NCBI GenBank assembly: GCA_964658305.1
Contig: OZ210885.1
Span: 2,666,001-2,730,000, forward strand
Length of the DNA: 64,000 nucleotides
Direction of reading: 5' to 3'
DNA from: Leptogorgia sarmentosa
Taxonomy: Eukaryota
The translations under genes were made by a program, and so were the position numbers. Below the pieces are notes generated by a model. It was not told the DNA's origin and made no database searches. It saw only the letters and a program-made list of their open reading frames with translations. Below are positions 1 through 64,000 of the stretch, in pieces; positions within the stretch are counted from its first letter, which is position 1, and every line of letters starts with the position of its first letter.

Positions 1-1615
1 TATATAGTTGGTATCTATGTTAATGCTTGTCAGCACAATTGCACAAACATGTTTATAACATTGTTACAAGGAATAGAAGTGTGTTTCAACAAAATGACAA
101 CATAAGCTATATATAGCGTGGCAAATTTCGCAGCGATATTTATCGTTGAATGTTCACATTATGCCATATAAATTGTGCGTGTAAATAAACGCTACAACAT
201 AAATTTGTAGAAAATTTGAGCATTGAGAATAGATAACACTTACCTAACGAAAGATCGTGTAAATACGACACAATTGGCACAATTCCTCCTGTTTTTCGTC
301 GAAATTTCATCAATAATCTCAACCAAAATAGCGTTAATTTTCAAAATTTAAAAATGCGCGCTCACGCTGAACGCGCAAAGGATCATGGTCTCTCCAAATA
401 TGGTAAAACATGGCAACTGATCTCAATTAATAAAGGATTGATTTCTGACAGCATGGAGTATAATTCACATGGCATTTAGTGCCATTTACAACGAATTGAA
501 CGAAATATACTAACTTCGAACTGTAACTTGCTACGCCAATGTATTTTTCAAGCTATTAATTCATATACCATGTACTTATTCCACGTATAAAACAGGGCAT
601 ACAGAGCCAGTCTGTTCTTTCTACCATGATCTATATAGTGCCAATTCTGCCAATTAATAAGACAAGTCACTAATTCGAGTACGTGGATATTTATGGTACC
701 AATCGGCTTATGTATTAATAAAATGATGCGGATAAACAGTAAAAATAAATAATATTGAATAAATTTCATGAAAAAGTTCACATTCAGTGAGATATTCGAT
801 AGAATATCCCGTACCATGTTATCAAACATATTGTATAGAACATGTAATAGGATATTTCATATGAATGTGCAATGACATATTCTATACGATCTCAAATCCT
901 ATAGAATATAGCAATATTCTATAGGATATGAACATTCTTTAGAATATTCTATAAGAGATAAATATTCAATAACATATTCTATAGATTCTATAGTTGGGAA
1001 GAGAGTTGGGAAGTTTAATCAGCGTGGTAAATCATGCAGTTAAACAGCTACATTTTCATTCCAGAGCAAAGAATCTTTGTACGTGCTAAAAGATGGCGGT
1101 GATGAAGCTAGGACAATCTGAAATAAATCTTATAGATAGAACATGATTGCACAATATCTTTATTGCTAAATATGAGTGCATAAAAGCTTCATAAATTAGA
1201 GGATCGTCCCCTACGAGGAATCGAAATAATATTATTATTATTATACAGCATAATTACAATAAAAAGATATCGATTACGAGTTCGAACTGATGCATGATCT
1301 TTTGATTTGTTATCTTTCACTAAAAGTTTTTTAAATTTTTAGCAGTAACTTTTGTTTGCAGGCATTTCCACCCATCCGTTCCTATAGTCCTGCAATCCTG
1401 AGTTATATATAATAATACGAGTATAGCATGGGCATCTTAGTGTGGCGATAATCTTGTTACTCACACTGAGTAACATCACTTAAAGTATTCAGCACCTGAG
1501 TACAACAGCATATACTGTAGTTGTATATTATCATTTATCAGAAACAAATAAATATTTCGGAACTAGTGCATTAGTTCCGAAATATTATCATACATTCGAA
1601 GTTTCGAACCGATTT

Positions 1616-1684
1616 GCCCTCGTAGTTCAGTTGGTTGAGCATTGGACCAGCAATAACCAAGGGTCGCGGGCTCGAATTAGGACT
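1616..1684 (+). mobile_element. Degenerate tRNA-like head (probable tRNA-derived SINE relic)
   Basis: A-box-like TAGTTCAGTTGG and B-box-like GGCTCGAAT with tRNA-like spacing; no convincing acceptor stem. Confidence 0.45.
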
Positions 1685-3023
1685 ACAGCGTTAGCGAAAT
1701 TCAGTTATCTTTATTGATATATGAATATCAACAAATATTCACAAAACTAACTCATTGCGAAGTGATTCACTAAACATGAAAGTGTCTAGATCTTGTATTC
1801 ATGTAGTGTACGGTGAGAAAACGCTCACGTCATGCTTTCCGTACTGTTAGGTAATTTAAATCTTGTGACAATGATTATTTAAGGAATAGAAAAGCCGAAA
1901 GGTTCGTGTTTCCACACATTTCTCGGCGTTCTCACAAACTTGCACAAGTGTTCACATAACTCGATGTAAACATAGGAAAATGTTTTCTAGTATTTTTATA
2001 AAATAACACGATGGCAAAAGTGGAATAACGGAATAGTCAAAAGCTGCGGGAAATAGCTGTGTTTACATAATCTCATATCAACACGGCTGTTAGCCAATCA
2101 CGCGCGCGCAGTCGTTTTCACTTACTTCCGGTTATTTTATAAATAATATATAACAACGTGCTCTCCTGGTAATCACCATACGGTTGTACATTGTGGTATG
2201 GGGTTAGATTGCATTGTGGATTGCAGTGGCGTAGCGTGACTGCTTGCATGTATGGAGGGATATAAAATATTTTCATTTTGCCAAATGTTATGCTTGTAAA
2301 TAGGGGAGGGCGAATCTGACGAGGCGCCACGGTGCCACCATAGTTAGCGAGACATTTTTAACCGTTCAGAACACGTAGATTGCCGGAAACGGCCATTTCA
2401 GAGTTTAAATCTGCCTCTTTCAGCTTCTTCCTCCACAGGCGCTTTTATGCTTTCAGTGAGTTTTACCGACGATCATATTATGATAGTTTTTGTGCGATCG
2501 TGAAGAAGTTGTATAAGTCTTAATCAGTTTGGAAGAATGTTTCGTTGAAGTTGTTTTAATTCCTGTTAGGAAAATATTATACAGTTAACAGTAAGCATGC
2601 ATGTTATTTAATGCTGTATTCTTTATCTTACTTAAAAATTAACCACAATATTCTACTTGTAATAATTATTAACATCTATAGTTTCTACTGTTTGAAATCA
2701 CTGGTCTTCAAGAAATACGACATTTTTAGCGTCTTTATTGGATTCAGGCAACGGTTTGTTTCTTATCGAAGTTGGTAACTTTGCGACCGCATTGATTATA
2801 CCACTTTAAACCGCACTATAATAAAAAATACAAGTTAAATTTATGTTTTCAGCTTGCTGCTAAAGCGTGTCGTCGGCTAGAATAACAAAATCCATCACTA
2901 AAGCTAGGACGAGCATCTTAAAATTATTAAAACTTGTAAAACTGGAATGTGCACGGCGGGGAAATGTTCTAAGAAGCGGAGATGATGCTCAAAAATGATG
3001 CAAACTTCCGGACGTATTATGAA

Positions 3024-3266
3024 GAGAGGACCTGAAGGGGTAAAGTGGGAACTGGGATTTGCTTATTTTTGGCGGGGGAAATGGGATTTCGTGCACTGGG
3101 ACTAGGATTCATCAGCAAAAAAACATTAGAAAATATTAATGGGATTGAGAGTTGAGCAGGACAACCACTGAAACGATGGGATTTGTGCTTTAGAACACTG
3201 GATTTAGCTATTAAAATTCGGGCTGCATGGGGAATGGGAATAGGAACCCCCCTTCAGGTCCCTTTC
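3024..3266. mobile_element. MITE with GGACCTGAAGGGG terminal inverted repeats
   Basis: GGACCTGAAGGGG at 3028-3040 and CCCCTTCAGGTCC near 3249-3261; internal TGGGA repeats. Confidence 0.65.
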
Positions 3267-3706
3267 TCACTTCGCAATTTGCAACAGCTATACTTTCCGC
3301 GTCCTCCAACATATTGCGACCAAACCACAATTATGTGCATGAATTGTTCTGAATATTGGACGCTCTTTCTAGTTGTTTTTTTTCCATGCTCACTAAAATT
3401 AATAGCCTATTTATGCTTTAATGCAGGAATGACTGGTTTGGCACGTTTGAACCTGTTATCATTCACTAAGGAGCTGATTACATGATGGATTGAAAAGAGG
3501 AGAATAATTTGAATAACAAAAGGTCATATTATAATATTAATACACACTTTGTCTTTCTTTTTCAAATTATTCTACTCTTTTCCATACGTCAACTGCCGGG
3601 ATGAAATCCCAACCCGGGATGAAATTTCTCCATGTAAACAGCCCCTAACAGTTAAACTCAACATCTTTCTTGAAATATAAATATGCCTACAGCACATCGT
3701 ACTTAC

Positions 3707-3831
3707 TTTCCGGCGCTTCCTACAAGTATATTCATCATAGCATTGTCCATTTCTGCAGATTCCATTGCACTTGCAGCTCCAGGTGCAAAATCTGCCTTTG
3801 ATTATTTTTCTAACACAACCTCGGCAACCAC
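3707..3831 (-). CDS. Cys-rich cationic exon of peroxidase A (GGCRGCVRKIIKGRFCTWSCKCNGICRNGQCYDEYTCRKRRK)
   Basis: Acceptor TTTGTTAAG|GT is phase 1 and matches donor CCAG|GTATGC at 4012/4011; open for 41 codons with 8 Cys; ends at GTAAGT donor. Not in the ORF track. Confidence 0.72.
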
Positions 3832-6800
3832 CTTAACAAAGACGTGCAGAAGTCGACATCACTCTTCAATTATTCAGCTAAAGATCAATAAAGGCTCGGA
3901 AAGATGTGTTAAAAACATTAATTCATTATTAAAGCATCAACTATCAAGCGATTATTGAAATCGTTTATTTAATTGCTATCATCGTCAAGTATTATTGAAA
4001 ATATGGCATACCTGGTGATGCTGCGCCACCTGTCGATCCTTCACTTCTCCATTTGCTCAGATCGATGTCGGGTATTCTGTCGCAAAGTACTCGGTTGTTC
4101 ACCGTGCCAGCCCGGAAAGAATCCCTTTGCACCGAGACGATATTCGCTAAATTATCACACAAGATTCTTGACATTGACGCATTTCTAATTTCAGCCAACT
4201 GCTCTTCAGAAAAAACACCTTCTTTCTCGTAATAAAACCTATCACCATCTCGTACGCGTCTCATTTGTTCGCGAATAATACACCCAAATGTTGCACCAAC
4301 AATTCCGCCATTAGCTGGTGTTTCTGCAAGACCTGCCACCCATAAATCAGCCAGGTTTGGATCATCATTATACAACTGAGATAACAGTTCTCTGTTTTTA
4401 AAATCTACAATTTCTTTCGCCGTATCACAGAAAGATTTTGCATCCTTCAAACCGCATCCGCGCCTAAACGCGTTATAACCAGGTAAGCCGTGATCTCTGC
4501 CTCGCTGGATGTTCAGTGCCGCCAGGTTTAAACCAGGAGATGATGGACGTTCAAATAAGTTATTTAATAATCCATCTGCTAGCTGACGGTCGACTGTTTG
4601 AGACTCGTTTCCAAGTAAACCCAAGAGCAATTGCTCGATTCCAAAGGTGTTGATGAAAGTGTTGTTGAAAAACATTTCACGTAATGGTAGAGGATCTCCT
4701 GTTGGGTTGAAACCTTCATCCAATCGATCAAATGTTGGTCGGATCAAGCTGTGTCCAAATCTAAATGCAGCTGTAGAGAACGAATTGAGAATACCGGGAT
4801 TTACATTTTCACTATAATTCTCATACTTTGGAAGAGTGTTGCCAATGATGATTGGTAGAAAATCTTCATATGCGATTTTCTGTAAAACAGCTCCAACGAT
4901 TTTTCTTGTTTCCTGGTAGGTCGTCTCATTGTCCCATTGCGAGTTAAGCTGCTGTAGTTTTCGTGCAATCCTATTGTGTTCTCGGAGAAACAAGGTGTGC
5001 ATACTAGCAAGAGACATCTGTTCATTGGTTCGGACATCACCAGCTAAGAAGCAATGAGGTTGGCAGAAACTGTCTGGAGCCATGAGTCTACTGTCATCTT
5101 CAGGAAGGAATTCTCCATTGATTCCCGTTGTTGTATTCAGCAATGCTGTATCTAAATATGATGAAAAAGACTGTTGTTGTATGTTTTCTGCACTTGGGAT
5201 AGAAGGGACTGTGTTTGGTTCAAATCTGGCAGGCGCGAATGAATATGCATGTAAGTGGGTTTTTGAAATTGCCAATTTATCCAGTGTTTAAAACTATTAT
5301 GTTTATACTCTGAGAAGTCCTGTTCGTTTCGTTATCTAGAACAGTGTGGTGGAATGAATAAAATCATAAATGGAGCAGCTTGCAAGCAACTCAAGCATTA
5401 AGTTTGTGTACTTACTTCGTGAATCTCTCAAATTTTTCGCCAGCTCTTCGCTAGATCCATAAACTTGTGAGGCATCAACAAACGCTGTGTTGACGTTTAT
5501 TTGTTGTTTGGGCGTTATCTGGTTTTTTCTATCAATGATGCATTCGCTTGCAGATCTCGCAAAATGAATGGTATTGAAATTGCCAATTGGTAGGATTGTG
5601 TAACAAGGTGCACGAAAATCATCTTTTCCTCCATCGCCACTTTAAAACGAGGAAAAAATTAGTTGAAACGCGTTTCCCAGTAAAAAGAAGAAAATGAACG
5701 CCTTGCATGGTCATCGCATGAGAAAGTATGCTTTGTCAATGTGATTAACTAACATTAGCACGACTCCTCTACTAGGCCTAGGTTATTTTCCCTCTTGTAA
5801 TCAGGGGCCGGTTGTATCAAAGGCGTTTAGCTTAAACGGTGGATAAGTCGAAAATATCAAACGAAATTATGAAATATTGACTACAAGGAAACTAAACTTT
5901 TCTGTGTAAACATAACAACTATGCATGGAACTACACATTTGGTTGATAAAATTTGTGTATCTTTAGTATCATGCATTTTGTTGTATTATGCAAATATTTT
6001 CTCTATATGTTATATGTATCAATGCAATGCAGATTAAAACTTCATCAATGGTATACCTCAGGCTTTTTGACTATGGTTCCAACAGAACTGGGTAAACAAA
6101 ACATGCTTTAGAGATTGATCGAAATTACAATACAGCTTGTTGTGTTTGTTACTATAGGCGTGCCCTAATTCGTTATATCTGCAGAGACGTTTCCTAAATT
6201 TGCACATCAAAACAACACTATGAAATTCAGACTCTCTTAAATTAGGTCGTTCCTAATTTATGATAATGCAAGACATGAAAGTGACGGATTCTCCTTCAGT
6301 CACTTCAGTCAAACGTGCTCCATCAATTTTTAAGACAGTTGAAAAGTTTTAAGGTGAAAGACCACTCACGTACCTTGTCTTCATGCATCTGTCAGAATTC
6401 TCGCTTTCAGGAGAGAGATCCAAATCATGGTCTAAAAATTGTCCAAATTGCATGACCAAATGAGAAAGCTTGCTAATAGGTATCTGAGGTTTCGTCTGTT
6501 GTGCGATAAACTCTTTAACCACTTCAAATGTTGCTGGAATATCTGGGACATTATTTTGGCCTGGAAATCCAATAGGATCCTTAAATCCGTCAGGATCGAA
6601 ATATCTTGCAGGTAATAAACGATTGAGTCCTGTAGGCGCCGACCCAAACAAGGGATTGTTGAGGTTATTACACGTTCCATCGAATGTTCTATATTGATCA
6701 TTTTCGCCACATTGTGGGTTTCGCTTTCTACTACATTGCGCAACTTTGGACAACTGTCGTAAAGCTTTTGTTGAAAATAATGTATTCAATGACCAACGAA

Positions 6801-8905
6801 ACACAATTTGCTGATCTAAATAAAGAAAAAGTGCAAATGATTTGCATTAGTATCTGTCAACCATTCCCAAATCGAGGTTTTCGCAGGCTTTTGATCTTGT
6901 TACGGTATCTCCTCATAGAATTTAATGATTTAATTCGTTGCTTAATTTTCTGTTGCTCAATTGAATTTGCTTTGCCGCGAACTGCCCAGGTACACAATTA
7001 GATCTCATTTGGGCTAGAAGATCGCCTCTGAAGCAAGTAATTAACTAGGTAAGCAAGGAATCATGTTGACGTTGAATTATAGTATTCAGCATGAATACTG
7101 TCGTGAAGTGATGTTTATTTATCTAGACGCACACTGACAGTCACGTGAACAAATCCATTCTTATAAGTAATACTTGATAAAACATTTTTATTGCTGTTAG
7201 TGGAAACGAAACACAAATATATTATAGTATAATCATTTGACTTTTATATTGAGTTAGGTTGGGGACCGGTCATTATTTATAGCAGGGGTGGGCCCTGAAG
7301 AGAAAATGTTTTAAAGACAAAATTTTTTCTTACCCCACTTTCTTTTTACGAAAATTTTTTCTTACCCCACTTTCTTTTTACGAAATTTTTTTTTTACCCC
7401 ACTTTTTAAAACAAGGCAAACAACTTGATAAATAACTGGGATTATCACTCAAGCCGGAACAAGTTCCAAAATTTGTGCAAGCCGTCTTTAGCTAGTGGTA
7501 CCTTCTCATATCATATTTTACCCCACCCCAGACATGCCTAGTTATTTAGCTACCCCACCATTCTCTCTCTTCGTCCCCCACCCCTGTCATAAATAATGAC
7601 CGGTCCCTTAGCTTAGTAAATAAGACAATTCATAACATATCCCATTCATATTGCATAATGATGACTCCATAATGCTATTATTATGTTATTGTATGAGATG
7701 ATGAATAGAATAACTACCTGAAATTTTTGGAATATATTGTGCCACAATTTCATTTATTGCTTCTTGCAATGCAGTGTCAACCTTTGCAGACGCCATCATT
7801 TCATCAAATGCTTTACGATTTTTCTCTTTTTCTACCATCCTCATCATCCTGTGCAGAGAACCTGCCATCCCTCTTCCGGTGTTGTACTTTTCGTTTTCTT
7901 TTACCAAACTTCTCCATTTACGAATGGACGAACTCAAAAATGAGTCCCCAAACTTTTCACGGAAAACAATTAGATTAACCGTTACATCATAATTGGATTG
8001 CGAATAGCCACATGTTGTTGTGACTAGAACATTTGCGGTCAGATTCCTAAAATTCTTCTTTTGACTTCCTAAGTGGAATCTTGTATTCAATCTCACGATT
8101 CCTGTTTTATGATCAACAGTTATAACATTCCAGAACCAAAATCTGCCTGTCCGAAATTTCGTTGTACAACCAGTTGATGACGTCTCGATCTTTCCAAGCG
8201 GGCCAGACAACACATCTTCTGTCGCCAAGAATGTATAGGTGGTTGTCCGTCCTACAGTGAACACGCGATAAGGAAAATCAATGTTGATGCATTCAAATAC
8301 ATTAAAATAATCACAAAGAGATGGAAGAAGACGATACTGCTTATTAAAAAAACTCCCCTGTGAAAAAAACTGTGGTCAGAGATTACAATCTGATCTGCAA
8401 CTGCAGCATTATCTTTCATAAATTCACTTTTGTTTGGAAAGTTCGCTGTTTAGGTGTAACGTGTTCCTTGTATACAGCTAATTCGGGAAAGATTGTCCCC
8501 AAAAAACCTTAAACCTTAAACTTTAAGCGCGCAAGGTGAGATGGATAACTATTCATCTGTCGTGAAACATCGTGAAAATAAAATGTCTGAAATGTGCATG
8601 GTATATGTTATGTTCGATCTTTCGATAATTTCAGTTTCAATGGAAATTTTTGCTAGTAAAGTCAGCAAAGTTACTAAAGTATTAAAAAAGGGAAAACGTG
8701 TTCCGCAAAACAAGTTGGCCGGCTCACGAATCACGAGAAAATAAGAAAACACTTTCACGAGGACGGGAAAGTGCCAATTCACGAATCACGCAAAAAGTAA
8801 ATCTAAACTCTCATTCACGTTTCACACAAATATCTAAAACATACCTCTACTGCCAGGCAAAAACCCAAGACAAATTAACAGAATTAGAAGCGGCGAAAAC
8901 TTCAT
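3707..8905 (-). CDS. Secreted animal heme peroxidase A (peroxidase-cyclooxygenase superfamily) with cadherin-like N-terminal domain and C-terminal 8-Cys exon; 3' end uncertain
   Basis: Manual model, exons 8845-8905 ([20 protein letters not shown] signal peptide), 7718-8251, 6374-6815, 5416-5639, 4012-5151, 3707-3831; GT-AG introns with matching phases. Motifs: MQFGQFLDHDL (distal His), NTAFVDASQVYGS (Ca site), AGDVRTNEQ (distal Arg/Glu), AFRFGHS (proximal His), IQRGRDHG, GDRFYYE. Core exon boundaries are conserved in paralog B. Confidence 0.88.
7262..7607. mobile_element. MITE in intron 2 of peroxidase A
   Basis: Perfect 19-bp TIR GGGACCGGTCATTATTTAT / ATAAATAATGACCGGTCCC, extended by CAGGGGTGGG; internal short tandem repeat; absent from the paralog intron. 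Confidence 0.85.
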
Positions 8906-9050
8906 GGCTACAATGATCCTTCGTGCCTTGCTTCAAAACTGAATTGAATTTTGAAGTTTTCTCTGCGCTTTTTATACTCTTTCGTTCTTCACTTCCTTGT
9001 CAGTGTTCGTGCAAACTCCACCCAGTTTTTTTCCTGTTTCGCCGCAATTT
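8906..9050 (-). promoter_or_regulatory. TATA promoter/5'UTR of peroxidase A (shared promoter family)
   Basis: TATAAAAA at 8969-8976, 71 nt upstream of ATG; 5'UTR motif CGAAGGATC; alignable to the other three promoters. Confidence 0.7.
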
Positions 9051-9230
9051 AATAAATTAACTCGATAAGTGACGGTGGGTGTAGCGACAATGCGACAAAA
9101 ATACACCAGCGTTGCTGCGCAAAGAGTCTTTTTCCATCGACTTCCTACATTGTTCGACTTCCTTCATTGCTTTGCATGATATAGCGGAGGGAGAGTCCCA
9201 CGCCAATAGTAGCTCAAACTAAAGTTAATA

Positions 9231-9366
9231 AAGCCCATATCATACGTTAAATTTTCGTCTCATATGGAATGCAATTCAAACGATGGAAAATGAGGCAAGT
9301 TATAGCATTATCCCTTGTCTGAATTGTATTCGATGCGACCAAAATTCGACATATGAAACGGGCTTA
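9231..9366. mobile_element. Degenerate palindromic MITE, same family as 43982-44123
   Basis: AAGCCC...GGGCTT ends; shared core GAATGCAATTCA...AATGAGGCAAGTTAT. Confidence 0.7.
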
Positions 9367-9682
9367 AGGCAATGACTTTGTTAGAGCTCATTTTCAATTA
9401 GTCCAGAGCGAGGCATGAACCAAAATCGTTGACTTTATCATAATCAGTGAATCATATTTGCAATTTTTATCGCAATATCCAGTGCAAATTTCGTTTATAT
9501 AGGAATCGTAACTGGTTTACTCGCTTATACATCAATCAAAAAACAAAATCGCACACAGAACAGTGTAAACCCTTGCAGGCCTTCAGTCGCAAACTTTGGA
9601 AGTTAGACAATTCATAATTCATGCATCATAGTGTAATGGTGTGGACTTCAACTAAAAGATACTTTCATGCTATGACGAAAAA

Positions 9683-9790
9683 TCGTGGTTTATACGCTTA
9701 CGTTCGCTTTTTTTTCGACTGCATTTCGAGCCCTTTTCGTGGTTTATACGCTTACGTTCGCTTTTTTTTCGACTGCATTTCGAGCCCTTT
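9683..9790. repeat. Perfect 54-bp tandem duplication
   Basis: TCGTGGTTTATACGCTTACG...GAGCCCTTT starts at 9683 and 9737. Confidence 0.9.
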
Positions 9791-12700
9791 CTTAGATCTG
9801 ATATTGATTCATGCCGAATTAAAGCCGTTTCCTGCATGGTAGGAGACATGATATGAACTGAAGAAGGCAAATTTTTGAAGCCGATCAGAGTGGCGTCGAG
9901 AGTGAAAATAATTAAGCAGATGCAGTCTCCAAGGTGATTGGAAATGGAATCTTCCTAATCTCAGATATTTGATTAATATAATTATTACTGACAGGAAGTT
10001 GGAAGCGAATGATATATACACAGCAAAGAAATAAATCAATTTAGGCCTATACCATTATATGCTTATTGTCACTGTAGGCAAAAATAAAAGACCAATGTAA
10101 AGTGAATTTCTCTTTGCCGTTTCGCTTACCTTTGTAAAATAGTGAAGGTATCAATCAATTTCCTGTTCTGGAAAGTGCAACAAAAAAGAAATTGGGATCA
10201 TTAAATCACTATTTATAGTTATCAGTTGGAGAAAGTTAAATTGGTTTAATCGAAGGAGGAATTCAGTTGAGGAGTTGGTGTGACTGTTGACCGAATGGGA
10301 AGCGGGCCAACAACAAAATCGAATTTCGCCGCTTGGTGAGATGAGAAAGTATAGAATTGAACATGAGTGACTGATATCCCGTATAAAAGAGATTGGTGAA
10401 TGGAAAATAAAAATAGACTTATTACGTGAAACATCCAAGTCTCAATTGATAATATGAGAAGACGGCTATGGTTAGTGGCACACTCAGCTGTTTCGTAGCA
10501 AACCTACGTAAAACGGCAGTTTATAGTCTAGCGATATAATTATAGCCGAGTAAACTATGACCTACACTGATTCCTGACAAAAGGGCCTTTGCTGGTACCT
10601 ATGTGTCTTGTTATATTGTTCATGCAGTTATCCGCACTCGGGTAACGCTATATTGAAGTTATAATAATAGGACGGCAAAGAATTGTTATACCAAAATTCT
10701 AGAATGTTGACAAATAGGCCGTGTGGGTGGATAAAATTCAGTTAATTAATTCAAGAATTCGAAATTAAGATTAATGTCCTACACAAATCTTGAACTGTAA
10801 ACTTTGCACCTTAAATTCTAACGGCCTATTCAAAATGTAATGACAGCACAAGTTTCAAGATCCATAGTTGAATAGTCCAGCTACTTCTGCATAAACCTCT
10901 CGTAAGAAAATTTTTACCACGTCTCTACGAATGACATACTCCCATTATGATTTAAGGTTTGGAGTTCATGTGGTTGGCAAAGGGGAGCCTTTGAGAAAAA
11001 TATGCATTTTGTAAACTTTTCCCCGGTGAATGTTTTGCATTCCATTCTGGTTTATTTCGGGGTTAAAAAGTGATACCACAGATCCTACCTGTTCCTAATA
11101 CAAACCAAATAAAAATTACTATTCACTAATGATCGTTTCGTCAACAAGTGATTTATAAAAAATGGATAACAATAAAGATAACAATAAAGATAATGATAAA
11201 GATAGTACAAAGAAATGAATCAAATTATATTACCACGCCCGACCATTTAAGGCTTCCCCGAATGAAATAAAGTACAGGAAGATGCATTTTATATAGGTTG
11301 TTCAAAAAATGATATTGAGTTCACCAAACGATTTCCTGTAGTCAAATGATTGAATAATTTGTATACCAAAGACACGCTTCAATCACCAAAGCTCAGCAAG
11401 TGTTTGTGTGTACGGCCAACCAGGAAAAATCGGACAAGGAAATGCGCAAGCGATACACCATTGAGAGGCCCTGTAGAAAAAGGCCCTGTGAAATCTCGAG
11501 AATCTTGAGATTCCCAGTATTTTTTTAGTTGCTAAAATCACTGCAATCGATACAGAATTCATGGAAAACAACTATCACAGTATAAAACTAACAGCCGCAT
11601 TCAAAATCCCGCTCTTTCATAAAAAATACATCAATTCATTAGCGGGGCTATGAATGAATAGAATTTGTGTTAAAAATGAATAAAAAGCTTTTCTATGCTG
11701 GTTTGGTATTCATAAAAGAATAAAAATTCGACACTTTGATTTTGCTTTGCGAGCTCGTCCTCCTCTGTGGTAAATATGCATGCATATACAGGTAATTCAG
11801 TAAAAGTTGCATGCTCTTTGCCAAGGCTATAAACTCTCAACGCTAAACCTTTAACTTTAAACGCTGACATAGAGCACATTTTCTAGACACATGGAATACC
11901 TCCTAAGAGCATAATACATTCGAAAATAGTGGATAATATTTAGCGACAAATTTGAAAACCTGTGCTCCCATTGGGCTTTCCACGATTATAGTTTGAAGTC
12001 CAAGGTTTATAGAGTTTAAGGTTTACGCAAGCAAAATTAATAATGTCAAGTTGTCAAGGAAAAAAACTCCAGAAAACGGCTTAAACTGAATCCTGATTGG
12101 AATGACTCATATATCGATCGAAGAAATTATATCTTTCCATTTGGAAATTATCTTTCCACATGTTGGCAAATGAATGTGGATAAATGTATGCCTTTGATGT
12201 GACCTATAAATCTTGAGCGAATCAATTCTTCAAAAATTAGTCTTTAGGAAATTACATGAAAATGTCGCCTTTGCTCGAGATGCTCTCGATCTACGACGCG
12301 AACGTCAACATGGAACAGACGTAAAATCGCAACTATTGGGAAACGAGTAAAAAAATATGGGTTCTTTTTGTGGACAAAGACAAACATAAGAAAAATAACA
12401 AATTTGCATGCTGTAGAGAATTCAAACTTGAAGCACAAGTTGTTGGTTCCTTATCACATCCGCGTCGGAGAATGATACCATCTTGAGCTCGCTAAGAACA
12501 GGGACCGCATTGTATTCAGTGCCAAACTTTTTAAGCTATAAGTATCGTATATTTCCTGTATATTCCTAAGGAGGAACTGAGAAGAAGGCGGCGGCTTAAT
12601 GAATTCAAACGAAATTGATGCGGCAGAAAATACAATCTAATAGTTTGATGTTTACATTACTGAAATATCAACCAATTCGTAGTTTGATTATCATTATCAT

Positions 12701-15566
12701 TCCCCACAGAGATAACCTCAGAGTGTTGGCGGTTAGTTACGGGGCGGAGCGCATTTTTTTAGCTGCTTTCCGTGTAGGGGTATTAAAAATGGAAATTAAT
12801 CGAGGAAACACGCGATATTAATCTGTTGTGATCACAAAATTCTGAGACAACTCGTCTTTTTTATAACAAAGGAAATAAAAGAGCTGTCAGAAATTTTTGA
12901 GTTGAATCAGAAGCATGTAGTTCTCGGGACTTTGTCAACAGCTATGATTTATCATTTATGTGCTATAGTACATGTAAATTTGACGAGAAAATCTTGAGCG
13001 CGGAATCTTTGAAGCCACACATGAGTTGGTTGGAAAGCGCTAGATAGTATCTTTCAAAATAAGGTTTCCGCGAAGGGACTGGGAACGAATTATCGAAATC
13101 TTCGGAAAATAGTTACGAGCATCGAACGAACATTCAGGGTTCGTATTTCGACATTTTAAAGGATGGTATTTTAGATTCGCGCGATTGTATTGAACTAGAT
13201 TGTGAATTTGTCGAATTGAACGGTGCGAAGTATACATCGCCACAACTGATATTATTTAATGTTAGTTATTACTAGTTAGTAGATATAGTTATTAATTAAT
13301 AGCGTTAACATGATTAACTGTATATTAACATTTGGCCTTCGTTCACGCATGACGCGTCCGTCTTGGCAACCGATTGTTGTTGTTATAATACAAGCTTTCG
13401 TTCATCGTGTTTATCGTCAAAGTTCATTCTTATTTATTGGCGCATAAACACTTTGCTCTGCGACTACTACAGCAATGTATTATGAATTATGATATACAGT
13501 TATTGATAAACATGTAAATAAATCCCTTCGCGGTATACCATGAGGGTGGTTTTTGTCGGTCGCCCGACAGTCCCTTTTACCAAATTTGCCAAAAAATACA
13601 AGTTGAAAATGGATAAATTTCATCACTTTTTCTTCCTTGTATGGTTTCAATTATTATCTTAGAGCATAGTAGGACAACGGGACTTTAGAATCATGGATAT
13701 AAAACTTGCAAAATTGTTTACTGTAGAAATATAATAAAGCAAACCGCGCGAAAATTTTTCGTTTTTTGTGATTTTAGGCTTTCAAGAAAACGTTCCAGAT
13801 TATTTTACCATCTTTTAAAAAGAAAAAAGCATCAGCGCTTTTTAATAACGTACTTTTAAGCTTGCAGAAACGTAATTTATTCGGTAAAAAATAAGAATTA
13901 AGAGTGTAAATACGACCAATCCCTAGCTATGTGTCCTGAGTTTTGAGGCCGCCAAAATTTCCTGTAGGGGCTACCCTGAACCTGACTCTGTTATAACTAA
14001 CCCTCAACCTGACCTAATATTTATGTTCTTCTATATGACTTCCATGGAGATATCACATTATTTGGCCGAGTATCCATAATTAACCGTACCATGCAGTCTC
14101 GGTACGGAATACACAAGTATTTTGCATATCCTGAAACTCTGCTTCTCAACAAACGTTCTCGATGAATCTTCCCACGCAATAGAGCACTCAGCGATTCAAG
14201 TAGTTCAAGTGTAGGCAAGGTAGCTAATTATCAAGGAGTGTCTTGCTCACTTTGATTAGTTAATCAAATTTTCGTTTCATCATGCACAGTAAGAAACGTA
14301 CAGCACACCTCCGAGAGGCGAAAAATCCTATTATGAACTTCCAGTCACACTACGATTAAATTAAAGTATATAACACGTCATCATAATTTAATTCAAGGAC
14401 AGATAACTAATATGAGATATTAACATACACACTGCAAAATCTGGTGTTGGGCTAATTGTAAGATATCTTTTAGCCATTTGCTCGTAATAGTTGAAAAATG
14501 TTTTGCCGGAAAATAAATTCTAGAGAATAACTCTTCTTCATGAGCACCAGCGAAGGAATATCTGGTCAGTGGTACCGGTTATGTCATCGCTATATTCATG
14601 TCATTATTTATGTGGTTTGACTAATGCAGAAGTAAACCTGAAACTAAACCTGGACTGTCTGGCTTACAATATCTGTGTCCTTTGAAAGAGTGTCTCACTT
14701 CGACTCCACAGGATACGCAAGTTTCTTTTACACACACTACAAGGCTGTTTGGATAAACACTCTCAATATTAATTTCAGCCCACACAAACAGTACTTAACA
14801 ACTCAAGTAGTTCAAGTGTCGTGTGGTCAAGTCAAGGACTATCTCACTTAATTCAAATAAACTTCCGTTTTTCCAAGTAGTGACAAAAATTCATGAAGGC
14901 TGTAATGTGTACATCAGTGTTTGAACCTAATATATCATGTTTGCGTATTCAAGTACGGATAAACTGTTCATGAAATGGATCTTTTTCATGGCCACATTAA
15001 ACATGTCATTGAAACTATTTGTCAATATAAGATCCAAATTTGAGTTCACCGTAGTGTTCTTTCCGGCTGTCGTGACATTTGTTATCACCACAACACGGCA
15101 ATTCATATTCCTTCGGTAACCTTTTAGAGCGCGAAAAGTCGTCATTAGCCATGGCTGAATAAATTTATGCTTTGCGACTGCTTGTTTGAATTTCATGGCT
15201 TCAACGGGCAATCAGAGAGCTTAAATTTGTAAAATACAAGCGGGTATAACATGCATCCCGCATGATTTTGACAAAAATTGCCTTAATGACGAATTTCTGA
15301 AGGAAATCCTTGATTCTAAATGCGTTTTAATTTGAAGACAAAGCACACGGTGGATGAATGATGATTGAAAATTACTTCTAATGATACTAAGATTGTTTTT
15401 TTTATTTCATTTATTAGTCATGTACACTACAATAATTTTTTGACATTTTATTATCTTTGGAAGAGTAAAATCAGAAAAACAGACAACCCTGATTCTAATC
15501 CCAAAACGAATATCACATACCAATATTTTAATCATTATGAAAATATTCTGGAAGACTTCATGAGCT

Positions 15567-15809
15567 GGGGCCGGTTCTTCAAAGCCAGGTTAAAGTTAAT
15601 CCTGGGTTAAAATTTAACCCAGTGTTTTGGTTTGTGTATTTCCTTACCTCTGTTTACTTGGAAACATCAAAGAAGAAAAAACTCTTAATGGTCCAGACAA
15701 GACTTCTCAAGAAAGATTTTTAAATTCATAATCAAATTGTTAGAGAATTTCAAGTTAAGCCAGTGTTAAACAGACCGGCTTTCGAATTTAAAGCGGAAAA
15801 ACCGGCCCC
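15567..15809. mobile_element. GGGGCCGGTT-family MITE
   Basis: GGGGCCGGTT...AACCGGCCCC ends with CTG flanks; shares TTAATCCTGGGTTAA with 26045-26289. Related ends near 5804, 40250-40288 and 41835-41875. Confidence 0.7.
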
Positions 15810-16396
15810 TGAATTTAACTCTGCTAAATCGGAGACGTTTCTTTCGACCAGCCTGGTCTATACTGAAAGAGAAAGAGGAAAAGTCCGATTAGTAAGTTTA
15901 ACTGACTTAGTTGCAATTAGTTGTTTCTAAATCTTAAACACATCCGTACACTAATTTGTCTTTAAAATGTTTATAAAAAATAGCGAAAAAAACAAGAATA
16001 AGAGAAAACAGGATGGAGATTATATAAAATTAAGTTTAACAACTTGTCAATAAAAGACTATATAGATTGTTGCAAAAAATTGTGATTTTTATACACGTAT
16101 GGGAAAATACGTCGACATTAAGTTAAAGATGTACTTTAAGAGATTCAATTAAAGCTTGTTCCAGTCAACCTTTTGGTTTGATCATGTTTTTAGGAATCAA
16201 TTCACTTACGTTTATAGTGACAGGTATTACATGTCTTCCTACAAAACGCCTTAACTGCTGGCCGTGTATTGCAGAACTTAGAATGGGCAACACAGAAGGC
16301 TGGCAAGCTGTCTCCACAAGCTAAAACAAACATTAAAAAAAGAGAATGAGCCGAGAACTCACGCATAGGTATGATATAATACGTGCATGGTTCAAT

Positions 16397-17034
16397 CTAC
16401 GGCTTACCCAAATAAGCACCCCTCTGAATAGAGGTGGGGTTTATCCAGCGATGGTAAGCCAGATCAACTGCGCCATCTCCATTCAGTTCCACAAACCTGG
16501 CTCCAAGATCTCTGTACCCGTTAGCAGCGATATGGAACGGTGGTGTCCACTGAGGCACAGATCTCCAACCTCTGCCTGTGTTCACATAAGCGCCCTTCTG
16601 CTGATTATGAGAGTTGATCCACCGATGGTAAACGAAGTCGATTAATCCGTCACCAGTGACGTCAGCAAACCGAGCTCCCAAATCACCATGTCCGTTGGCA
16701 GCAATATGGAAAGGAGGTATGTAGGATGGCGTCCACGTCCAACCATGGCCATTGTTGATGTATGCTCCCTTTTGCTGGACATTACTGTTTAGCCAACGAT
16801 GATAAACCATGTCAATTCTTCCATCTCCATTAAGATCAACGAACCGCGCTCCTAAATCACCGTGACGATTTGCGGCAATATGAAATGGGGGCGTGAATTG
16901 GGGAGCCCAGACCCATTTGTATCCGTTATTCAGATATGCTCCCTTCTGCTGTACATGAGAGTTTACCCAACGATGATACACCATGTCTATTCGGCCGTCG
17001 CCATTCAGATCTACAAATCTAAAGAATATTATTT

Positions 17035-17085
<51 letters not shown>

Positions 17086-17771
17086 TTGTATACTTACCTT
17101 CTCTAAAGTAAAAAAATTAATAAAGGAAAAAAGAATTCACTAACGAAATTGCAGTTACTGATTACAATACCTCGCTCCCAAATCGCCATGGCGATCAGCT
17201 GCAATGTGAAATGGTGGAGTAAAGAGTGGGACCGACTTCCAGCCATTTCCCGTATTAAGATAAGCGCCTTTTTGCTGTCTTTTGGAGTTTATCCAGCGGT
17301 GGAACACAAAATCAACTTTTCCGTCACCATTCAATTCGATAAATCTAGCGCCCAAATCGCCATGCCCATCCGCTGCAATATGAAAAGGTGGTGTAAACTG
17401 GGGAGCCGATTGCCAACCATTCCCGGAATTCAAGAAAGCCCCTTTTTGTTGAGTTTTGCCGTTGATCCATCGATGAAAGACAAAATCGATCTTTCCGTCT
17501 CCATTGAGCTCGACGAATCGTGCACCCAAGTCTCCGTGGTTATCGGCGGCGATGTGGAATGGAGGAGTGTACTGAGGTGCTGAGACGAAGCCCACATTCG
17601 CAACATTCAGGTAGGCGCCCTTCTGGATGTTGTGCTGATTAATCCATCGATGGAAAACTTGGTCCATTCTGCCATCGCCATTTAGGTCAACAAAGCGTGC
17701 CCCCAAATCACCATGGCGATCGGCGGCAATGTAAAAGAGAGGAGTGAACTTTTCAACAAAATTCCAGTATC
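16397..17771 (-). repeat. Seven ~58-aa coding repeats (consensus W..P.FTPPFHIAA..HGDLGARFVDLNGDG.IDxVxHRWIN...QQKGAYLN.G.G)
   Basis: Seven (D/E)(L/V)(N/T)GDG..D loops counted across two exons, joined by a phase-2 intron at 17019-17170. Confidence 0.92.
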
Positions 17772-20700
17772 CTTAAAAAATATCAAAATTCGGGTTTTTC
17801 ACCAAAATTCTCACGAGGATAAATCCGCAGCTACCACGAAACTTCCGCATTGTACCTTTTAATTCTTCATTTGAAATAGACTCGATTCATTGGTTCTAAA
17901 ATAGTATGTTGTAATCCACCCTCTTACCTTCCTCAGGACGGGGAGTGGTCATGTACACGCAAGAATTATTAGGCTGCATGTAGTTGTAACATATAAAAGC
18001 AACGAAAACGTTTGACGTGCCAAAGCAATGATTACTCTCAAACTCTTCTAGTAGTTCTTTTAGTGATATTAACGCCAACAATTTATTTATTCAAAGATGT
18101 GACATACCTGGTGGTGCACCAACGTCTGTTGATCCTCCACCATCACTTTTCCATTCTTTCAGATCGATGCCGGGTATTCTACCACAGGATACTCGGTTGT
18201 ACTCAGAGCCAGCAAGGAAAGAATCCCTTTGGACCGATACGATATTCTCTAAATTATCACAGAGGATTCTTGAAAACGATGTCCTTCTAATCTCAATTAA
18301 CTGGTTTTCAGAAAAAACACCTTTCTTCTCGTAGAAAAACCTGTCGCCATCTCTTACGCGTCTCATTTGTTCGCGAATAATACATCCAAATGTTGCACCA
18401 ACGATCCCGCCATTAGCTGGTGCTTCTGCCAGACCTGCCACCCATAAATCAGCCAGGTTTGGATCATCATTATATAACTGTGAGAGCAATTTCCTGTTTT
18501 TTAAATCAACGATTTCTTTCGATGTATCAGTGAAGGATGTTGCATTCTTCAAACCGCATCGCACCCTAAACGCGTTATAATCAGGTAAGCCGTGATCTCT
18601 GCCTCGCTGAATGTTCAGTGCCGCAAGGTTTAAACCAGGAGATCTTGGACGTTCAAATAAGTTATTTAATAATCCATCTGCTAGCTGACGGTCGACCGTT
18701 TGAGACTGGTTTCCAAGTAAGCCCAATAGTAATGGTTCTATGCCAAACGTGTTGATGAAAGTGTTGTTGAAAAATAATTGGCGTAAAGGTAAAGGATCTC
18801 CTGTTGGGTTGAAACCTTCATCCAATCGATCAAATGTTGGTCGGATCAAGCTGTGTCCAAATCTAAATGCAGCTGTAGAAAAGGAATTAAGAATGCCGGG
18901 GTTGACTTTATCATCATAATTCTTATAGTCTGGAAGAGTGTTGCCAATGATGACTGGTAGAAAATCTTCATATGTGATTTTCTGTAAAACAGCTCCAACG
19001 ATTTTTCTTGTTTCCTGGTAGACCTTCTCACTGTCCCATTGCGGGTTAAGTTGCTGTAGTTTCCGTGCGATTCTATTGTGTTCTCGGAGAAACAAGGTGT
19101 GCATAGATGTAAGAACCATCTGTTCATTGGTTCGGACATCACCAGCTAGGAAGCAATCAGGTTCGCACAAATTGTTGGGAGTCATGCGTGTCATGTTATC
19201 TTCAGGAAGAAAATCTCCGCCGATCCCTGTTAACGTTGTCGTCTTGAGCAATGCTTTGTCTAGATATTATGATAAAAATAACGCATGTGGTTATTGTTGG
19301 ATGTTTTTGTAATAGGAATAGAAATCGTTGTCATTGGGCACAATCAGAGAGCAGCGAGAAATTTTCTATGAAATTGCTATTTTATTCGCCGTCGCCTATT
19401 TTCCTGCGTGTGAGCAACAAGATAAACTTGAGGTGATGTTATAGGAGGAGTACAGGTGGATATGTTTATGTCAATTAACAAGCAGGGAACATTCTACGAA
19501 TACAAACATGTTGAAGCTGGTTTCGGACAAGGCACTAATTTCCAGCCCTCGAAATGTCAAATCTTCTTGTAATGATGACTAAATCCTTGGTTCGTTATTT
19601 TTTACAAAACATTGTAATTCTAACAATAATTTGTTTTATATTTATAGTTTGCCTACTCACTTTTCGAATCTGTTAAGTTTCTTGCCAACTCCTCGCTAGA
19701 TCCATAAATTTGTGATCCATCAATAAACGCCGTGTTGACGTTTATTTGTTGTTTGGTGGTTATACGGTTTTTTCTATCAATGATGCATTCACTTGGAGAT
19801 CTTGCAAAATGAATGGAGTTGAATTTTGCAAATGGTAGGATTGTGTAACAGGGTGCACGAAAATCTTCTTTTGATCCATCACCACTTTAGAAACAGAAAA
19901 TAATTAGGTAAGACGTTTTTCCATTTAATACAAGAAGAATGAAGAAGTCATGGTCATTGCATGAAGAAGTATACCTTGTCAATGTGATTGCACTACCAAC
20001 CCCCCACCACCTCATGCTTTCCGGCATGAAAATATTTCGCCAAAAATATTTGCGTAATTCTTTTGATGTTTATCTTTCAAAGAAAAATTTGTTTTCAAAT
20101 TCTAAAGTGTCGATTCCAGTTTTTAAAAATTATTAAATTCAAAATTTAACGTTAGTGTAACTCGCAATCCCCACCGATCCAGTTGAACCGCTAAAAAGCA
20201 TGCGGTTGGTGTCGTTGGTGGTCCCCCCAAGGTTTTGACGATGGTCCCAACAAACAGGTGCTGTAAAAGTTTTTTAAAAATTAGGGCAAAATTTGTTTAT
20301 GTATATATAGCCTTCTTATATGACCCAACCCTATCCTAGCCCATGATCACCCAAAATTTGCTAAAAAATAGAAAAACATGACGCTGAATAATAGAAGATA
20401 AAAGGCTTTCAAGAGGAACACCAACTAAACTACCTTGTCTTCATGCATCTGTCAGAATTTTCGCTTTCAGGAGAGAGACCAAAATCGTGGTCCAAAAATT
20501 GTCCAAATTGCATGACCAGATGAGAAAACCTCCAAATGGGCATCTGAGGTTTCTTCTGTTGTGCGATAAACTCTTTAACCACTTCAAATGTTGCTGGAAT
20601 ATCTGGGACATTATTTTGACCTGGAAATCCAATGGGATCTTTGAATCCGTCGGGATCAAAATATCTTGCAGGTAACCAACGATTGAGTCCTGTAGTCGCC

Positions 20701-22673
20701 GACCCCAACAAAGGATTCTTGAGGTTATTACACGTTCCATCGATTGTTCTATATTGGGCATTCGTGGGACATCTTGGAGTAGGTTTACTATTACATTTCG
20801 CAGCATTGGACAATTGTTGTAAAGCTTGTCTTGAAAATAATGTATTTAGTTTCCACCGAAACACAATTTGCTGTTCTAAAGAAACCAAAACATTAAAGAT
20901 TAAAAATGACATCAAACATTCCCAAAGAGATCCTTTCGTCAAAGTACAATACACGAATTAATTATTGCTGATTTGCTGATTTTTTGTATAATAAGTACCT
21001 ATTACATATAATAAGTAATAAAGGCTTGGTACAATCAGCAAACGATGTAGTGCTTTGCAGTTGTAGTCGTAGTGTACAAACTGCCTGGCAATATTTTAGA
21101 CTTTAGCAATAAACTTAAGTCATGTCGTTGAATGTAGTTTAAAAACAGTGACTGTGTATCATCCATTTAATTTGAGGCATTTAGAGAGGCAATGTCACCG
21201 ATTGTCCGCAGGTTACACAACCAGGTTTTAATCTCGAATAACGACTTTTATTATTCACTTTAAAGTATTCTCAATTTGGTTGGTTAATTTAACTGCAATT
21301 ATCTGTGTACAAAGCTGAACTGCGTTCAGAAGACGATTTGTCGTCCCTTCTTGAAGAAAAAATGCAGGTAATTTAACCAATCAAAATTAAGAATAATGAT
21401 AAGTGAATCATTATACAACAATTGTTGATTTGATTTTGGTTTTCCAATGCGAATTCATAAAAATACTGTCACCGTAGTAACATATCCTAATCATCGTAAC
21501 TATATTCTAATCATTTTGTACATTTTGCGTTATGATTACTTGAAATACTGTACCACTTAGCGTTAGATGGCTTATAGAATAACTACCTGAATTTTTTGTA
21601 GTAAATTTTTCGGCAATTTCATTTATTGCTTCTTGCAATGCAGTGTCAACCTTTGCAGACGCCATCATTTTGTCAAATGCTTCAGGATTTTTCTCCTTCA
21701 CTACCATCCTCATCATCCTGTGCGCAGAAGTTGCCATGTCGCTTTGGGTGTCAAACTTTTTGTTTTCTTTTACCATACTTCCCAATTTACGAATGTACGA
21801 CTTCAAAATAGAGTCACCAAAGTTTTTACGGAAAACAAATAGATTAACTGTTACATTGTATTTAAATTTCGAATAATAACCACATGTAGTTGTAACTTGT
21901 ACATTTGAACTTAATTTCTTTAAATTGTGCTCGTGACTTCCAAAGTGGAATCTTGTATTGAGCCTCACGATTCCCGTGTCATTGTCAACATTTATACCAT
22001 TCCAGAACTGAACCCTGCCAGTCTGCAGAAATTTCGTTGTACAACAGGTTAATGACGTGTCAATCTTACCAAGCGTGCCAGGCAACACATCTTCTGTCGC
22101 CATGAACGTATAAATAGTTGTCCTTCCTACAGTGATTGGCATAAATAACAAAGATGCAACTATTTGTTTACCAGCTAAACCTCAAGCGAAACCTCGTGAA
22201 TCTATTGTAAACTAGATTCAATGATAATTATTATGCTGTTGGGTTGGCATATACATCAGCGATCTTACAAAAAAAAGTTGTGTTTGTTAGCTGTTTCATA
22301 CCAGTCCATTTTTGTTGTTTTTGATTTACGTTACCGTTCACATGAACAATTTGTTGTTATAAAGCTGCTTACTATTTCCTAGATATTCATAATTATACTA
22401 ATCGTTTCTCATATTATTTTGGATTTCGGTTCGACAAGCTGAAATTTAGTAACCACTGAAACTTGGTGATATCTCCGTGACATAATAATTAGAATTATAA
22501 AACATCCACATATTATTGTAAAAAATATGCTCGTATGAATTCTGAGTTCTGTCAATTCATTTACGAAACTGTATGGGGGGGGGTTAAATAAAATCAGCAT
22601 TTTAAAACTTACCTCCATTACTGGGCAAAAATCCAAGACAAAATAACAGAAGTGTTAGCGATGTGAACTTCAT
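16397..22673 (-). CDS. Secreted animal heme peroxidase B with cadherin-like N-terminus and C-terminal seven-repeat FG-GAP/VCBS-like beta-propeller
   Basis: Exons 22613-22673 ([20 protein letters not shown]), 21587-22126, 20434-20875, 19661-19884, 18108-19259, 17171-17771, 16397-17018; all phases compatible. Same catalytic motifs as A (QFLDHDF, GDVRTNEQ, FRFGHS, QRGRDHG). Donor CCAG|GTATGT at 18108 joins acceptor TTTTAAG|GA at 17771 in frame. Confidence 0.88.
17035..17080. repeat. (AT)n microsatellite in last intron of peroxidase B
   Basis: Direct reading. Confidence 0.95.
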
Positions 22674-22825
22674 AGTCACAGTGATCCTTCGCGCTTTTCT
22701 TCCAAAACGATTTGAACTTTTTAGGGTTACTTGCCTTTTTTATACTGTCTCTTTCTTTCTTTGTTTCCTTGGCAGTTTGGTAAAAAACATAAGGTGTTTT
22801 TCCTGTATGTTTTCCGGCATTTAGG
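22674..22825 (-). promoter_or_regulatory. TATA promoter/5'UTR of peroxidase B (shared promoter family)
   Basis: TATAAAAA starting at 22744, 71 nt upstream of ATG; CGAAGGATC; upstream TGCCGGAAAACATACAGGAAAAA box. Confidence 0.7.
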
Positions 22826-23761
22826 TAAAGGGGAACTTACTTCAAGTTGAGATTCATAGTGATTAAGGCGGCCACTTAAGCGGGCGATGTCGATACTTGA
22901 CTTGCCAGCCAACAAAAAATCCTTGTCTGGGTTTCATTCCGCAAACTGCCTACGCGTGATTCAGCAAAGAGATAATCTGAGCTATGATTTACAGGCGTAT
23001 ATGATTATTAATGTTTAATTCGCACAGTTGTTGAAGCTTTATAGCCAATCAGCATCCAGGAAATTTACTACAATGATATTAGAAGTTAAACTTTCTTTTT
23101 ATTTATTGCTAGGCCATAATTGCAATTTTATAGCTTTTTCAACAGCCATTTTTTACAACTTTTAAAAGATCACTATATATCCAGTGGATGAAGTTAATTA
23201 CACGGTACCCCGTACCCGCTACGCTGGTTGGCTTCATCCTGGGTTAACTTAACATTTGAAGAAAATTAATTTCCAACAGTTTGTTTATGAATTGAGAAAT
23301 TTCTTCAAAAATCTTGACCCGATCAATGAGATTTTTCTCCTCCAGATATTAGAAGAAAACAAGTGTGCATGTACAAACACCGAAACACGTAAACAAATTA
23401 AACCTCTGACCGGATATTTCTGACGTAGGATTAGCCTTAACATGCGATTATTTCTGACATAGGATTAGGCTAACATAATAGCTTTGAAAAACTTGCGCTA
23501 AAAGAGTTTGTTTTTTTAAAATTTTGAATTATAGTTCATGAGGATATATATACCGTCAAAATTGGATTCTTACAGGCGTAACTTACGTACGTACGTCCTC
23601 CCCCGCTATAGGGTTTGACCATAAAATGTGGGCGCATTCTAGTCGCGTGTATGTATTGTACTTGACAACGCCCCCTCTGGAAACGTGAAACTAGGCTAAG
23701 GCAGTACTTGAAGTGACGATTTATTGAAATGATATTGGAGGCAGCTCAATGTTAAAATTAA

Positions 23762-24414
23762 GGCCTACTCCAGGGTGTAAGATCCGCCTCATGGTGTATG
23801 ATCGCCTCATGATGTATGATCACCTCATATGTGTATGATTTCCACTTGATACTAAGACACATTAACCCACCAGAATAATTTCCACATTAAGTGAAGTGCC
23901 ACAAAATCACATTTGATCTACCCTCGCTTACGCTTGCTCTTGTCAGCTACCTCCGTATCTTAGTGGTCAGAGCAGTGCACCGGCATCGTACAGGCGTAGG
24001 TTCAACTGTTCCCGGTTGGAATTTCGATATGTGTATAATTATGATTCCCACTTGATACTAAGACGCATTAACCCACCAGAATAAGATCGCTTAAGATCGC
24101 CTGAGAACGCCTAAAATTGCTCAAGATTGTCTATGATCGAAATACTGTATATTACATACAAAGAATAAGCATTCTGGACTTAATAGGGGGTCTGAATTGA
24201 GAGAAGACATCAACTTTTTTTCATAATCCCAAATAAACCTTACATAATATCACCAAATATTGCCTAAGATCGCCCAAGATTTCCTAAGATCGCCTAAGAT
24301 CGCCCAAGATCGAATAAGAACGCTCAAGATTGCCTTGAATTTTGCATTTTCCCCCTATAATATCGCCTAATGTCGCAATTAATCGCGGCGATCTTGGACC
24401 CTATAGAGTAGGCC
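23762..24414. mobile_element. PIF/Harbinger-like MITE with internal (TAAGATCGCC)n minisatellite and nested tRNA-like SINE fragment
   Basis: TIR GGCCTACTC/GAGTAGGCC with TAA target duplication on both sides; decamer repeats at ~24083-24140 and 24265-24335; A/B-box-like TAGTGG...GGTTCAACT at ~23945-24010. Confidence 0.75.
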
Positions 24415-26044
24415 TAAATTAAACATCGTTTCAAAGCAAAATCTCTTTGTGTATAATTTTATATTGTTATGTTAATTTTTTTGTTTAAATAACACTTTAT
24501 GTTGCGTGTTTCCTACATGATAGTGGTTATATAACTAACATATTGTTTGGTATGGCAAAAGTACAATTATTACTTCCTTCAACACGAGAAGTAATTAAAG
24601 ACGCAAATATTCTGGAAGATCTCGTTTGTTCTCATCTAGTTCCACATCATAACATTTCAAAATTAATCACTTGCAATTGAGTGAATAGTTATATTTCTAA
24701 TAGGCAATATTTTGTTATTATGATTTTTTGCGCTTCACTGAGCTGAACATGTAGCTAATCTAGATTGTTCAGCTTCGTCTAACTATAGAATAATCCATCC
24801 AATAAAGTATAAGACCTTTAACATCTCAGTGTGAAGGCAGGTACTGCGAGATATTTAAAAATCAATAGCTCATTTCATTTGCATTTTTTTGGACAATTAT
24901 TAGATAAGGTCTTGGTAATATGCTGAATTATCTCATAAGAAAATCACTCTAATGCGTGATGGTTTGCAACTGACCAAACAAAACTCATAGATCAATAACA
25001 AATGAATGTATAATTGTAATGAAATCAGGATTTTTCTCATTATAAACAACTAAAACAACACAAAACTTTCTCACGTCATTTTCCAAACTAAAATGCTATC
25101 AGTTCAAGGATTTAGCGTGCATATTATCTTTTATTCTTCTTACTATTTTTTGAAAAAAAGCAATGGTTTCAATATCATTTATTAAAATGCCTCATTTCCA
25201 GGCGCTTCAAATCCTGAACTCTCGATTTTCTATACAGCTGTGCATTTCATTTAAGCTGAAAACACTGCATGAGGACTGTGAATATTCTCAACTCCTATTC
25301 ATTTTTAAATGTTAAGCTATAATATCTTACTGTTTTAAAAATCATAAAGGTTTTTGTCGTAAATTTTTCATGCAAATGTAATAAATATCTTTTGAAAGCG
25401 GAATTATACGACTGGCGCCACCTCCCACAAACGAATGTTCTCGCCTCCTATTCATCAACTATCACCTCATAGAAATCTCAAGTTCGTAATCTGATTGTCA
25501 AATATTCAAAATCTGAAAAGAATCGACCCTGATCAGAATTAGTAGCATCATTGTATTACTATAGTTTTCGTTTTATAAGACAAAATTCTAACCATAGAAC
25601 TGTCAGGAGATTATCATTCTTTCCAAAATTGCAGTATATGAAAATTGAGATAATTAGTTGATATGCGGAAACACTGAGTTACAATAATACAATAGAAAAA
25701 CCTTCATGGCTTTTATTCAATTTAGTGCCATACTTTTGAAGTATCCTGTATTTCCTGTATTTAAAGTTCCTTTCTAGTGGCTTATTCAATTGGAACGAGG
25801 AACTGCGTCATTATTCTCTAAAGCAACTTTCAAGAGGTGCGATTTATGTACAGCTTCGGTTGATTCAACCCAGTACTCAGTAGGAATGGTTGTTTTAACA
25901 AAATGTGTTTTTACCTAGATTTTAATGGTTAAAAAATTACATAGCTCATGCTAAATAGTTACTTCAATTAACCTATAATTTGAAGTTTACTTTGACCAAT
26001 AGTATCAAGGTTATCGTAACCGATAAATAACTGTTGACATGCAG

Positions 26045-26289
26045 GGGCCGGTTGTTCAAATGCCGGTTAGTTTAATCCTGGGTTAACTTAAAATCCAAAG
26101 CAAATTCACCAACAATTTGTTTAGAAATTTAGAAATGTTTCTTCAGAAATCTCGAGTAGTAGACGAGTTTCTTCTTTAAAGTTTCCAAGTAAAGAGATAT
26201 GCAGAAATAAAGTCACAAACTAAAACACTGGGTTAAATTTTAACCATGCAGGATTAGCCTTAACCTACGTAGCTTTGAACAACCGGCCC
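26045..26289. mobile_element. GGGCCGGTTGTTCAAA MITE inserted after the astacin duplication
   Basis: TIR GGGCCGGTTGTTCAAA / TTTGAACAACCGGCCC; empty site CATGCAGGGCAACTG in the paralogous copy near 51641. Confidence 0.85.
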
Positions 26290-27658
26290 CCGGGGCAACT
26301 GTTGTCGAGCTTTGCGTGAATAGTCGATATGCTTATATTAATTATTATGCAGGTCAAATCTTAGTTGCAGACATTTTTATTTTTAGAAACGATAAGACGA
26401 ACCGTCATTTCTGAAAACTGGCTATGGTAGAGAATCTTTCACGGGGAGATAACAACATGCTGCGCGCAGCGGCCTTTCGCATGGTAAAGTGATCATCTTA
26501 CGAAAATCTATAGAGCAACTTTTCCGATTGCAGTTAGAGCTGAAAACTGAAAAGTGAGACACCAAGTACAATGGATCCGAACGAAGAAGCAGTGGCCGAA
26601 CAAAGTCATAATACACCACGGCTGACGGCGAAGGCTGTGGTGGTATTTGGGAATTAAAACGACTGTATTCTGATAGGAATTGTTGAACACTTAAACAGGG
26701 GTATCCGTGTTGTGGTTGTCATTGAACTTCATGTTATAGCTGATATCGGATTAAGTTGAGTGGTTATTCCGATAGACTCAGATCACAATTTCAACGCTGG
26801 TATATAGTCACGCCAAGCTTTTTGTCGGTAGTCCCAACAAAGTTGAAAAAACACATGCTATATAGAGACTGATCGAAAGCACAGTACAGCTTAGACTACG
26901 TTTACACAGCGCCAGAGTGAAAAAGTGACGGCATAATTTGATTGCGTTTACACTGTTCTGTTTGAATTCCATTTGTTACTTTCTAATTTCACTCCGTATA
27001 AAACAAGAAATTCTAACCCGCTATTAATATAAAGCGTAGCGAAATATTAACGGCGGCGGTATTTATACAACACCATGTGCCACTCCCTTTACGCCCGACC
27101 ACGTTTAGAAAGTGTGGTACCACCACGGCAAAAGTGGCGTTTTTGAACAAATCGGCTCCACATCCGTTTTGTTATTCTTTTGCGTCGTTTTCAGATCCAT
27201 CCGGAGTTGTGTAAACGTAGTCCCAATATTATTTGTTTGGCAACAGGGTTTTTTCATAAATATATTGGTCCAATTTCCATGCATTGTATCCTGCTACACA
27301 CTTCCAGAAATTGCTTTAAAGGACCTGAAAAAATAAAAAAATTCAACAAGAGAGAAGTTTTTTTTTCTTTGGAATTCTGGATTTGATTTTTTTAAGGCAT
27401 TCTGGATACTATTTGGACAATAGCATGTTTCGTTGAATGATTGGAAAGAAATCCACTATATTATAAAGCAGCTACATCATTCTTCCGGGAAAAATCAAGA
27501 CTACTATACAATAATTTTCCATTATTTTATTAAAAACATTACATAGTATAGATGGCATACACATGGTAAAACTTAACCTCTGCAACCTGGATGTTGCAAA
27601 CAAAGTTCAAAATATTAATAACCAGATTAGAAATGAAAAAGTAAGTACAACAGAGTAT

Positions 27659-30600
27659 TCAACTTAAACGCAAACTAAAGCCACATGATTTGCAACAATT
27701 ATCCGCCATGAATGGTACGAATTGTTTCCAACAATATCCACGGTTTTTCCAATATTGACAGTCCTGATTAGATCGCCTGTCACCGCTACAAGCTTCAGAA
27801 GCTGAAAAGAAGACGATTATTTGAAGCGTGAATCAACAATGCTAGCGACTTTAGAGCGTTTATTTTGGGGGTGATTATTAGCTAGCTCTTCCAAAGAATA
27901 TTCATAATAACACATACCAAACATTTCAGACGTGGTTGCCCTCACTGTTTGAATAAATTAACTCCATAAGTCGATAATGGTGCCGTCAAAGCTATTATTA
28001 TTCAATTACATGGAAAAGACATTCAAAAGTAAGAATTTCTCGCCATTCAAGCATTCAAGATCAATTTTAGGGTTGATGATACGGAGCGTGACAGAGGGGT
28101 TATACATTATAGAAATGACAAGTTACATGTGGTTACATGTGGTTACATGTGGTTACATGTGGTCACATGTGGTTACATGTAGTTACATACGGACAAGCTT
28201 TGGTTACAACGTCGAGCCTGAGGCGAATCCGCATAAAAAACGATTTCGCGTTTACACGGTTTTTATCCATCCATATTTTTAACTAGTAGGCTTTCCCAGC
28301 AGCTCGAATATGTCAAAAATTCCTGCGGATAGCAATTTTTAGTCCATTCCATCTTTCAGCTCTTGAAAATATTCTTACCATTGCACTCGTGAACGTTCAT
28401 TATTATTTTGTATAATAGCTATAATTCACCATTAATTTTTGACTTGTAGAGTTAATTTATTTAAAACATGTCTGACATTTCTGGTGATGAGGTTGCAATG
28501 TAAAAGTTGTCTTACCCCCAGTGCTACATGTTCTGCAACAATTTTTCTTCATGTATGTTGCAAATCTCTGTCCTTCCTCACAATATCCACGTGCTTTCCA
28601 GAATAGACAGCTGTCAGAAGAGTCCTTGTCAGCTGTACAAACTTCAGAAACTGAAAAGAGAACGATTATTCCACTCGTCAATCAACAAGGCTAGCAGTCA
28701 AGTGATTTTAATGAGTTTATTTTGAGGCGTCGTTGCGAATGTTCCAACAATCTGACTTGCGTGATGTATCAACAGAAAAATTGACAACATGGTATTCGGT
28801 GCTGGATTAACCCATTCTAGGGTCGGGGGCAACTATGGGACCATGATTCGGTGAATGTGAAACATGCTCAAATCAAAATTAAAATCTTGTCCATTCGGAC
28901 TATATCATTAATTATTATATGGCAAGTGTTTCTGAGCGTCCGTCTGCTAAAATACAGCATTCTGATTGGTTCCTGAGCGGTCGGTAACCTGCAGTACAGA
29001 CCGCTCACGTTTAGCGACGTCGGTTGTTTATTGAATCAAGCGAGAACGAAGACGAAATAAGTTAAAAACATGTTTGAACATTCTGTTCTTTGTTTTTGGT
29101 AGCCAACAACATTTTAGAGAACAATTATTTTTAGCGAACTTCCTCAGCTGTTCTTATATTAATTAGCCGTTTAGCGGCTTTGCTCATAGTGTCGAATTGT
29201 TGTAAACGATAATAAATAGCTTATTGACTGAGTTTTTCGATCCGTACTGGAGGATACTGCACGGTCAAGTTCTTTTCTTGTTTGCGAGAAAAGAACTCGA
29301 CGTCGACCGTGCAGCATCCTCCAGTACGGACCTCACACTCAGTCAATAACATATATATATATTATACTTCAAATTCAAATTGTCCAATGAGAAACAGCAT
29401 TTTTACCACTTGATATAGTGTGATTTTCACTCAAATTCATGATTTCGGAATCCAGCGTGGGATATTATAATATTTGAGGTATATAATATTCATAATAAGG
29501 CCACCTCTGAACAACTTGTTTTGTTAAAAAAAAGGGTTTAAAAGTTTTGTTACCTCCAGTGCTACATGTTTTGCAACAATGTTTCCGCATGTATATTGCA
29601 TATTTATTTCCTTGCTTACAATATCCACGTCTTTTCCAATATCGACATTTCCTCCCAGTCTGCAGGTCAGCTTTACAACCTTCAGAAATAAAGAGGACGA
29701 TTATTCCACGCGTGAATCAACAATGCATGCTATAGGGATTTTAAGGCCTTTGCGCGTCGTAGCGATAACGAAAAAATTGATTGAAATAAAAAAGGAAAAA
29801 TGAAGAGAGAATGCATAGAATTTTACAACGATCACAAAACATGAGATCCACATGGTATTAGCCATATTGAAGGGTTATTGACTGAGCGTTAAATCTGTAC
29901 TGTGAATATCAGACCGGGGTTTTTTAATATGGACCGAGCGATGAAGGAGCGAGGTCAATGCGAAAAGCCGAGGTCTTATAATCCACAGTACAGACCGAAC
30001 AAGCGAGGTCAATAATCTGTTTATTATATGGCTCAATTGAGTCTGAGCATATGCTTTTCCCGCGAATTATATCGGCTATCATCAGTTTCACTTGGTAACA
30101 GTACGTAAACAAACATGCTCAATCGAAAAGAATTTGGTTGTTTGAAATTTTTGTCTTTAAATTTTAAATGTGAAAATCTGAAAATCAATTAGCAAAAATG
30201 TTTTCTGTTTGCAAAGCAAATTCCTGCCCGATATACGACAAGGCGCCGCGGGCGAGGGTACTAATTCCTCACGGCTATTTGTCCCCGGACAAAGTAAAGC
30301 ATAGCGGATAGCGAATTTCAAAGTCGTATCGCCACCAATTTGAGTTATTGATCAAGTGTAAGGGAGGTCATCACCGTTCTTAAATATATGGCGGACTTTC
30401 AAGAGCTAACTACTGCAAGACAATCACATGATCCCTTTTGGAAATCAGCTTTCGCTGAAAAGGCTAATGTGTTTAAATAAAGTTGATCACACTTCTGAGA
30501 AAATAGAAATGTTAGGAAAACGCTGCGAAAGTGGAAGAAACGACTATGGTTTGAAAGACAAGATACGTTCGTCAATATATTATCGGAAGTAAATTTTTTT

Positions 30601-33600
30601 GTTTTGCGTATTTGCTATTTGTATGAAAGGTCCTCGAAGCCGCATTTTAATGTATTCACGCTTTAATATTCCACAGTATAAGTTTATTTTTTTAAATGCA
30701 AGACTTTACAAAATATTTACCTTTAAGAAATTAAATCAATCGAAGATTGGCTAGAGCCTAGAAATCGTTTCATTTCAGAACTTAACTTAAATATTTCAAA
30801 ACGTTTTGTGCAAATAATTGTACTTTTTCTCACAGTGGCCATTTTGAAGTTCATGATTAATTTTATTACGCATAATAATAACGTACGGACAACGAATGGT
30901 CCTCCAAATTAAAAGAAAAGGTCGACAATAAAACCAAGATAAAAGCTGATAATTTATCCGTCTTGAAGAAATGTACAGGAATATGATTATATGAATTCCC
31001 GAATATAATAAATTACACAATTCCCTTATGAGAAAGTACGTGCATGCCGTATTTGAAATAGCTTGTTCTTTCGTAGATGCCTAAATTTTCAGGTAAATTT
31101 TTAGGACGGCAATGCCGAAACATAAACATGATAATTAATTTAGCTAATGAGCTTAATATGAAAAAGAAAACAAGGACCAAATATTAACTGAGTGTGAACT
31201 GTGAAGTCTGTACTGGAAAGAAATGACTGAGGAGTTTTATCGCGAAGTCTGTTCGATAAAAATCGAAGCAATACATTCCCGTACAGACCGAGCAAACAGG
31301 TTATTGAAGGATTTATTATAATTATGGCTTTGTTCGATCGGAGTTTCTTTAATCGGATTTGTAGAAAGAACCAGAAACACTTTCACTGCTGAAACTTTTA
31401 GCCGAAAATACTGGCGGTTGCCTACCATTGATCCATCCTTACATGCAGGATACATTGTCTTTTTTCGCTATTTCCTTCCAAACAATCTATATATAGATGC
31501 TTTGCGCTTCGCTAATCAAGTTCCCGCCTCGATTGGGAAAACCCTAATTTACATCTTACAATACCTACCTGTGCCTGTCCCTGTGCCTGTCCCTGTGCCA
31601 GTGCCAGTCCCTGTGCCTGTCCCTGTGCCTCCCGTTGATCCGCAATACATTGTCTTCGCTTGTGCAACATCACCCTCACTTAGTCCTTGCCTCTGTCCAA
31701 TACTAGCATCATTTTTTGCAGTTATTGTTTTCATTCCATTTTTTGAGAATGCATATTCACCATATTGCATTATACTCGCGTAATCATACCCATGCGATTT
31801 GTCGTCTGTTAGACCGGTTTTTTTGTCGAAATTATATTTCAGGTCTGAAAGGTTAACAAAATTTAACACATAATTATCATATTACATAGAGCATAATTAT
31901 ATAAATTTCGTGATGCGAAAGCACTTTCGGAAGTTGAGAACATGAGGGTTTAGTCTACGGTAAAACACAGATCACAAGGCGTGTTTTTATATGTCCCACC
32001 ATCATGTGTTTTTGGGTGAAAAATACATCTTGAGAACAGTAAAATAACTTTGCCGTGTTCTCTGTCCTAAATTGGCGATTTGCACACGTTGGTTTCACGT
32101 AGTTAGTGCCGCTCAATTTCAGTCAGTTGTGAAATTAATCAAGCCACATAATTAAGGGTAGTGCCAGCAATTCGCTGAGCTTTGTATAACAGAATGAAAG
32201 CACAGAAGAGTACTAAATGTTGTTACATATATAGTAGCTAAATTATAAGAACATACCGTCCCTGATATTTTCCCAATGTATCGTTAGATATTGGTCACGA
32301 TCTGAGCGAGACTGTTCGTGCCAGAATCCCAAAGCGTGGCCTAAAATACATTTTAAAGAAACAATTGAGCAAAAACAACAGAAAGTTTGGGGAATTAATC
32401 ACAGTTGCCTAACAGGTTATTAAGTAAAATATATTTTAGCGCCACAAGACCGCAGGGTAAGACTTAGCCGGGGAAGGTGAGCATCACCTTTGCTGTAGTT
32501 TAAATATGGGACAGATAAAAATACCATTTGTTTTTTCACAGAAACTTAGAAGGTAGGAATGGAAAGAGGCTGCTAATCATGATCATGCGTGTTACTGTAT
32601 TCGGAAAATTCATCATATTCATTACAGATTCAGATTTCCACATTATGACGTAAATTTAGTAAACTGTGAAGTTTGGTTGCAAAATATCGTAAAATGTGGA
32701 AACTACATAATATTATGCAGTCATGTAAGCCCAGGTTGCAAAATTCCAAATAAAACTATTATTAAACTTTGGTTCCTTTTTCCAGGTGTGATAATGATAT
32801 GATTGGTAATTAATATAATTCCTAATTCAAACGTTTGTCTAACTGTGGAATGGTCCATTGATTTGATTGCAAATAAATGAACAACATTTTACGAACCGAT
32901 TTCGTGAACAATAATTCCATGGCTCATACATCCTGGATATTCAAGAGAAATAAGTTGCCGACTATTTTGGAAACCAACAGCTGACGAGCACCTGAATTAA
33001 TATATAACAATCCTCGATTAGATCTTGTTGTTCTCTATTATGCTCCCTAATTAATATTCGTTCTCTAATATATGTCCCTACGCTTGCCATGACCTAACAG
33101 TAGAACTCACCCCTTTCCCGCACCAAAGACAATGCATCCTTTGCAGCTGCTCAGACTTCGCAATCGTACGAAACGTAAACACGGAACCTTATCCATCCAC
33201 TCTTCTATTGCTACATGGATTAGTTGGTGATGTTCTGACGATCGAATCTCTGCATGAAAATGTAAGTATAAAAATTAAAATTTAGAACGCAAAATAGAAA
33301 TCAAAATGACAATTGAATCTACAAATCTTTAAAAAAAATCAAGAAGTATGATAATGACATTCAAAGACTTAAATGTCTTCACAACTGTTCCCAGATTCTC
33401 AAAAACAAACAAATATTAATGTAGTTCTAGGGCGATTATGAGAGACAGTATGTCAAATAGTTGCTATTACATAACACTGATTTGATTGATGAATTGTCTC
33501 GTGATATCGAATAGAAAGTTCCATTTTTTAAATGTCTCGGCTCTCGTCTCGTTGAATAGAATATTCCATCGTTCACCTCATGAAAGTAATCTTACCATTG

Positions 33601-36600
33601 CACTCACAAACATTCATTATTTGTATAATTCACTTTAAAAAATGGCAGCTCTGAGTGCTTTAACGTGTTTCGGAGAAGGCGACAATCCATCCCCAAAAGT
33701 GGGTTTCTCGCTAGACGGATTCTCTGATGGTTTTTTTTGGGTGACAAACTCTAGAAATATATCATTGAATTTTGAAAGTGATGAATTCCCTGCATTTTGA
33801 GGAATGCATTCCACGGTTCCACCAGATTCAACGCCCTCCCTTTGGGATATCAAAAGCGCTTGATAATGACGTCTTTGAAATTATTAGGAAGATTTTGTGT
33901 GGTGTAGAACAAATTTGGCTAACCTGAAGCTTCAATGTAATAGTTGAAATTTGCATATTAAATTAAAATGTATTAATCACAATTATTATTCAGTTTTCGT
34001 AAACTAGTGTTCTGATTGGCCGATTTGTACCACGTGACTTCATTTTACATAACAACAATGCACGGCCGTGCATTATAGCCGTGCGTAAACTTTTTATCGC
34101 ACTGCAAGATGGCTTCCGAGTGCGAGAAGTTTTTAAATTTGTCCACCGAGGATATAGAGGCAATAATTTCTGTTTTAATTATAAATTGTAATTATAAATG
34201 TTGTACTATAAAATATTTTTTGTAATAAATATGAATTGTGTGGCGTTTCTTTTTGCATATTTCTCTATGCATGCATATAACAATGTGAAATGCTTGTTCT
34301 TTTGTGGTTTACTCAAATTGAATATTAAAACGTTTAAAGCACTCTTTTTCGTGCATTATCGGCATTTTCAAGCACTCATTCGCGAACAAGAAACTCGAAA
34401 TTTAACACTGCACTCGGCTGCGCCTCGTGCAGTGTTAAATTTCTTGTTTCTTGTTCGCGAATTCGTGCTTGAAATGCCGATAATGCACTCAAAGAGTGCT
34501 GTAATCCTTAATTAACGTTAAAAGAAGAGAACAACTATGGAAGCATACAGTACCATTCACGTGATCGATATTTATATAGTATATTTGCACTGGACAACCT
34601 TTTTGGAAATAATAAATGTGCAAATAATTTATTCATATTTAGAAGATGGCTTACGATTTTGGTCGATATAATATCGTATTTCGTGTTTGCCATTCTTTTC
34701 TGGCCAAATATGTCTTTTGTTGTTTGAGGCCGCCCCACGTTTCCGATTTTCAATCATTTCTTCCACTGATTTTGTCTTGATGATGTCTCCCTCAAAATAC
34801 TCCTCTTTATTTCCTGAAAAATGTTTGTTTTTATTGTTGAGCGCTTGTCAATTAATTGCAACATAAGGACTCATACAAAGCGGTTTTCCACTTGCAAATT
34901 TTGTCGCGCGAATCGGATTTTTTCGTGGCAAAATAGTTGGCGCGAATAGTTCTTTGTTTCGACTTTCAAATCTACGTAGCTCGCTACTTTTTTCGCCGTG
35001 AAAACGTGCGAACGGGTACAAATCATTCGAACTGCTTTTTTTGCCGTAGCGAACGATTCACAAATTTTATTGCCATATAACATTTATGAACACGCATGCG
35101 CGTGAGGGAAAAAATCGCTTCTCACGACAAAATTTACAAGTGGAAAACCGACTTAACAGTCGCCTGCACTTCAATATTTGGTGCGAAAAAACCTGGGTAT
35201 AGCCACAGGAACCCAAATAGTTATGCACGTCAGGTTATTACATTATGGCTAATAGTAATAACATCTTGGCTGGAACTCTGTTACGATAAAATAAACATGC
35301 ATTTACACTTTCGATGGAAACAGAGAAAAAAACACGACTTTCTGAAAGAAAAACAAGATACAAATGATCTTGGATACCTCTTCTTAATTTTCTACATAGT
35401 TTTTAGACAAATATTACGCACAGAAATACTTAAATTTGTTCAATAAAAAGTGTTTCTTATCTAAATATTTTGTGTATAGATAGGTGGGATGCAAAAGGCC
35501 CTACAAACGTCATCATCGGAAACCGCTTCGGCTGAGCTCTTATTGGCTGTTGACAACTCTGAAACTTAATTCTTAGCCAATGTTGAACCGATGTTGATAT
35601 CAGCCAATAAGAGTATGTAGTTTTTTATTCAGTGTGAATGCATAACTATTTTTATCGTAAAAGAGTTGCCAGCCATATTACTACTATTGCCTATTACATA
35701 TGCCTTTGGGAATATGATGGGCTTATACAAGGGTGGGCTTATATTTGGAACGTTGTGAGCCTAAGTAACCTGGTGTGCTTATCTACGGGTGGGCTTGTAT
35801 TCCGGGGGGGGGGGGGGTTGGGCGGGGGGAGGGGAGTTATAGTCGGAGGTTCACGGTTGTGTTTTTCTTTCCTATGAGAGATCGTGATTGCAATTTCCCT
35901 GGGATTTGCCGGCATTGAAAAACAGAGTGGAAACACAGAACACGACTAGAACGACGTCCTCCTCTCTCCCCCTCATAGTCGTCCTGCTCCACTGTTTTTG
36001 ATTCCGACATATCATCCATAACTACCTGATTTCTGCTCGGCCTTCTCGTTTACTGCCAGGAGCTTGTCAAACGCTGAGTTGTCTTCTGAATTGTCGTCAA
36101 AATTTTCTATGGTAAAATGAATTATACAGTGAATTTTACATCAAACCTAATCCAACAATTTGGAAGGTGTAATTTCATTACGTGTTACCCCTTCCATCGT
36201 CCTATTAAGAGTGAAACTATACGCCAATTACGAAAACAATATATGCGTTTATACTAAACAGATTATTTCAAGATCATGATAAAATCGCTGCCATTTACAA
36301 CATTTTCAACATTTTCCACTTACCATTTTCAACATTTTCATAAATCTCTGACTTGGGGAAGCCTAAAATTGGGAAGATTACAAAATTATCCCGTCTTTCT
36401 TTCCTCAATTAAGCAATCAATATTATGGTGAACATATTCATATTCAGCGCATAGGTTACTTGAAAATGTGCTTTTGTAAGCACATACATTTTCTCGAAAC
36501 TTTGCCAATAAGCTTTTCATGAAAACTCGCCAATTCAACACACTCGAAGTTAGCCAAGCTGCTTCAATTGAATGGTTTCAGTTTATTCATTTAAAATTTA

Positions 36601-38318
36601 CTACAATTTTTACGTTTGAAAAATCTATTATGAATTAGCTTATAACTCCCATTCGAACCTAACAGCTTGTTGCAGGCTTCTTCGTGGTAGACGCGCGCGA
36701 GAAAAAGGGACATTAATTTATTCTGTTTTCAAAATAAGAGGCATTTTCCCATTATAGGCATTTTCCCATTAAAAATAGAATAACAACGCGGTTACTTGGT
36801 GTAAATAAGTTTGCCACTGCGCTGTGTAGACACCAACTTTGGTGTTATAATTAACACTTCAAAGGATACTAATACACTACTTTCGTGTAAATAAGTTTGC
36901 AGCTGAGCTGTGTGGACACCAACTTGGAGTTAATTAACAGTTTAAAGGGTACTAATACACTGCTTTGGTGTAACTAGGGTTGCAGCTGTGTGGATATCAA
37001 CTTGGTGCCAATTTACTAATTTACGTTATTAACTTACACACATGAATGTACAACAAATCAGTGTCAACTTATTTAAGACAAACTTATATAAGTATTTATA
37101 TAACACAAACTTATATAAGTATTTAGGAAGCATCTAACACCTGCTACAGCATTTGTATGAGAATCAATCGCTTACGGTAAAAAAGGGAAAAGATAGAAAT
37201 GCAATATTAACACATATTCATAAAAATATAATGCACTTCATAATATAATTTAAAATAATTACTTATAAAAAATTGAATATAATTATGTGTGCAGAGTGTA
37301 TAAAAGATTAAAGGTAATGTTGACATTATAAACACACAAATATTAACTTGTCGTTGGTGTAATTTTACACTATGGGAAGTGTAACCTTGCACTAAAAGAG
37401 TGTTCCAGCTATATTTTTCACTAAACAGGTGTGTATTTACACTCTCACAGTTTACATATGTTATTTCGCATACAACCTTTTGTGTACATTTACACAAAAA
37501 TAAGTGTCAGCAAGGTATTTCCCTATGTACTTTACACTAGAGCAGTGTTATTTGCACACTGAGGTGGTGTCGAACTACACTGCAATAATGTAACATTACA
37601 CTTAATCGGTGTAAAGTTTCATTTAGACCTAATCAGTGTACATTTACACTTTTTTGGTGATGTCACAACACTGCCTGATTTTCAGTATGGAGGGTAATTT
37701 TAAATCACTCATCAGATAGACCAGTTATTTGAATCGTTTCAGATTAAATACATCTACGAACGAAGACGTCAATAAAGTCACTGTACATGTAAGTGAGTCG
37801 CATGCAGTAAACTGCTAGATATAAATATAAATATTGGATCTGAGATCTCTGGCTCGTCTGCCCAAACAAATTCCATACATAAAAAATTCTCAGTTGGAAT
37901 AGTCTGTAATGTGTGTTGCACTACCTGTTAAGATAAATTTTGGGAATATATATCGGCCTCAATTCATTCCACATTTGAACAATCTCGAGAAACCTAAACC
38001 GCTTTAAGACTTTTCATCCGTTTAAAAATTGTGGGAAACGTTTGGGACGCAGAAACCTATGATATATGAAGATACAAAAGAACGGAGGGCTTGCCGTTTA
38101 GATCGCTATAAGCTATACCTGTCAACAAAAAGGGCCCAATTTATCAGTTGGCAAAATCGACCCGACCGCAAATCACTGTTTCTAGCCAAACGTAACTATA
38201 AAATCTTGCCTATATTTCGAAAACTCCGCAAAATTATTTTCAAAAGTTCTATCATACCTTCACTGCCGGGCAAAAACCCAAGACAGAATAACAGAAGTAA
38301 GATTGATGCAAACTTCAT
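27659..38318 (-). CDS. Astacin (M12A) zinc metalloprotease 1 with Gly-Thr linker and three ShKT-like domains
   Basis: Exons 38258-38318, 36026-36106, 34655-34813, 33111-33249, 32897-32991, 32257-32340, 31569-31844, 29554-29679, 28516-28650, 27659-27801. Signal peptide, prodomain FEGDI, RKR cleavage site, [19 protein letters not shown], Met-turn SIMQY, three C.D...C..W...GYC....M...CC.TC-type domains. AATAAA near 27526-27531. Confidence 0.92.
28121..28188. repeat. (GGTTACATGT)n minisatellite; paralogous array at ~54222-54296
   Basis: Direct reading; lies in the last intron of both astacin genes. Confidence 0.9.
29221..29349. repeat. Long imperfect hairpin (TTATTGACTGAG...CTCAGTCAATAA), probable non-autonomous element end
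   Basis: Arms TCCGTACTGGAGGATACTGCACGGTC / GACCGTGCAGCATCCTCCAGTACGGA; related hairpins at 29875-30015 and ~31180-31305. Confidence 0.75.
34338..34500. repeat. ~160-bp hairpin centred on CTCGGCTGCGCCTCG, end of an insertion in astacin 1 intron 3
   Basis: Arms AGCACTCTTT..GTGCATTATCGGCATTT..TTCGCGAACAAGAAAC..GAAATTTAACACTGCAC and its reverse complement; absent from the paralog. Confidence 0.8.
34878..35153. mobile_element. MITE with CGGTTTTCCACTTG TIRs; longer orthologous copy at 61233-61677
   Basis: TIR CGGTTTTCCACTTGCAAATTTT / AAAATTTACAAGTGGAAAACCG; same intron position in both paralogs, so it predates the duplication; this copy lacks an internal segment. Confidence 0.8.
36790..37690. mobile_element. 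TACAC/GTGTA-rich non-autonomous DNA element; related copy ~57880-58368, remnant ~63005-63045
   Basis: 37345-37690 aligns with 58030-58368; the end ACAACACTGCC...TTT(T/A)CAGT(A/G)T is shared. Confidence 0.65.
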
Positions 38319-38465
38319 GACCACAGCGATCCTTCGTACTTCACTTCCGAAGCGGTTTGAACTTTTCAGTCTTCCTTTGCCCGATTTTATATTCTTCCTT
38401 TGTACACTTTTTTATCATTTTGTGAAAAGACGAACATTTTTCTCTGCATGTTGTCCGGCAATTTT
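38319..38465 (-). promoter_or_regulatory. TATA promoter/5'UTR of astacin 1 (shared promoter family)
   Basis: TATAAAA starting at 38391, 73 nt upstream of ATG; CGAAGGATC; upstream TGCCGGACAACATGCAGAGAAAAA box. Confidence 0.7.
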
Positions 38466-39713
38466 TGGTGATTGCAAGACAGATTAATCAGCTGTGTGGT
38501 AGATTTATCAGATAAACACCTACAATTCTATTCCAGAGCAAAGATTCTTTGCACATTCATCTTTTGTGCTTGACTTGGCTATTGTCAACGAGATGATGGC
38601 GATAAACCTATGACACACTGAAACAGATTTTTAAGATAAAACAAGATTGCACAATATTCTTATTCTTTTTTTGCTATAAATATGGGGGTGTAAAAGCTTT
38701 ATAAACTTAGGGGGTCGTCTCCCACGAAGGATCGAAATCTATATAGCTGCGTAATTACAATAAAAAAGATAAATATATGTTTATGATTCCAAAGACATGA
38801 AGATTGAATTGAAATATTTCACTATACAAATTCTTTAAACTTCAATATGCTTGAACTTAGGGGGTCGTCTCGGGACGAATTCCATCATATCCTTGGCACC
38901 GCGACGTAGCTACCGCCTACCGAAAAAGATCGTTCCATTGTAACAGTATTCCTAAAGGTGGAATTTTTATTGTCTTAGGTAACTGTTATACTTTCGAAAA
39001 CGTTTTGAGCTCAAATAATCGCTGCTATTGTTTTTAAACTTGTTTTGCTGGCCGAATGTCAAAACTTAAAATTTTTATAAACAGTAATTTACTGTATCGT
39101 TCAGATATTTACAGTAGAACTTTTGCTGCTTGTCCTGTTGAATGAATGTTGTCCTGTTGAATGAATGTTGAATGAATGAAAATTTTCCGAGAACAATGCT
39201 CTTCTTGCCATTTTGGCGGCAGTTTGTAGTCATATTTTATGTATAGTATACTATTGTGATTATTTTATTCTTGTCTAGATTTGTAAATTTTGAGGGCCAC
39301 TAGTTTATTAGCTTTTCTACCCTCGTGAAATAAAGTGTCTTATCTTATCTGATCTTATCTAATTAAATTGCGGCAAAACTAAATAAAATTACGGCCTCGC
39401 TAGTTCAGACGTCCAATTTTTCATGTACCGAATTTAATGTTAACAAGACGTCTGCATGTTCAGGCGTTAGCATGCGATGCGGGGTCTTGATTAATGAACT
39501 CTGACTACGGTGGAAGTAATGAGTTTTAGTGCATATTCTACACGAAAGAAGTTGGTACATTACGTGACCCTGTGACATCCCCATGGCCAATGATAAATGA
39601 CTTTTTGCCTTAATTGCCTAGCCAGAAATTTATTCATACGCGCTCGACACAAAATAATCTTTGTATTTGTTTACATTACTAATAACTGAAATGATCAAAC
39701 ACTTCGTCAATCT

Positions 39714-42453
39714 CAATAGACAAGCGCCACATGTGAATTGATTCTGACGTTGTATAGATGAGTAGATCAAGTAATAGCTATATATTTGATTGCCAAAACA
39801 TTGATGCATTGCAGCGAGTTATATTACGTTCCTTTTATTATTTAATAGCCCAGCTCTAAATCGACAGAAGACGACAGGAAAGTTATAGTAAAAAATTACA
39901 GTATTTGTTCGACTCGACTTGCTACCCAGATTATTTTGGCAAATATATCTCGCTATATATGTAGCACTCTCTTGCTTTAGGCCGAGACATTATATTGAGA
40001 CGTTGTTATAATGCTGGTGCTGTATACTTGACCTTTGGTTAACAGGTTGACATTTACGGCAACCTACAAATCGCAAACGGCAAACAAATGAGCAATTTCG
40101 CATCGCATCCGGTTTGAAATGTACGAGCAAACTAAACTTTTCTGTCTAAATATAACAAGTATACTAAGACCTACATATTTAGTTGAAAACATTTAAGTTC
40201 AATTATTTACAAGATGAATAGGATAATGTTTTTAAATTTTTGCTTTTCCACCGTTTAGGCTAAACGCCTTTGATACAACCGGGCCCTGAATATCTACTGG
40301 ATTGGACTGAATAATAATGAGTTGGCGGTAATTTTAGAAGTTGCGGAGGCGGAGGACTGCTGTCTACAACACGATTGAAAAAAATGCCGAATTTAAAGCT
40401 TGCTATGGTAACCATCGCAAGAATGACCTGAGTTTTTTGTTTGAGCTCATATGTTGCTCAGGGTCGTCTCCCACAAAGTAGCGAAATCCATAGATATCTT
40501 CATAATTACGATCAAAAAGATATCGGAGTCTTTATGTATTTCAAAATCGAATTCTAATTGTCTTCGATATTTCTTTCAATAATTATAGGTTTATGATTCC
40601 AAAGACATGAAGTTTGAATTGAAATATTTCACTATACAAATTCTTTAAAATTCAATGAATTTTTGGGAAGATTTAATACTCTAACCAACTGCTCCTACTT
40701 TCCTGTAGTTCTGTATAGTTTTCCTGCGGGGATAATAATCTGAAGTTCACTTACCAATAATATCAGGGTTATCGTAAGCGATAAATAACTGGTTGAGTTG
40801 AATAAATTTATCAATTAAAATAGAAACATTAATTATTGCAACATATTTATGTACTCAGTACATCCTTATGGAAAGCATAAGTCAGTAATGCTGCAATCCA
40901 GTTACGCGTTTTTATACGTACGTGTAAAAGTATACTGAATATTTCGTTTTCTTGATAAAATACCTTTAGAAACACATACTATAGCTACATCATTCAATTA
41001 GTGTGAGGTGATTTATTATTATGTTAATATTTTTGTTTAAATAACACTTTATGTTGCGTGTTTCCTACATAATAGTGGTTATATAACTAACACGGTGTTG
41101 GCATGGTATACGTATGGAAAAAAAATACAATTATTTATTTTCAACACGTATACGTAATTAAGGCCGCAAATATTCCTGAAGATCTCGTTTGTTCTCATCC
41201 ATCCCGTTCCACATTATAACATAATATTATCAAAATTAATCACTTGAGTGAATAGTTATATTTCTATAATAGGCAATTTTGTTATAATGATTTCTTGCGC
41301 CTAACTAATAGACAAGCGCTACATGTGATATGATTATGACGTTGCATAGATGAGTAGATCAAGTAATAGCTATTTGATTGCCAAAACATTAATGCATTGC
41401 AGCGAGTTATATTACGTTCCTTTTATTATTTAATAGCCCAGCTCTAAATCGACAGAAGACGACAGGCAAGTTATTGTAAAAAATAACAGTATTTGTTCGG
41501 CTCGACTTGCTACCCAGATTATTTTGGCAAATATATCTCCCTATATGTAGCACTCTCTTGCTTTAGGCCGAGACATTATAATTATTGAGACGTTGTTATA
41601 ATGTTGGTGTTGTATATTTGACCTTTGGTTAACAGCTTGACATTTACGGCAACCTATACAAATCGCAAACGGCAACAAATAACAAATTAGAAATTTCGCA
41701 TCGCATCCGGTTTGCAAACTAAACTTTTCTGTCTAAATATAACAAGTATACAAAGAACTACATATTTAGTTGACAACATTTAAGTTCAATTATTTACAAG
41801 ATGAATAGGATAATGTTTTTAGATTGTTGCTTTTCCACCGTTTAGGCTAAACGCCTTTGATACAACCGGGCCCTGAATATCTACTGGATTGGACAGAATA
41901 ATAATGAGTTGCCGGTAATTTTAGAAGTTGCGGAGGCGGAGGACTGCTGTCTACAACACGATTAAAAAAAATGCCGAATTTAAAGCTTGCTATGGTAACC
42001 ATCGCAAGAATGACCTGAGTTTTTTGTTTGAGCTCATAAGTCGCTCAGGGTCGTCTCCCACAAAGTAGCGAAATCCATAGCCTCATAATTATACGATCAA
42101 AAAGATATCGGAGTCTTTATGTATTTGAAAATCGAATTCTAATTGTCTTCGATATTTCTTTCAATAATTATAGGTTTATGATTCCAAAGACATGAAGTTT
42201 GAATTGAAATATTTCACTATACAAATTCTTTAAAATTCAATGAATTTTTGGGAAGATTTAATACTCTAACCAACTGCTCCTACTTTCCTGTAGTTCTGTA
42301 GTTTGGCTGGTTTGAAGTTCACTTACCAATAATATCAGGGTTATCGTAACCGATAAATAACTGGTTGATTTGAATAAATTTATCAAAGTAGAAACATTAT
42401 TGCAACATATATAATATGTACTCAGTACATCCTTTTGGAAAGCATAAGTCAGT
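39714..42453. repeat. ~1.15-kb direct duplication (39714-40886 and 41307-42453)
   Basis: Both copies run from AATAGACAAGCGC to GGAAAGCATAAGTCAGT with high identity. Confidence 0.9.
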
Positions 42454-43981
42454 TTATTTTGTCAATTTGCACTTCAACAACGTTTGTTAAAACATTGCTT
42501 ATGTTGAAATAGTGACCCGGTTATAAAATCAGTTTAATAGGCCGTTTTTAGCTAATTTGTGAAGGTTTCAAAATTGTTAACAAAAGTTTAACTGTCGAAT
42601 GTACCAAAATTTAAGCAGTGGCGTTGCCAGACCTTCATTTTTTGGGGGGGGGCGAATTTATATTTAAATGGCGAATTACCGCGTACTATGGTTTTTGAGT
42701 TATAAGTATACAGTTGTACTTTTTTTTGCGCCACCCGCGGTATATAAGCCATAAATATTTTCAATCAAATAACGAGCGAATGATATCTTGCTGACCAAAT
42801 TGCCTGCAATATTTGTACACGTTTTGCATCGTTACATCTTGTAAAAATTGAAACAGACACTTTTTGCGTAAGAGGCAGATTTCGGGAAGTAATTTTAATT
42901 TATCGGTTTCGCCAATGTCACTCGTGTAATTCTTGATTACCGATTAATTATCTGGTTAATCAGACACAATGTACGTACAGTACATTCCAACACAAACAAT
43001 CTTTGTGTATGTATAGTTTTTGTATTTAGCTTCCTGGCTATTGTCTGTCTGATAATGATAATTAAAAAGCTGTGTAGAAGGCCGATGTTTTATTTATTCT
43101 CTGTTTAATTTGCTTTTTTCTTTGTCACTCTATACAAAAGATGAAAAGCTTTCTCTGCATGCTTTCCGGCAGTCAAGAAAGCCGAACTCACTTTAAGTCA
43201 CATTTTTGGGGGATTAGGAGGAAGGTTAATTGGAGTTGATGCATTCCAACTGTGCTTAATCTATGTTTCACAAATTTTGTCTATGACTTGCGCATAATTT
43301 TTGTGTGCGTCCTTTTGCTAGGACAGTTATAGTTAATAATACGAATCGGAATCATTTGCTTGACCACGATTCGGAAATATTTTTGAAGTGTTTTTTACAG
43401 TTATAAGCCTACATTCATACATAAAATCTTCAGTTAATGAATAGCGACATTACTCGATTGAATGAATACTTTCGCTTTACTTGGTTGAACTTGGAAACTA
43501 TTGGTAACCTCACATCCCAAACCCGACTAAGAATATAGTTACGACGATGCATCATTGAATCCGCCGAAACAATTTGTGCAGCAAAATATTGTTATATTTA
43601 AATTTAAAAAGCTTGATAAACTTAGGGGTCGTCTCGGCGACGAATTCCATCATATCCTTTACGCCGACGTAACTACCGCCTACCGAAAAAAATTGAAATA
43701 ATGGGCCCAGTTTCCCTAAGGGTAGAATTTTTATTGTCTTACGTAATTGTTAGAGTTTCGAAAACTTTTTGAGCTGAAATAATCGCTGCAATTATATTTA
43801 AACTTCCTGACTTGTTTTGCTGGCAAAACGTCAATTCTTATAATTTTTATAAACCGTATCGTTCAGATTGTAAGTAGAATTTTTGCTGCTTGTCTTGTTG
43901 AAAGGGTACCATTCTCATCTATAGCTAGTTACGCGTTAACGTATATACGCACGTATAAAATATAAATACCTCTGTATTTCA

Positions 43982-44123
43982 GGCCTGTTTCAAACGTCGA
44001 ACTTTAGTCGCGTCGAATGCAATTCAGACAAAGGATAATGAGCTGATAATGAGGCAAGTTATCTCATTATCTATTGTTTTAATTGCATTCGACGCGACTA
44101 AAGTTCGACGTATGAAACAGGCC
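43982..44123. mobile_element. Palindromic MITE with TCA target duplication
   Basis: GGCCTGTTTCAAACGTCGAACTTTAGTCGCGTCGAATGCAATT and near-perfect reverse complement; TCA on both sides. Confidence 0.85.
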
Positions 44124-45808
44124 TCATTTTAATAATAAAATATTACCTTTAGAAACACATACTACATCATTCAAAGTATGAGAGGCTTTACATTTATCCA
44201 TGTGATTCTATAGAAATTAACTAACGTTAAAATCAATTAGCGGAGTTTGGATCCATGCAGTTAGTAGCTAGAAGACGACATGCAAAAATCCACGATCAGC
44301 GCCAAATTGAATATGCCAGTTCGCTCTCTTTCTTTACAAAATCAATTGGTCAGATGTAAAGAGGATTAAACAAGCAAAATATACTAGTACTTGATAGCAA
44401 GAGCTTAGAGTTCATTCAATGTTTGAGTGTTAACTAGCTACGTTTCTTAATGTGCCGTGGGAAGAATGATGGTCCGTCACGATTGTTGTCAGACAAAAAA
44501 AACGTTTCGCTCTCCTTGTAAAAGTGTCAAGAAATGTAGTATGTGGACGTACAATCTTATAAGGTATGACAAAATGAACACGATTATTATACAGGATGAC
44601 TCAGAAGAAAACGGAACTGCACGCGCAAAAATTAATTATGTAACTATTCCCTCAAATTGTTGTTCACAATGATGCAATTATTACCTATACAACAGTTGAA
44701 CTTGAACGTTCTGTGATGTTATGATATAACATGATAAAATTTATAGACACATTACTAATGCTCAAAAAATTGTTTTAGTTTACAAACTAGCTCATCTGCA
44801 CTAAACTAATGAGTCCCAAAAGGACGAAACGATTCAGTCTGTAGTTATATATTAATAATATACATGCAAACATTTCCTTTTATGGATGCATACTCTACCG
44901 TAAGACAAAATAATCTTTGAATCCATTATTATACTTGCAATTCATTTTTTTTATGCTATTATATATAATCATTTGGCGCCTCGTGCGAGATTTCCCCCAA
45001 TCAAGTTCCAAAACCTTTCACATGCGTAGGCTGGCTTGGAGTATGTTCCGTTATGTCAATTGCCGGAAAACATGCAGGGAAAAATGTTCCTGTTTTTCAC
45101 AAAATGATACATATTTCACAAGTAGTTACGACGATGCAACATTGAATCCTCTAACACAATTTGTGCAGCAAAGTATTATCATACTAGAAATACATACATG
45201 CAGCAACCCCTCGCTCGTCTTACTAACGTACCAAGACTACATTAAACTCAATGCACCTATATTCTAACAACATGAAGTACTCAAACATTGTCGTCATAAC
45301 AACAACACGGTAATTCATGTTTTTCCGTATTATTTTTTAAAAATGAAAAAATAATGGAATAAAATATCAGTCTTTAACCTGCTTCTTATAGAATGTTTTT
45401 TAATTTGCAGAAGATATGTCACACTAATGTCATTAAACCTAAACTTGATGTAAATTATTCGCATAAGACGTTTTGAAATGTTTTAACTTCAGAAAATTAT
45501 ATTTTTATATCATACAAAATTATAAAAACTGAAGTTTTTATAAAAAAAACAGGGGGTGTGGAAGTGTAGCGGGATAATAAATCGAGCCCTGGTCAGTGGT
45601 AATTCTGTGAGATTTTCGAACCAGTTGTCATGGAAATAGCGTCAGCGGATGCCAAAATCCGCCATTATTTTGGCTTCACTCTTTGTTCGCGTGCGCTTCC
45701 TCCAGTAATTTAAATATCAAATCGATATTTGAAACGTTCTGCACTAAGTATTGGGCTGCATATGCACGACCCTCTCAATTTGGTCTCAAAACTGTCGTGT
45801 TCTCCTAA

Positions 45809-48800
45809 ATGGATATTTTAGCCAAAGATTCGCTGTCAAACATGTCAAACGACAACACTGTCAGTGTCAGTGGACAGCAGACGAACTACCAGCCGGGCCC
45901 GTGTGCGTGGCTCAGTGAGCCTTACGGGGAACAAGAGAAAATCTGGCCACAAGAGGGAAAACACATTTTGGCGCAGTACGATGACGAAACGATTGTTGTC
46001 TATCAGGCTTTCAACCATAAAATAGCTGACTATGCAGTGAAACACCAGTGGTAAGCATTTCAATTCAAGACCTTCGGGCAATGCATGTATGTACTGTAGT
46101 CATTGTAGTGTAATATAAAACAGGGGTCCTGATTCAGTTGTGTATGCTGCATGCCTTTATATCTGATGCACAAATCAGGAAGTAATTCACTTTGGCCATC
46201 CCGTGCAATACGACACACTCCGGGGACCAAATCCCAACTGCTAACTTTGTATGGTCTTAGCGGTTGGGATTTCAATAGGTGCAAACCACCAGGCTGCTAA
46301 CATTACGACCCAATTCTTTTGTTTGGGGATTAAGGAGCAGGAGATGAGTGTTGTGATCGGCACTTCCTACATATGTACCTAAAAAATTTAACGGCATTGC
46401 CTGTAAGTTTATACAATGCTCCCTACTAAAACTAAACCTGTCATTGAAAATGGAGCTTTGCCATAGTTTGAACAACAATATTCCATTTGCTACAACACGA
46501 GAAAATGAGAAACTGAAATAAACACAACTTCTTGATAAATTAGTACAGCCAGTGCTGTGATCTAGCCACTGGCGCAATAGGCTGTCCTAGCCACATAATA
46601 GAGCGCAATGGGCATGTAAATGCTAGTAATTAGTAGTGTAATGTCTTGTTTTTGTTATAGTAAATGTATTTTATTTGAGCATAAACAATTGACCCTATTA
46701 ATTGTCAAGTATTGGACATATAATTAATTACCCACACAAAGTTGTCAACCTTGTTGCTTTTTCTAGTTTTGGAGGCAATGACTTCAGCTACTCACGGATG
46801 TCATGGATTAAACCCAATTTCCTCTGGATGATGTATCGCTGCGGATGGGCAAGTAAAGTAGGTCAAGAACGAGTGCTAGCAGTACGAATAACAAGAAGCG
46901 GTTTTGAAGAAATACTCGACAATGCTTGGTCAGTTGGTGTAAGTATGATCTATAGGTGCTGTCAATAATTTACTGCTTTTGTGTACTTCATGCTAAGGTA
47001 AATAGTGTATAAAAAGGGTTACTGTCGGTAAATTATTCCAGTTGTTCTGGACATCACCTCCCTTTGTCAGTGGTCCCACCATTCGGAATGCTTGTCATTT
47101 TAATACAAATTTACTTATAGTCGTCATTTTTATGCACTATTTATTTAGTTACATCAGAGATAATGGCTTCATCATCTTTTATCAATCTAATTTACAGTGC
47201 TCGAGTACTGCATTTATTTTTTCATTCTGTTGAACAAATATCATAGGTACAATAAGGAAACATTGTATTCATTGTTTGTATGCAATCATCATTGCACAGG
47301 GTAATTTTAAAGTAAAAAATGCTATTGGAACTTTGTGAATGAAGTTCCAAACAGCAGCTTAAAAGTGATGAGCTTGAAATTTGTAAACATTGTCCGAAAA
47401 CTACAGGGTGTCCCAATAAAAACGGAGCCCACGATCATCACTCATTTCAAATTCTCGTTAAATTTTGGAACAGTTTTAACACTTTTAAAAAATATTACAA
47501 TTTATTGTGAACTTTTCATCTTTTGTTAATACATGAAGCTGTTTTTGAGTTACAAGAAAAAAGTCACTATTGGATGATGTAGCTACCAAGAATTTCTGTA
47601 TTACCGCCCTGGGTGCTTTCACGGAAACTGGGCAATTTTTTGGGTATGTACAAGCAAAAAATCTGCCCGGGGCTGCATTTTCGGAAACGAGTGGGCGCTT
47701 ATACGAAAATCCTTCCCACTATGACAACTGGTGATTAAAAGTGACGTAACCCAGACAGTTCTTTTAAGGCCAAAAAGCAATTTTACTCACTATGTAGTTT
47801 AGATTTTGGATGGGTGCCTTTCCGGAAAATGAATTGAAGGTGGTTAAGTAAAACGAGACAGAAAATCCGCCCACTGTGGGCGCTTTTTCGGAAATATTTC
47901 GAAAATCCACCCATATTGCTGTCTGCCAAGATAGTGCGTTGGTCTGGATTTTGACTTCTCGGCAGCACACCCCTACTCATTTTTTTAGAACCCCCCCCCC
48001 TGGGGAAAATTGATTATATTCTGGAATTGAGGTTCACACACATTCAACATTTTAGTCAAGTTATTGGCCGACCCATCGCCATCAGTCCGAAATTTAAAAA
48101 ACAATGTCCGTCTCCGACAGAATTGTTTTTAATCACTGTGTTTTTAAAGTTTCACCAAATTAATTTGCTTCATATTGACTGCTCTTTCAGTACCAGAAAG
48201 AAAATGGGCTTTCACAGGATGATTTACACGTTCGACTCCAGTGGGACCCAGATCACAGTCCTTCGTATGATAAACTTTCTAGAAGAGCAATCCAGCTTGG
48301 ATTAAAGGGAAATGTGGGTTATATTAGTTTGTACAAAGTATACAGATTAAAAGCATTTCCATTTCTGTACATTCCTTCCTCCTGGCATGCTTAATTGTGT
48401 ATGTTTTACTTAGCGAATGCAGGGTAAAATGTTTGGACAGACTTTCTTTAGTTGTGCAAATTATTTTTGCACCAGTTTATAAAATTTTGGCTCAATATAC
48501 CTTTAAGTATATTAATCTTTTTTTTTCCAAATTTATACATGATCTTTGAATACATGCAAGTAAAATTTTATCGCACTGACAAATTTCAGTTAGCAAAGTT
48601 TGAAAAAGGCAAGAAATTCAGCTTTTAAATTTTTCAGATTTGTTTCACATAAATCTGTACAACAAAAGAAAATCTCCACAGTCCACTAATTAAATCATTG
48701 ACAATATTGCTAATGTTCCAAATTTAAACGGTCCTATTTAAAAAATGGGCTACCCTAAATTAATTTGATATTTTTGAGACTGCATAGTTGTTTAGTGCCA

Positions 48801-49335
48801 GCATATGGTGTTTTTGCTCTGTGTCTTGGCTTGTTGCTAGTAATGACTAGCATATGAAATGAACACTATGGGCACAGTATACCTATACAGTAGTTCAACT
48901 CATTGTTTTTTTGTAAGCTGTATACGTCATGATTCGTCACTCAGCAAGTGCCCTAAACAGAGGCATTCACCCCCCTGGCAATACTCAAAATGAATAATAC
49001 TCAGGGGGGTGACTGCCTCTGTTTAGGGCACTTGCTGAGTGACGTATACAGCTTACAAAAAAACAATGAGTTGGACTACTGTATAGGTATACTGTGCTAT
49101 GGGAATTAGAATTATTGTCATTGTCACTATTATCTTTGTACTTTTTGTTTTGCAGATACTAAAAAAATATGGAACCGAATGGATTGTCAGTATTGAAGAC
49201 ATCACAGAGTTTGTCAAAGAACAACATCAGACATTAGACCGGATGGGTGCAGAACATGTGCTCGTTGCCAAGGAAAGAGTGTATCCACTGAACAACCAAA
49301 AAATCACTGAACAAATTCGCCTGGATTCGTGCTGA
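45809..49335 (+). CDS. DUF4291-family protein, 4 exons
   Basis: Exons 45809(or 45842)-46050, 46767-46938, 48191-48313, 49156-49335, phases consistent. Motifs recalled for DUF4291: [72 protein letters not shown] at 49499-49504. Confidence 0.85.
48873..49096. mobile_element. Fold-back MITE (~100-bp arms) in intron 3 of the DUF4291 gene
   Basis: CACAGTATACCTATACAGTAG...CTACTGTATAGGTATACTGTG; CTATGGG directly repeated on both flanks (7-bp TSD). Confidence 0.9.
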
Positions 49336-52300
49336 TGATTGAAATCATGCAGTCAAAGAAATGATGAGTGGCCTATAATTAAATGTGCAGACACGTGTTT
49401 ATACCAATGTTCATTACCATTTTTGTTGTATGTATTTTGGGAGGCCCATCTGGTAGATAAGCAGTTTTGCTTAAGATGTACCTCTGACTTTTATCCTCAA
49501 TAAATATTGTTTACACCTCATTATCATAGAGGAGGCAGTGTGGGCTAGTGGTAGAATGCTCGCGTCTTAATTTCCTCTTCAATTCCCACTGGACCACACT
49601 GCTAGACCCTTGAGTCAGGTCTCCAGTTCCTCATCTCGCTTTCACATTGTGTGTATGAATGTGGTGTGTATGGTATACTTTCTTGTGTATTGTAATTGTT
49701 AAAAAACGTATTGTAATTGCTGTAATAGTTGTGTATCTTGTTGTGTAAAATGTCACTGATAACATGTGTTGAGTGGCACTGTAAACTTTGAAATATAATA
49801 ATTAGTATTATTATTATTATAGATAAAATTATCATAATTATAGACTTAATTAAAGAACAACAAACATGCTTTCCTACAGTAAAATTTATCAACTTATCAC
49901 TAAGTGCACTCGGCGTGTTTAGTCGGTCGTCAGTAGAAGATTTGGATGAAATGCTTCGAAGCCTGAAATTTGATGCACAATATGATAAATACATCGAAAA
50001 GAAAATCGAGAACATTTGCATACGAACATCGTATTATATATTTTGTAGGAGAAACAATGAGTGGAATAGCCCAAAATTATTAACAATATAATCCTTATAA
50101 TCGTAATATAGTTATTGTATATAAATATATTATAATAGCGTTAATTCAAGTAGACACTGATAAACTACCTTATCAAGCGAGGTTTATCTTTGTAGTTCAC
50201 TATATGTATTTTTGATCAATTAATAAAGTTTTCATTATAATTACATATCTTAATATGTCAAAACGTTCATACTCGTAATGCACTAAGCGAAATCAAGCTT
50301 CTACAATTTCCAGTGTCCCTTTTTGCCATTAGACACCCATTTCCTTCTACCAAAAAGCAAGTATGTAAATTTTCGAGCGAGTCTATTCACGCTGTGAAAA
50401 AAATTAATCCGGAACACATTGTTGCTGTAAAGAGGTTGACAATTTCTTAAAGGCGTTCATGCTTGTCCATAAAATAAACCCATCTGCAAAAATTTGCGAA
50501 TTCGTATTCATTTGCTCAGTTTTTCTGCGCCCACATAAATGTCAGGTGTTCCAAAATTGAAAAAAAAAACGTTACGAAATTTGAAGGGCTATATCTCCGA
50601 CACGTCTTGACATAGGTCACTCCAATTTCACCCATTTACAATTTGAAGTTATATTTAACTATTTGGCGAAAATTTCAATGTGATGCGGCTTTTTTGGTTA
50701 TAGTAAAAAACTCGTATAATCTCAACTGAAATGAGTCGGGATGGAGTTCGTTTGGGGCCTCACAGGGCATGCCATTTGAGACTACATGGTCGGTCGGCGA
50801 GCTGCCGGAAAATGTTGACGGGGGGGGGGGGGGGGCAATTTTTTTGCCGACCGGGGGTTAAAAACTAGCTTGCGTGCCTTTTTGCGACTTTTGAAAAAAA
50901 AATGAGAGCTTTGCTAAGAAAGAGTCGGTCGACGCCTTTTTTTCTTTAACAAGCGAGCGCACCTTTCAAAGTGGGTCGGGGACAGACTAGAACCAACTAC
51001 AGCAGTTTTCAAAAGGCGGAATTGTATCATTTGCGCCACATCCCAGAATAGCAATCTCAAGTTCGTAATCTGATTACTAAATATTCAAAATCTGGAAAGA
51101 ATCGACTCGGATCAGGATTAGTAGCATCATTGTATTATTTATCATTTTCGTTTTATAACACAAACCTCTAACCATAGAACTGTCAGGAGATTTGCAGTAG
51201 CATACTGCAGCATAAATTGCAGTATATGAAAATTGATATGCGGAAAGTTAATATGCGGAACAATCATGACTGAGTTTTGAACAATAACACAATAAAAAAA
51301 CAATCTTGATGGCTTTTTGCCAACTTAGTAATAGTCATACTTGTTGAAGTATCCTGTATTTCCTGTATTTAAAATCCCTTTCTAGCTGTGGCTTATTGGA
51401 ACGAGGAACTGCGTCATTATTCTCTAAAGCAACTTTCAAGAGGTATGATTTATGTACAGTTTCGGTTGATTCAACCCAGTAGGAATGGTTGTTTTAACAA
51501 AACTAAAATGTGTTTTCACCTAGATTTTAATGGGTTAAAAAACATAGCTCATGCTAAATGGTTACTTCAATTAACCTATAATTTGAAGTTTACTTTGACC
51601 AATAGTATCAGGGTTATCTTAACCGTTAAATAACCGTTGACATGCAGGGCAACTGTTGTTGAGCTGGTGTTAAAGTGATGAACGTCAACGATTACGAATA
51701 TCTATAGAGCACCTTTCCGGATTGCAGTTCGAGATGAAAAATGAAAAGACACCAAGTAGTTTGTGTAAGAGTGGATTAGTCGAACGAAGAAGCAGTGGCC
51801 GAAAAAAGTCACAATAGACCACGGCGAACCGACGGTGATTGGGGAATAGACCGATTGCATAATAGACACAATTTTTAAAATCTCCAAATAGTACAATTCA
51901 TATAGCAACGGCGTTAAAGAGCATCCCAAAATTAGTAGAAATATCGAGTTATAGCTTATGGCCCTTCAATATGCCGTTTCGAGTAAAGTTCATTCGTCAA
52001 GAATTAGTGGTGTGACGTTAGCAACTCCTGAAGGTTCTAAGATTTTTTTCTATATAACGCAGATGAAATTATCAATGTAGCCGGATTTGATTAAATTACA
52101 CTTTGAAACTTTTTTAATTGGACTTTTAGGTTTTTAGCCAGAGGATAATACACAGATGCTTCGAAATAACATGAAATTTATTTCAGACCGTGTATTATGT
52201 TGTTTACCTTGTAATGTTGTAATGCCCCATTATCCCAAAAATTGCTCCAAAATAGCTGCATGAATTACAAATCTCACATGTGAAATTATCGTTTTCATTA

Positions 52301-52898
52301 TCAATATCAGCGACAGCAAGTTTTAAAATACACAGTATATATACTTTATATTTATAATAAAACCTATTATTGTATTGTGCATCTAAAGTACCTTACGAAC
52401 TTAACAGAAAACTCGTTCCAGCCAACAAGTAGCAAGAGGTAGCAACAGTCGAAGATTTTGAATAGCTATTATAAATGAAAATATTGAACCAAAAAATGTC
52501 AAAAACACACTGACAAAAAGTTTAAGAACTTTTTAACAAGATACGTATTAACCAAATTTCAAATACATGATTACAATAAAAAGCGTTTTTTCAACAGTTA
52601 GACCAGTTTGTTTGTCAGAATTATATCTTTCCTCTAACGGGTCAACAAAATTTAAAACATGCGTGTCAATGTTGATAAAAAGTCAAAATATATCACAATA
52701 CAAAGAACATTGAATAATTATTGCATCACCATTAACTTATTAGTGATGGATTTATCATTAATACACGTTGTCAACAAATTTATAATATATGAATTTATCG
52801 TTTTTGTATCAAAAGTTAATGCCTACTTTTTAAAACAAGCACATTCATGTAAGAAGGGGCACCCAACCTTATAGACCTAATTTTAAAACAATTTGTAT

Positions 52899-53185
52899 AG
52901 GAAATTACACGGTTCGAGAAGTATTAATGAAAAATTGCACGCGTGTTTGGCGAAGTATTAATATCATTGTAGTACACGTTCACTAACCTTTTTTGTCCAA
53001 AGTTGACAATAAATGACAAAAAAAAACAAGAATTTTGGCGTTGATTTAAGCGTTTATTTATTTGTTTTTATAATGTATCGCGGCCTCGAAACCGTGCAAT
53101 TAAGTTTAATTTGCACACTGTGCAAATTAAAGATTAATTTCCACAGTTGTTGAAGCTTTTTAACCAATCAGCGTCCAGGAAATTG
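52899..53185. mobile_element. Interspersed element with inverted copy at 56713-56940 and fragment at ~23012-23080
   Basis: GGAAATTACACGGTTCGAGAAGTATTAATG...CCAATCAGCGTCCAGGAAATTGAC(C/T)ACAATGATATTA; both astacin-2 copies are absent at the matching astacin-1 sites. Confidence 0.75.
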
Positions 53186-53644
53186 ACCACAATGATATTA
53201 GTTTGGCAACATTATTTGTTTGGCAACAGGTTTTTCATAAATATTGGTCCAATAATTTCCATGCATTGTTTCCTGCTAGACACTTCCAGAATTTACTTTA
53301 GAGAATTCAACAAGAGAAAAGTTTTTTTTCTTTGGAATTCTTTGTTTTTTTTTTGGCATCATCTGGATACTATTTGGAGGATAGTATGTTTCGTTGAATG
53401 ATTGGCAAGAAATCCACTATTATAAAGCATGCATCTATACCTATACGTCATTCTTCCGGAAAAAAATCAAGGCTACTATAAAATACAATAATTTTCCATT
53501 ATTTTATTAAAAACATGATGACATAATTACTATAGATAGCATACTGTCACATTGTAAAACTTAACCTCTATACAACCTGGATGTTGCAAACTAAGTTGAA
53601 AATATTAATAAACAGAATAGAAATGAAAAAGTACAATAGAGTAT

Positions 53645-56600
53645 TCAACTTAAACGCAAACTAAAGCCACATGATTTGCAACAATTGTTCGCCATGTATT
53701 TTACGTATTTTTTCACACAATATCCAAGGTTTCTCCAATATTGGCAGTTCCGATAAGACTGCCTGTCTCCTCTACAAACTTCAGAAGCTGAAAAGAAGAC
53801 GATTATAGGACGCGTGAATCAACAATGCTAACGACTTTAAAGCGTTAATTTTGGAGGTGATTATTGGCGGGCTCTTCCAAAAGATATTCATAATAACAAA
53901 TGCCAGAAATGTAAGACGTGGTTTGAATAAATTAACTCTATAAGTCGATAATGATGCCGTGAAAGCTATTATTTTAATAACATGGCAGAGACATGGCAAA
54001 AGTTAATGTTTCTCGCCATTCATGGTCAATCTTAGGCTACGTTTACATTAACCGGTCAGCTATTATTCCGGATAAATATTATTTCTTCGCATGAATGCGT
54101 TATACAAATCTGCAAGAAATTCGTTCGCTTCCGCTTTCTGGTTACAAGAGTTACATGACCTTAATATTAGGGTTCATGATACGGAGCGTGACAAAAGGAT
54201 TATACATTATAGAAATGATAGATTACATGTGGTTACATGTGGTTGCATGTGGTTACATGTTACATGTGGTCACATGTGGTTACATGTGTTTACATGCGGA
54301 CAAGCTTTGGTCACAACGTCGGGCCTGAGGCAAATCCGCATAAAAAACGATTTCGCGTTTACGCAGTTTTTATCCGTCTACATTTTTAACTAGTACGCTT
54401 TCCCAGCAGCACGAATATTCCTTCGGATGCTATGTCAAAAATTCCTGCGGATAGCAATTTTTAGTCCATTCCTTCCTTCACCTCTTGAAAGTATTCTTAC
54501 CATTGCATGCACTCATGAACATTCATTATTTGTATAATAGCTACCACGCCACCATTTTTTGACTTGTACAGTTAGTTATTTAAAACCAAGTCTGACATTT
54601 CTGGTGATGACCTAGCAATGTAAAAGTTGTCTTACCCCCAGTGCTACATGTTCTGCAACAATTTTCCTTCAAGAATTTTGCATATCTATGTCCTTGCTGA
54701 CAATATCCACGTGCTTTCCAGGTTAGACAGTTGTCAGAAGACCTCTTGTCAGCTGTACAAACTTCAGTAACTGAAAAGAGAACGATTATTCCACTCGTCA
54801 GTCAACAAGGCTAGCAGCTTAGTTTCAACAATCTGACCATGCGTGATGTATCAACAGAAAAAGGGACAACATGGTATTCGGTTCGGGATTAACCCATCCT
54901 AGGGCCGGGGGCAACTATGGGACCATGATTCGGTGAATATGAAACATGCTCAAATCAAAATTAAAATCTTGTCCATTAGGACTAGATCATTAAAAATAAT
55001 GAACACAGTTGAACACTGGTAATGATATTTTGTGTTCAATACTAAGAAGGTTGAGGATTGATATGTTATCGTTTTCTACACACGTAGATAGTTCCTTAAT
55101 TGTTTAGGACGCTAGAAATTTTTAGTTTGCTTTGACTGGCGTGCATTTGTCGGCAGTGGCGTAGCCAGGTCGATAATTGGGGAGGGGGGGGGCACATATT
55201 CATATATTCATGTTCACATACTGTGAAAACAATCGATTTCGAAAGAAATTAATTGGGCAGAACATGAATATAGGAATATGTGTCCCCCCCCAATTATCGA
55301 GCTGGCTACGCCACTGTTTCTCGGGCCGGTAAGCAAGCTTTGAGCTGGGGCCGGGAAATGCCCCCATTGCCCTTTAGAAAATGCGGGACTGATGGTATTA
55401 TAGCCTCTTCCAAATATTCATAATAAGGCCACCTCTGAACATTTTTTTTTGTTAAAAAAAAAGGGTTTAAAAATTTTCATACCTCCAGTGCTACATGTTT
55501 TGCAACAATGTTTCAGCACGTATTTTGCATATCTATGTCCTTGCTGACAATATTCAAGGCGTTTCCAAGATTGGCAATTCCTTGCAGTCTGCAGGTCAGC
55601 TTTACAACCTTCAGAAATAAAGAGGACGATTATTCTGCGCGTGAATCAACAATGCTATAGAGATTTTAAGGCCTTTGCGCGTCGTAGTGATAACGAAAAA
55701 ATTACTGTAAATAAAAGAGAAATGGAGAGAATGAACTGAATTTTCACAACCATCACAAAACATGAGATCCACATGGTATTAGCTATTACAAGTTAGCAAT
55801 TAGAGTAGGGCCGACTCGTTTTGAGCACCTCCTTGTCATTATGCAAGAGATCTAAAGACGCAGGTATAGAAGATTATTGAAAATTTAGACTTTATGACTG
55901 CTTGTTCCTGAGCCAAGTTGCGAACGACACAACAACGCGCCGTGGGTGAGGGTACTAATTCCTCACGGCTATTTGTCCCCGGGCTAAGTAAAGCATAGGG
56001 CAGCGAAGTTCAATGTCATATCGCCACCAATTTGGGTTATTGATCAAAGTGTAAGGGAGGTCATCACTGATCTTAAAAATATGGCGGACTTTCAATATCA
56101 TGAAGAGCAAACACTGAAGGCTTTCGAAAACATGAAAACGACGACAATTAGAACTAACTGCTGCAAGAAAGTCACACTTCTGAGAAAATATAAATGTTAC
56201 GAAAACGCTGGAAAAATGGAAGAAACGACTATGGTTTGAAAGACAAGATACGTTCGACAATATAATTTTGGAAGTAAATTTTTGTTTTGCGTATTTGCTA
56301 TTTGTATGCATGAAAGGTCGTCGAAGCCGCATTATTTTAATGTATTCACGCTTTAATTCCACAGTAGCTATATAAGTTTATGTTTTAAATGCAAAATATT
56401 TACAGACTTTACCTTTCAGAGAATGCAATCGAAGATTGGCTAGAAATTGTTTCATTTCAAAACATGACTTAAATATTTCAAAGCGTTTTGTGCAAATAAT
56501 TGCAGTTTTTCGCACTGTGGCCATTTTCAAGTTCATAATAAATTAATTTTATTACACATAACAATAACGTACGGACATCAATGCTCCTCTAAATTAAAAG

Positions 56601-59600
56601 AAAAAGTCAATAAAACCATGATAAAAGCTGATAATTTGTCCGTTTTGAAAAAAATGTACAGGAATATGATTATATGAATTGCCGAATAATCGCGAATATA
56701 ATAAATTACACTATTAATATCATTGTAGTCAATTTCCTGGACGCTGATTGGCTAAAAAGCTTCAACAACTGTGCAAATTAAACATTAATTGCACAGGTAT
56801 GCACATTAAACTTAACTTAATTGCACGGTTTCGAGCCCGCGATACATTATAAAAACAAATAAATAAACGCTTATCAACGTTAAGCCAAACACGCGTGCAA
56901 TTTTTCATTAATACTTCTCGAACCGTGTAATTTCCTGTACATATATCAATTCTTTATGAGAAAGATCGTAGCTTGTTCTTTCGTACATGTCTATTTTCAG
57001 GTAAATTTTTAGGTAATTAATGCCGAAACATAAACATGATAATTAATTTAGCTAATGAGCTTAATATGAAAAAGAAAACAAGGACAAAATATTAACTGAG
57101 TGTGAACTGTGATATCTGTGCTGGAAATTGTTGACTGAGGTGTTTTATCGCGAAGTCTATGCGATAAAAATCGAAGCAATACATTCCCGTACAGACCGAG
57201 CAAACAGGTTAATGAAGGATTTATTATAATTATGGCTTTGTTCGATCGGAGTTTCTTTAATCGGCTTTGTATAGAAAGAACCAGAAACACTTTCACTGCT
57301 GAAACTTTAGACGAAAATACTGGCGGTTGCCTCTAATTGATCCATCTTTACATGCAGGATTCACTGTCTTCCTTTTTTTCGCTATTCCCCTCCAAACAAT
57401 CTATATAGAGATGCTTTGCGCTTCGCTAAACAACCCAGCCGGCCAGTCCCCGCCTCGACTGGGAATACCCTAATATACATCTTACAATAACTACCTTTGC
57501 CTCCCTTTGATCCGCAATACATTGTCTTCGCTTGTGCAACATCACCATCACTTAGTCCTTGCCTCTGTCCAATACTAGCACCATTTTTTGCAGTTATTGT
57601 ATTCCTTCCATTTCTTGAGAATGCCCTAGGACCATATTGCATTATACTCGCGTAATCATACCCATGCGATTTGTCGTCTGTTTGACCGGTAAGTTTGCGG
57701 AAATTATGTTCTCTCCCTGAAAGGTATATAAAATTTAACACATTCGTGGCAATGTTGATAACACTCGAAACACATCACAACAAAAAAACATTAAAAATAT
57801 TGCATTATCATTTATGAGCAAAAATAGTTTCTTAGAAATAATATGTTCGCATATGTTTAAACTATACTTTGGTTGCTGGGTGTTCGTTTACACCACATCA
57901 GTGTATTTTGAGTTGTTAAAAGTGTATATTAACAAGGTTATGTGTAATTTCACACTAAATGAGTGTTGACTTATTTTAGATCAATCAAGTGAAAAAACAT
58001 TTCGACTTAACAGCACATTGGTGTATTTTAACTTGTCGTTGGTGTAATTTTACACTATGCGAAGTGTAAACTTACACTCAAAAGAGTGTTCTACATTTTA
58101 CACTAATCAGGTGTGTATTTACAGTCTCACAGTGTACATATTTTATCTCGCATACACCCTTTGGTGTAAGTTTACACAAAAATGAGTGTCAGCAAGGTAT
58201 TCCCTTGCTTTACACTAAAGCAGTGTTACTTGTACACTGAGGTGGTGTCGAACTACACTGCAATAATGTAATATTACACTTGAACGGTGTAACCTTTCAA
58301 TTTACACCTAATCAGTGGATGTTTACACTTTTTTGGTGTTGCCACAACACTGCCAAATTTACAGTGTAGTTGTCTAAATTGTAAATGGTAGGTTACATAG
58401 TCTTTATGCAAAGTTGGACTTGGCATTATTGCCGTGTGGTAGAAGTTGTGAGAAGAAGCAGGTGCACGCCAAACGGGAAAATATCCGACTTTATGTAAAC
58501 ATTTGAGAATGTACTATACTCGGCGAAAATAGATGAAATTTTCTGAGAATTATCGCCGACACGTGATCTACAATCAATTTCGGGACACCACTTGTATTAG
58601 GACATCAGAGGACATGTGCATGTTAATATCATTTATAGACCCGGAGCGAGGGGGGTTCGGCGTAATATTTCCCGAAGTGATGATATTTTCCGAGGGGCTC
58701 TGCCCCAAAGAAAATATCATAACTGAGGGAAATATCGCTGAATCCCCCGAGCCGAGGGTCTATGAATGATATATTATACTGAACAAAACATTTTTGCTTC
58801 TTTGTTTTCAGGAATTCGATTTATTTCTTCCTCCTCTCCCGCCATTTTCCATAGATATGCTAAGCGCGTGTTGCCCACGCGTCACGCGTGAGCGTGGAAT
58901 ACTATAATATCCCACGCTGTATCTGCCGTGGGATATTATAGTATCCCACGCTGAATTGCAAAATCATGAATTTGCGTGAAATACCGTAAAAATCACACTA
59001 TCACGTGGTACAAATGCTGTTTTTTCATTGGACAATTTGAATTTGAGGTATAATATTTGAAAAAATAAAATTGTTTCGGCTACACTTAGGTGTATATTTC
59101 TTATATTTCATCGCACTGAGGTTGGTTTCACGTAGTTGTTATAGTGCCGCTGAATTCGCTAAGCTTTGTATAACAGAATGAAAGCACATAAGAGTATACT
59201 AAATGTTGTTACATAATATATAATAGTAGCTAAATTATAAAAACTTACCGCGTTGGATATTTTCCCAATGTATCGTTAGATATTCATCACGATCTGAGCG
59301 AGACTGTTCGTGCCAAAATCCCAAAGCATGGCCTAAAATACATTTTAAAGAAACAATTGAGGAAAAAGGACAGAAAGTTTGGGGAATTAATCACAGTTGC
59401 CTAACAGGTTAATAACTAAAATATATTTTAGCGCCACAAGACCGCAGGATAAGACTTAGCCGGGGAAGGTGAGCATCACCTTTGCTGTTGTTCAAATCCG
59501 CCACAGATAAAAATACCATTTCTTTTTTCACAGAAACATATAGAAGGTAGAAATGGAAAGAGGCTGCTAATCATGATCATGCGTTTTACTATATTCAGAA

Positions 59601-62600
59601 AATTTATCATATTCATCACTGATTTCCAGTAAACTGTGAGGATTGGTTGCAAAATATCGTAAAATGTGGAAACTACATAATATTATGCAGTCATGTAAGC
59701 CCAGGTTGCAAAATTCCAAATTAAACTATTTTTAAATTTTGGTTCCTTTTTCCAGGTGTGATAATGATATGATTGGTAATTAATACAATTCCTAATTCAA
59801 AAGTTTGTCTAACTGTGGAATGGTCCATTGATTTTATCGCAAATAAATGAACAACATTTTACGAACCGATTTCGTGAACAATAATTCCATGGTGCATACA
59901 TCCTCGTCCAAGGGAAATTTCTTGCCGACGTTTTTGGAAACCAACATATGACCAGCACCTGAATTAATATATAACAATCCTCGATTAGATCTTTGTTGTT
60001 CTTTATATGCTCGTTAAGATAATTAATATTGATATATGATAATTAATATTATTATTATAATTAATATATAATATATTTAATATTGATATGTGCTCTACGT
60101 ACGCTTGCCATGACTTAATAGTGGAACTCACCCGCTTCCGACAATAAAGTAGATATATCCTTGTCCGGAGCTGAGATGACTTCGCAATTGTACGAAACGT
60201 AAACACGGAACTTTATTCACCCACTCTTGTGTTGCGTTATAGATTAGTTGGCGATGTCTTGACGATGAAATAGCTGCATGGAAATATAAGTATAAAAATT
60301 AAAATTTAGAACGCAAAGTAGAAGTCAAAGTGACAACAAATCTACAGATCTTAAATCTTAATCGAATCCTTAGATCTCATTATAGACACAGTGCTCAATA
60401 CAAACAGTAGAGCAAATAAGAAGATTAGTGAAATATCTAAATGTAAGTTTGTTTTACTCTTATTCTTATGTATACTATTTGGATGGCATGCGCATGTTTC
60501 AGCGTTTACGCCTCATCAGTGCAGCTTTATACATGTGTAGATAGGTGACGACCCGATATATAGCCTGCTGACGCATACGTTAACGTTTGGGAGGTATCTG
60601 TCCAAGGTCATGAAAATCAAAGTATCTCCCTAGCCGGACCAATTAGCAAGGACGGTATAAATAACGCGTTTATTAATTGTTCCGCCTAATAAGACGAAAT
60701 TCCGGTGTTGCGAACTAGATTTGAGATTAGTTGTATTTGTTACTTCATTTCAAGTATGGTTATAGCCGAAACGACAATCCAAAATAGCTTTAATATCTAT
60801 GCTCTGACCCATGCGAAGGCTCTTATAGAAAAGTTGCGGTCGGGTTTGGGATCGCCAACAACAACATTTTTGCCAAACTGTTCCTTATATCCATTCTAAC
60901 TTGCTATCTTGAATATCTGTGATACAACTTAAATCACAATGCAGCGCGATCGGCTTTTTTACTGTGATGGACTTGACCCTGGCTGTGCAAATAAATTTTA
61001 TTCAAATTTAGAAGATGGCTTACATGACGAGATGTAATATCGTATTTCGTGTTTGCCATTCCTTTCTGGCCAAATATGGGCTTTGTTGTTTGAGGCTGCA
61101 CCACGTTTCCGATTTTCAATCATTTCTTTCATTGATTTTGTCTTGACGATGTCTCCCTCAAAATACTCTTCTTTATTTCCTGAAAAATGTTTGTTTTTAT
61201 TGTTGAGCGCTTGTCAACATGAGGACTCATACAAAGCCGGTTTTCCACTTGCGAATTTTGTTGCGCGTATTGGATTTTTTCGTGGTGAAATAGTTCGCGC
61301 GACTAGCTCTTTGTTTTCCACAGCTAAGTGCGGAAAATACAAAACAAAATGGCGGCATGGAACAGCAGGAGACTCTTCTTGCTCCGAAACAACTTGCTAA
61401 GATTGCTGCTGCTCAGCAAGAACAGACGTACAAAGTATAAGAAAAGATTTTGGATACGTCGAATATATCACTGAACAGCAATTTTGAAACTGATCTACTT
61501 AGTTCGCGACTTTTTTCACAGCGAAAAAGTGCGAACGAGTAGGAATCATTCGAACTCCTTTTTTCGCCGTAGCCAAAGGTTCGCGAGTTTATCGCGAAAT
61601 AATATTAATGAACACGATGCGTGTGAGCGAAAAAATTCGCTTTTCGCGAAAAAATTCACAAATGGAAAACCGGCTTAACAGTCGCCTGCATTTCAATATT
61701 TTGTGCGAAAAAAACCTGGTTTAGCCACAGCAACCCTAAGAGTTACGCACGTCAAGTAATTACATTATAATAGTGGAGGGGACTTATATATGGACTGTAT
61801 TTTGTGTTAGCCAGTTATTAGTGTCGCCTTAAAAGATGAATAGGATGAACGATCTTTTCGTGAGGCTATTACCTTAAAACATGGGAAAGATACGATTTAG
61901 AATGGTTTGTGCGTTTGTGAATGTGATACTTATACAAAGGCGGGCTGATATTTGGAACGTTGTGAGCGTAAGTAATATGGCTTATCTATGGGAGGGCTTA
62001 TATTCGGGGGCGGAGTATAGTCGGAGGTTCACGGTAGTGCTTTTCTTTCCTGTGCGAGATCGTGATTTTAATTTTGTTGGGATTTGCCGGCATTGAAAAA
62101 CAGAGTGGAAACACAGAACACGACTAGCACGACGTCCTCCTCTCTCCCCCTCATGGTCATCCTGCTCCACTGTCTTTGATTTCGACATATCATTCATAAC
62201 TACCTGATTTCTGCTCGGCCTTCTCGTTTATTGCCTGGATTTTGTCAAACGCTGAGTTGTCTTCTGAATTGTCGTCAAAATTTTCTATGGAAAAAATTAA
62301 CAATGAATTTTAGATGAAACCTAGTCCAACAATTTTGAAGATGCAATTTCATGAAATCGTACATCTTCCATCTTCTTATATAAAGAGTGAAACTATACGC
62401 CAATTACGAAAACAGTATATGTGTTTATACAAAACAGATTATTTCAAGATCATGATAAAATCGCTTTAATTCACTTACCATTTTCAAAATTTTCATAAAT
62501 TTCTGACTTGGGGAACCCTAAAATGGGGAAGATTACAAAATTATCGCGTCTTTCTGTCCTCAATATATTATATATATTTATAATGGATATAAATATATTC

Positions 62601-63783
62601 TTATAATAAGGTTTTGAAATGGGTAAATTTGGTTTTTAGAAAGTCACATTTTTCACAAACAATCGCAAAGCGCTGTCTCTATTTTATCTATATCATAATA
62701 ATTATGTTGTCAAGTTTCAATTCCTTATGCAATTTGATATGATCGCGCGAATTCCGAAATGCGAGTCATGAAAGCTTATATCAAGTATTGAATACGTCTC
62801 ACGTTTTAACCACGCAAAACCTCACGTCTTGAAAGGAATTAGTATTTGCGCTGTTCGCCTATTCCCTAGCAGTAAACCATTTTATACATGCATGCAAGAT
62901 CACGTATTAGGGACAGGTAAGATGCGTGTAACAAAAAGCTGAAAACAAATAAGAGTTGATCACCAAGCTACATAGGCGCAGATACATGTCACTTTGTGTA
63001 CCTATTTTTTGGTGTTATCACAACACTGCCAGATTTTCAGTATGCAGTTTCGAAACCGGAAAACAAAGCAATAAAAGCCAAAATGGCCGACGCAAACTGT
63101 TTAATCTAATATTATTTTAATCTAATAAATGTTGAATTATTAGAAATACATGCAGTTGTGTGTCGTATAATAAATTCCCTCGGGCTCGGAAAAATACTTA
63201 CGAAACTCGTAAAATACCAGGCCGTATTGCATTTCAAACCATTCAATAAGCTATATGTACATGTAAGTCGCATGCAATAAACTGCAAGATATAAATATTG
63301 GATCTGAGATCTCATGGCTCGTCTGCCCAAACAATTCCATAGATAAAAAATGCTCAGTTGGAATAGTCTGTAATGTGTGTGCACTACCTGTTAAGATAAA
63401 TTTTGGGAATATAGCCCTCAATTCATTCCATGTTAAAAATCTCGCGAAACCTAAACCGCTTTAAGACTTTTCATCCGTTTAAAAATTATGGAAAACTTTT
63501 GGGAAACCTATGATATTATATGAACCTACTAAAGACGGACGGCTTGTCGTTTAGACCGCTATACCCTATACCTGTCGAAGGGGCCCCAATATCAGTTGGC
63601 AAAATCGGCCCGACCGCAAATCACTGTTTGTAGCTAAACCTACGGCTTTCAGCAAGCTATAAAATTTTGCCAATTTCGAAAACTGCGCAAAATAATTTTC
63701 AAAAATTCTATCTTACCTTCACTGCCGGGCAAAAATCCAAGACAGAATAACAGAGGTAAGATTGTCAATGATGCAAACTTCAT
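53645..63783 (-). CDS. Astacin (M12A) zinc metalloprotease 2 with three ShKT-like domains (paralog of 27659-38318)
   Basis: Exons 63717-63783, 62204-62284, 61024-61179, 60132-60273, 59867-59958, 59249-59332, 57495-57716, 55483-55608, 54636-54770, 53645-53787. Same motifs ([32 protein letters not shown]), frame intact, same C-terminus [12 protein letters not shown]. Confidence 0.92.
55154..55316. mobile_element. hAT-like MITE
   Basis: TIR CAGTGGCGTAGCCAG / CTGGCTACGCCACTG with longer internal symmetry; 8-bp TSD TTTGTCGG / TTTCTCGG (7 of 8 match). Confidence 0.85.
58627..58771. repeat. Long imperfect hairpin in astacin 2 intron 6
   Basis: TATCATTTATAGACCC...GGGTCTATGAATGATA outer arms; TGATATTTTC / GAAAATATCA inner arms. 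Confidence 0.7.
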
Positions 63784-63930
63784 GACCACAGCGATCCTTC
63801 GTACTTCACTTCCAAAGCGATTTGAACTTTCCAGTCTTTCTTTGCCCGATTTTATATTCTCCCTTTCTTTATCTCTTTATCATTTTGTGAAAAACAGGAA
63901 CATTTTTTCCCTGCATGTTGTCCAGCAATT
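63784..63930 (-). promoter_or_regulatory. TATA promoter/5'UTR of astacin 2 (shared promoter family)
   Basis: TATAAAA starting at 63856, 73 nt upstream of ATG; CGAAGGATC; upstream TGCTGGACAACATGCAGGGAAAAA box. Confidence 0.7.
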
Positions 63931-64000
63931 TACATACCGGATCATCCGCCAAGCCATGTGAAAGGAACTTAATTGGGGGGTGGTCTCGCACGAGGCGCCA

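Follow-up and report, generated by a model that had tools for sequence, protein, structure and literature searches.

Haem peroxidase and astacin genes of a likely octocoral open with one homologous promoter-like region and predicted signal-peptide exon

Snake waprin and Kunitz genes are said to have a common signal exon, a finding reportedly made by St Pierre in 2008. Further cases come from other animals. In the sea anemone Anemonia viridis, ATX-I and ATX-III are unrelated secreted products with a common signal region, which is ascribed to gene fusion (Moran et al. 2009, as related in passages of PMC3447340). At the REST locus, guinea-pig Svp5 and rabbit SVP200 carry the SEMG2 promoter and signal-peptide exon on a PI3-like body (excerpts of PMC7556508); these composite genes arose in a cluster from the merger of neighbours, and the direction is known because a remnant of the PI3 first exon that was displaced is still present in intron 1. 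Egg-protein genes of Schistosoma japonicum have a common signal sequence on 34 dispersed contigs, with a proposed repeat-mediated spread and products without known homologues (passages of PMC3434034). The unrelated secreted domains of the snake venom waprin and Kunitz genes are derived from a single gene through recombination in the introns on either side (excerpts of PMC5010889), and in Drosophila yakuba partial tandem duplications shuffle 5′ ends and alter expression (excerpts of PMC5460883). Exon shuffling has also been proposed as the cause of the clustering of phase-1 introns at the ends of signal peptides, a proposal debated in sections of PMC1626468.

Here, we describe a window of 64,000 nt (the whole stretch of DNA analysed, with positions counted from its first letter), in which the minus strand carries two haem peroxidase genes and two astacin-ShK protease genes, each opening with a homologous head of about 210 nt. 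Like the Anemonia pair, the case is cnidarian, and unrelated secreted products have a conserved signal region in common. However, the Anemonia products are short peptide toxins of a sea anemone, whereas here two large enzyme families, likely octocoral, have several paralogs each, and the similarity also takes in about 145 nt of non-coding DNA upstream. As with Svp5 and SVP200, composite genes lie in a cluster, but no relic of a displaced exon was found here. As in S. japonicum, several secreted genes have core promoters and signal sequences that resemble one another; unlike there, only a few copies are present, and they belong to two ancient enzyme families. The snake genes encode small inhibitor domains and have a known fused intermediate, while the enzymes considered here are large. 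The mechanism that we propose, partial tandem duplication, is that of the D. yakuba chimeras; those are young and polymorphic and their expression was measured, whereas the octocoral head is old and is known from its sequence. The mechanism is already known, including in a cnidarian, and the octocoral peroxidase/astacin case is a new example of it. A literature search, which mostly covered journals outside subscription, returned no paper on this octocoral arrangement.

In each of the four genes the head consists, in order, of an upstream box, a TATA element, a 5′UTR, a signal-peptide exon, and a phase-1 GT donor:

8840..9051, minus strand, peroxidase A head: degenerate box; TATA 8976-8970; 5′UTR; predicted signal-peptide coding exon 8905-8845; phase-1 donor
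22608..22823, minus strand, peroxidase B head: box 22819-22803; TATA at 22744; 5′UTR; coding exon 22673-22613
38253..38465, minus strand, astacin A head: box 38460-38444; TATA at 38391; 5′UTR; coding exon 38318-38258
63712..63933, minus strand, astacin B head: box 63927-63911; TATA at 63856; 5′UTR; coding exon 63783-63717 with a 6-nt in-frame insertion

The coding part of exon 1 measures 61, 61, 61, and 67 nt (the 5′UTR belongs to the same exon but lies outside these lengths), and TATAAAA starts 71, 71, 73, and 73 nt before the ATG. The upstream box has one mismatch in peroxidase B and none in astacin A and B, whereas the peroxidase A head contains no box at up to three mismatches. A preliminary description of this DNA had listed the four first exons with their peptides, their lengths of 61 or 67 nt, and their phase-1 donors, a TATA box 71-73 nt before the ATG, and a box clear in three copies and degenerate in peroxidase A; all of these points agree with our results on the minus strand. 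It had also extended the homology through the 5′UTR, and alignment against shuffled controls bears this out from -145 to the donor. For this comparison, each region was cut into six segments, which were compared in the six gene pairs with 200 dinucleotide shuffles apiece. The segments -145 to -75 and -74 to -1 and the coding exon each scored above 200/200 shuffles in all six pairs, with peroxidase-versus-astacin identities of 58-68%, 68-73%, and 70-79%, respectively, and of 65-72% across families over the whole head. Segment -217 to -146 was at chance level in 6/6 pairs (200 dinucleotide shuffles), as was intron 1 in five of the six, the exception being astacin A versus B. Because homology stops at the donor and beyond -145, the common unit is about 210 nt long and runs from the box to the donor. 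A gapped pattern across the UTR and exon occurs at exactly four sites within the window and in none of 100 shuffles. An Rfam scan gave no matches, and a sigma-70 promoter scan, which uses a bacterial model irrelevant to a eukaryote, was empty.

Exon 1 is predicted to encode a signal peptide on the basis of its hydrophobic core, which scores 2.9-3.8 in the four copies. Alternative signal exons were sought among 32 ATG-to-donor frames and rejected; seven have a core of 2.0-2.3, and none has a TATA upstream. The region before the next modelled exon held no convincing rival signal exon.

The bodies that follow the heads are composed as follows:

3707..8251, minus strand, peroxidase A body: exons 8251-7718, 6815-6374, 5639-5416, 5151-4012, 3831-3707
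16200..22126, minus strand, peroxidase B body: N-terminal domain exon 22126-21587; peroxidase exons 20875-20434, 19884-19661, 19259-18108
minus strand, 3′ part of the peroxidase B body: FG-GAP repeat exons 17771-17171, 17018-16408; ShK-like exon from 16320
36324..36362, minus strand, astacin A exon 2: 39 nt, phase 1-1, AG/GT flanks; the exon that receives the head by splicing
36026..36106, minus strand, astacin A exon 3: 81 nt, phase 1-1; completes the 597-nt spacing of a contig described below
27660..34813, minus strand, rest of astacin A: exons 34813-34655, 33249-33111, 32991-32897, 32340-32257, 31844-31569
29679-29554, 28650-28516, 27801-27660, minus strand, astacin A ShK exons
53646..62517, minus strand, astacin B body: exons 62517-62479, 62284-62204, 61179-61024, 60273-60132, 59958-59867
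minus strand, further exons of the astacin B body: 59332-59249, 57716-57495, 55608-55483, 54770-54636, 53787-53646

Frames are open in all four genes, with AG/GT exon ends, phase-1 junctions, and catalytic motifs. The animal haem peroxidase domain (PF03098) is recognized in both peroxidases (Pfam E 3e-121 and 5e-120), in peroxidase A as An_peroxidase on exon 5151-4012, and both genes have three peroxidase catalytic motifs, which we take to be the distal His, the distal Arg, and the proximal His. The peroxidase A frame is open for 842 codons, a minimum because its 3′ end is not fixed; the predicted peroxidase B protein has 1249 aa and Pfam FG-GAP_3 repeats. Both astacins contain the zinc motif HExxHxxGxxH and SxMxY, the latter presumably the Met-turn, and both exceed the cut-off for Pfam Astacin. 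Their predicted lengths are 445 aa (A) and 428 aa (B), both small astacin A exons (39 and 81 nt) are conserved in astacin B, and exon 3 of astacin A probably encodes propeptide. Pfam ShK was above cut-off in two of the four ShK-like exons scanned. The zinc motif is as given in passages of PMC10828956. A DUF4291 gene lies on the opposite strand between the two astacins. The premise of the preliminary description that peroxidases and astacins are unrelated holds, as the bodies belong to different Pfam families (An_peroxidase and Astacin), show no DNA match, and reach at best E=0.72 in cross-family tblastn; the head is the sole DNA similarity between peroxidase and astacin genes.

Phase-1 introns are enriched near signal-peptide cleavage sites generally (sections of PMC1626468), as would suit an origin of the four exons by convergence. 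However, the homology spans 145 non-coding bases, and the highest score of an unrelated signal-like N-terminus is 34.5, compared with 70-91 inside the head family. An artefact of assembly is contradicted by separate contigs that bridge head and body. We regard convergence and artefact alike as refuted.

For peroxidase B, the head and exon 2 lie on single contigs of X1, X2, and X3, three of the four runs compared (all one sample); since these contigs span both, the linkage is independent of the present assembly. For astacin A, bases 153-431 of a contig of run X4 (1071 nt, depth 42) match exon 31567-31845, and bases 1027-1071 of a record equal to it in length and depth match exon 1. From this agreement, we infer that the two records are one contig. 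Its loose end beyond the exon 1 donor maps at 36347, within the 39-nt exon, with no mismatches over 15 nt, and the intervening astacin A exons sum to 597 nt, the exact gap in the contig. As this one contig shows, the shared exon 1 is spliced to astacin A through the two small exons, so that the use of other first exons, which the preliminary description had allowed for, is not what is seen in astacin A. X4 is probably RNA-derived, judging by its splice-exact joins. Its depth is absent in bin 22001-22601, part of peroxidase B exon 2, which is uninformative on expression. Splicing of the head to astacin B and to both peroxidase bodies is predicted. At a head copy outside the window, X2 and X3 run on into the GT donor and X4 into a different open reading sequence, a divergence that is what splicing predicts.

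The locus combines several marks of a chimeric gene: homology in 5′ non-coding DNA, unrelated bodies, and an end of homology at a phase-compatible intron. In the explanation that we consider probable, one local rearrangement with a break in intron 1 moved the head between the enzyme families, and selection kept it. The head would have moved once, by local duplication or deletion, and then multiplied along with whole genes. The break would lie in intron 1, although its exact place cannot be given because intron 1 is also unalignable between peroxidases A and B (score 25, shuffle maximum 32). With a phase-1 end of exon 1 and a phase-1 start of both bodies, the reading frame is kept across the join as it stands. 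All four genes are on one strand, with the astacins upstream of the peroxidases, and either of two routes would therefore be a single event: (i) a tandem duplication that extended from astacin intron 1 into peroxidase intron 1 would place a peroxidase head onto an astacin, and (ii) a deletion between the same introns would place an astacin head onto a peroxidase. As far as sequence comparison goes, the donor could be either family. One capture followed by whole-gene duplications explains all four genes; nevertheless, more than one capture may have occurred, because at least four further heads lie on genes outside the window. Of the portable cassette captured by a different gene body that the preliminary description proposed, the common origin and the unrelated body stand, whereas repeated moves are not needed for these four genes. 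The captured head would give both enzymes one start site and a similar predicted export signal, and their expression would probably overlap in a single type of secretory cell; such coregulation is plausible because tandem-duplication chimeras alter expression in Drosophila.

A read-through followed by fission would lead to an end product identical to that of a single head swap. In this scheme, an ancestral astacin first exon was also spliced to the downstream peroxidase, after which a block duplication and complementary loss separated the genes. Gene order and strand permit it, and all junctions are phase compatible (both acceptors are phase 1). However, more steps are required, the first introns of the peroxidases (486-593 nt) contain no astacin relic, and no such join is among the X4 matches listed; we consider this course of events unlikely.

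The head is not confined to the window. At 80% likeness, at least 17, 20, 16, and 3 contig records of X1, X2, X3, and X4, respectively, align to the astacin A head, on which the summed depth peaks near ten times the single-contig depth (not a copy number). These include at least four diverged heads from outside the window, namely, three contigs and one loose-end sequence, with variants absent from the window heads. With at least four diverged copies beyond the window, the head is a low-copy family and not a repeat, contrary to the high-copy alternative considered in the preliminary description. In one outside copy, the head is spliced to an exon whose start resembles that of the astacin 39-nt exon, another has diagnostic bases in common with the peroxidase A head, and a third X4 contig runs on into sequence that the window lacks. 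A further peroxidase paralog is indicated by variants on peroxidase B exon 2 that do not match peroxidase A; additional peroxidase and astacin paralogs are present and are possible bearers of the outside heads. Promoter pieces have also been duplicated at this locus without gene bodies:

44974..45109, plus strand, inverted promoter-only relic: 138-nt copy of the astacin B upstream flank and box (45056-45109); ends before the TATA; no exon
43114..43174, minus strand, decayed promoter-only relic: box, with weak similarity towards a TATA-like stretch near 43090; no exon
1012-1269, copy of the astacin A flank

The diverged heads beyond the window, the X4 contig that continues into sequence not present in it, and the relics, one of them inverted, are what would be expected of a mobile secretion head that serves three or more unrelated gene families genome-wide and was relocated several times, whether through a transposon or, as proposed for S. 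japonicum, through repeat-mediated dispersed duplication. This is improbable in our judgment, since none of the three heads inspected (peroxidase A, peroxidase B, and astacin A) has readable flanking terminal inverted repeats, since copies are few (at least 16-20 contigs per run in X1-X3), and since one outside copy is joined to an exon with a start like that of astacin exon 2 and another resembles the peroxidase A head; extra paralogs could bear such copies. A broader proposal, that three or more unrelated enzyme families of octocorals have acquired a reusable 210-nt secretion head with its own conserved box, is speculative, although we give it some weight. If it is true, a cell-type-specific secretory or defence regulon would have been built by physical reuse of one promoter and not by separate gains of binding sites. 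The head pattern matched 3 viral and 110 metagenome sequences among public contigs; as none of these 113 scores against the head profile (best E=0.099), all are attributed to chance.

Jukes-Cantor (JC) distances between heads are 0.36-0.46 across families, 0.43 between peroxidases A and B, and 0.12 between astacins A and B. The cross-family distances thus equal that of the peroxidase pair, which dates the capture to around the time of the peroxidase split. The astacins are young duplicates, with a dS of 0.14 and introns that are 88-92% identical where aligned; the peroxidases, with a dS of 0.33, are older. Both astacins are collinear from head to body (intron 1 92% over 457 aligned nt), in support of the linkage of head and body. 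The upstream 150 bases of the peroxidases can still be aligned (77% over 138 nt) and their intron 1 cannot, which argues for selection on the promoter region. Ongoing gene conversion between adjacent 5′ ends could keep heads similar, the genes being neighbours and the peroxidase B head being no farther from astacin B (JC 0.36) than from peroxidase A (0.43). Yet cross-family head identity is no more than 65-72% and the heads show no significant asymmetry; moreover, conversion needs prior homology and therefore cannot be the origin of the shared head. We hold it to be very unlikely.

Returning to the single head swap, two comparisons touch on its donor. (i) The peroxidase B head is somewhat nearer to the astacins, which might point, not significantly, to a peroxidase B donor. 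Head sites unique to one of the two peroxidases number 28 in peroxidase A and 19 in peroxidase B (p=0.24). The rates of the bodies are even (27 and 26), and rooting by rate asymmetry was not significant. (ii) Octocoral peroxidases of a more remote lineage, whose N-terminal region is similar, have a leader of their own, recognizable between two relatives (score 51). The leaders of two octocoral out-paralogs ranked 8 and 11 of 59 against the head, not above background. This distinct leader may point weakly against a peroxidase B donor. No breakpoint scar and no displaced first exon were found at the locus; the strongest hint, astacin exon 2 with its flanks compared with peroxidase B intron 1, came from one of eight tests and had a score that 6 of 500 shuffles also attained. 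A protein search with an astacin exon left 6 of 22 candidates, none named as cnidarian, and yielded no astacin outgroup leader.

A shuffled exon that can still be aligned, together with its promoter, across two unrelated and intact enzyme families offers a direct test of the exon-shuffling proposal, and the present locus is such a case, backed by a spliced contig. It would also allow the recruitment of new enzymes by a secretory cell type to be tested in a small space, with four natural variants of the 145-nt upstream region, one of them with a decayed box, and two promoter-only relics. Passages of PMC7853314 report a haem peroxidase in the axial skeleton of red coral; the word "astacin" does not occur in them, and they therefore give no shared function for both enzymes.

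Peroxidase exon 2 was found in none of 261 candidate longer proteins, and its alignment matched none of 528 stretches of viral contigs. A HMMER search with this exon returned 26 proteins, of which the 25 examined are exon-sized frames without first exons, and the ESM Atlas gave scores of just 0.77-0.78, leads at best. Against prokaryote genomes, the peroxidase exon matched bacterial peroxidases at 39-48% identity (in the 80 loci retained of 361). Among named proteins, the nearest relative of the main peroxidase exon comes from Dendronephthya gigantea (70% identity), and its gene model is without an N-terminus; the remaining octocoral matches have 55-57% identity (both among the best 120 of 3039). 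These matches make it likely that the organism is an octocoral. Related peroxidases bear fn2, trypsin, tectonin, or cadherin modules, indicating that the peroxidase family shuffles exons.

The two astacin-ShK protease genes, which share a promoter and signal-peptide head with two haem peroxidase genes, were compared for dN/dS.

27660-38318, minus strand: astacin A
53646-63783, minus strand: astacin B
31640-31569, minus strand: expanded Gly-Thr repeat linker of astacin A, between the protease and ShK domains

The ratio between the astacins is about 1.0 (77% amino-acid identity at a dS of 0.14), whereas that of the peroxidase pair is 0.35; as judged from sequence, this value indicates that the astacin pair is under relaxed or diversifying selection. 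The expanded Gly-Thr linker is absent from astacin B.

Two regions of the peroxidases were considered at the domain level.

22126-21587, minus strand: exon 2 of peroxidase B
8251-7718, minus strand: exon 2 of peroxidase A
17771-16408, minus strand: two 3' exons of peroxidase B with FG-GAP_3-type repeats

Exon 2 codes for a 179-aa region, for which a Pfam scan gave no match and HMMER found 26 relatives. Because the corresponding part of a Nematostella relative matches Cadherin just over the cut-off, this region may be a degenerate cadherin-like domain. At the end of peroxidase B, the repeats (about 58 residues each) are accompanied by an ShK-like exon; in peroxidase A their place is taken by a short Cys-rich exon. 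We take the repeats to be similar to bacterial beta-propeller repeats, a likeness for which the Pfam match is weak and below the cut-off.

Further features lie outside the four genes.

1012-1269: copy of the astacin A upstream flank (38481-38771; 67% identity), downstream of peroxidase A
39715-40886 and 41307-42453: 1.2-kb tandem duplication (92% identity), upstream of astacin A
43981-44124: element with inverted arms (62 nt, 92% complementary)
45842-49335, plus strand: multi-exon DUF4291 gene, between the astacins

The flank copy stops at the expected start of the box, the conserved motif upstream of the TATA, where an AT-rich low-complexity tract begins; it may be what remains of a gene since lost. 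The tandem duplication belongs to intergenic DNA that is heavily rearranged. The inverted-arm element is MITE-like, and related copies are found at 9227-9363 and 40944-41015. The inverted promoter relic, an exonless copy of the astacin B upstream flank and box, lies about 730-870 nt upstream of the DUF4291 start codon, in matching orientation.

Follow-up and report, generated by a model that had tools for sequence, protein, structure and literature searches.

Peroxidasin and peroxinectin, like the predicted product of the gene reported here, are secreted multidomain enzymes built on the haem peroxidase domain PF03098, and their roles lie in matrix cross-linking or defence according to the accessible part of one source (PMC4420034). 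ShKT domains are common on peroxidases, as stated in the available portion of another report (PMC6409789). The closest solved folds to the propeller described below are the fungal lectins PVL, AAL2, and PAL, whose blades are 56 to 58 aa long and carry calcium loops; the GlcNAc site of AAL2 and PVL is formed by Asn/Asp, Trp, and His residues in the connecting segment (PMC4483166). In gorgonians, peroxidase activity rises upon injury and fungal infection, according to the part of the paper that was available (PMC5880021), and we found no description of which enzymes drive this response or how they are aimed. We analyzed a 64,000-nucleotide stretch of DNA from Leptogorgia sarmentosa (here called the window; contig OZ210885.1, positions 2,666,001 to 2,730,000), in which a predicted gene joins a peroxidase to a seven-bladed propeller and a ShKT-like domain. 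Unlike lactoperoxidase and myeloperoxidase, this enzyme has a propeller and a ShKT-like tail, and unlike PVL, AAL2, and PAL, its propeller is joined to an enzyme.

The gene built from the window lies on the minus strand and consists of nine exons with an intact 1248-aa frame and zero internal stops, and all introns (8 of 8) are GT-AG and in phase. It encodes, in order, a signal peptide, an N-terminal domain, a haem peroxidase, seven FG-GAP blades, and a ShKT-like domain. Exon 1 (22613..22673) supplies the ATG, at the same start as in a related protein, P0543, and a hydrophobic signal peptide (aa 1 to 20; hydropathy 2.95), and ends in a phase-1 donor. Exon 2 (21587..22126), which aligns to P0543, encodes an N-terminal domain and helical pro-region (aa 21 to 200); it had no significant Pfam match, its single-sequence fold model reached a pLDDT of only 34, and at that model quality a comparison with the cadherin-like N-terminal domain of Nematostella P0224 gave no significant match either. 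The peroxidase begins in exon 3 (20434..20875; PF03098, E 5e-21, with myeloperoxidase and lactoperoxidase matches), which carries the distal GQFLDHD, and continues through exon 4 (19661..19884), where the gene model and Pfam place the calcium-binding TAFIDGS motif, into exon 5 (18108..19259; PF03098, E 3e-121), which holds its main body, with R465, E468, Q469, H558, and N638, and a Gly-rich linker up to a phase-1 donor. Blades 1 to 3 and the start of blade 4 lie in exon 6 (17171..17771; PF13517, E 2.8e-9), and blades 4 to 7 lie in exon 7 (16408..17018; PF13517, E 8e-15), which has a phase-1 donor at its end. A Pfam scan of the exon segments gave An_peroxidase on exons 3 to 5 and FG-GAP_3 on exons 6 and 7, the latter with 37.9 and 55.6 bits against a curated cut-off of 26.9.

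The preliminary description needed correction here. The repeats do not form a single exon: a 152-nt phase-2 intron with a TA microsatellite (17019..17170), which that description missed, splits blade 4. The stop at 16397 is intronic. The donor at 16408|16407 leads instead to exon 8 (16210..16320), which encodes a ShKT-like domain (PF01549, E 0.0015) with all six cysteines and a score of 19.5 bits, just below the cut-off of 20.9, and then to a predicted 5-nt exon 9 (15858..15862) with the last codon and stop, which is the least certain exon and is without homologue support. The GAYL-[AS]-C junction and ShKT-like tail of this gene are also present in three other proteins (P0011, P0138, and P0017).

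The peroxidase domain is predicted from its residues to be a working lactoperoxidase-like enzyme. The distal G-Q-x-x-D-H-D signature is present as QFGQFLDHD at aa 323 to 331 (Q326, D329, H330, and D331), the R-x-x-E motif comprises R465 and the ester-forming Glu E468, and the proximal His-Asn pair (H558 and N638) and the calcium-binding motif (T399-F401-D403-S405) are in place; these match the peroxidase-cyclooxygenase superfamily signatures given in the accessible part of the source (PMC4420034). Matches to lactoperoxidase and to myeloperoxidase had E values of about 1e-85 each. Because Gln469 replaces the myeloperoxidase Met at this position, the enzyme would be expected to form two ester links but to lack the third. 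From what is known of the family, the reaction would be H2O2-driven oxidation of halide or thiocyanate. The best named single-domain relatives among the matches listed are from Dendronephthya gigantea (70% identity), Paramuricea clavata (56%), and Nematostella (54%). The protein does not belong to the long peroxidasins, which have LRR and Ig domains before the peroxidase and VWC after it, as none of these domains appeared in a Pfam scan of exons 2 to 8 (seven coding segments), nor to the peroxinectins, as the integrin-binding KGD is absent and no [RK]GD occurs in the 1248 aa.

The propeller consists, as the preliminary description had counted, of exactly seven repeats of about 58 aa (spacing 59, 58, 58, 58, 58, and 58 aa), with invariant HRWxN and IAA motifs in 7 of 7 blades each. 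The DxxGDG..D loops that it had reported are recognizable as seven calcium-type loops, although only four of the seven begin with Asp and the other three begin with Glu. Over 144 blades from animals and bacteria, a set in which blade cutting missed some blades in several proteins, FHIAAD-x-HGD and HRW-x-N are highly conserved. From general propeller topology, both conserved elements would be expected on the side of the propeller away from the calcium loops. Family knowledge would put Ca2+ on one face, bound in the Dx(N/T)GDGxxD loops, and the ligand pockets on the opposite face, at the invariant F-H-I-A-A-D/N-x-H-G-D loop and the H-R-W-x-N end of strand 2.

Because the gene's own propeller is split by an intron, we modelled a stand-in, P0008, which is 83% identical to it over 402 aa, using AlphaFold with a 25-row alignment. 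The model (pLDDT 90.5, pTM 0.86) shows seven repeating strand units. In a comparison with 48,161 representative chains, PVL ranked first (Z 22.4, rmsd 3.6, 336 aligned), followed by galactose oxidase (Z 14.1), an AA5 alcohol oxidase (14.0), and a Tc holotoxin chain (13.7), with UmbA4 (13.0), PLL (12.8), CRTAC1 (10.8), and integrin alpha5 (9.6) lower. Foldseek placed AAL2, PVL, and PAL at the top (TM about 0.5). The P0008 model has the build of PVL and AAL2, with seven blades of four strands each, a shifted closure, and calcium loops, and the predicted seven-bladed PVL-like fold is well supported. A profile search of the PDB returned no significant match.

As for the proposed glycan binding, the nearest solved fold belongs to a lectin, and the propeller may function in the way of PVL-type lectins, but its identity to PVL and AAL2 is only 16 to 19%, and N/D-x(6-7)-W-x4-H, the pattern of the AAL2 site, was absent from 7 of 7 blades in a test made at the sequence level only. 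The two elements in question carry other highly conserved residues, those of FHIAAD-x-HGD and HRW-x-N. The propeller was therefore not assigned to the PVL/AAL2-type lectins: the published Asn/Asp, Trp, and His residues of the GlcNAc site are not kept, despite the nearest fold. Since the sugar-site motif is absent, glycan binding is only putative, and any ligand of this propeller probably differs from that of PVL and AAL2. A functional analogy is offered by the lectin propeller of Streptomyces UmbA4, which, in the available part of the preprint, directs an effector to a glycan on a surface (bioRxiv 10.1101/2025.04.24.650519); it differs in having six blades, 14% identity, and a place in a bacterial toxin particle.

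Our preferred reading, for and against which we would place about equal weight, is that the gene encodes one secreted 1248-aa protein with a lactoperoxidase-like peroxidase, a PVL-like propeller, and a ShKT-like domain, in which the propeller is a multivalent binder of a surface (probably of glycan) that holds the enzyme where oxidants are needed. With as many as seven sites, the propeller would attach to a ligand that recurs on the surface, the bound enzyme would concentrate hypohalous-acid production at that surface in a defence-like manner, and the protein would act as a secreted, surface-tethered oxidant generator. Our guess is that the protein serves in the defence of epithelium or mucus and that its target is a microbial or mucus glycan. 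The propeller is a small, repetitive, and well-predicted domain, the ligand of which is directly testable; if that ligand were a glycan, the domain would represent a new propeller-lectin class across bacteria, soft corals, and comb jellies.

A tentative alternative accepts the fusion but takes the propeller for a Ca2+-stabilized docking domain for protein or matrix, in the style of CRTAC1, integrin, or TcB, which would place the peroxidase on the matrix of mesoglea, sclerite, or axis for cross-linking. The seven calcium-type loops fit this, and so do the best PDB sequence match of the propeller, which is CRTAC1 (E 6e-4), and its nearest predicted structure (Atlas), an SpvB/TcdB_midN (TcB-like) cluster at TM 0.94. 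The SpvB/TcB-like propeller docks on protein in Tc toxins. Besides, a haem peroxidase was reported in the axial skeleton matrix of Corallium rubrum in the part of the paper that was available (PMC7853314). However, the Z score to PVL is far above those to TcB, CRTAC1, and integrin alpha5, RGD/KGD is absent from the protein, and the near-identical polar and aromatic motifs of each blade suit many equal small-ligand sites rather than one protein interface. Surface binding as set out above is the reading that we retain, and the gene product is most likely a surface-targeted variant.

The preliminary description did not recognize this architecture. It is rare, and we found no published description of it or of the family in a literature search outside subscription papers, but it is not unique, as the pairing of An_peroxidase with FG-GAP_3 is already in RefSeq, in two uncharacterized Dendronephthya gigantea models (XP_028415843.1 and XP_028416808.1). 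Of 565 proteins compared, these two models (P0121 and P0036) alone combine both domains. In each, a propeller of the same family, 49% identical to the gene's propeller, comes after An_peroxidase; they differ in that the propeller is preceded by a Cys-rich linker and has degenerate blades with the HRW motif largely lost, they have no ShKT domain, and they look partial. In a quick tree of 88 rows, their peroxidase falls in a tectonin-bearing clade (SH-aLRT 99), apart from the clade of the present gene (98 within 96). Because their peroxidase sits in another clade, a separate fusion event is suggested for D. gigantea. No full-length fusion in the gene's own peroxidase clade was found among the matches listed (120 of 152 for the propeller, 120 of 3518, 120 of 303, and 150 of 13766), and, by eye, no close peroxidase open reading frame lay on a contig of the same length as one with a close propeller open reading frame, which is a weak test.

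A tandem paralogue on the same strand (2744..8905; 7 exons, 865 aa, intact model) is 78.5% identical to the gene over 800 aa. From the corresponding donor, at 4012|4011, it splices to exons 3831-3707 and 2815-2744. These encode a Cys-rich tail that resembles the tails of P0543 and P0544 (tblastn E 6e-4 and 4e-4), and no such tail exon was found downstream of the propeller gene's donor before the paralogue. In related octocoral peroxidases, the tail may be of the fn2, trypsin-like, ILEI, or Cys-rich kind, and some have tectonin propellers at the N terminus. We strongly infer from these comparisons that a phase-1 exon cassette of propeller and ShKT replaced the Cys-rich tail of the clade; two adjacent peroxidase copies with one splice junction and different tails make a clean natural case of module exchange. 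The other tail of the sister copy, together with the lack of a second fusion in the gene's peroxidase clade among the matches listed, could also point to a recent chance chimera, spliced but with a propeller that contributes nothing. We consider this unlikely, because the frame, phases, seven motifs, and catalytic residues are all intact, a similar fusion exists in a separate peroxidase clade, and dN/dS between the peroxidases of the two copies is 0.29 at a dS of 0.32 (556 codons). The gene very likely represents a genuine variant of a known enzyme, with a swapped tail, that has not been described before.

The fusion junction is intron 5 (17772..18107). Its donor CCAG|GTATGT, at 18108|18107, lies within the apparent peroxidase end PPGMSHL*, and its phase-1 acceptor, ttttaag|GATACT at 17771, follows 336 nt on, both as first described. 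The donor fits CAGGTAAGT at 8 of 9 positions, and of the window's 3440 GT sites on this strand, only 5 fit as well. The intron carries the read-through stop (18093-18091), and a stretch of it (about 17846-17923) is common to other contigs. A search of the intron for a signal-peptide exon found none, in agreement with the earlier statement that the repeats have no signal exon of their own: ATG-to-donor frames were all hydrophilic, with a best 8-residue hydropathy of 0.44, versus 2.0 to 3.8 in four real leaders. Contigs of DNA from the same sample bridge the peroxidase end, intron 5, and the propeller start; the three sequencing runs are of one sample and behave as DNA, since they contain no joint at any intron of the gene. 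The sample also contains a second copy of the propeller, which can be aligned to 17653-17779 and loses similarity just beyond the acceptor at 17771.

Comparison with paralogues supports the fusion well. P0543 (898 aa, from a 3052-nt Logan contig; 71% identical over 827 columns) passes through all four upstream junctions of the gene model, and because its frame is intron-free, we take it to be RNA derived. It reads VPAG|GYSC where its cluster-mate P0274 has PTG|MFAK..*, and P0544 reads NSPG|SCQV where P0277 has SPG|MIHL*, nearly the PPG|MSHL* of the gene. Thus, P0543 and P0544, apparently spliced close paralogues, exit the read-through at the same glycine into a Cys-rich tail. Among the matches listed, the linker of all 10 closest genomic relatives ends in Gly-Met (8) or Gly-Thr (2), after which their tails differ in length and sequence, as expected from reading through G|GTATG or G|GTACG. 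In a survey of 117 non-RefSeq relatives among the matches listed, the domain end was findable in 113, and in 84 of these Gly directly follows W-x, with K, N, or E mostly next and a tail of 1 to 106 aa, the pattern expected if translation runs on into a G|GT donor. The peroxidase-propeller fusion is in all probability real, and splicing between 18108 and 17771 is strongly indicated by these alignments; a short isoform may be made as a minor product besides the fusion.

It is very improbable that the locus holds two genes, with a peroxidase that stops at MSHL* by intronic polyadenylation and a propeller with its own first exon (ATG 17979, donor 17928|17927), because the features that would allow it, namely, two AATAAA at 18091 and 18087 right by the read-through stop, an in-phase AAG|GTAAGA donor of similar strength with the ATG upstream, and known stand-alone proteins of propeller and ShKT (P0011 and P0138), are countered by the frequency of AATAAA here (about 1.1 per kb), by the absence from the candidate first exon of the signal peptide that the stand-alone homologues have, and by read-through paralogues of the G-M..HL* type, which splice at that Gly. 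This second donor and the two AATAAA were not mentioned in the preliminary description.

The propeller occurs in several other settings. P0011 and P0138 consist of a signal peptide, seven blades, and a ShKT-like tail, P0017 has the same repeat after an astacin domain, and in ctenophores (Mnemiopsis, 73% identity among the matches listed, and Bolinopsis) it follows a helical domain. Mnemiopsis and Dendronephthya are the only named eukaryotes in the propeller matches listed (120 of 152). The module is also carried by beta-helix, M57 protease, and SpvB/RHS proteins. The matches listed include an SpvB protein of a Bathymodiolus symbiont with the same repeat subfamily (65% identity), a Myxococcus protein of seven blades alone (64%), and a Cystobacter M57 protease fusion (propeller, 62%); the SpvB/TcdB_midN and myxobacterial FG-GAP propellers differ from the present one in being bacterial and joined to toxin-shell or protease domains. 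This swappable-module spread was missed by the preliminary description, as was the ShKT-like tail.

Because the spread of the propeller is patchy, exchange of the module with bacteria is suggested. A phage search gave no match, a scan of JGI metagenomes found 43 loci (best 64% identical), none resembling a close animal relative, and the main text of a paper on gene transfer in Mnemiopsis contains no FG-GAP, VCBS, or propeller (PMC6005172). Speculatively, and with the odds in our view rather against it, the 58-aa HRW blade may define an undescribed seven-bladed lectin class that also occurs in myxobacteria and TcB-like toxins and probably came from bacteria. In this view, octocorals and ctenophores would use it as a plug-in aiming module, and at least two fusions to peroxidases, along with fusions to astacin and to the helical domain of ctenophores, would have produced receptor-effector immune proteins through the swapping of exons. 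A quick, unrooted propeller tree of 44 rows does not resolve animal against bacterial propellers; in it, the gene falls together with 7 similar proteins (97) and, less strongly, with the ctenophore-type proteins (91).

Within intron 5 (18107-17772), the peroxidase frame was found to stay open for 54 codons beyond the read-through TGA (17928-18093, minus strand), as far as a second donor (17928|17927) whose phase matches that of the propeller. A fusion would also be obtainable via stop read-through to this donor; the open frame is probably due to chance. Besides, intron 6, which splits blade 4, contains a micro-exon-like element (17098-17102, minus strand), preceded by a polypyrimidine tract with an AG, with a strong donor (AAG|GTAAGT) 5 nt on. 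Its inclusion would cause a frame shift and a stop within blade 4, and it is possible that the element is a regulatory or dead exon.

Comparison of three sequencing runs of one sample (X1-X3) with 17560-18330 revealed that the sample contains a second propeller copy, which shows 17 differences over 127 nt, as well as several additional peroxidase copies. A weak match to the peroxidase signal exon (about 63700-63790, minus strand; E 7e-4) is perhaps the first exon of another peroxidase copy. The tails of two apparently spliced peroxidase relatives (P0543 and P0544) and of the tandem paralogue (3831-3707 and 2815-2744, minus strand) are basic and Cys-rich, with lengths of about 65 to 75 aa, and gave no match in a Pfam scan; they form a small domain, and our guess is that it is possibly peptide-antibiotic-like.

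Two astacin genes on the minus strand (about 27660-36110 and about 57400-62300) are related to the propeller-bearing astacin of P0017, and both lack the propeller within the 64-kb window. In the first, the linker is a Gly-Thr repeat, and three ShKT-like exons come after the gene, near 29680, 28640, and 27800.

In the ctenophore-type proteins (P0004, P0001, P0002, P0007, P0015, and P0021), 5 to 7 blades are joined to a domain of roughly 230 aa that appears to be helical and contains a hydrophobic segment. The blades are often near-identical inside a protein (91% in the case of P0001), which suggests that they were recently re-amplified from a single blade. In Dendronephthya gigantea, two peroxidases (P0221 and P0121) bear N-terminal tectonin propellers, and P0121 suggests a single chain with tectonin, peroxidase, and FG-GAP propeller.
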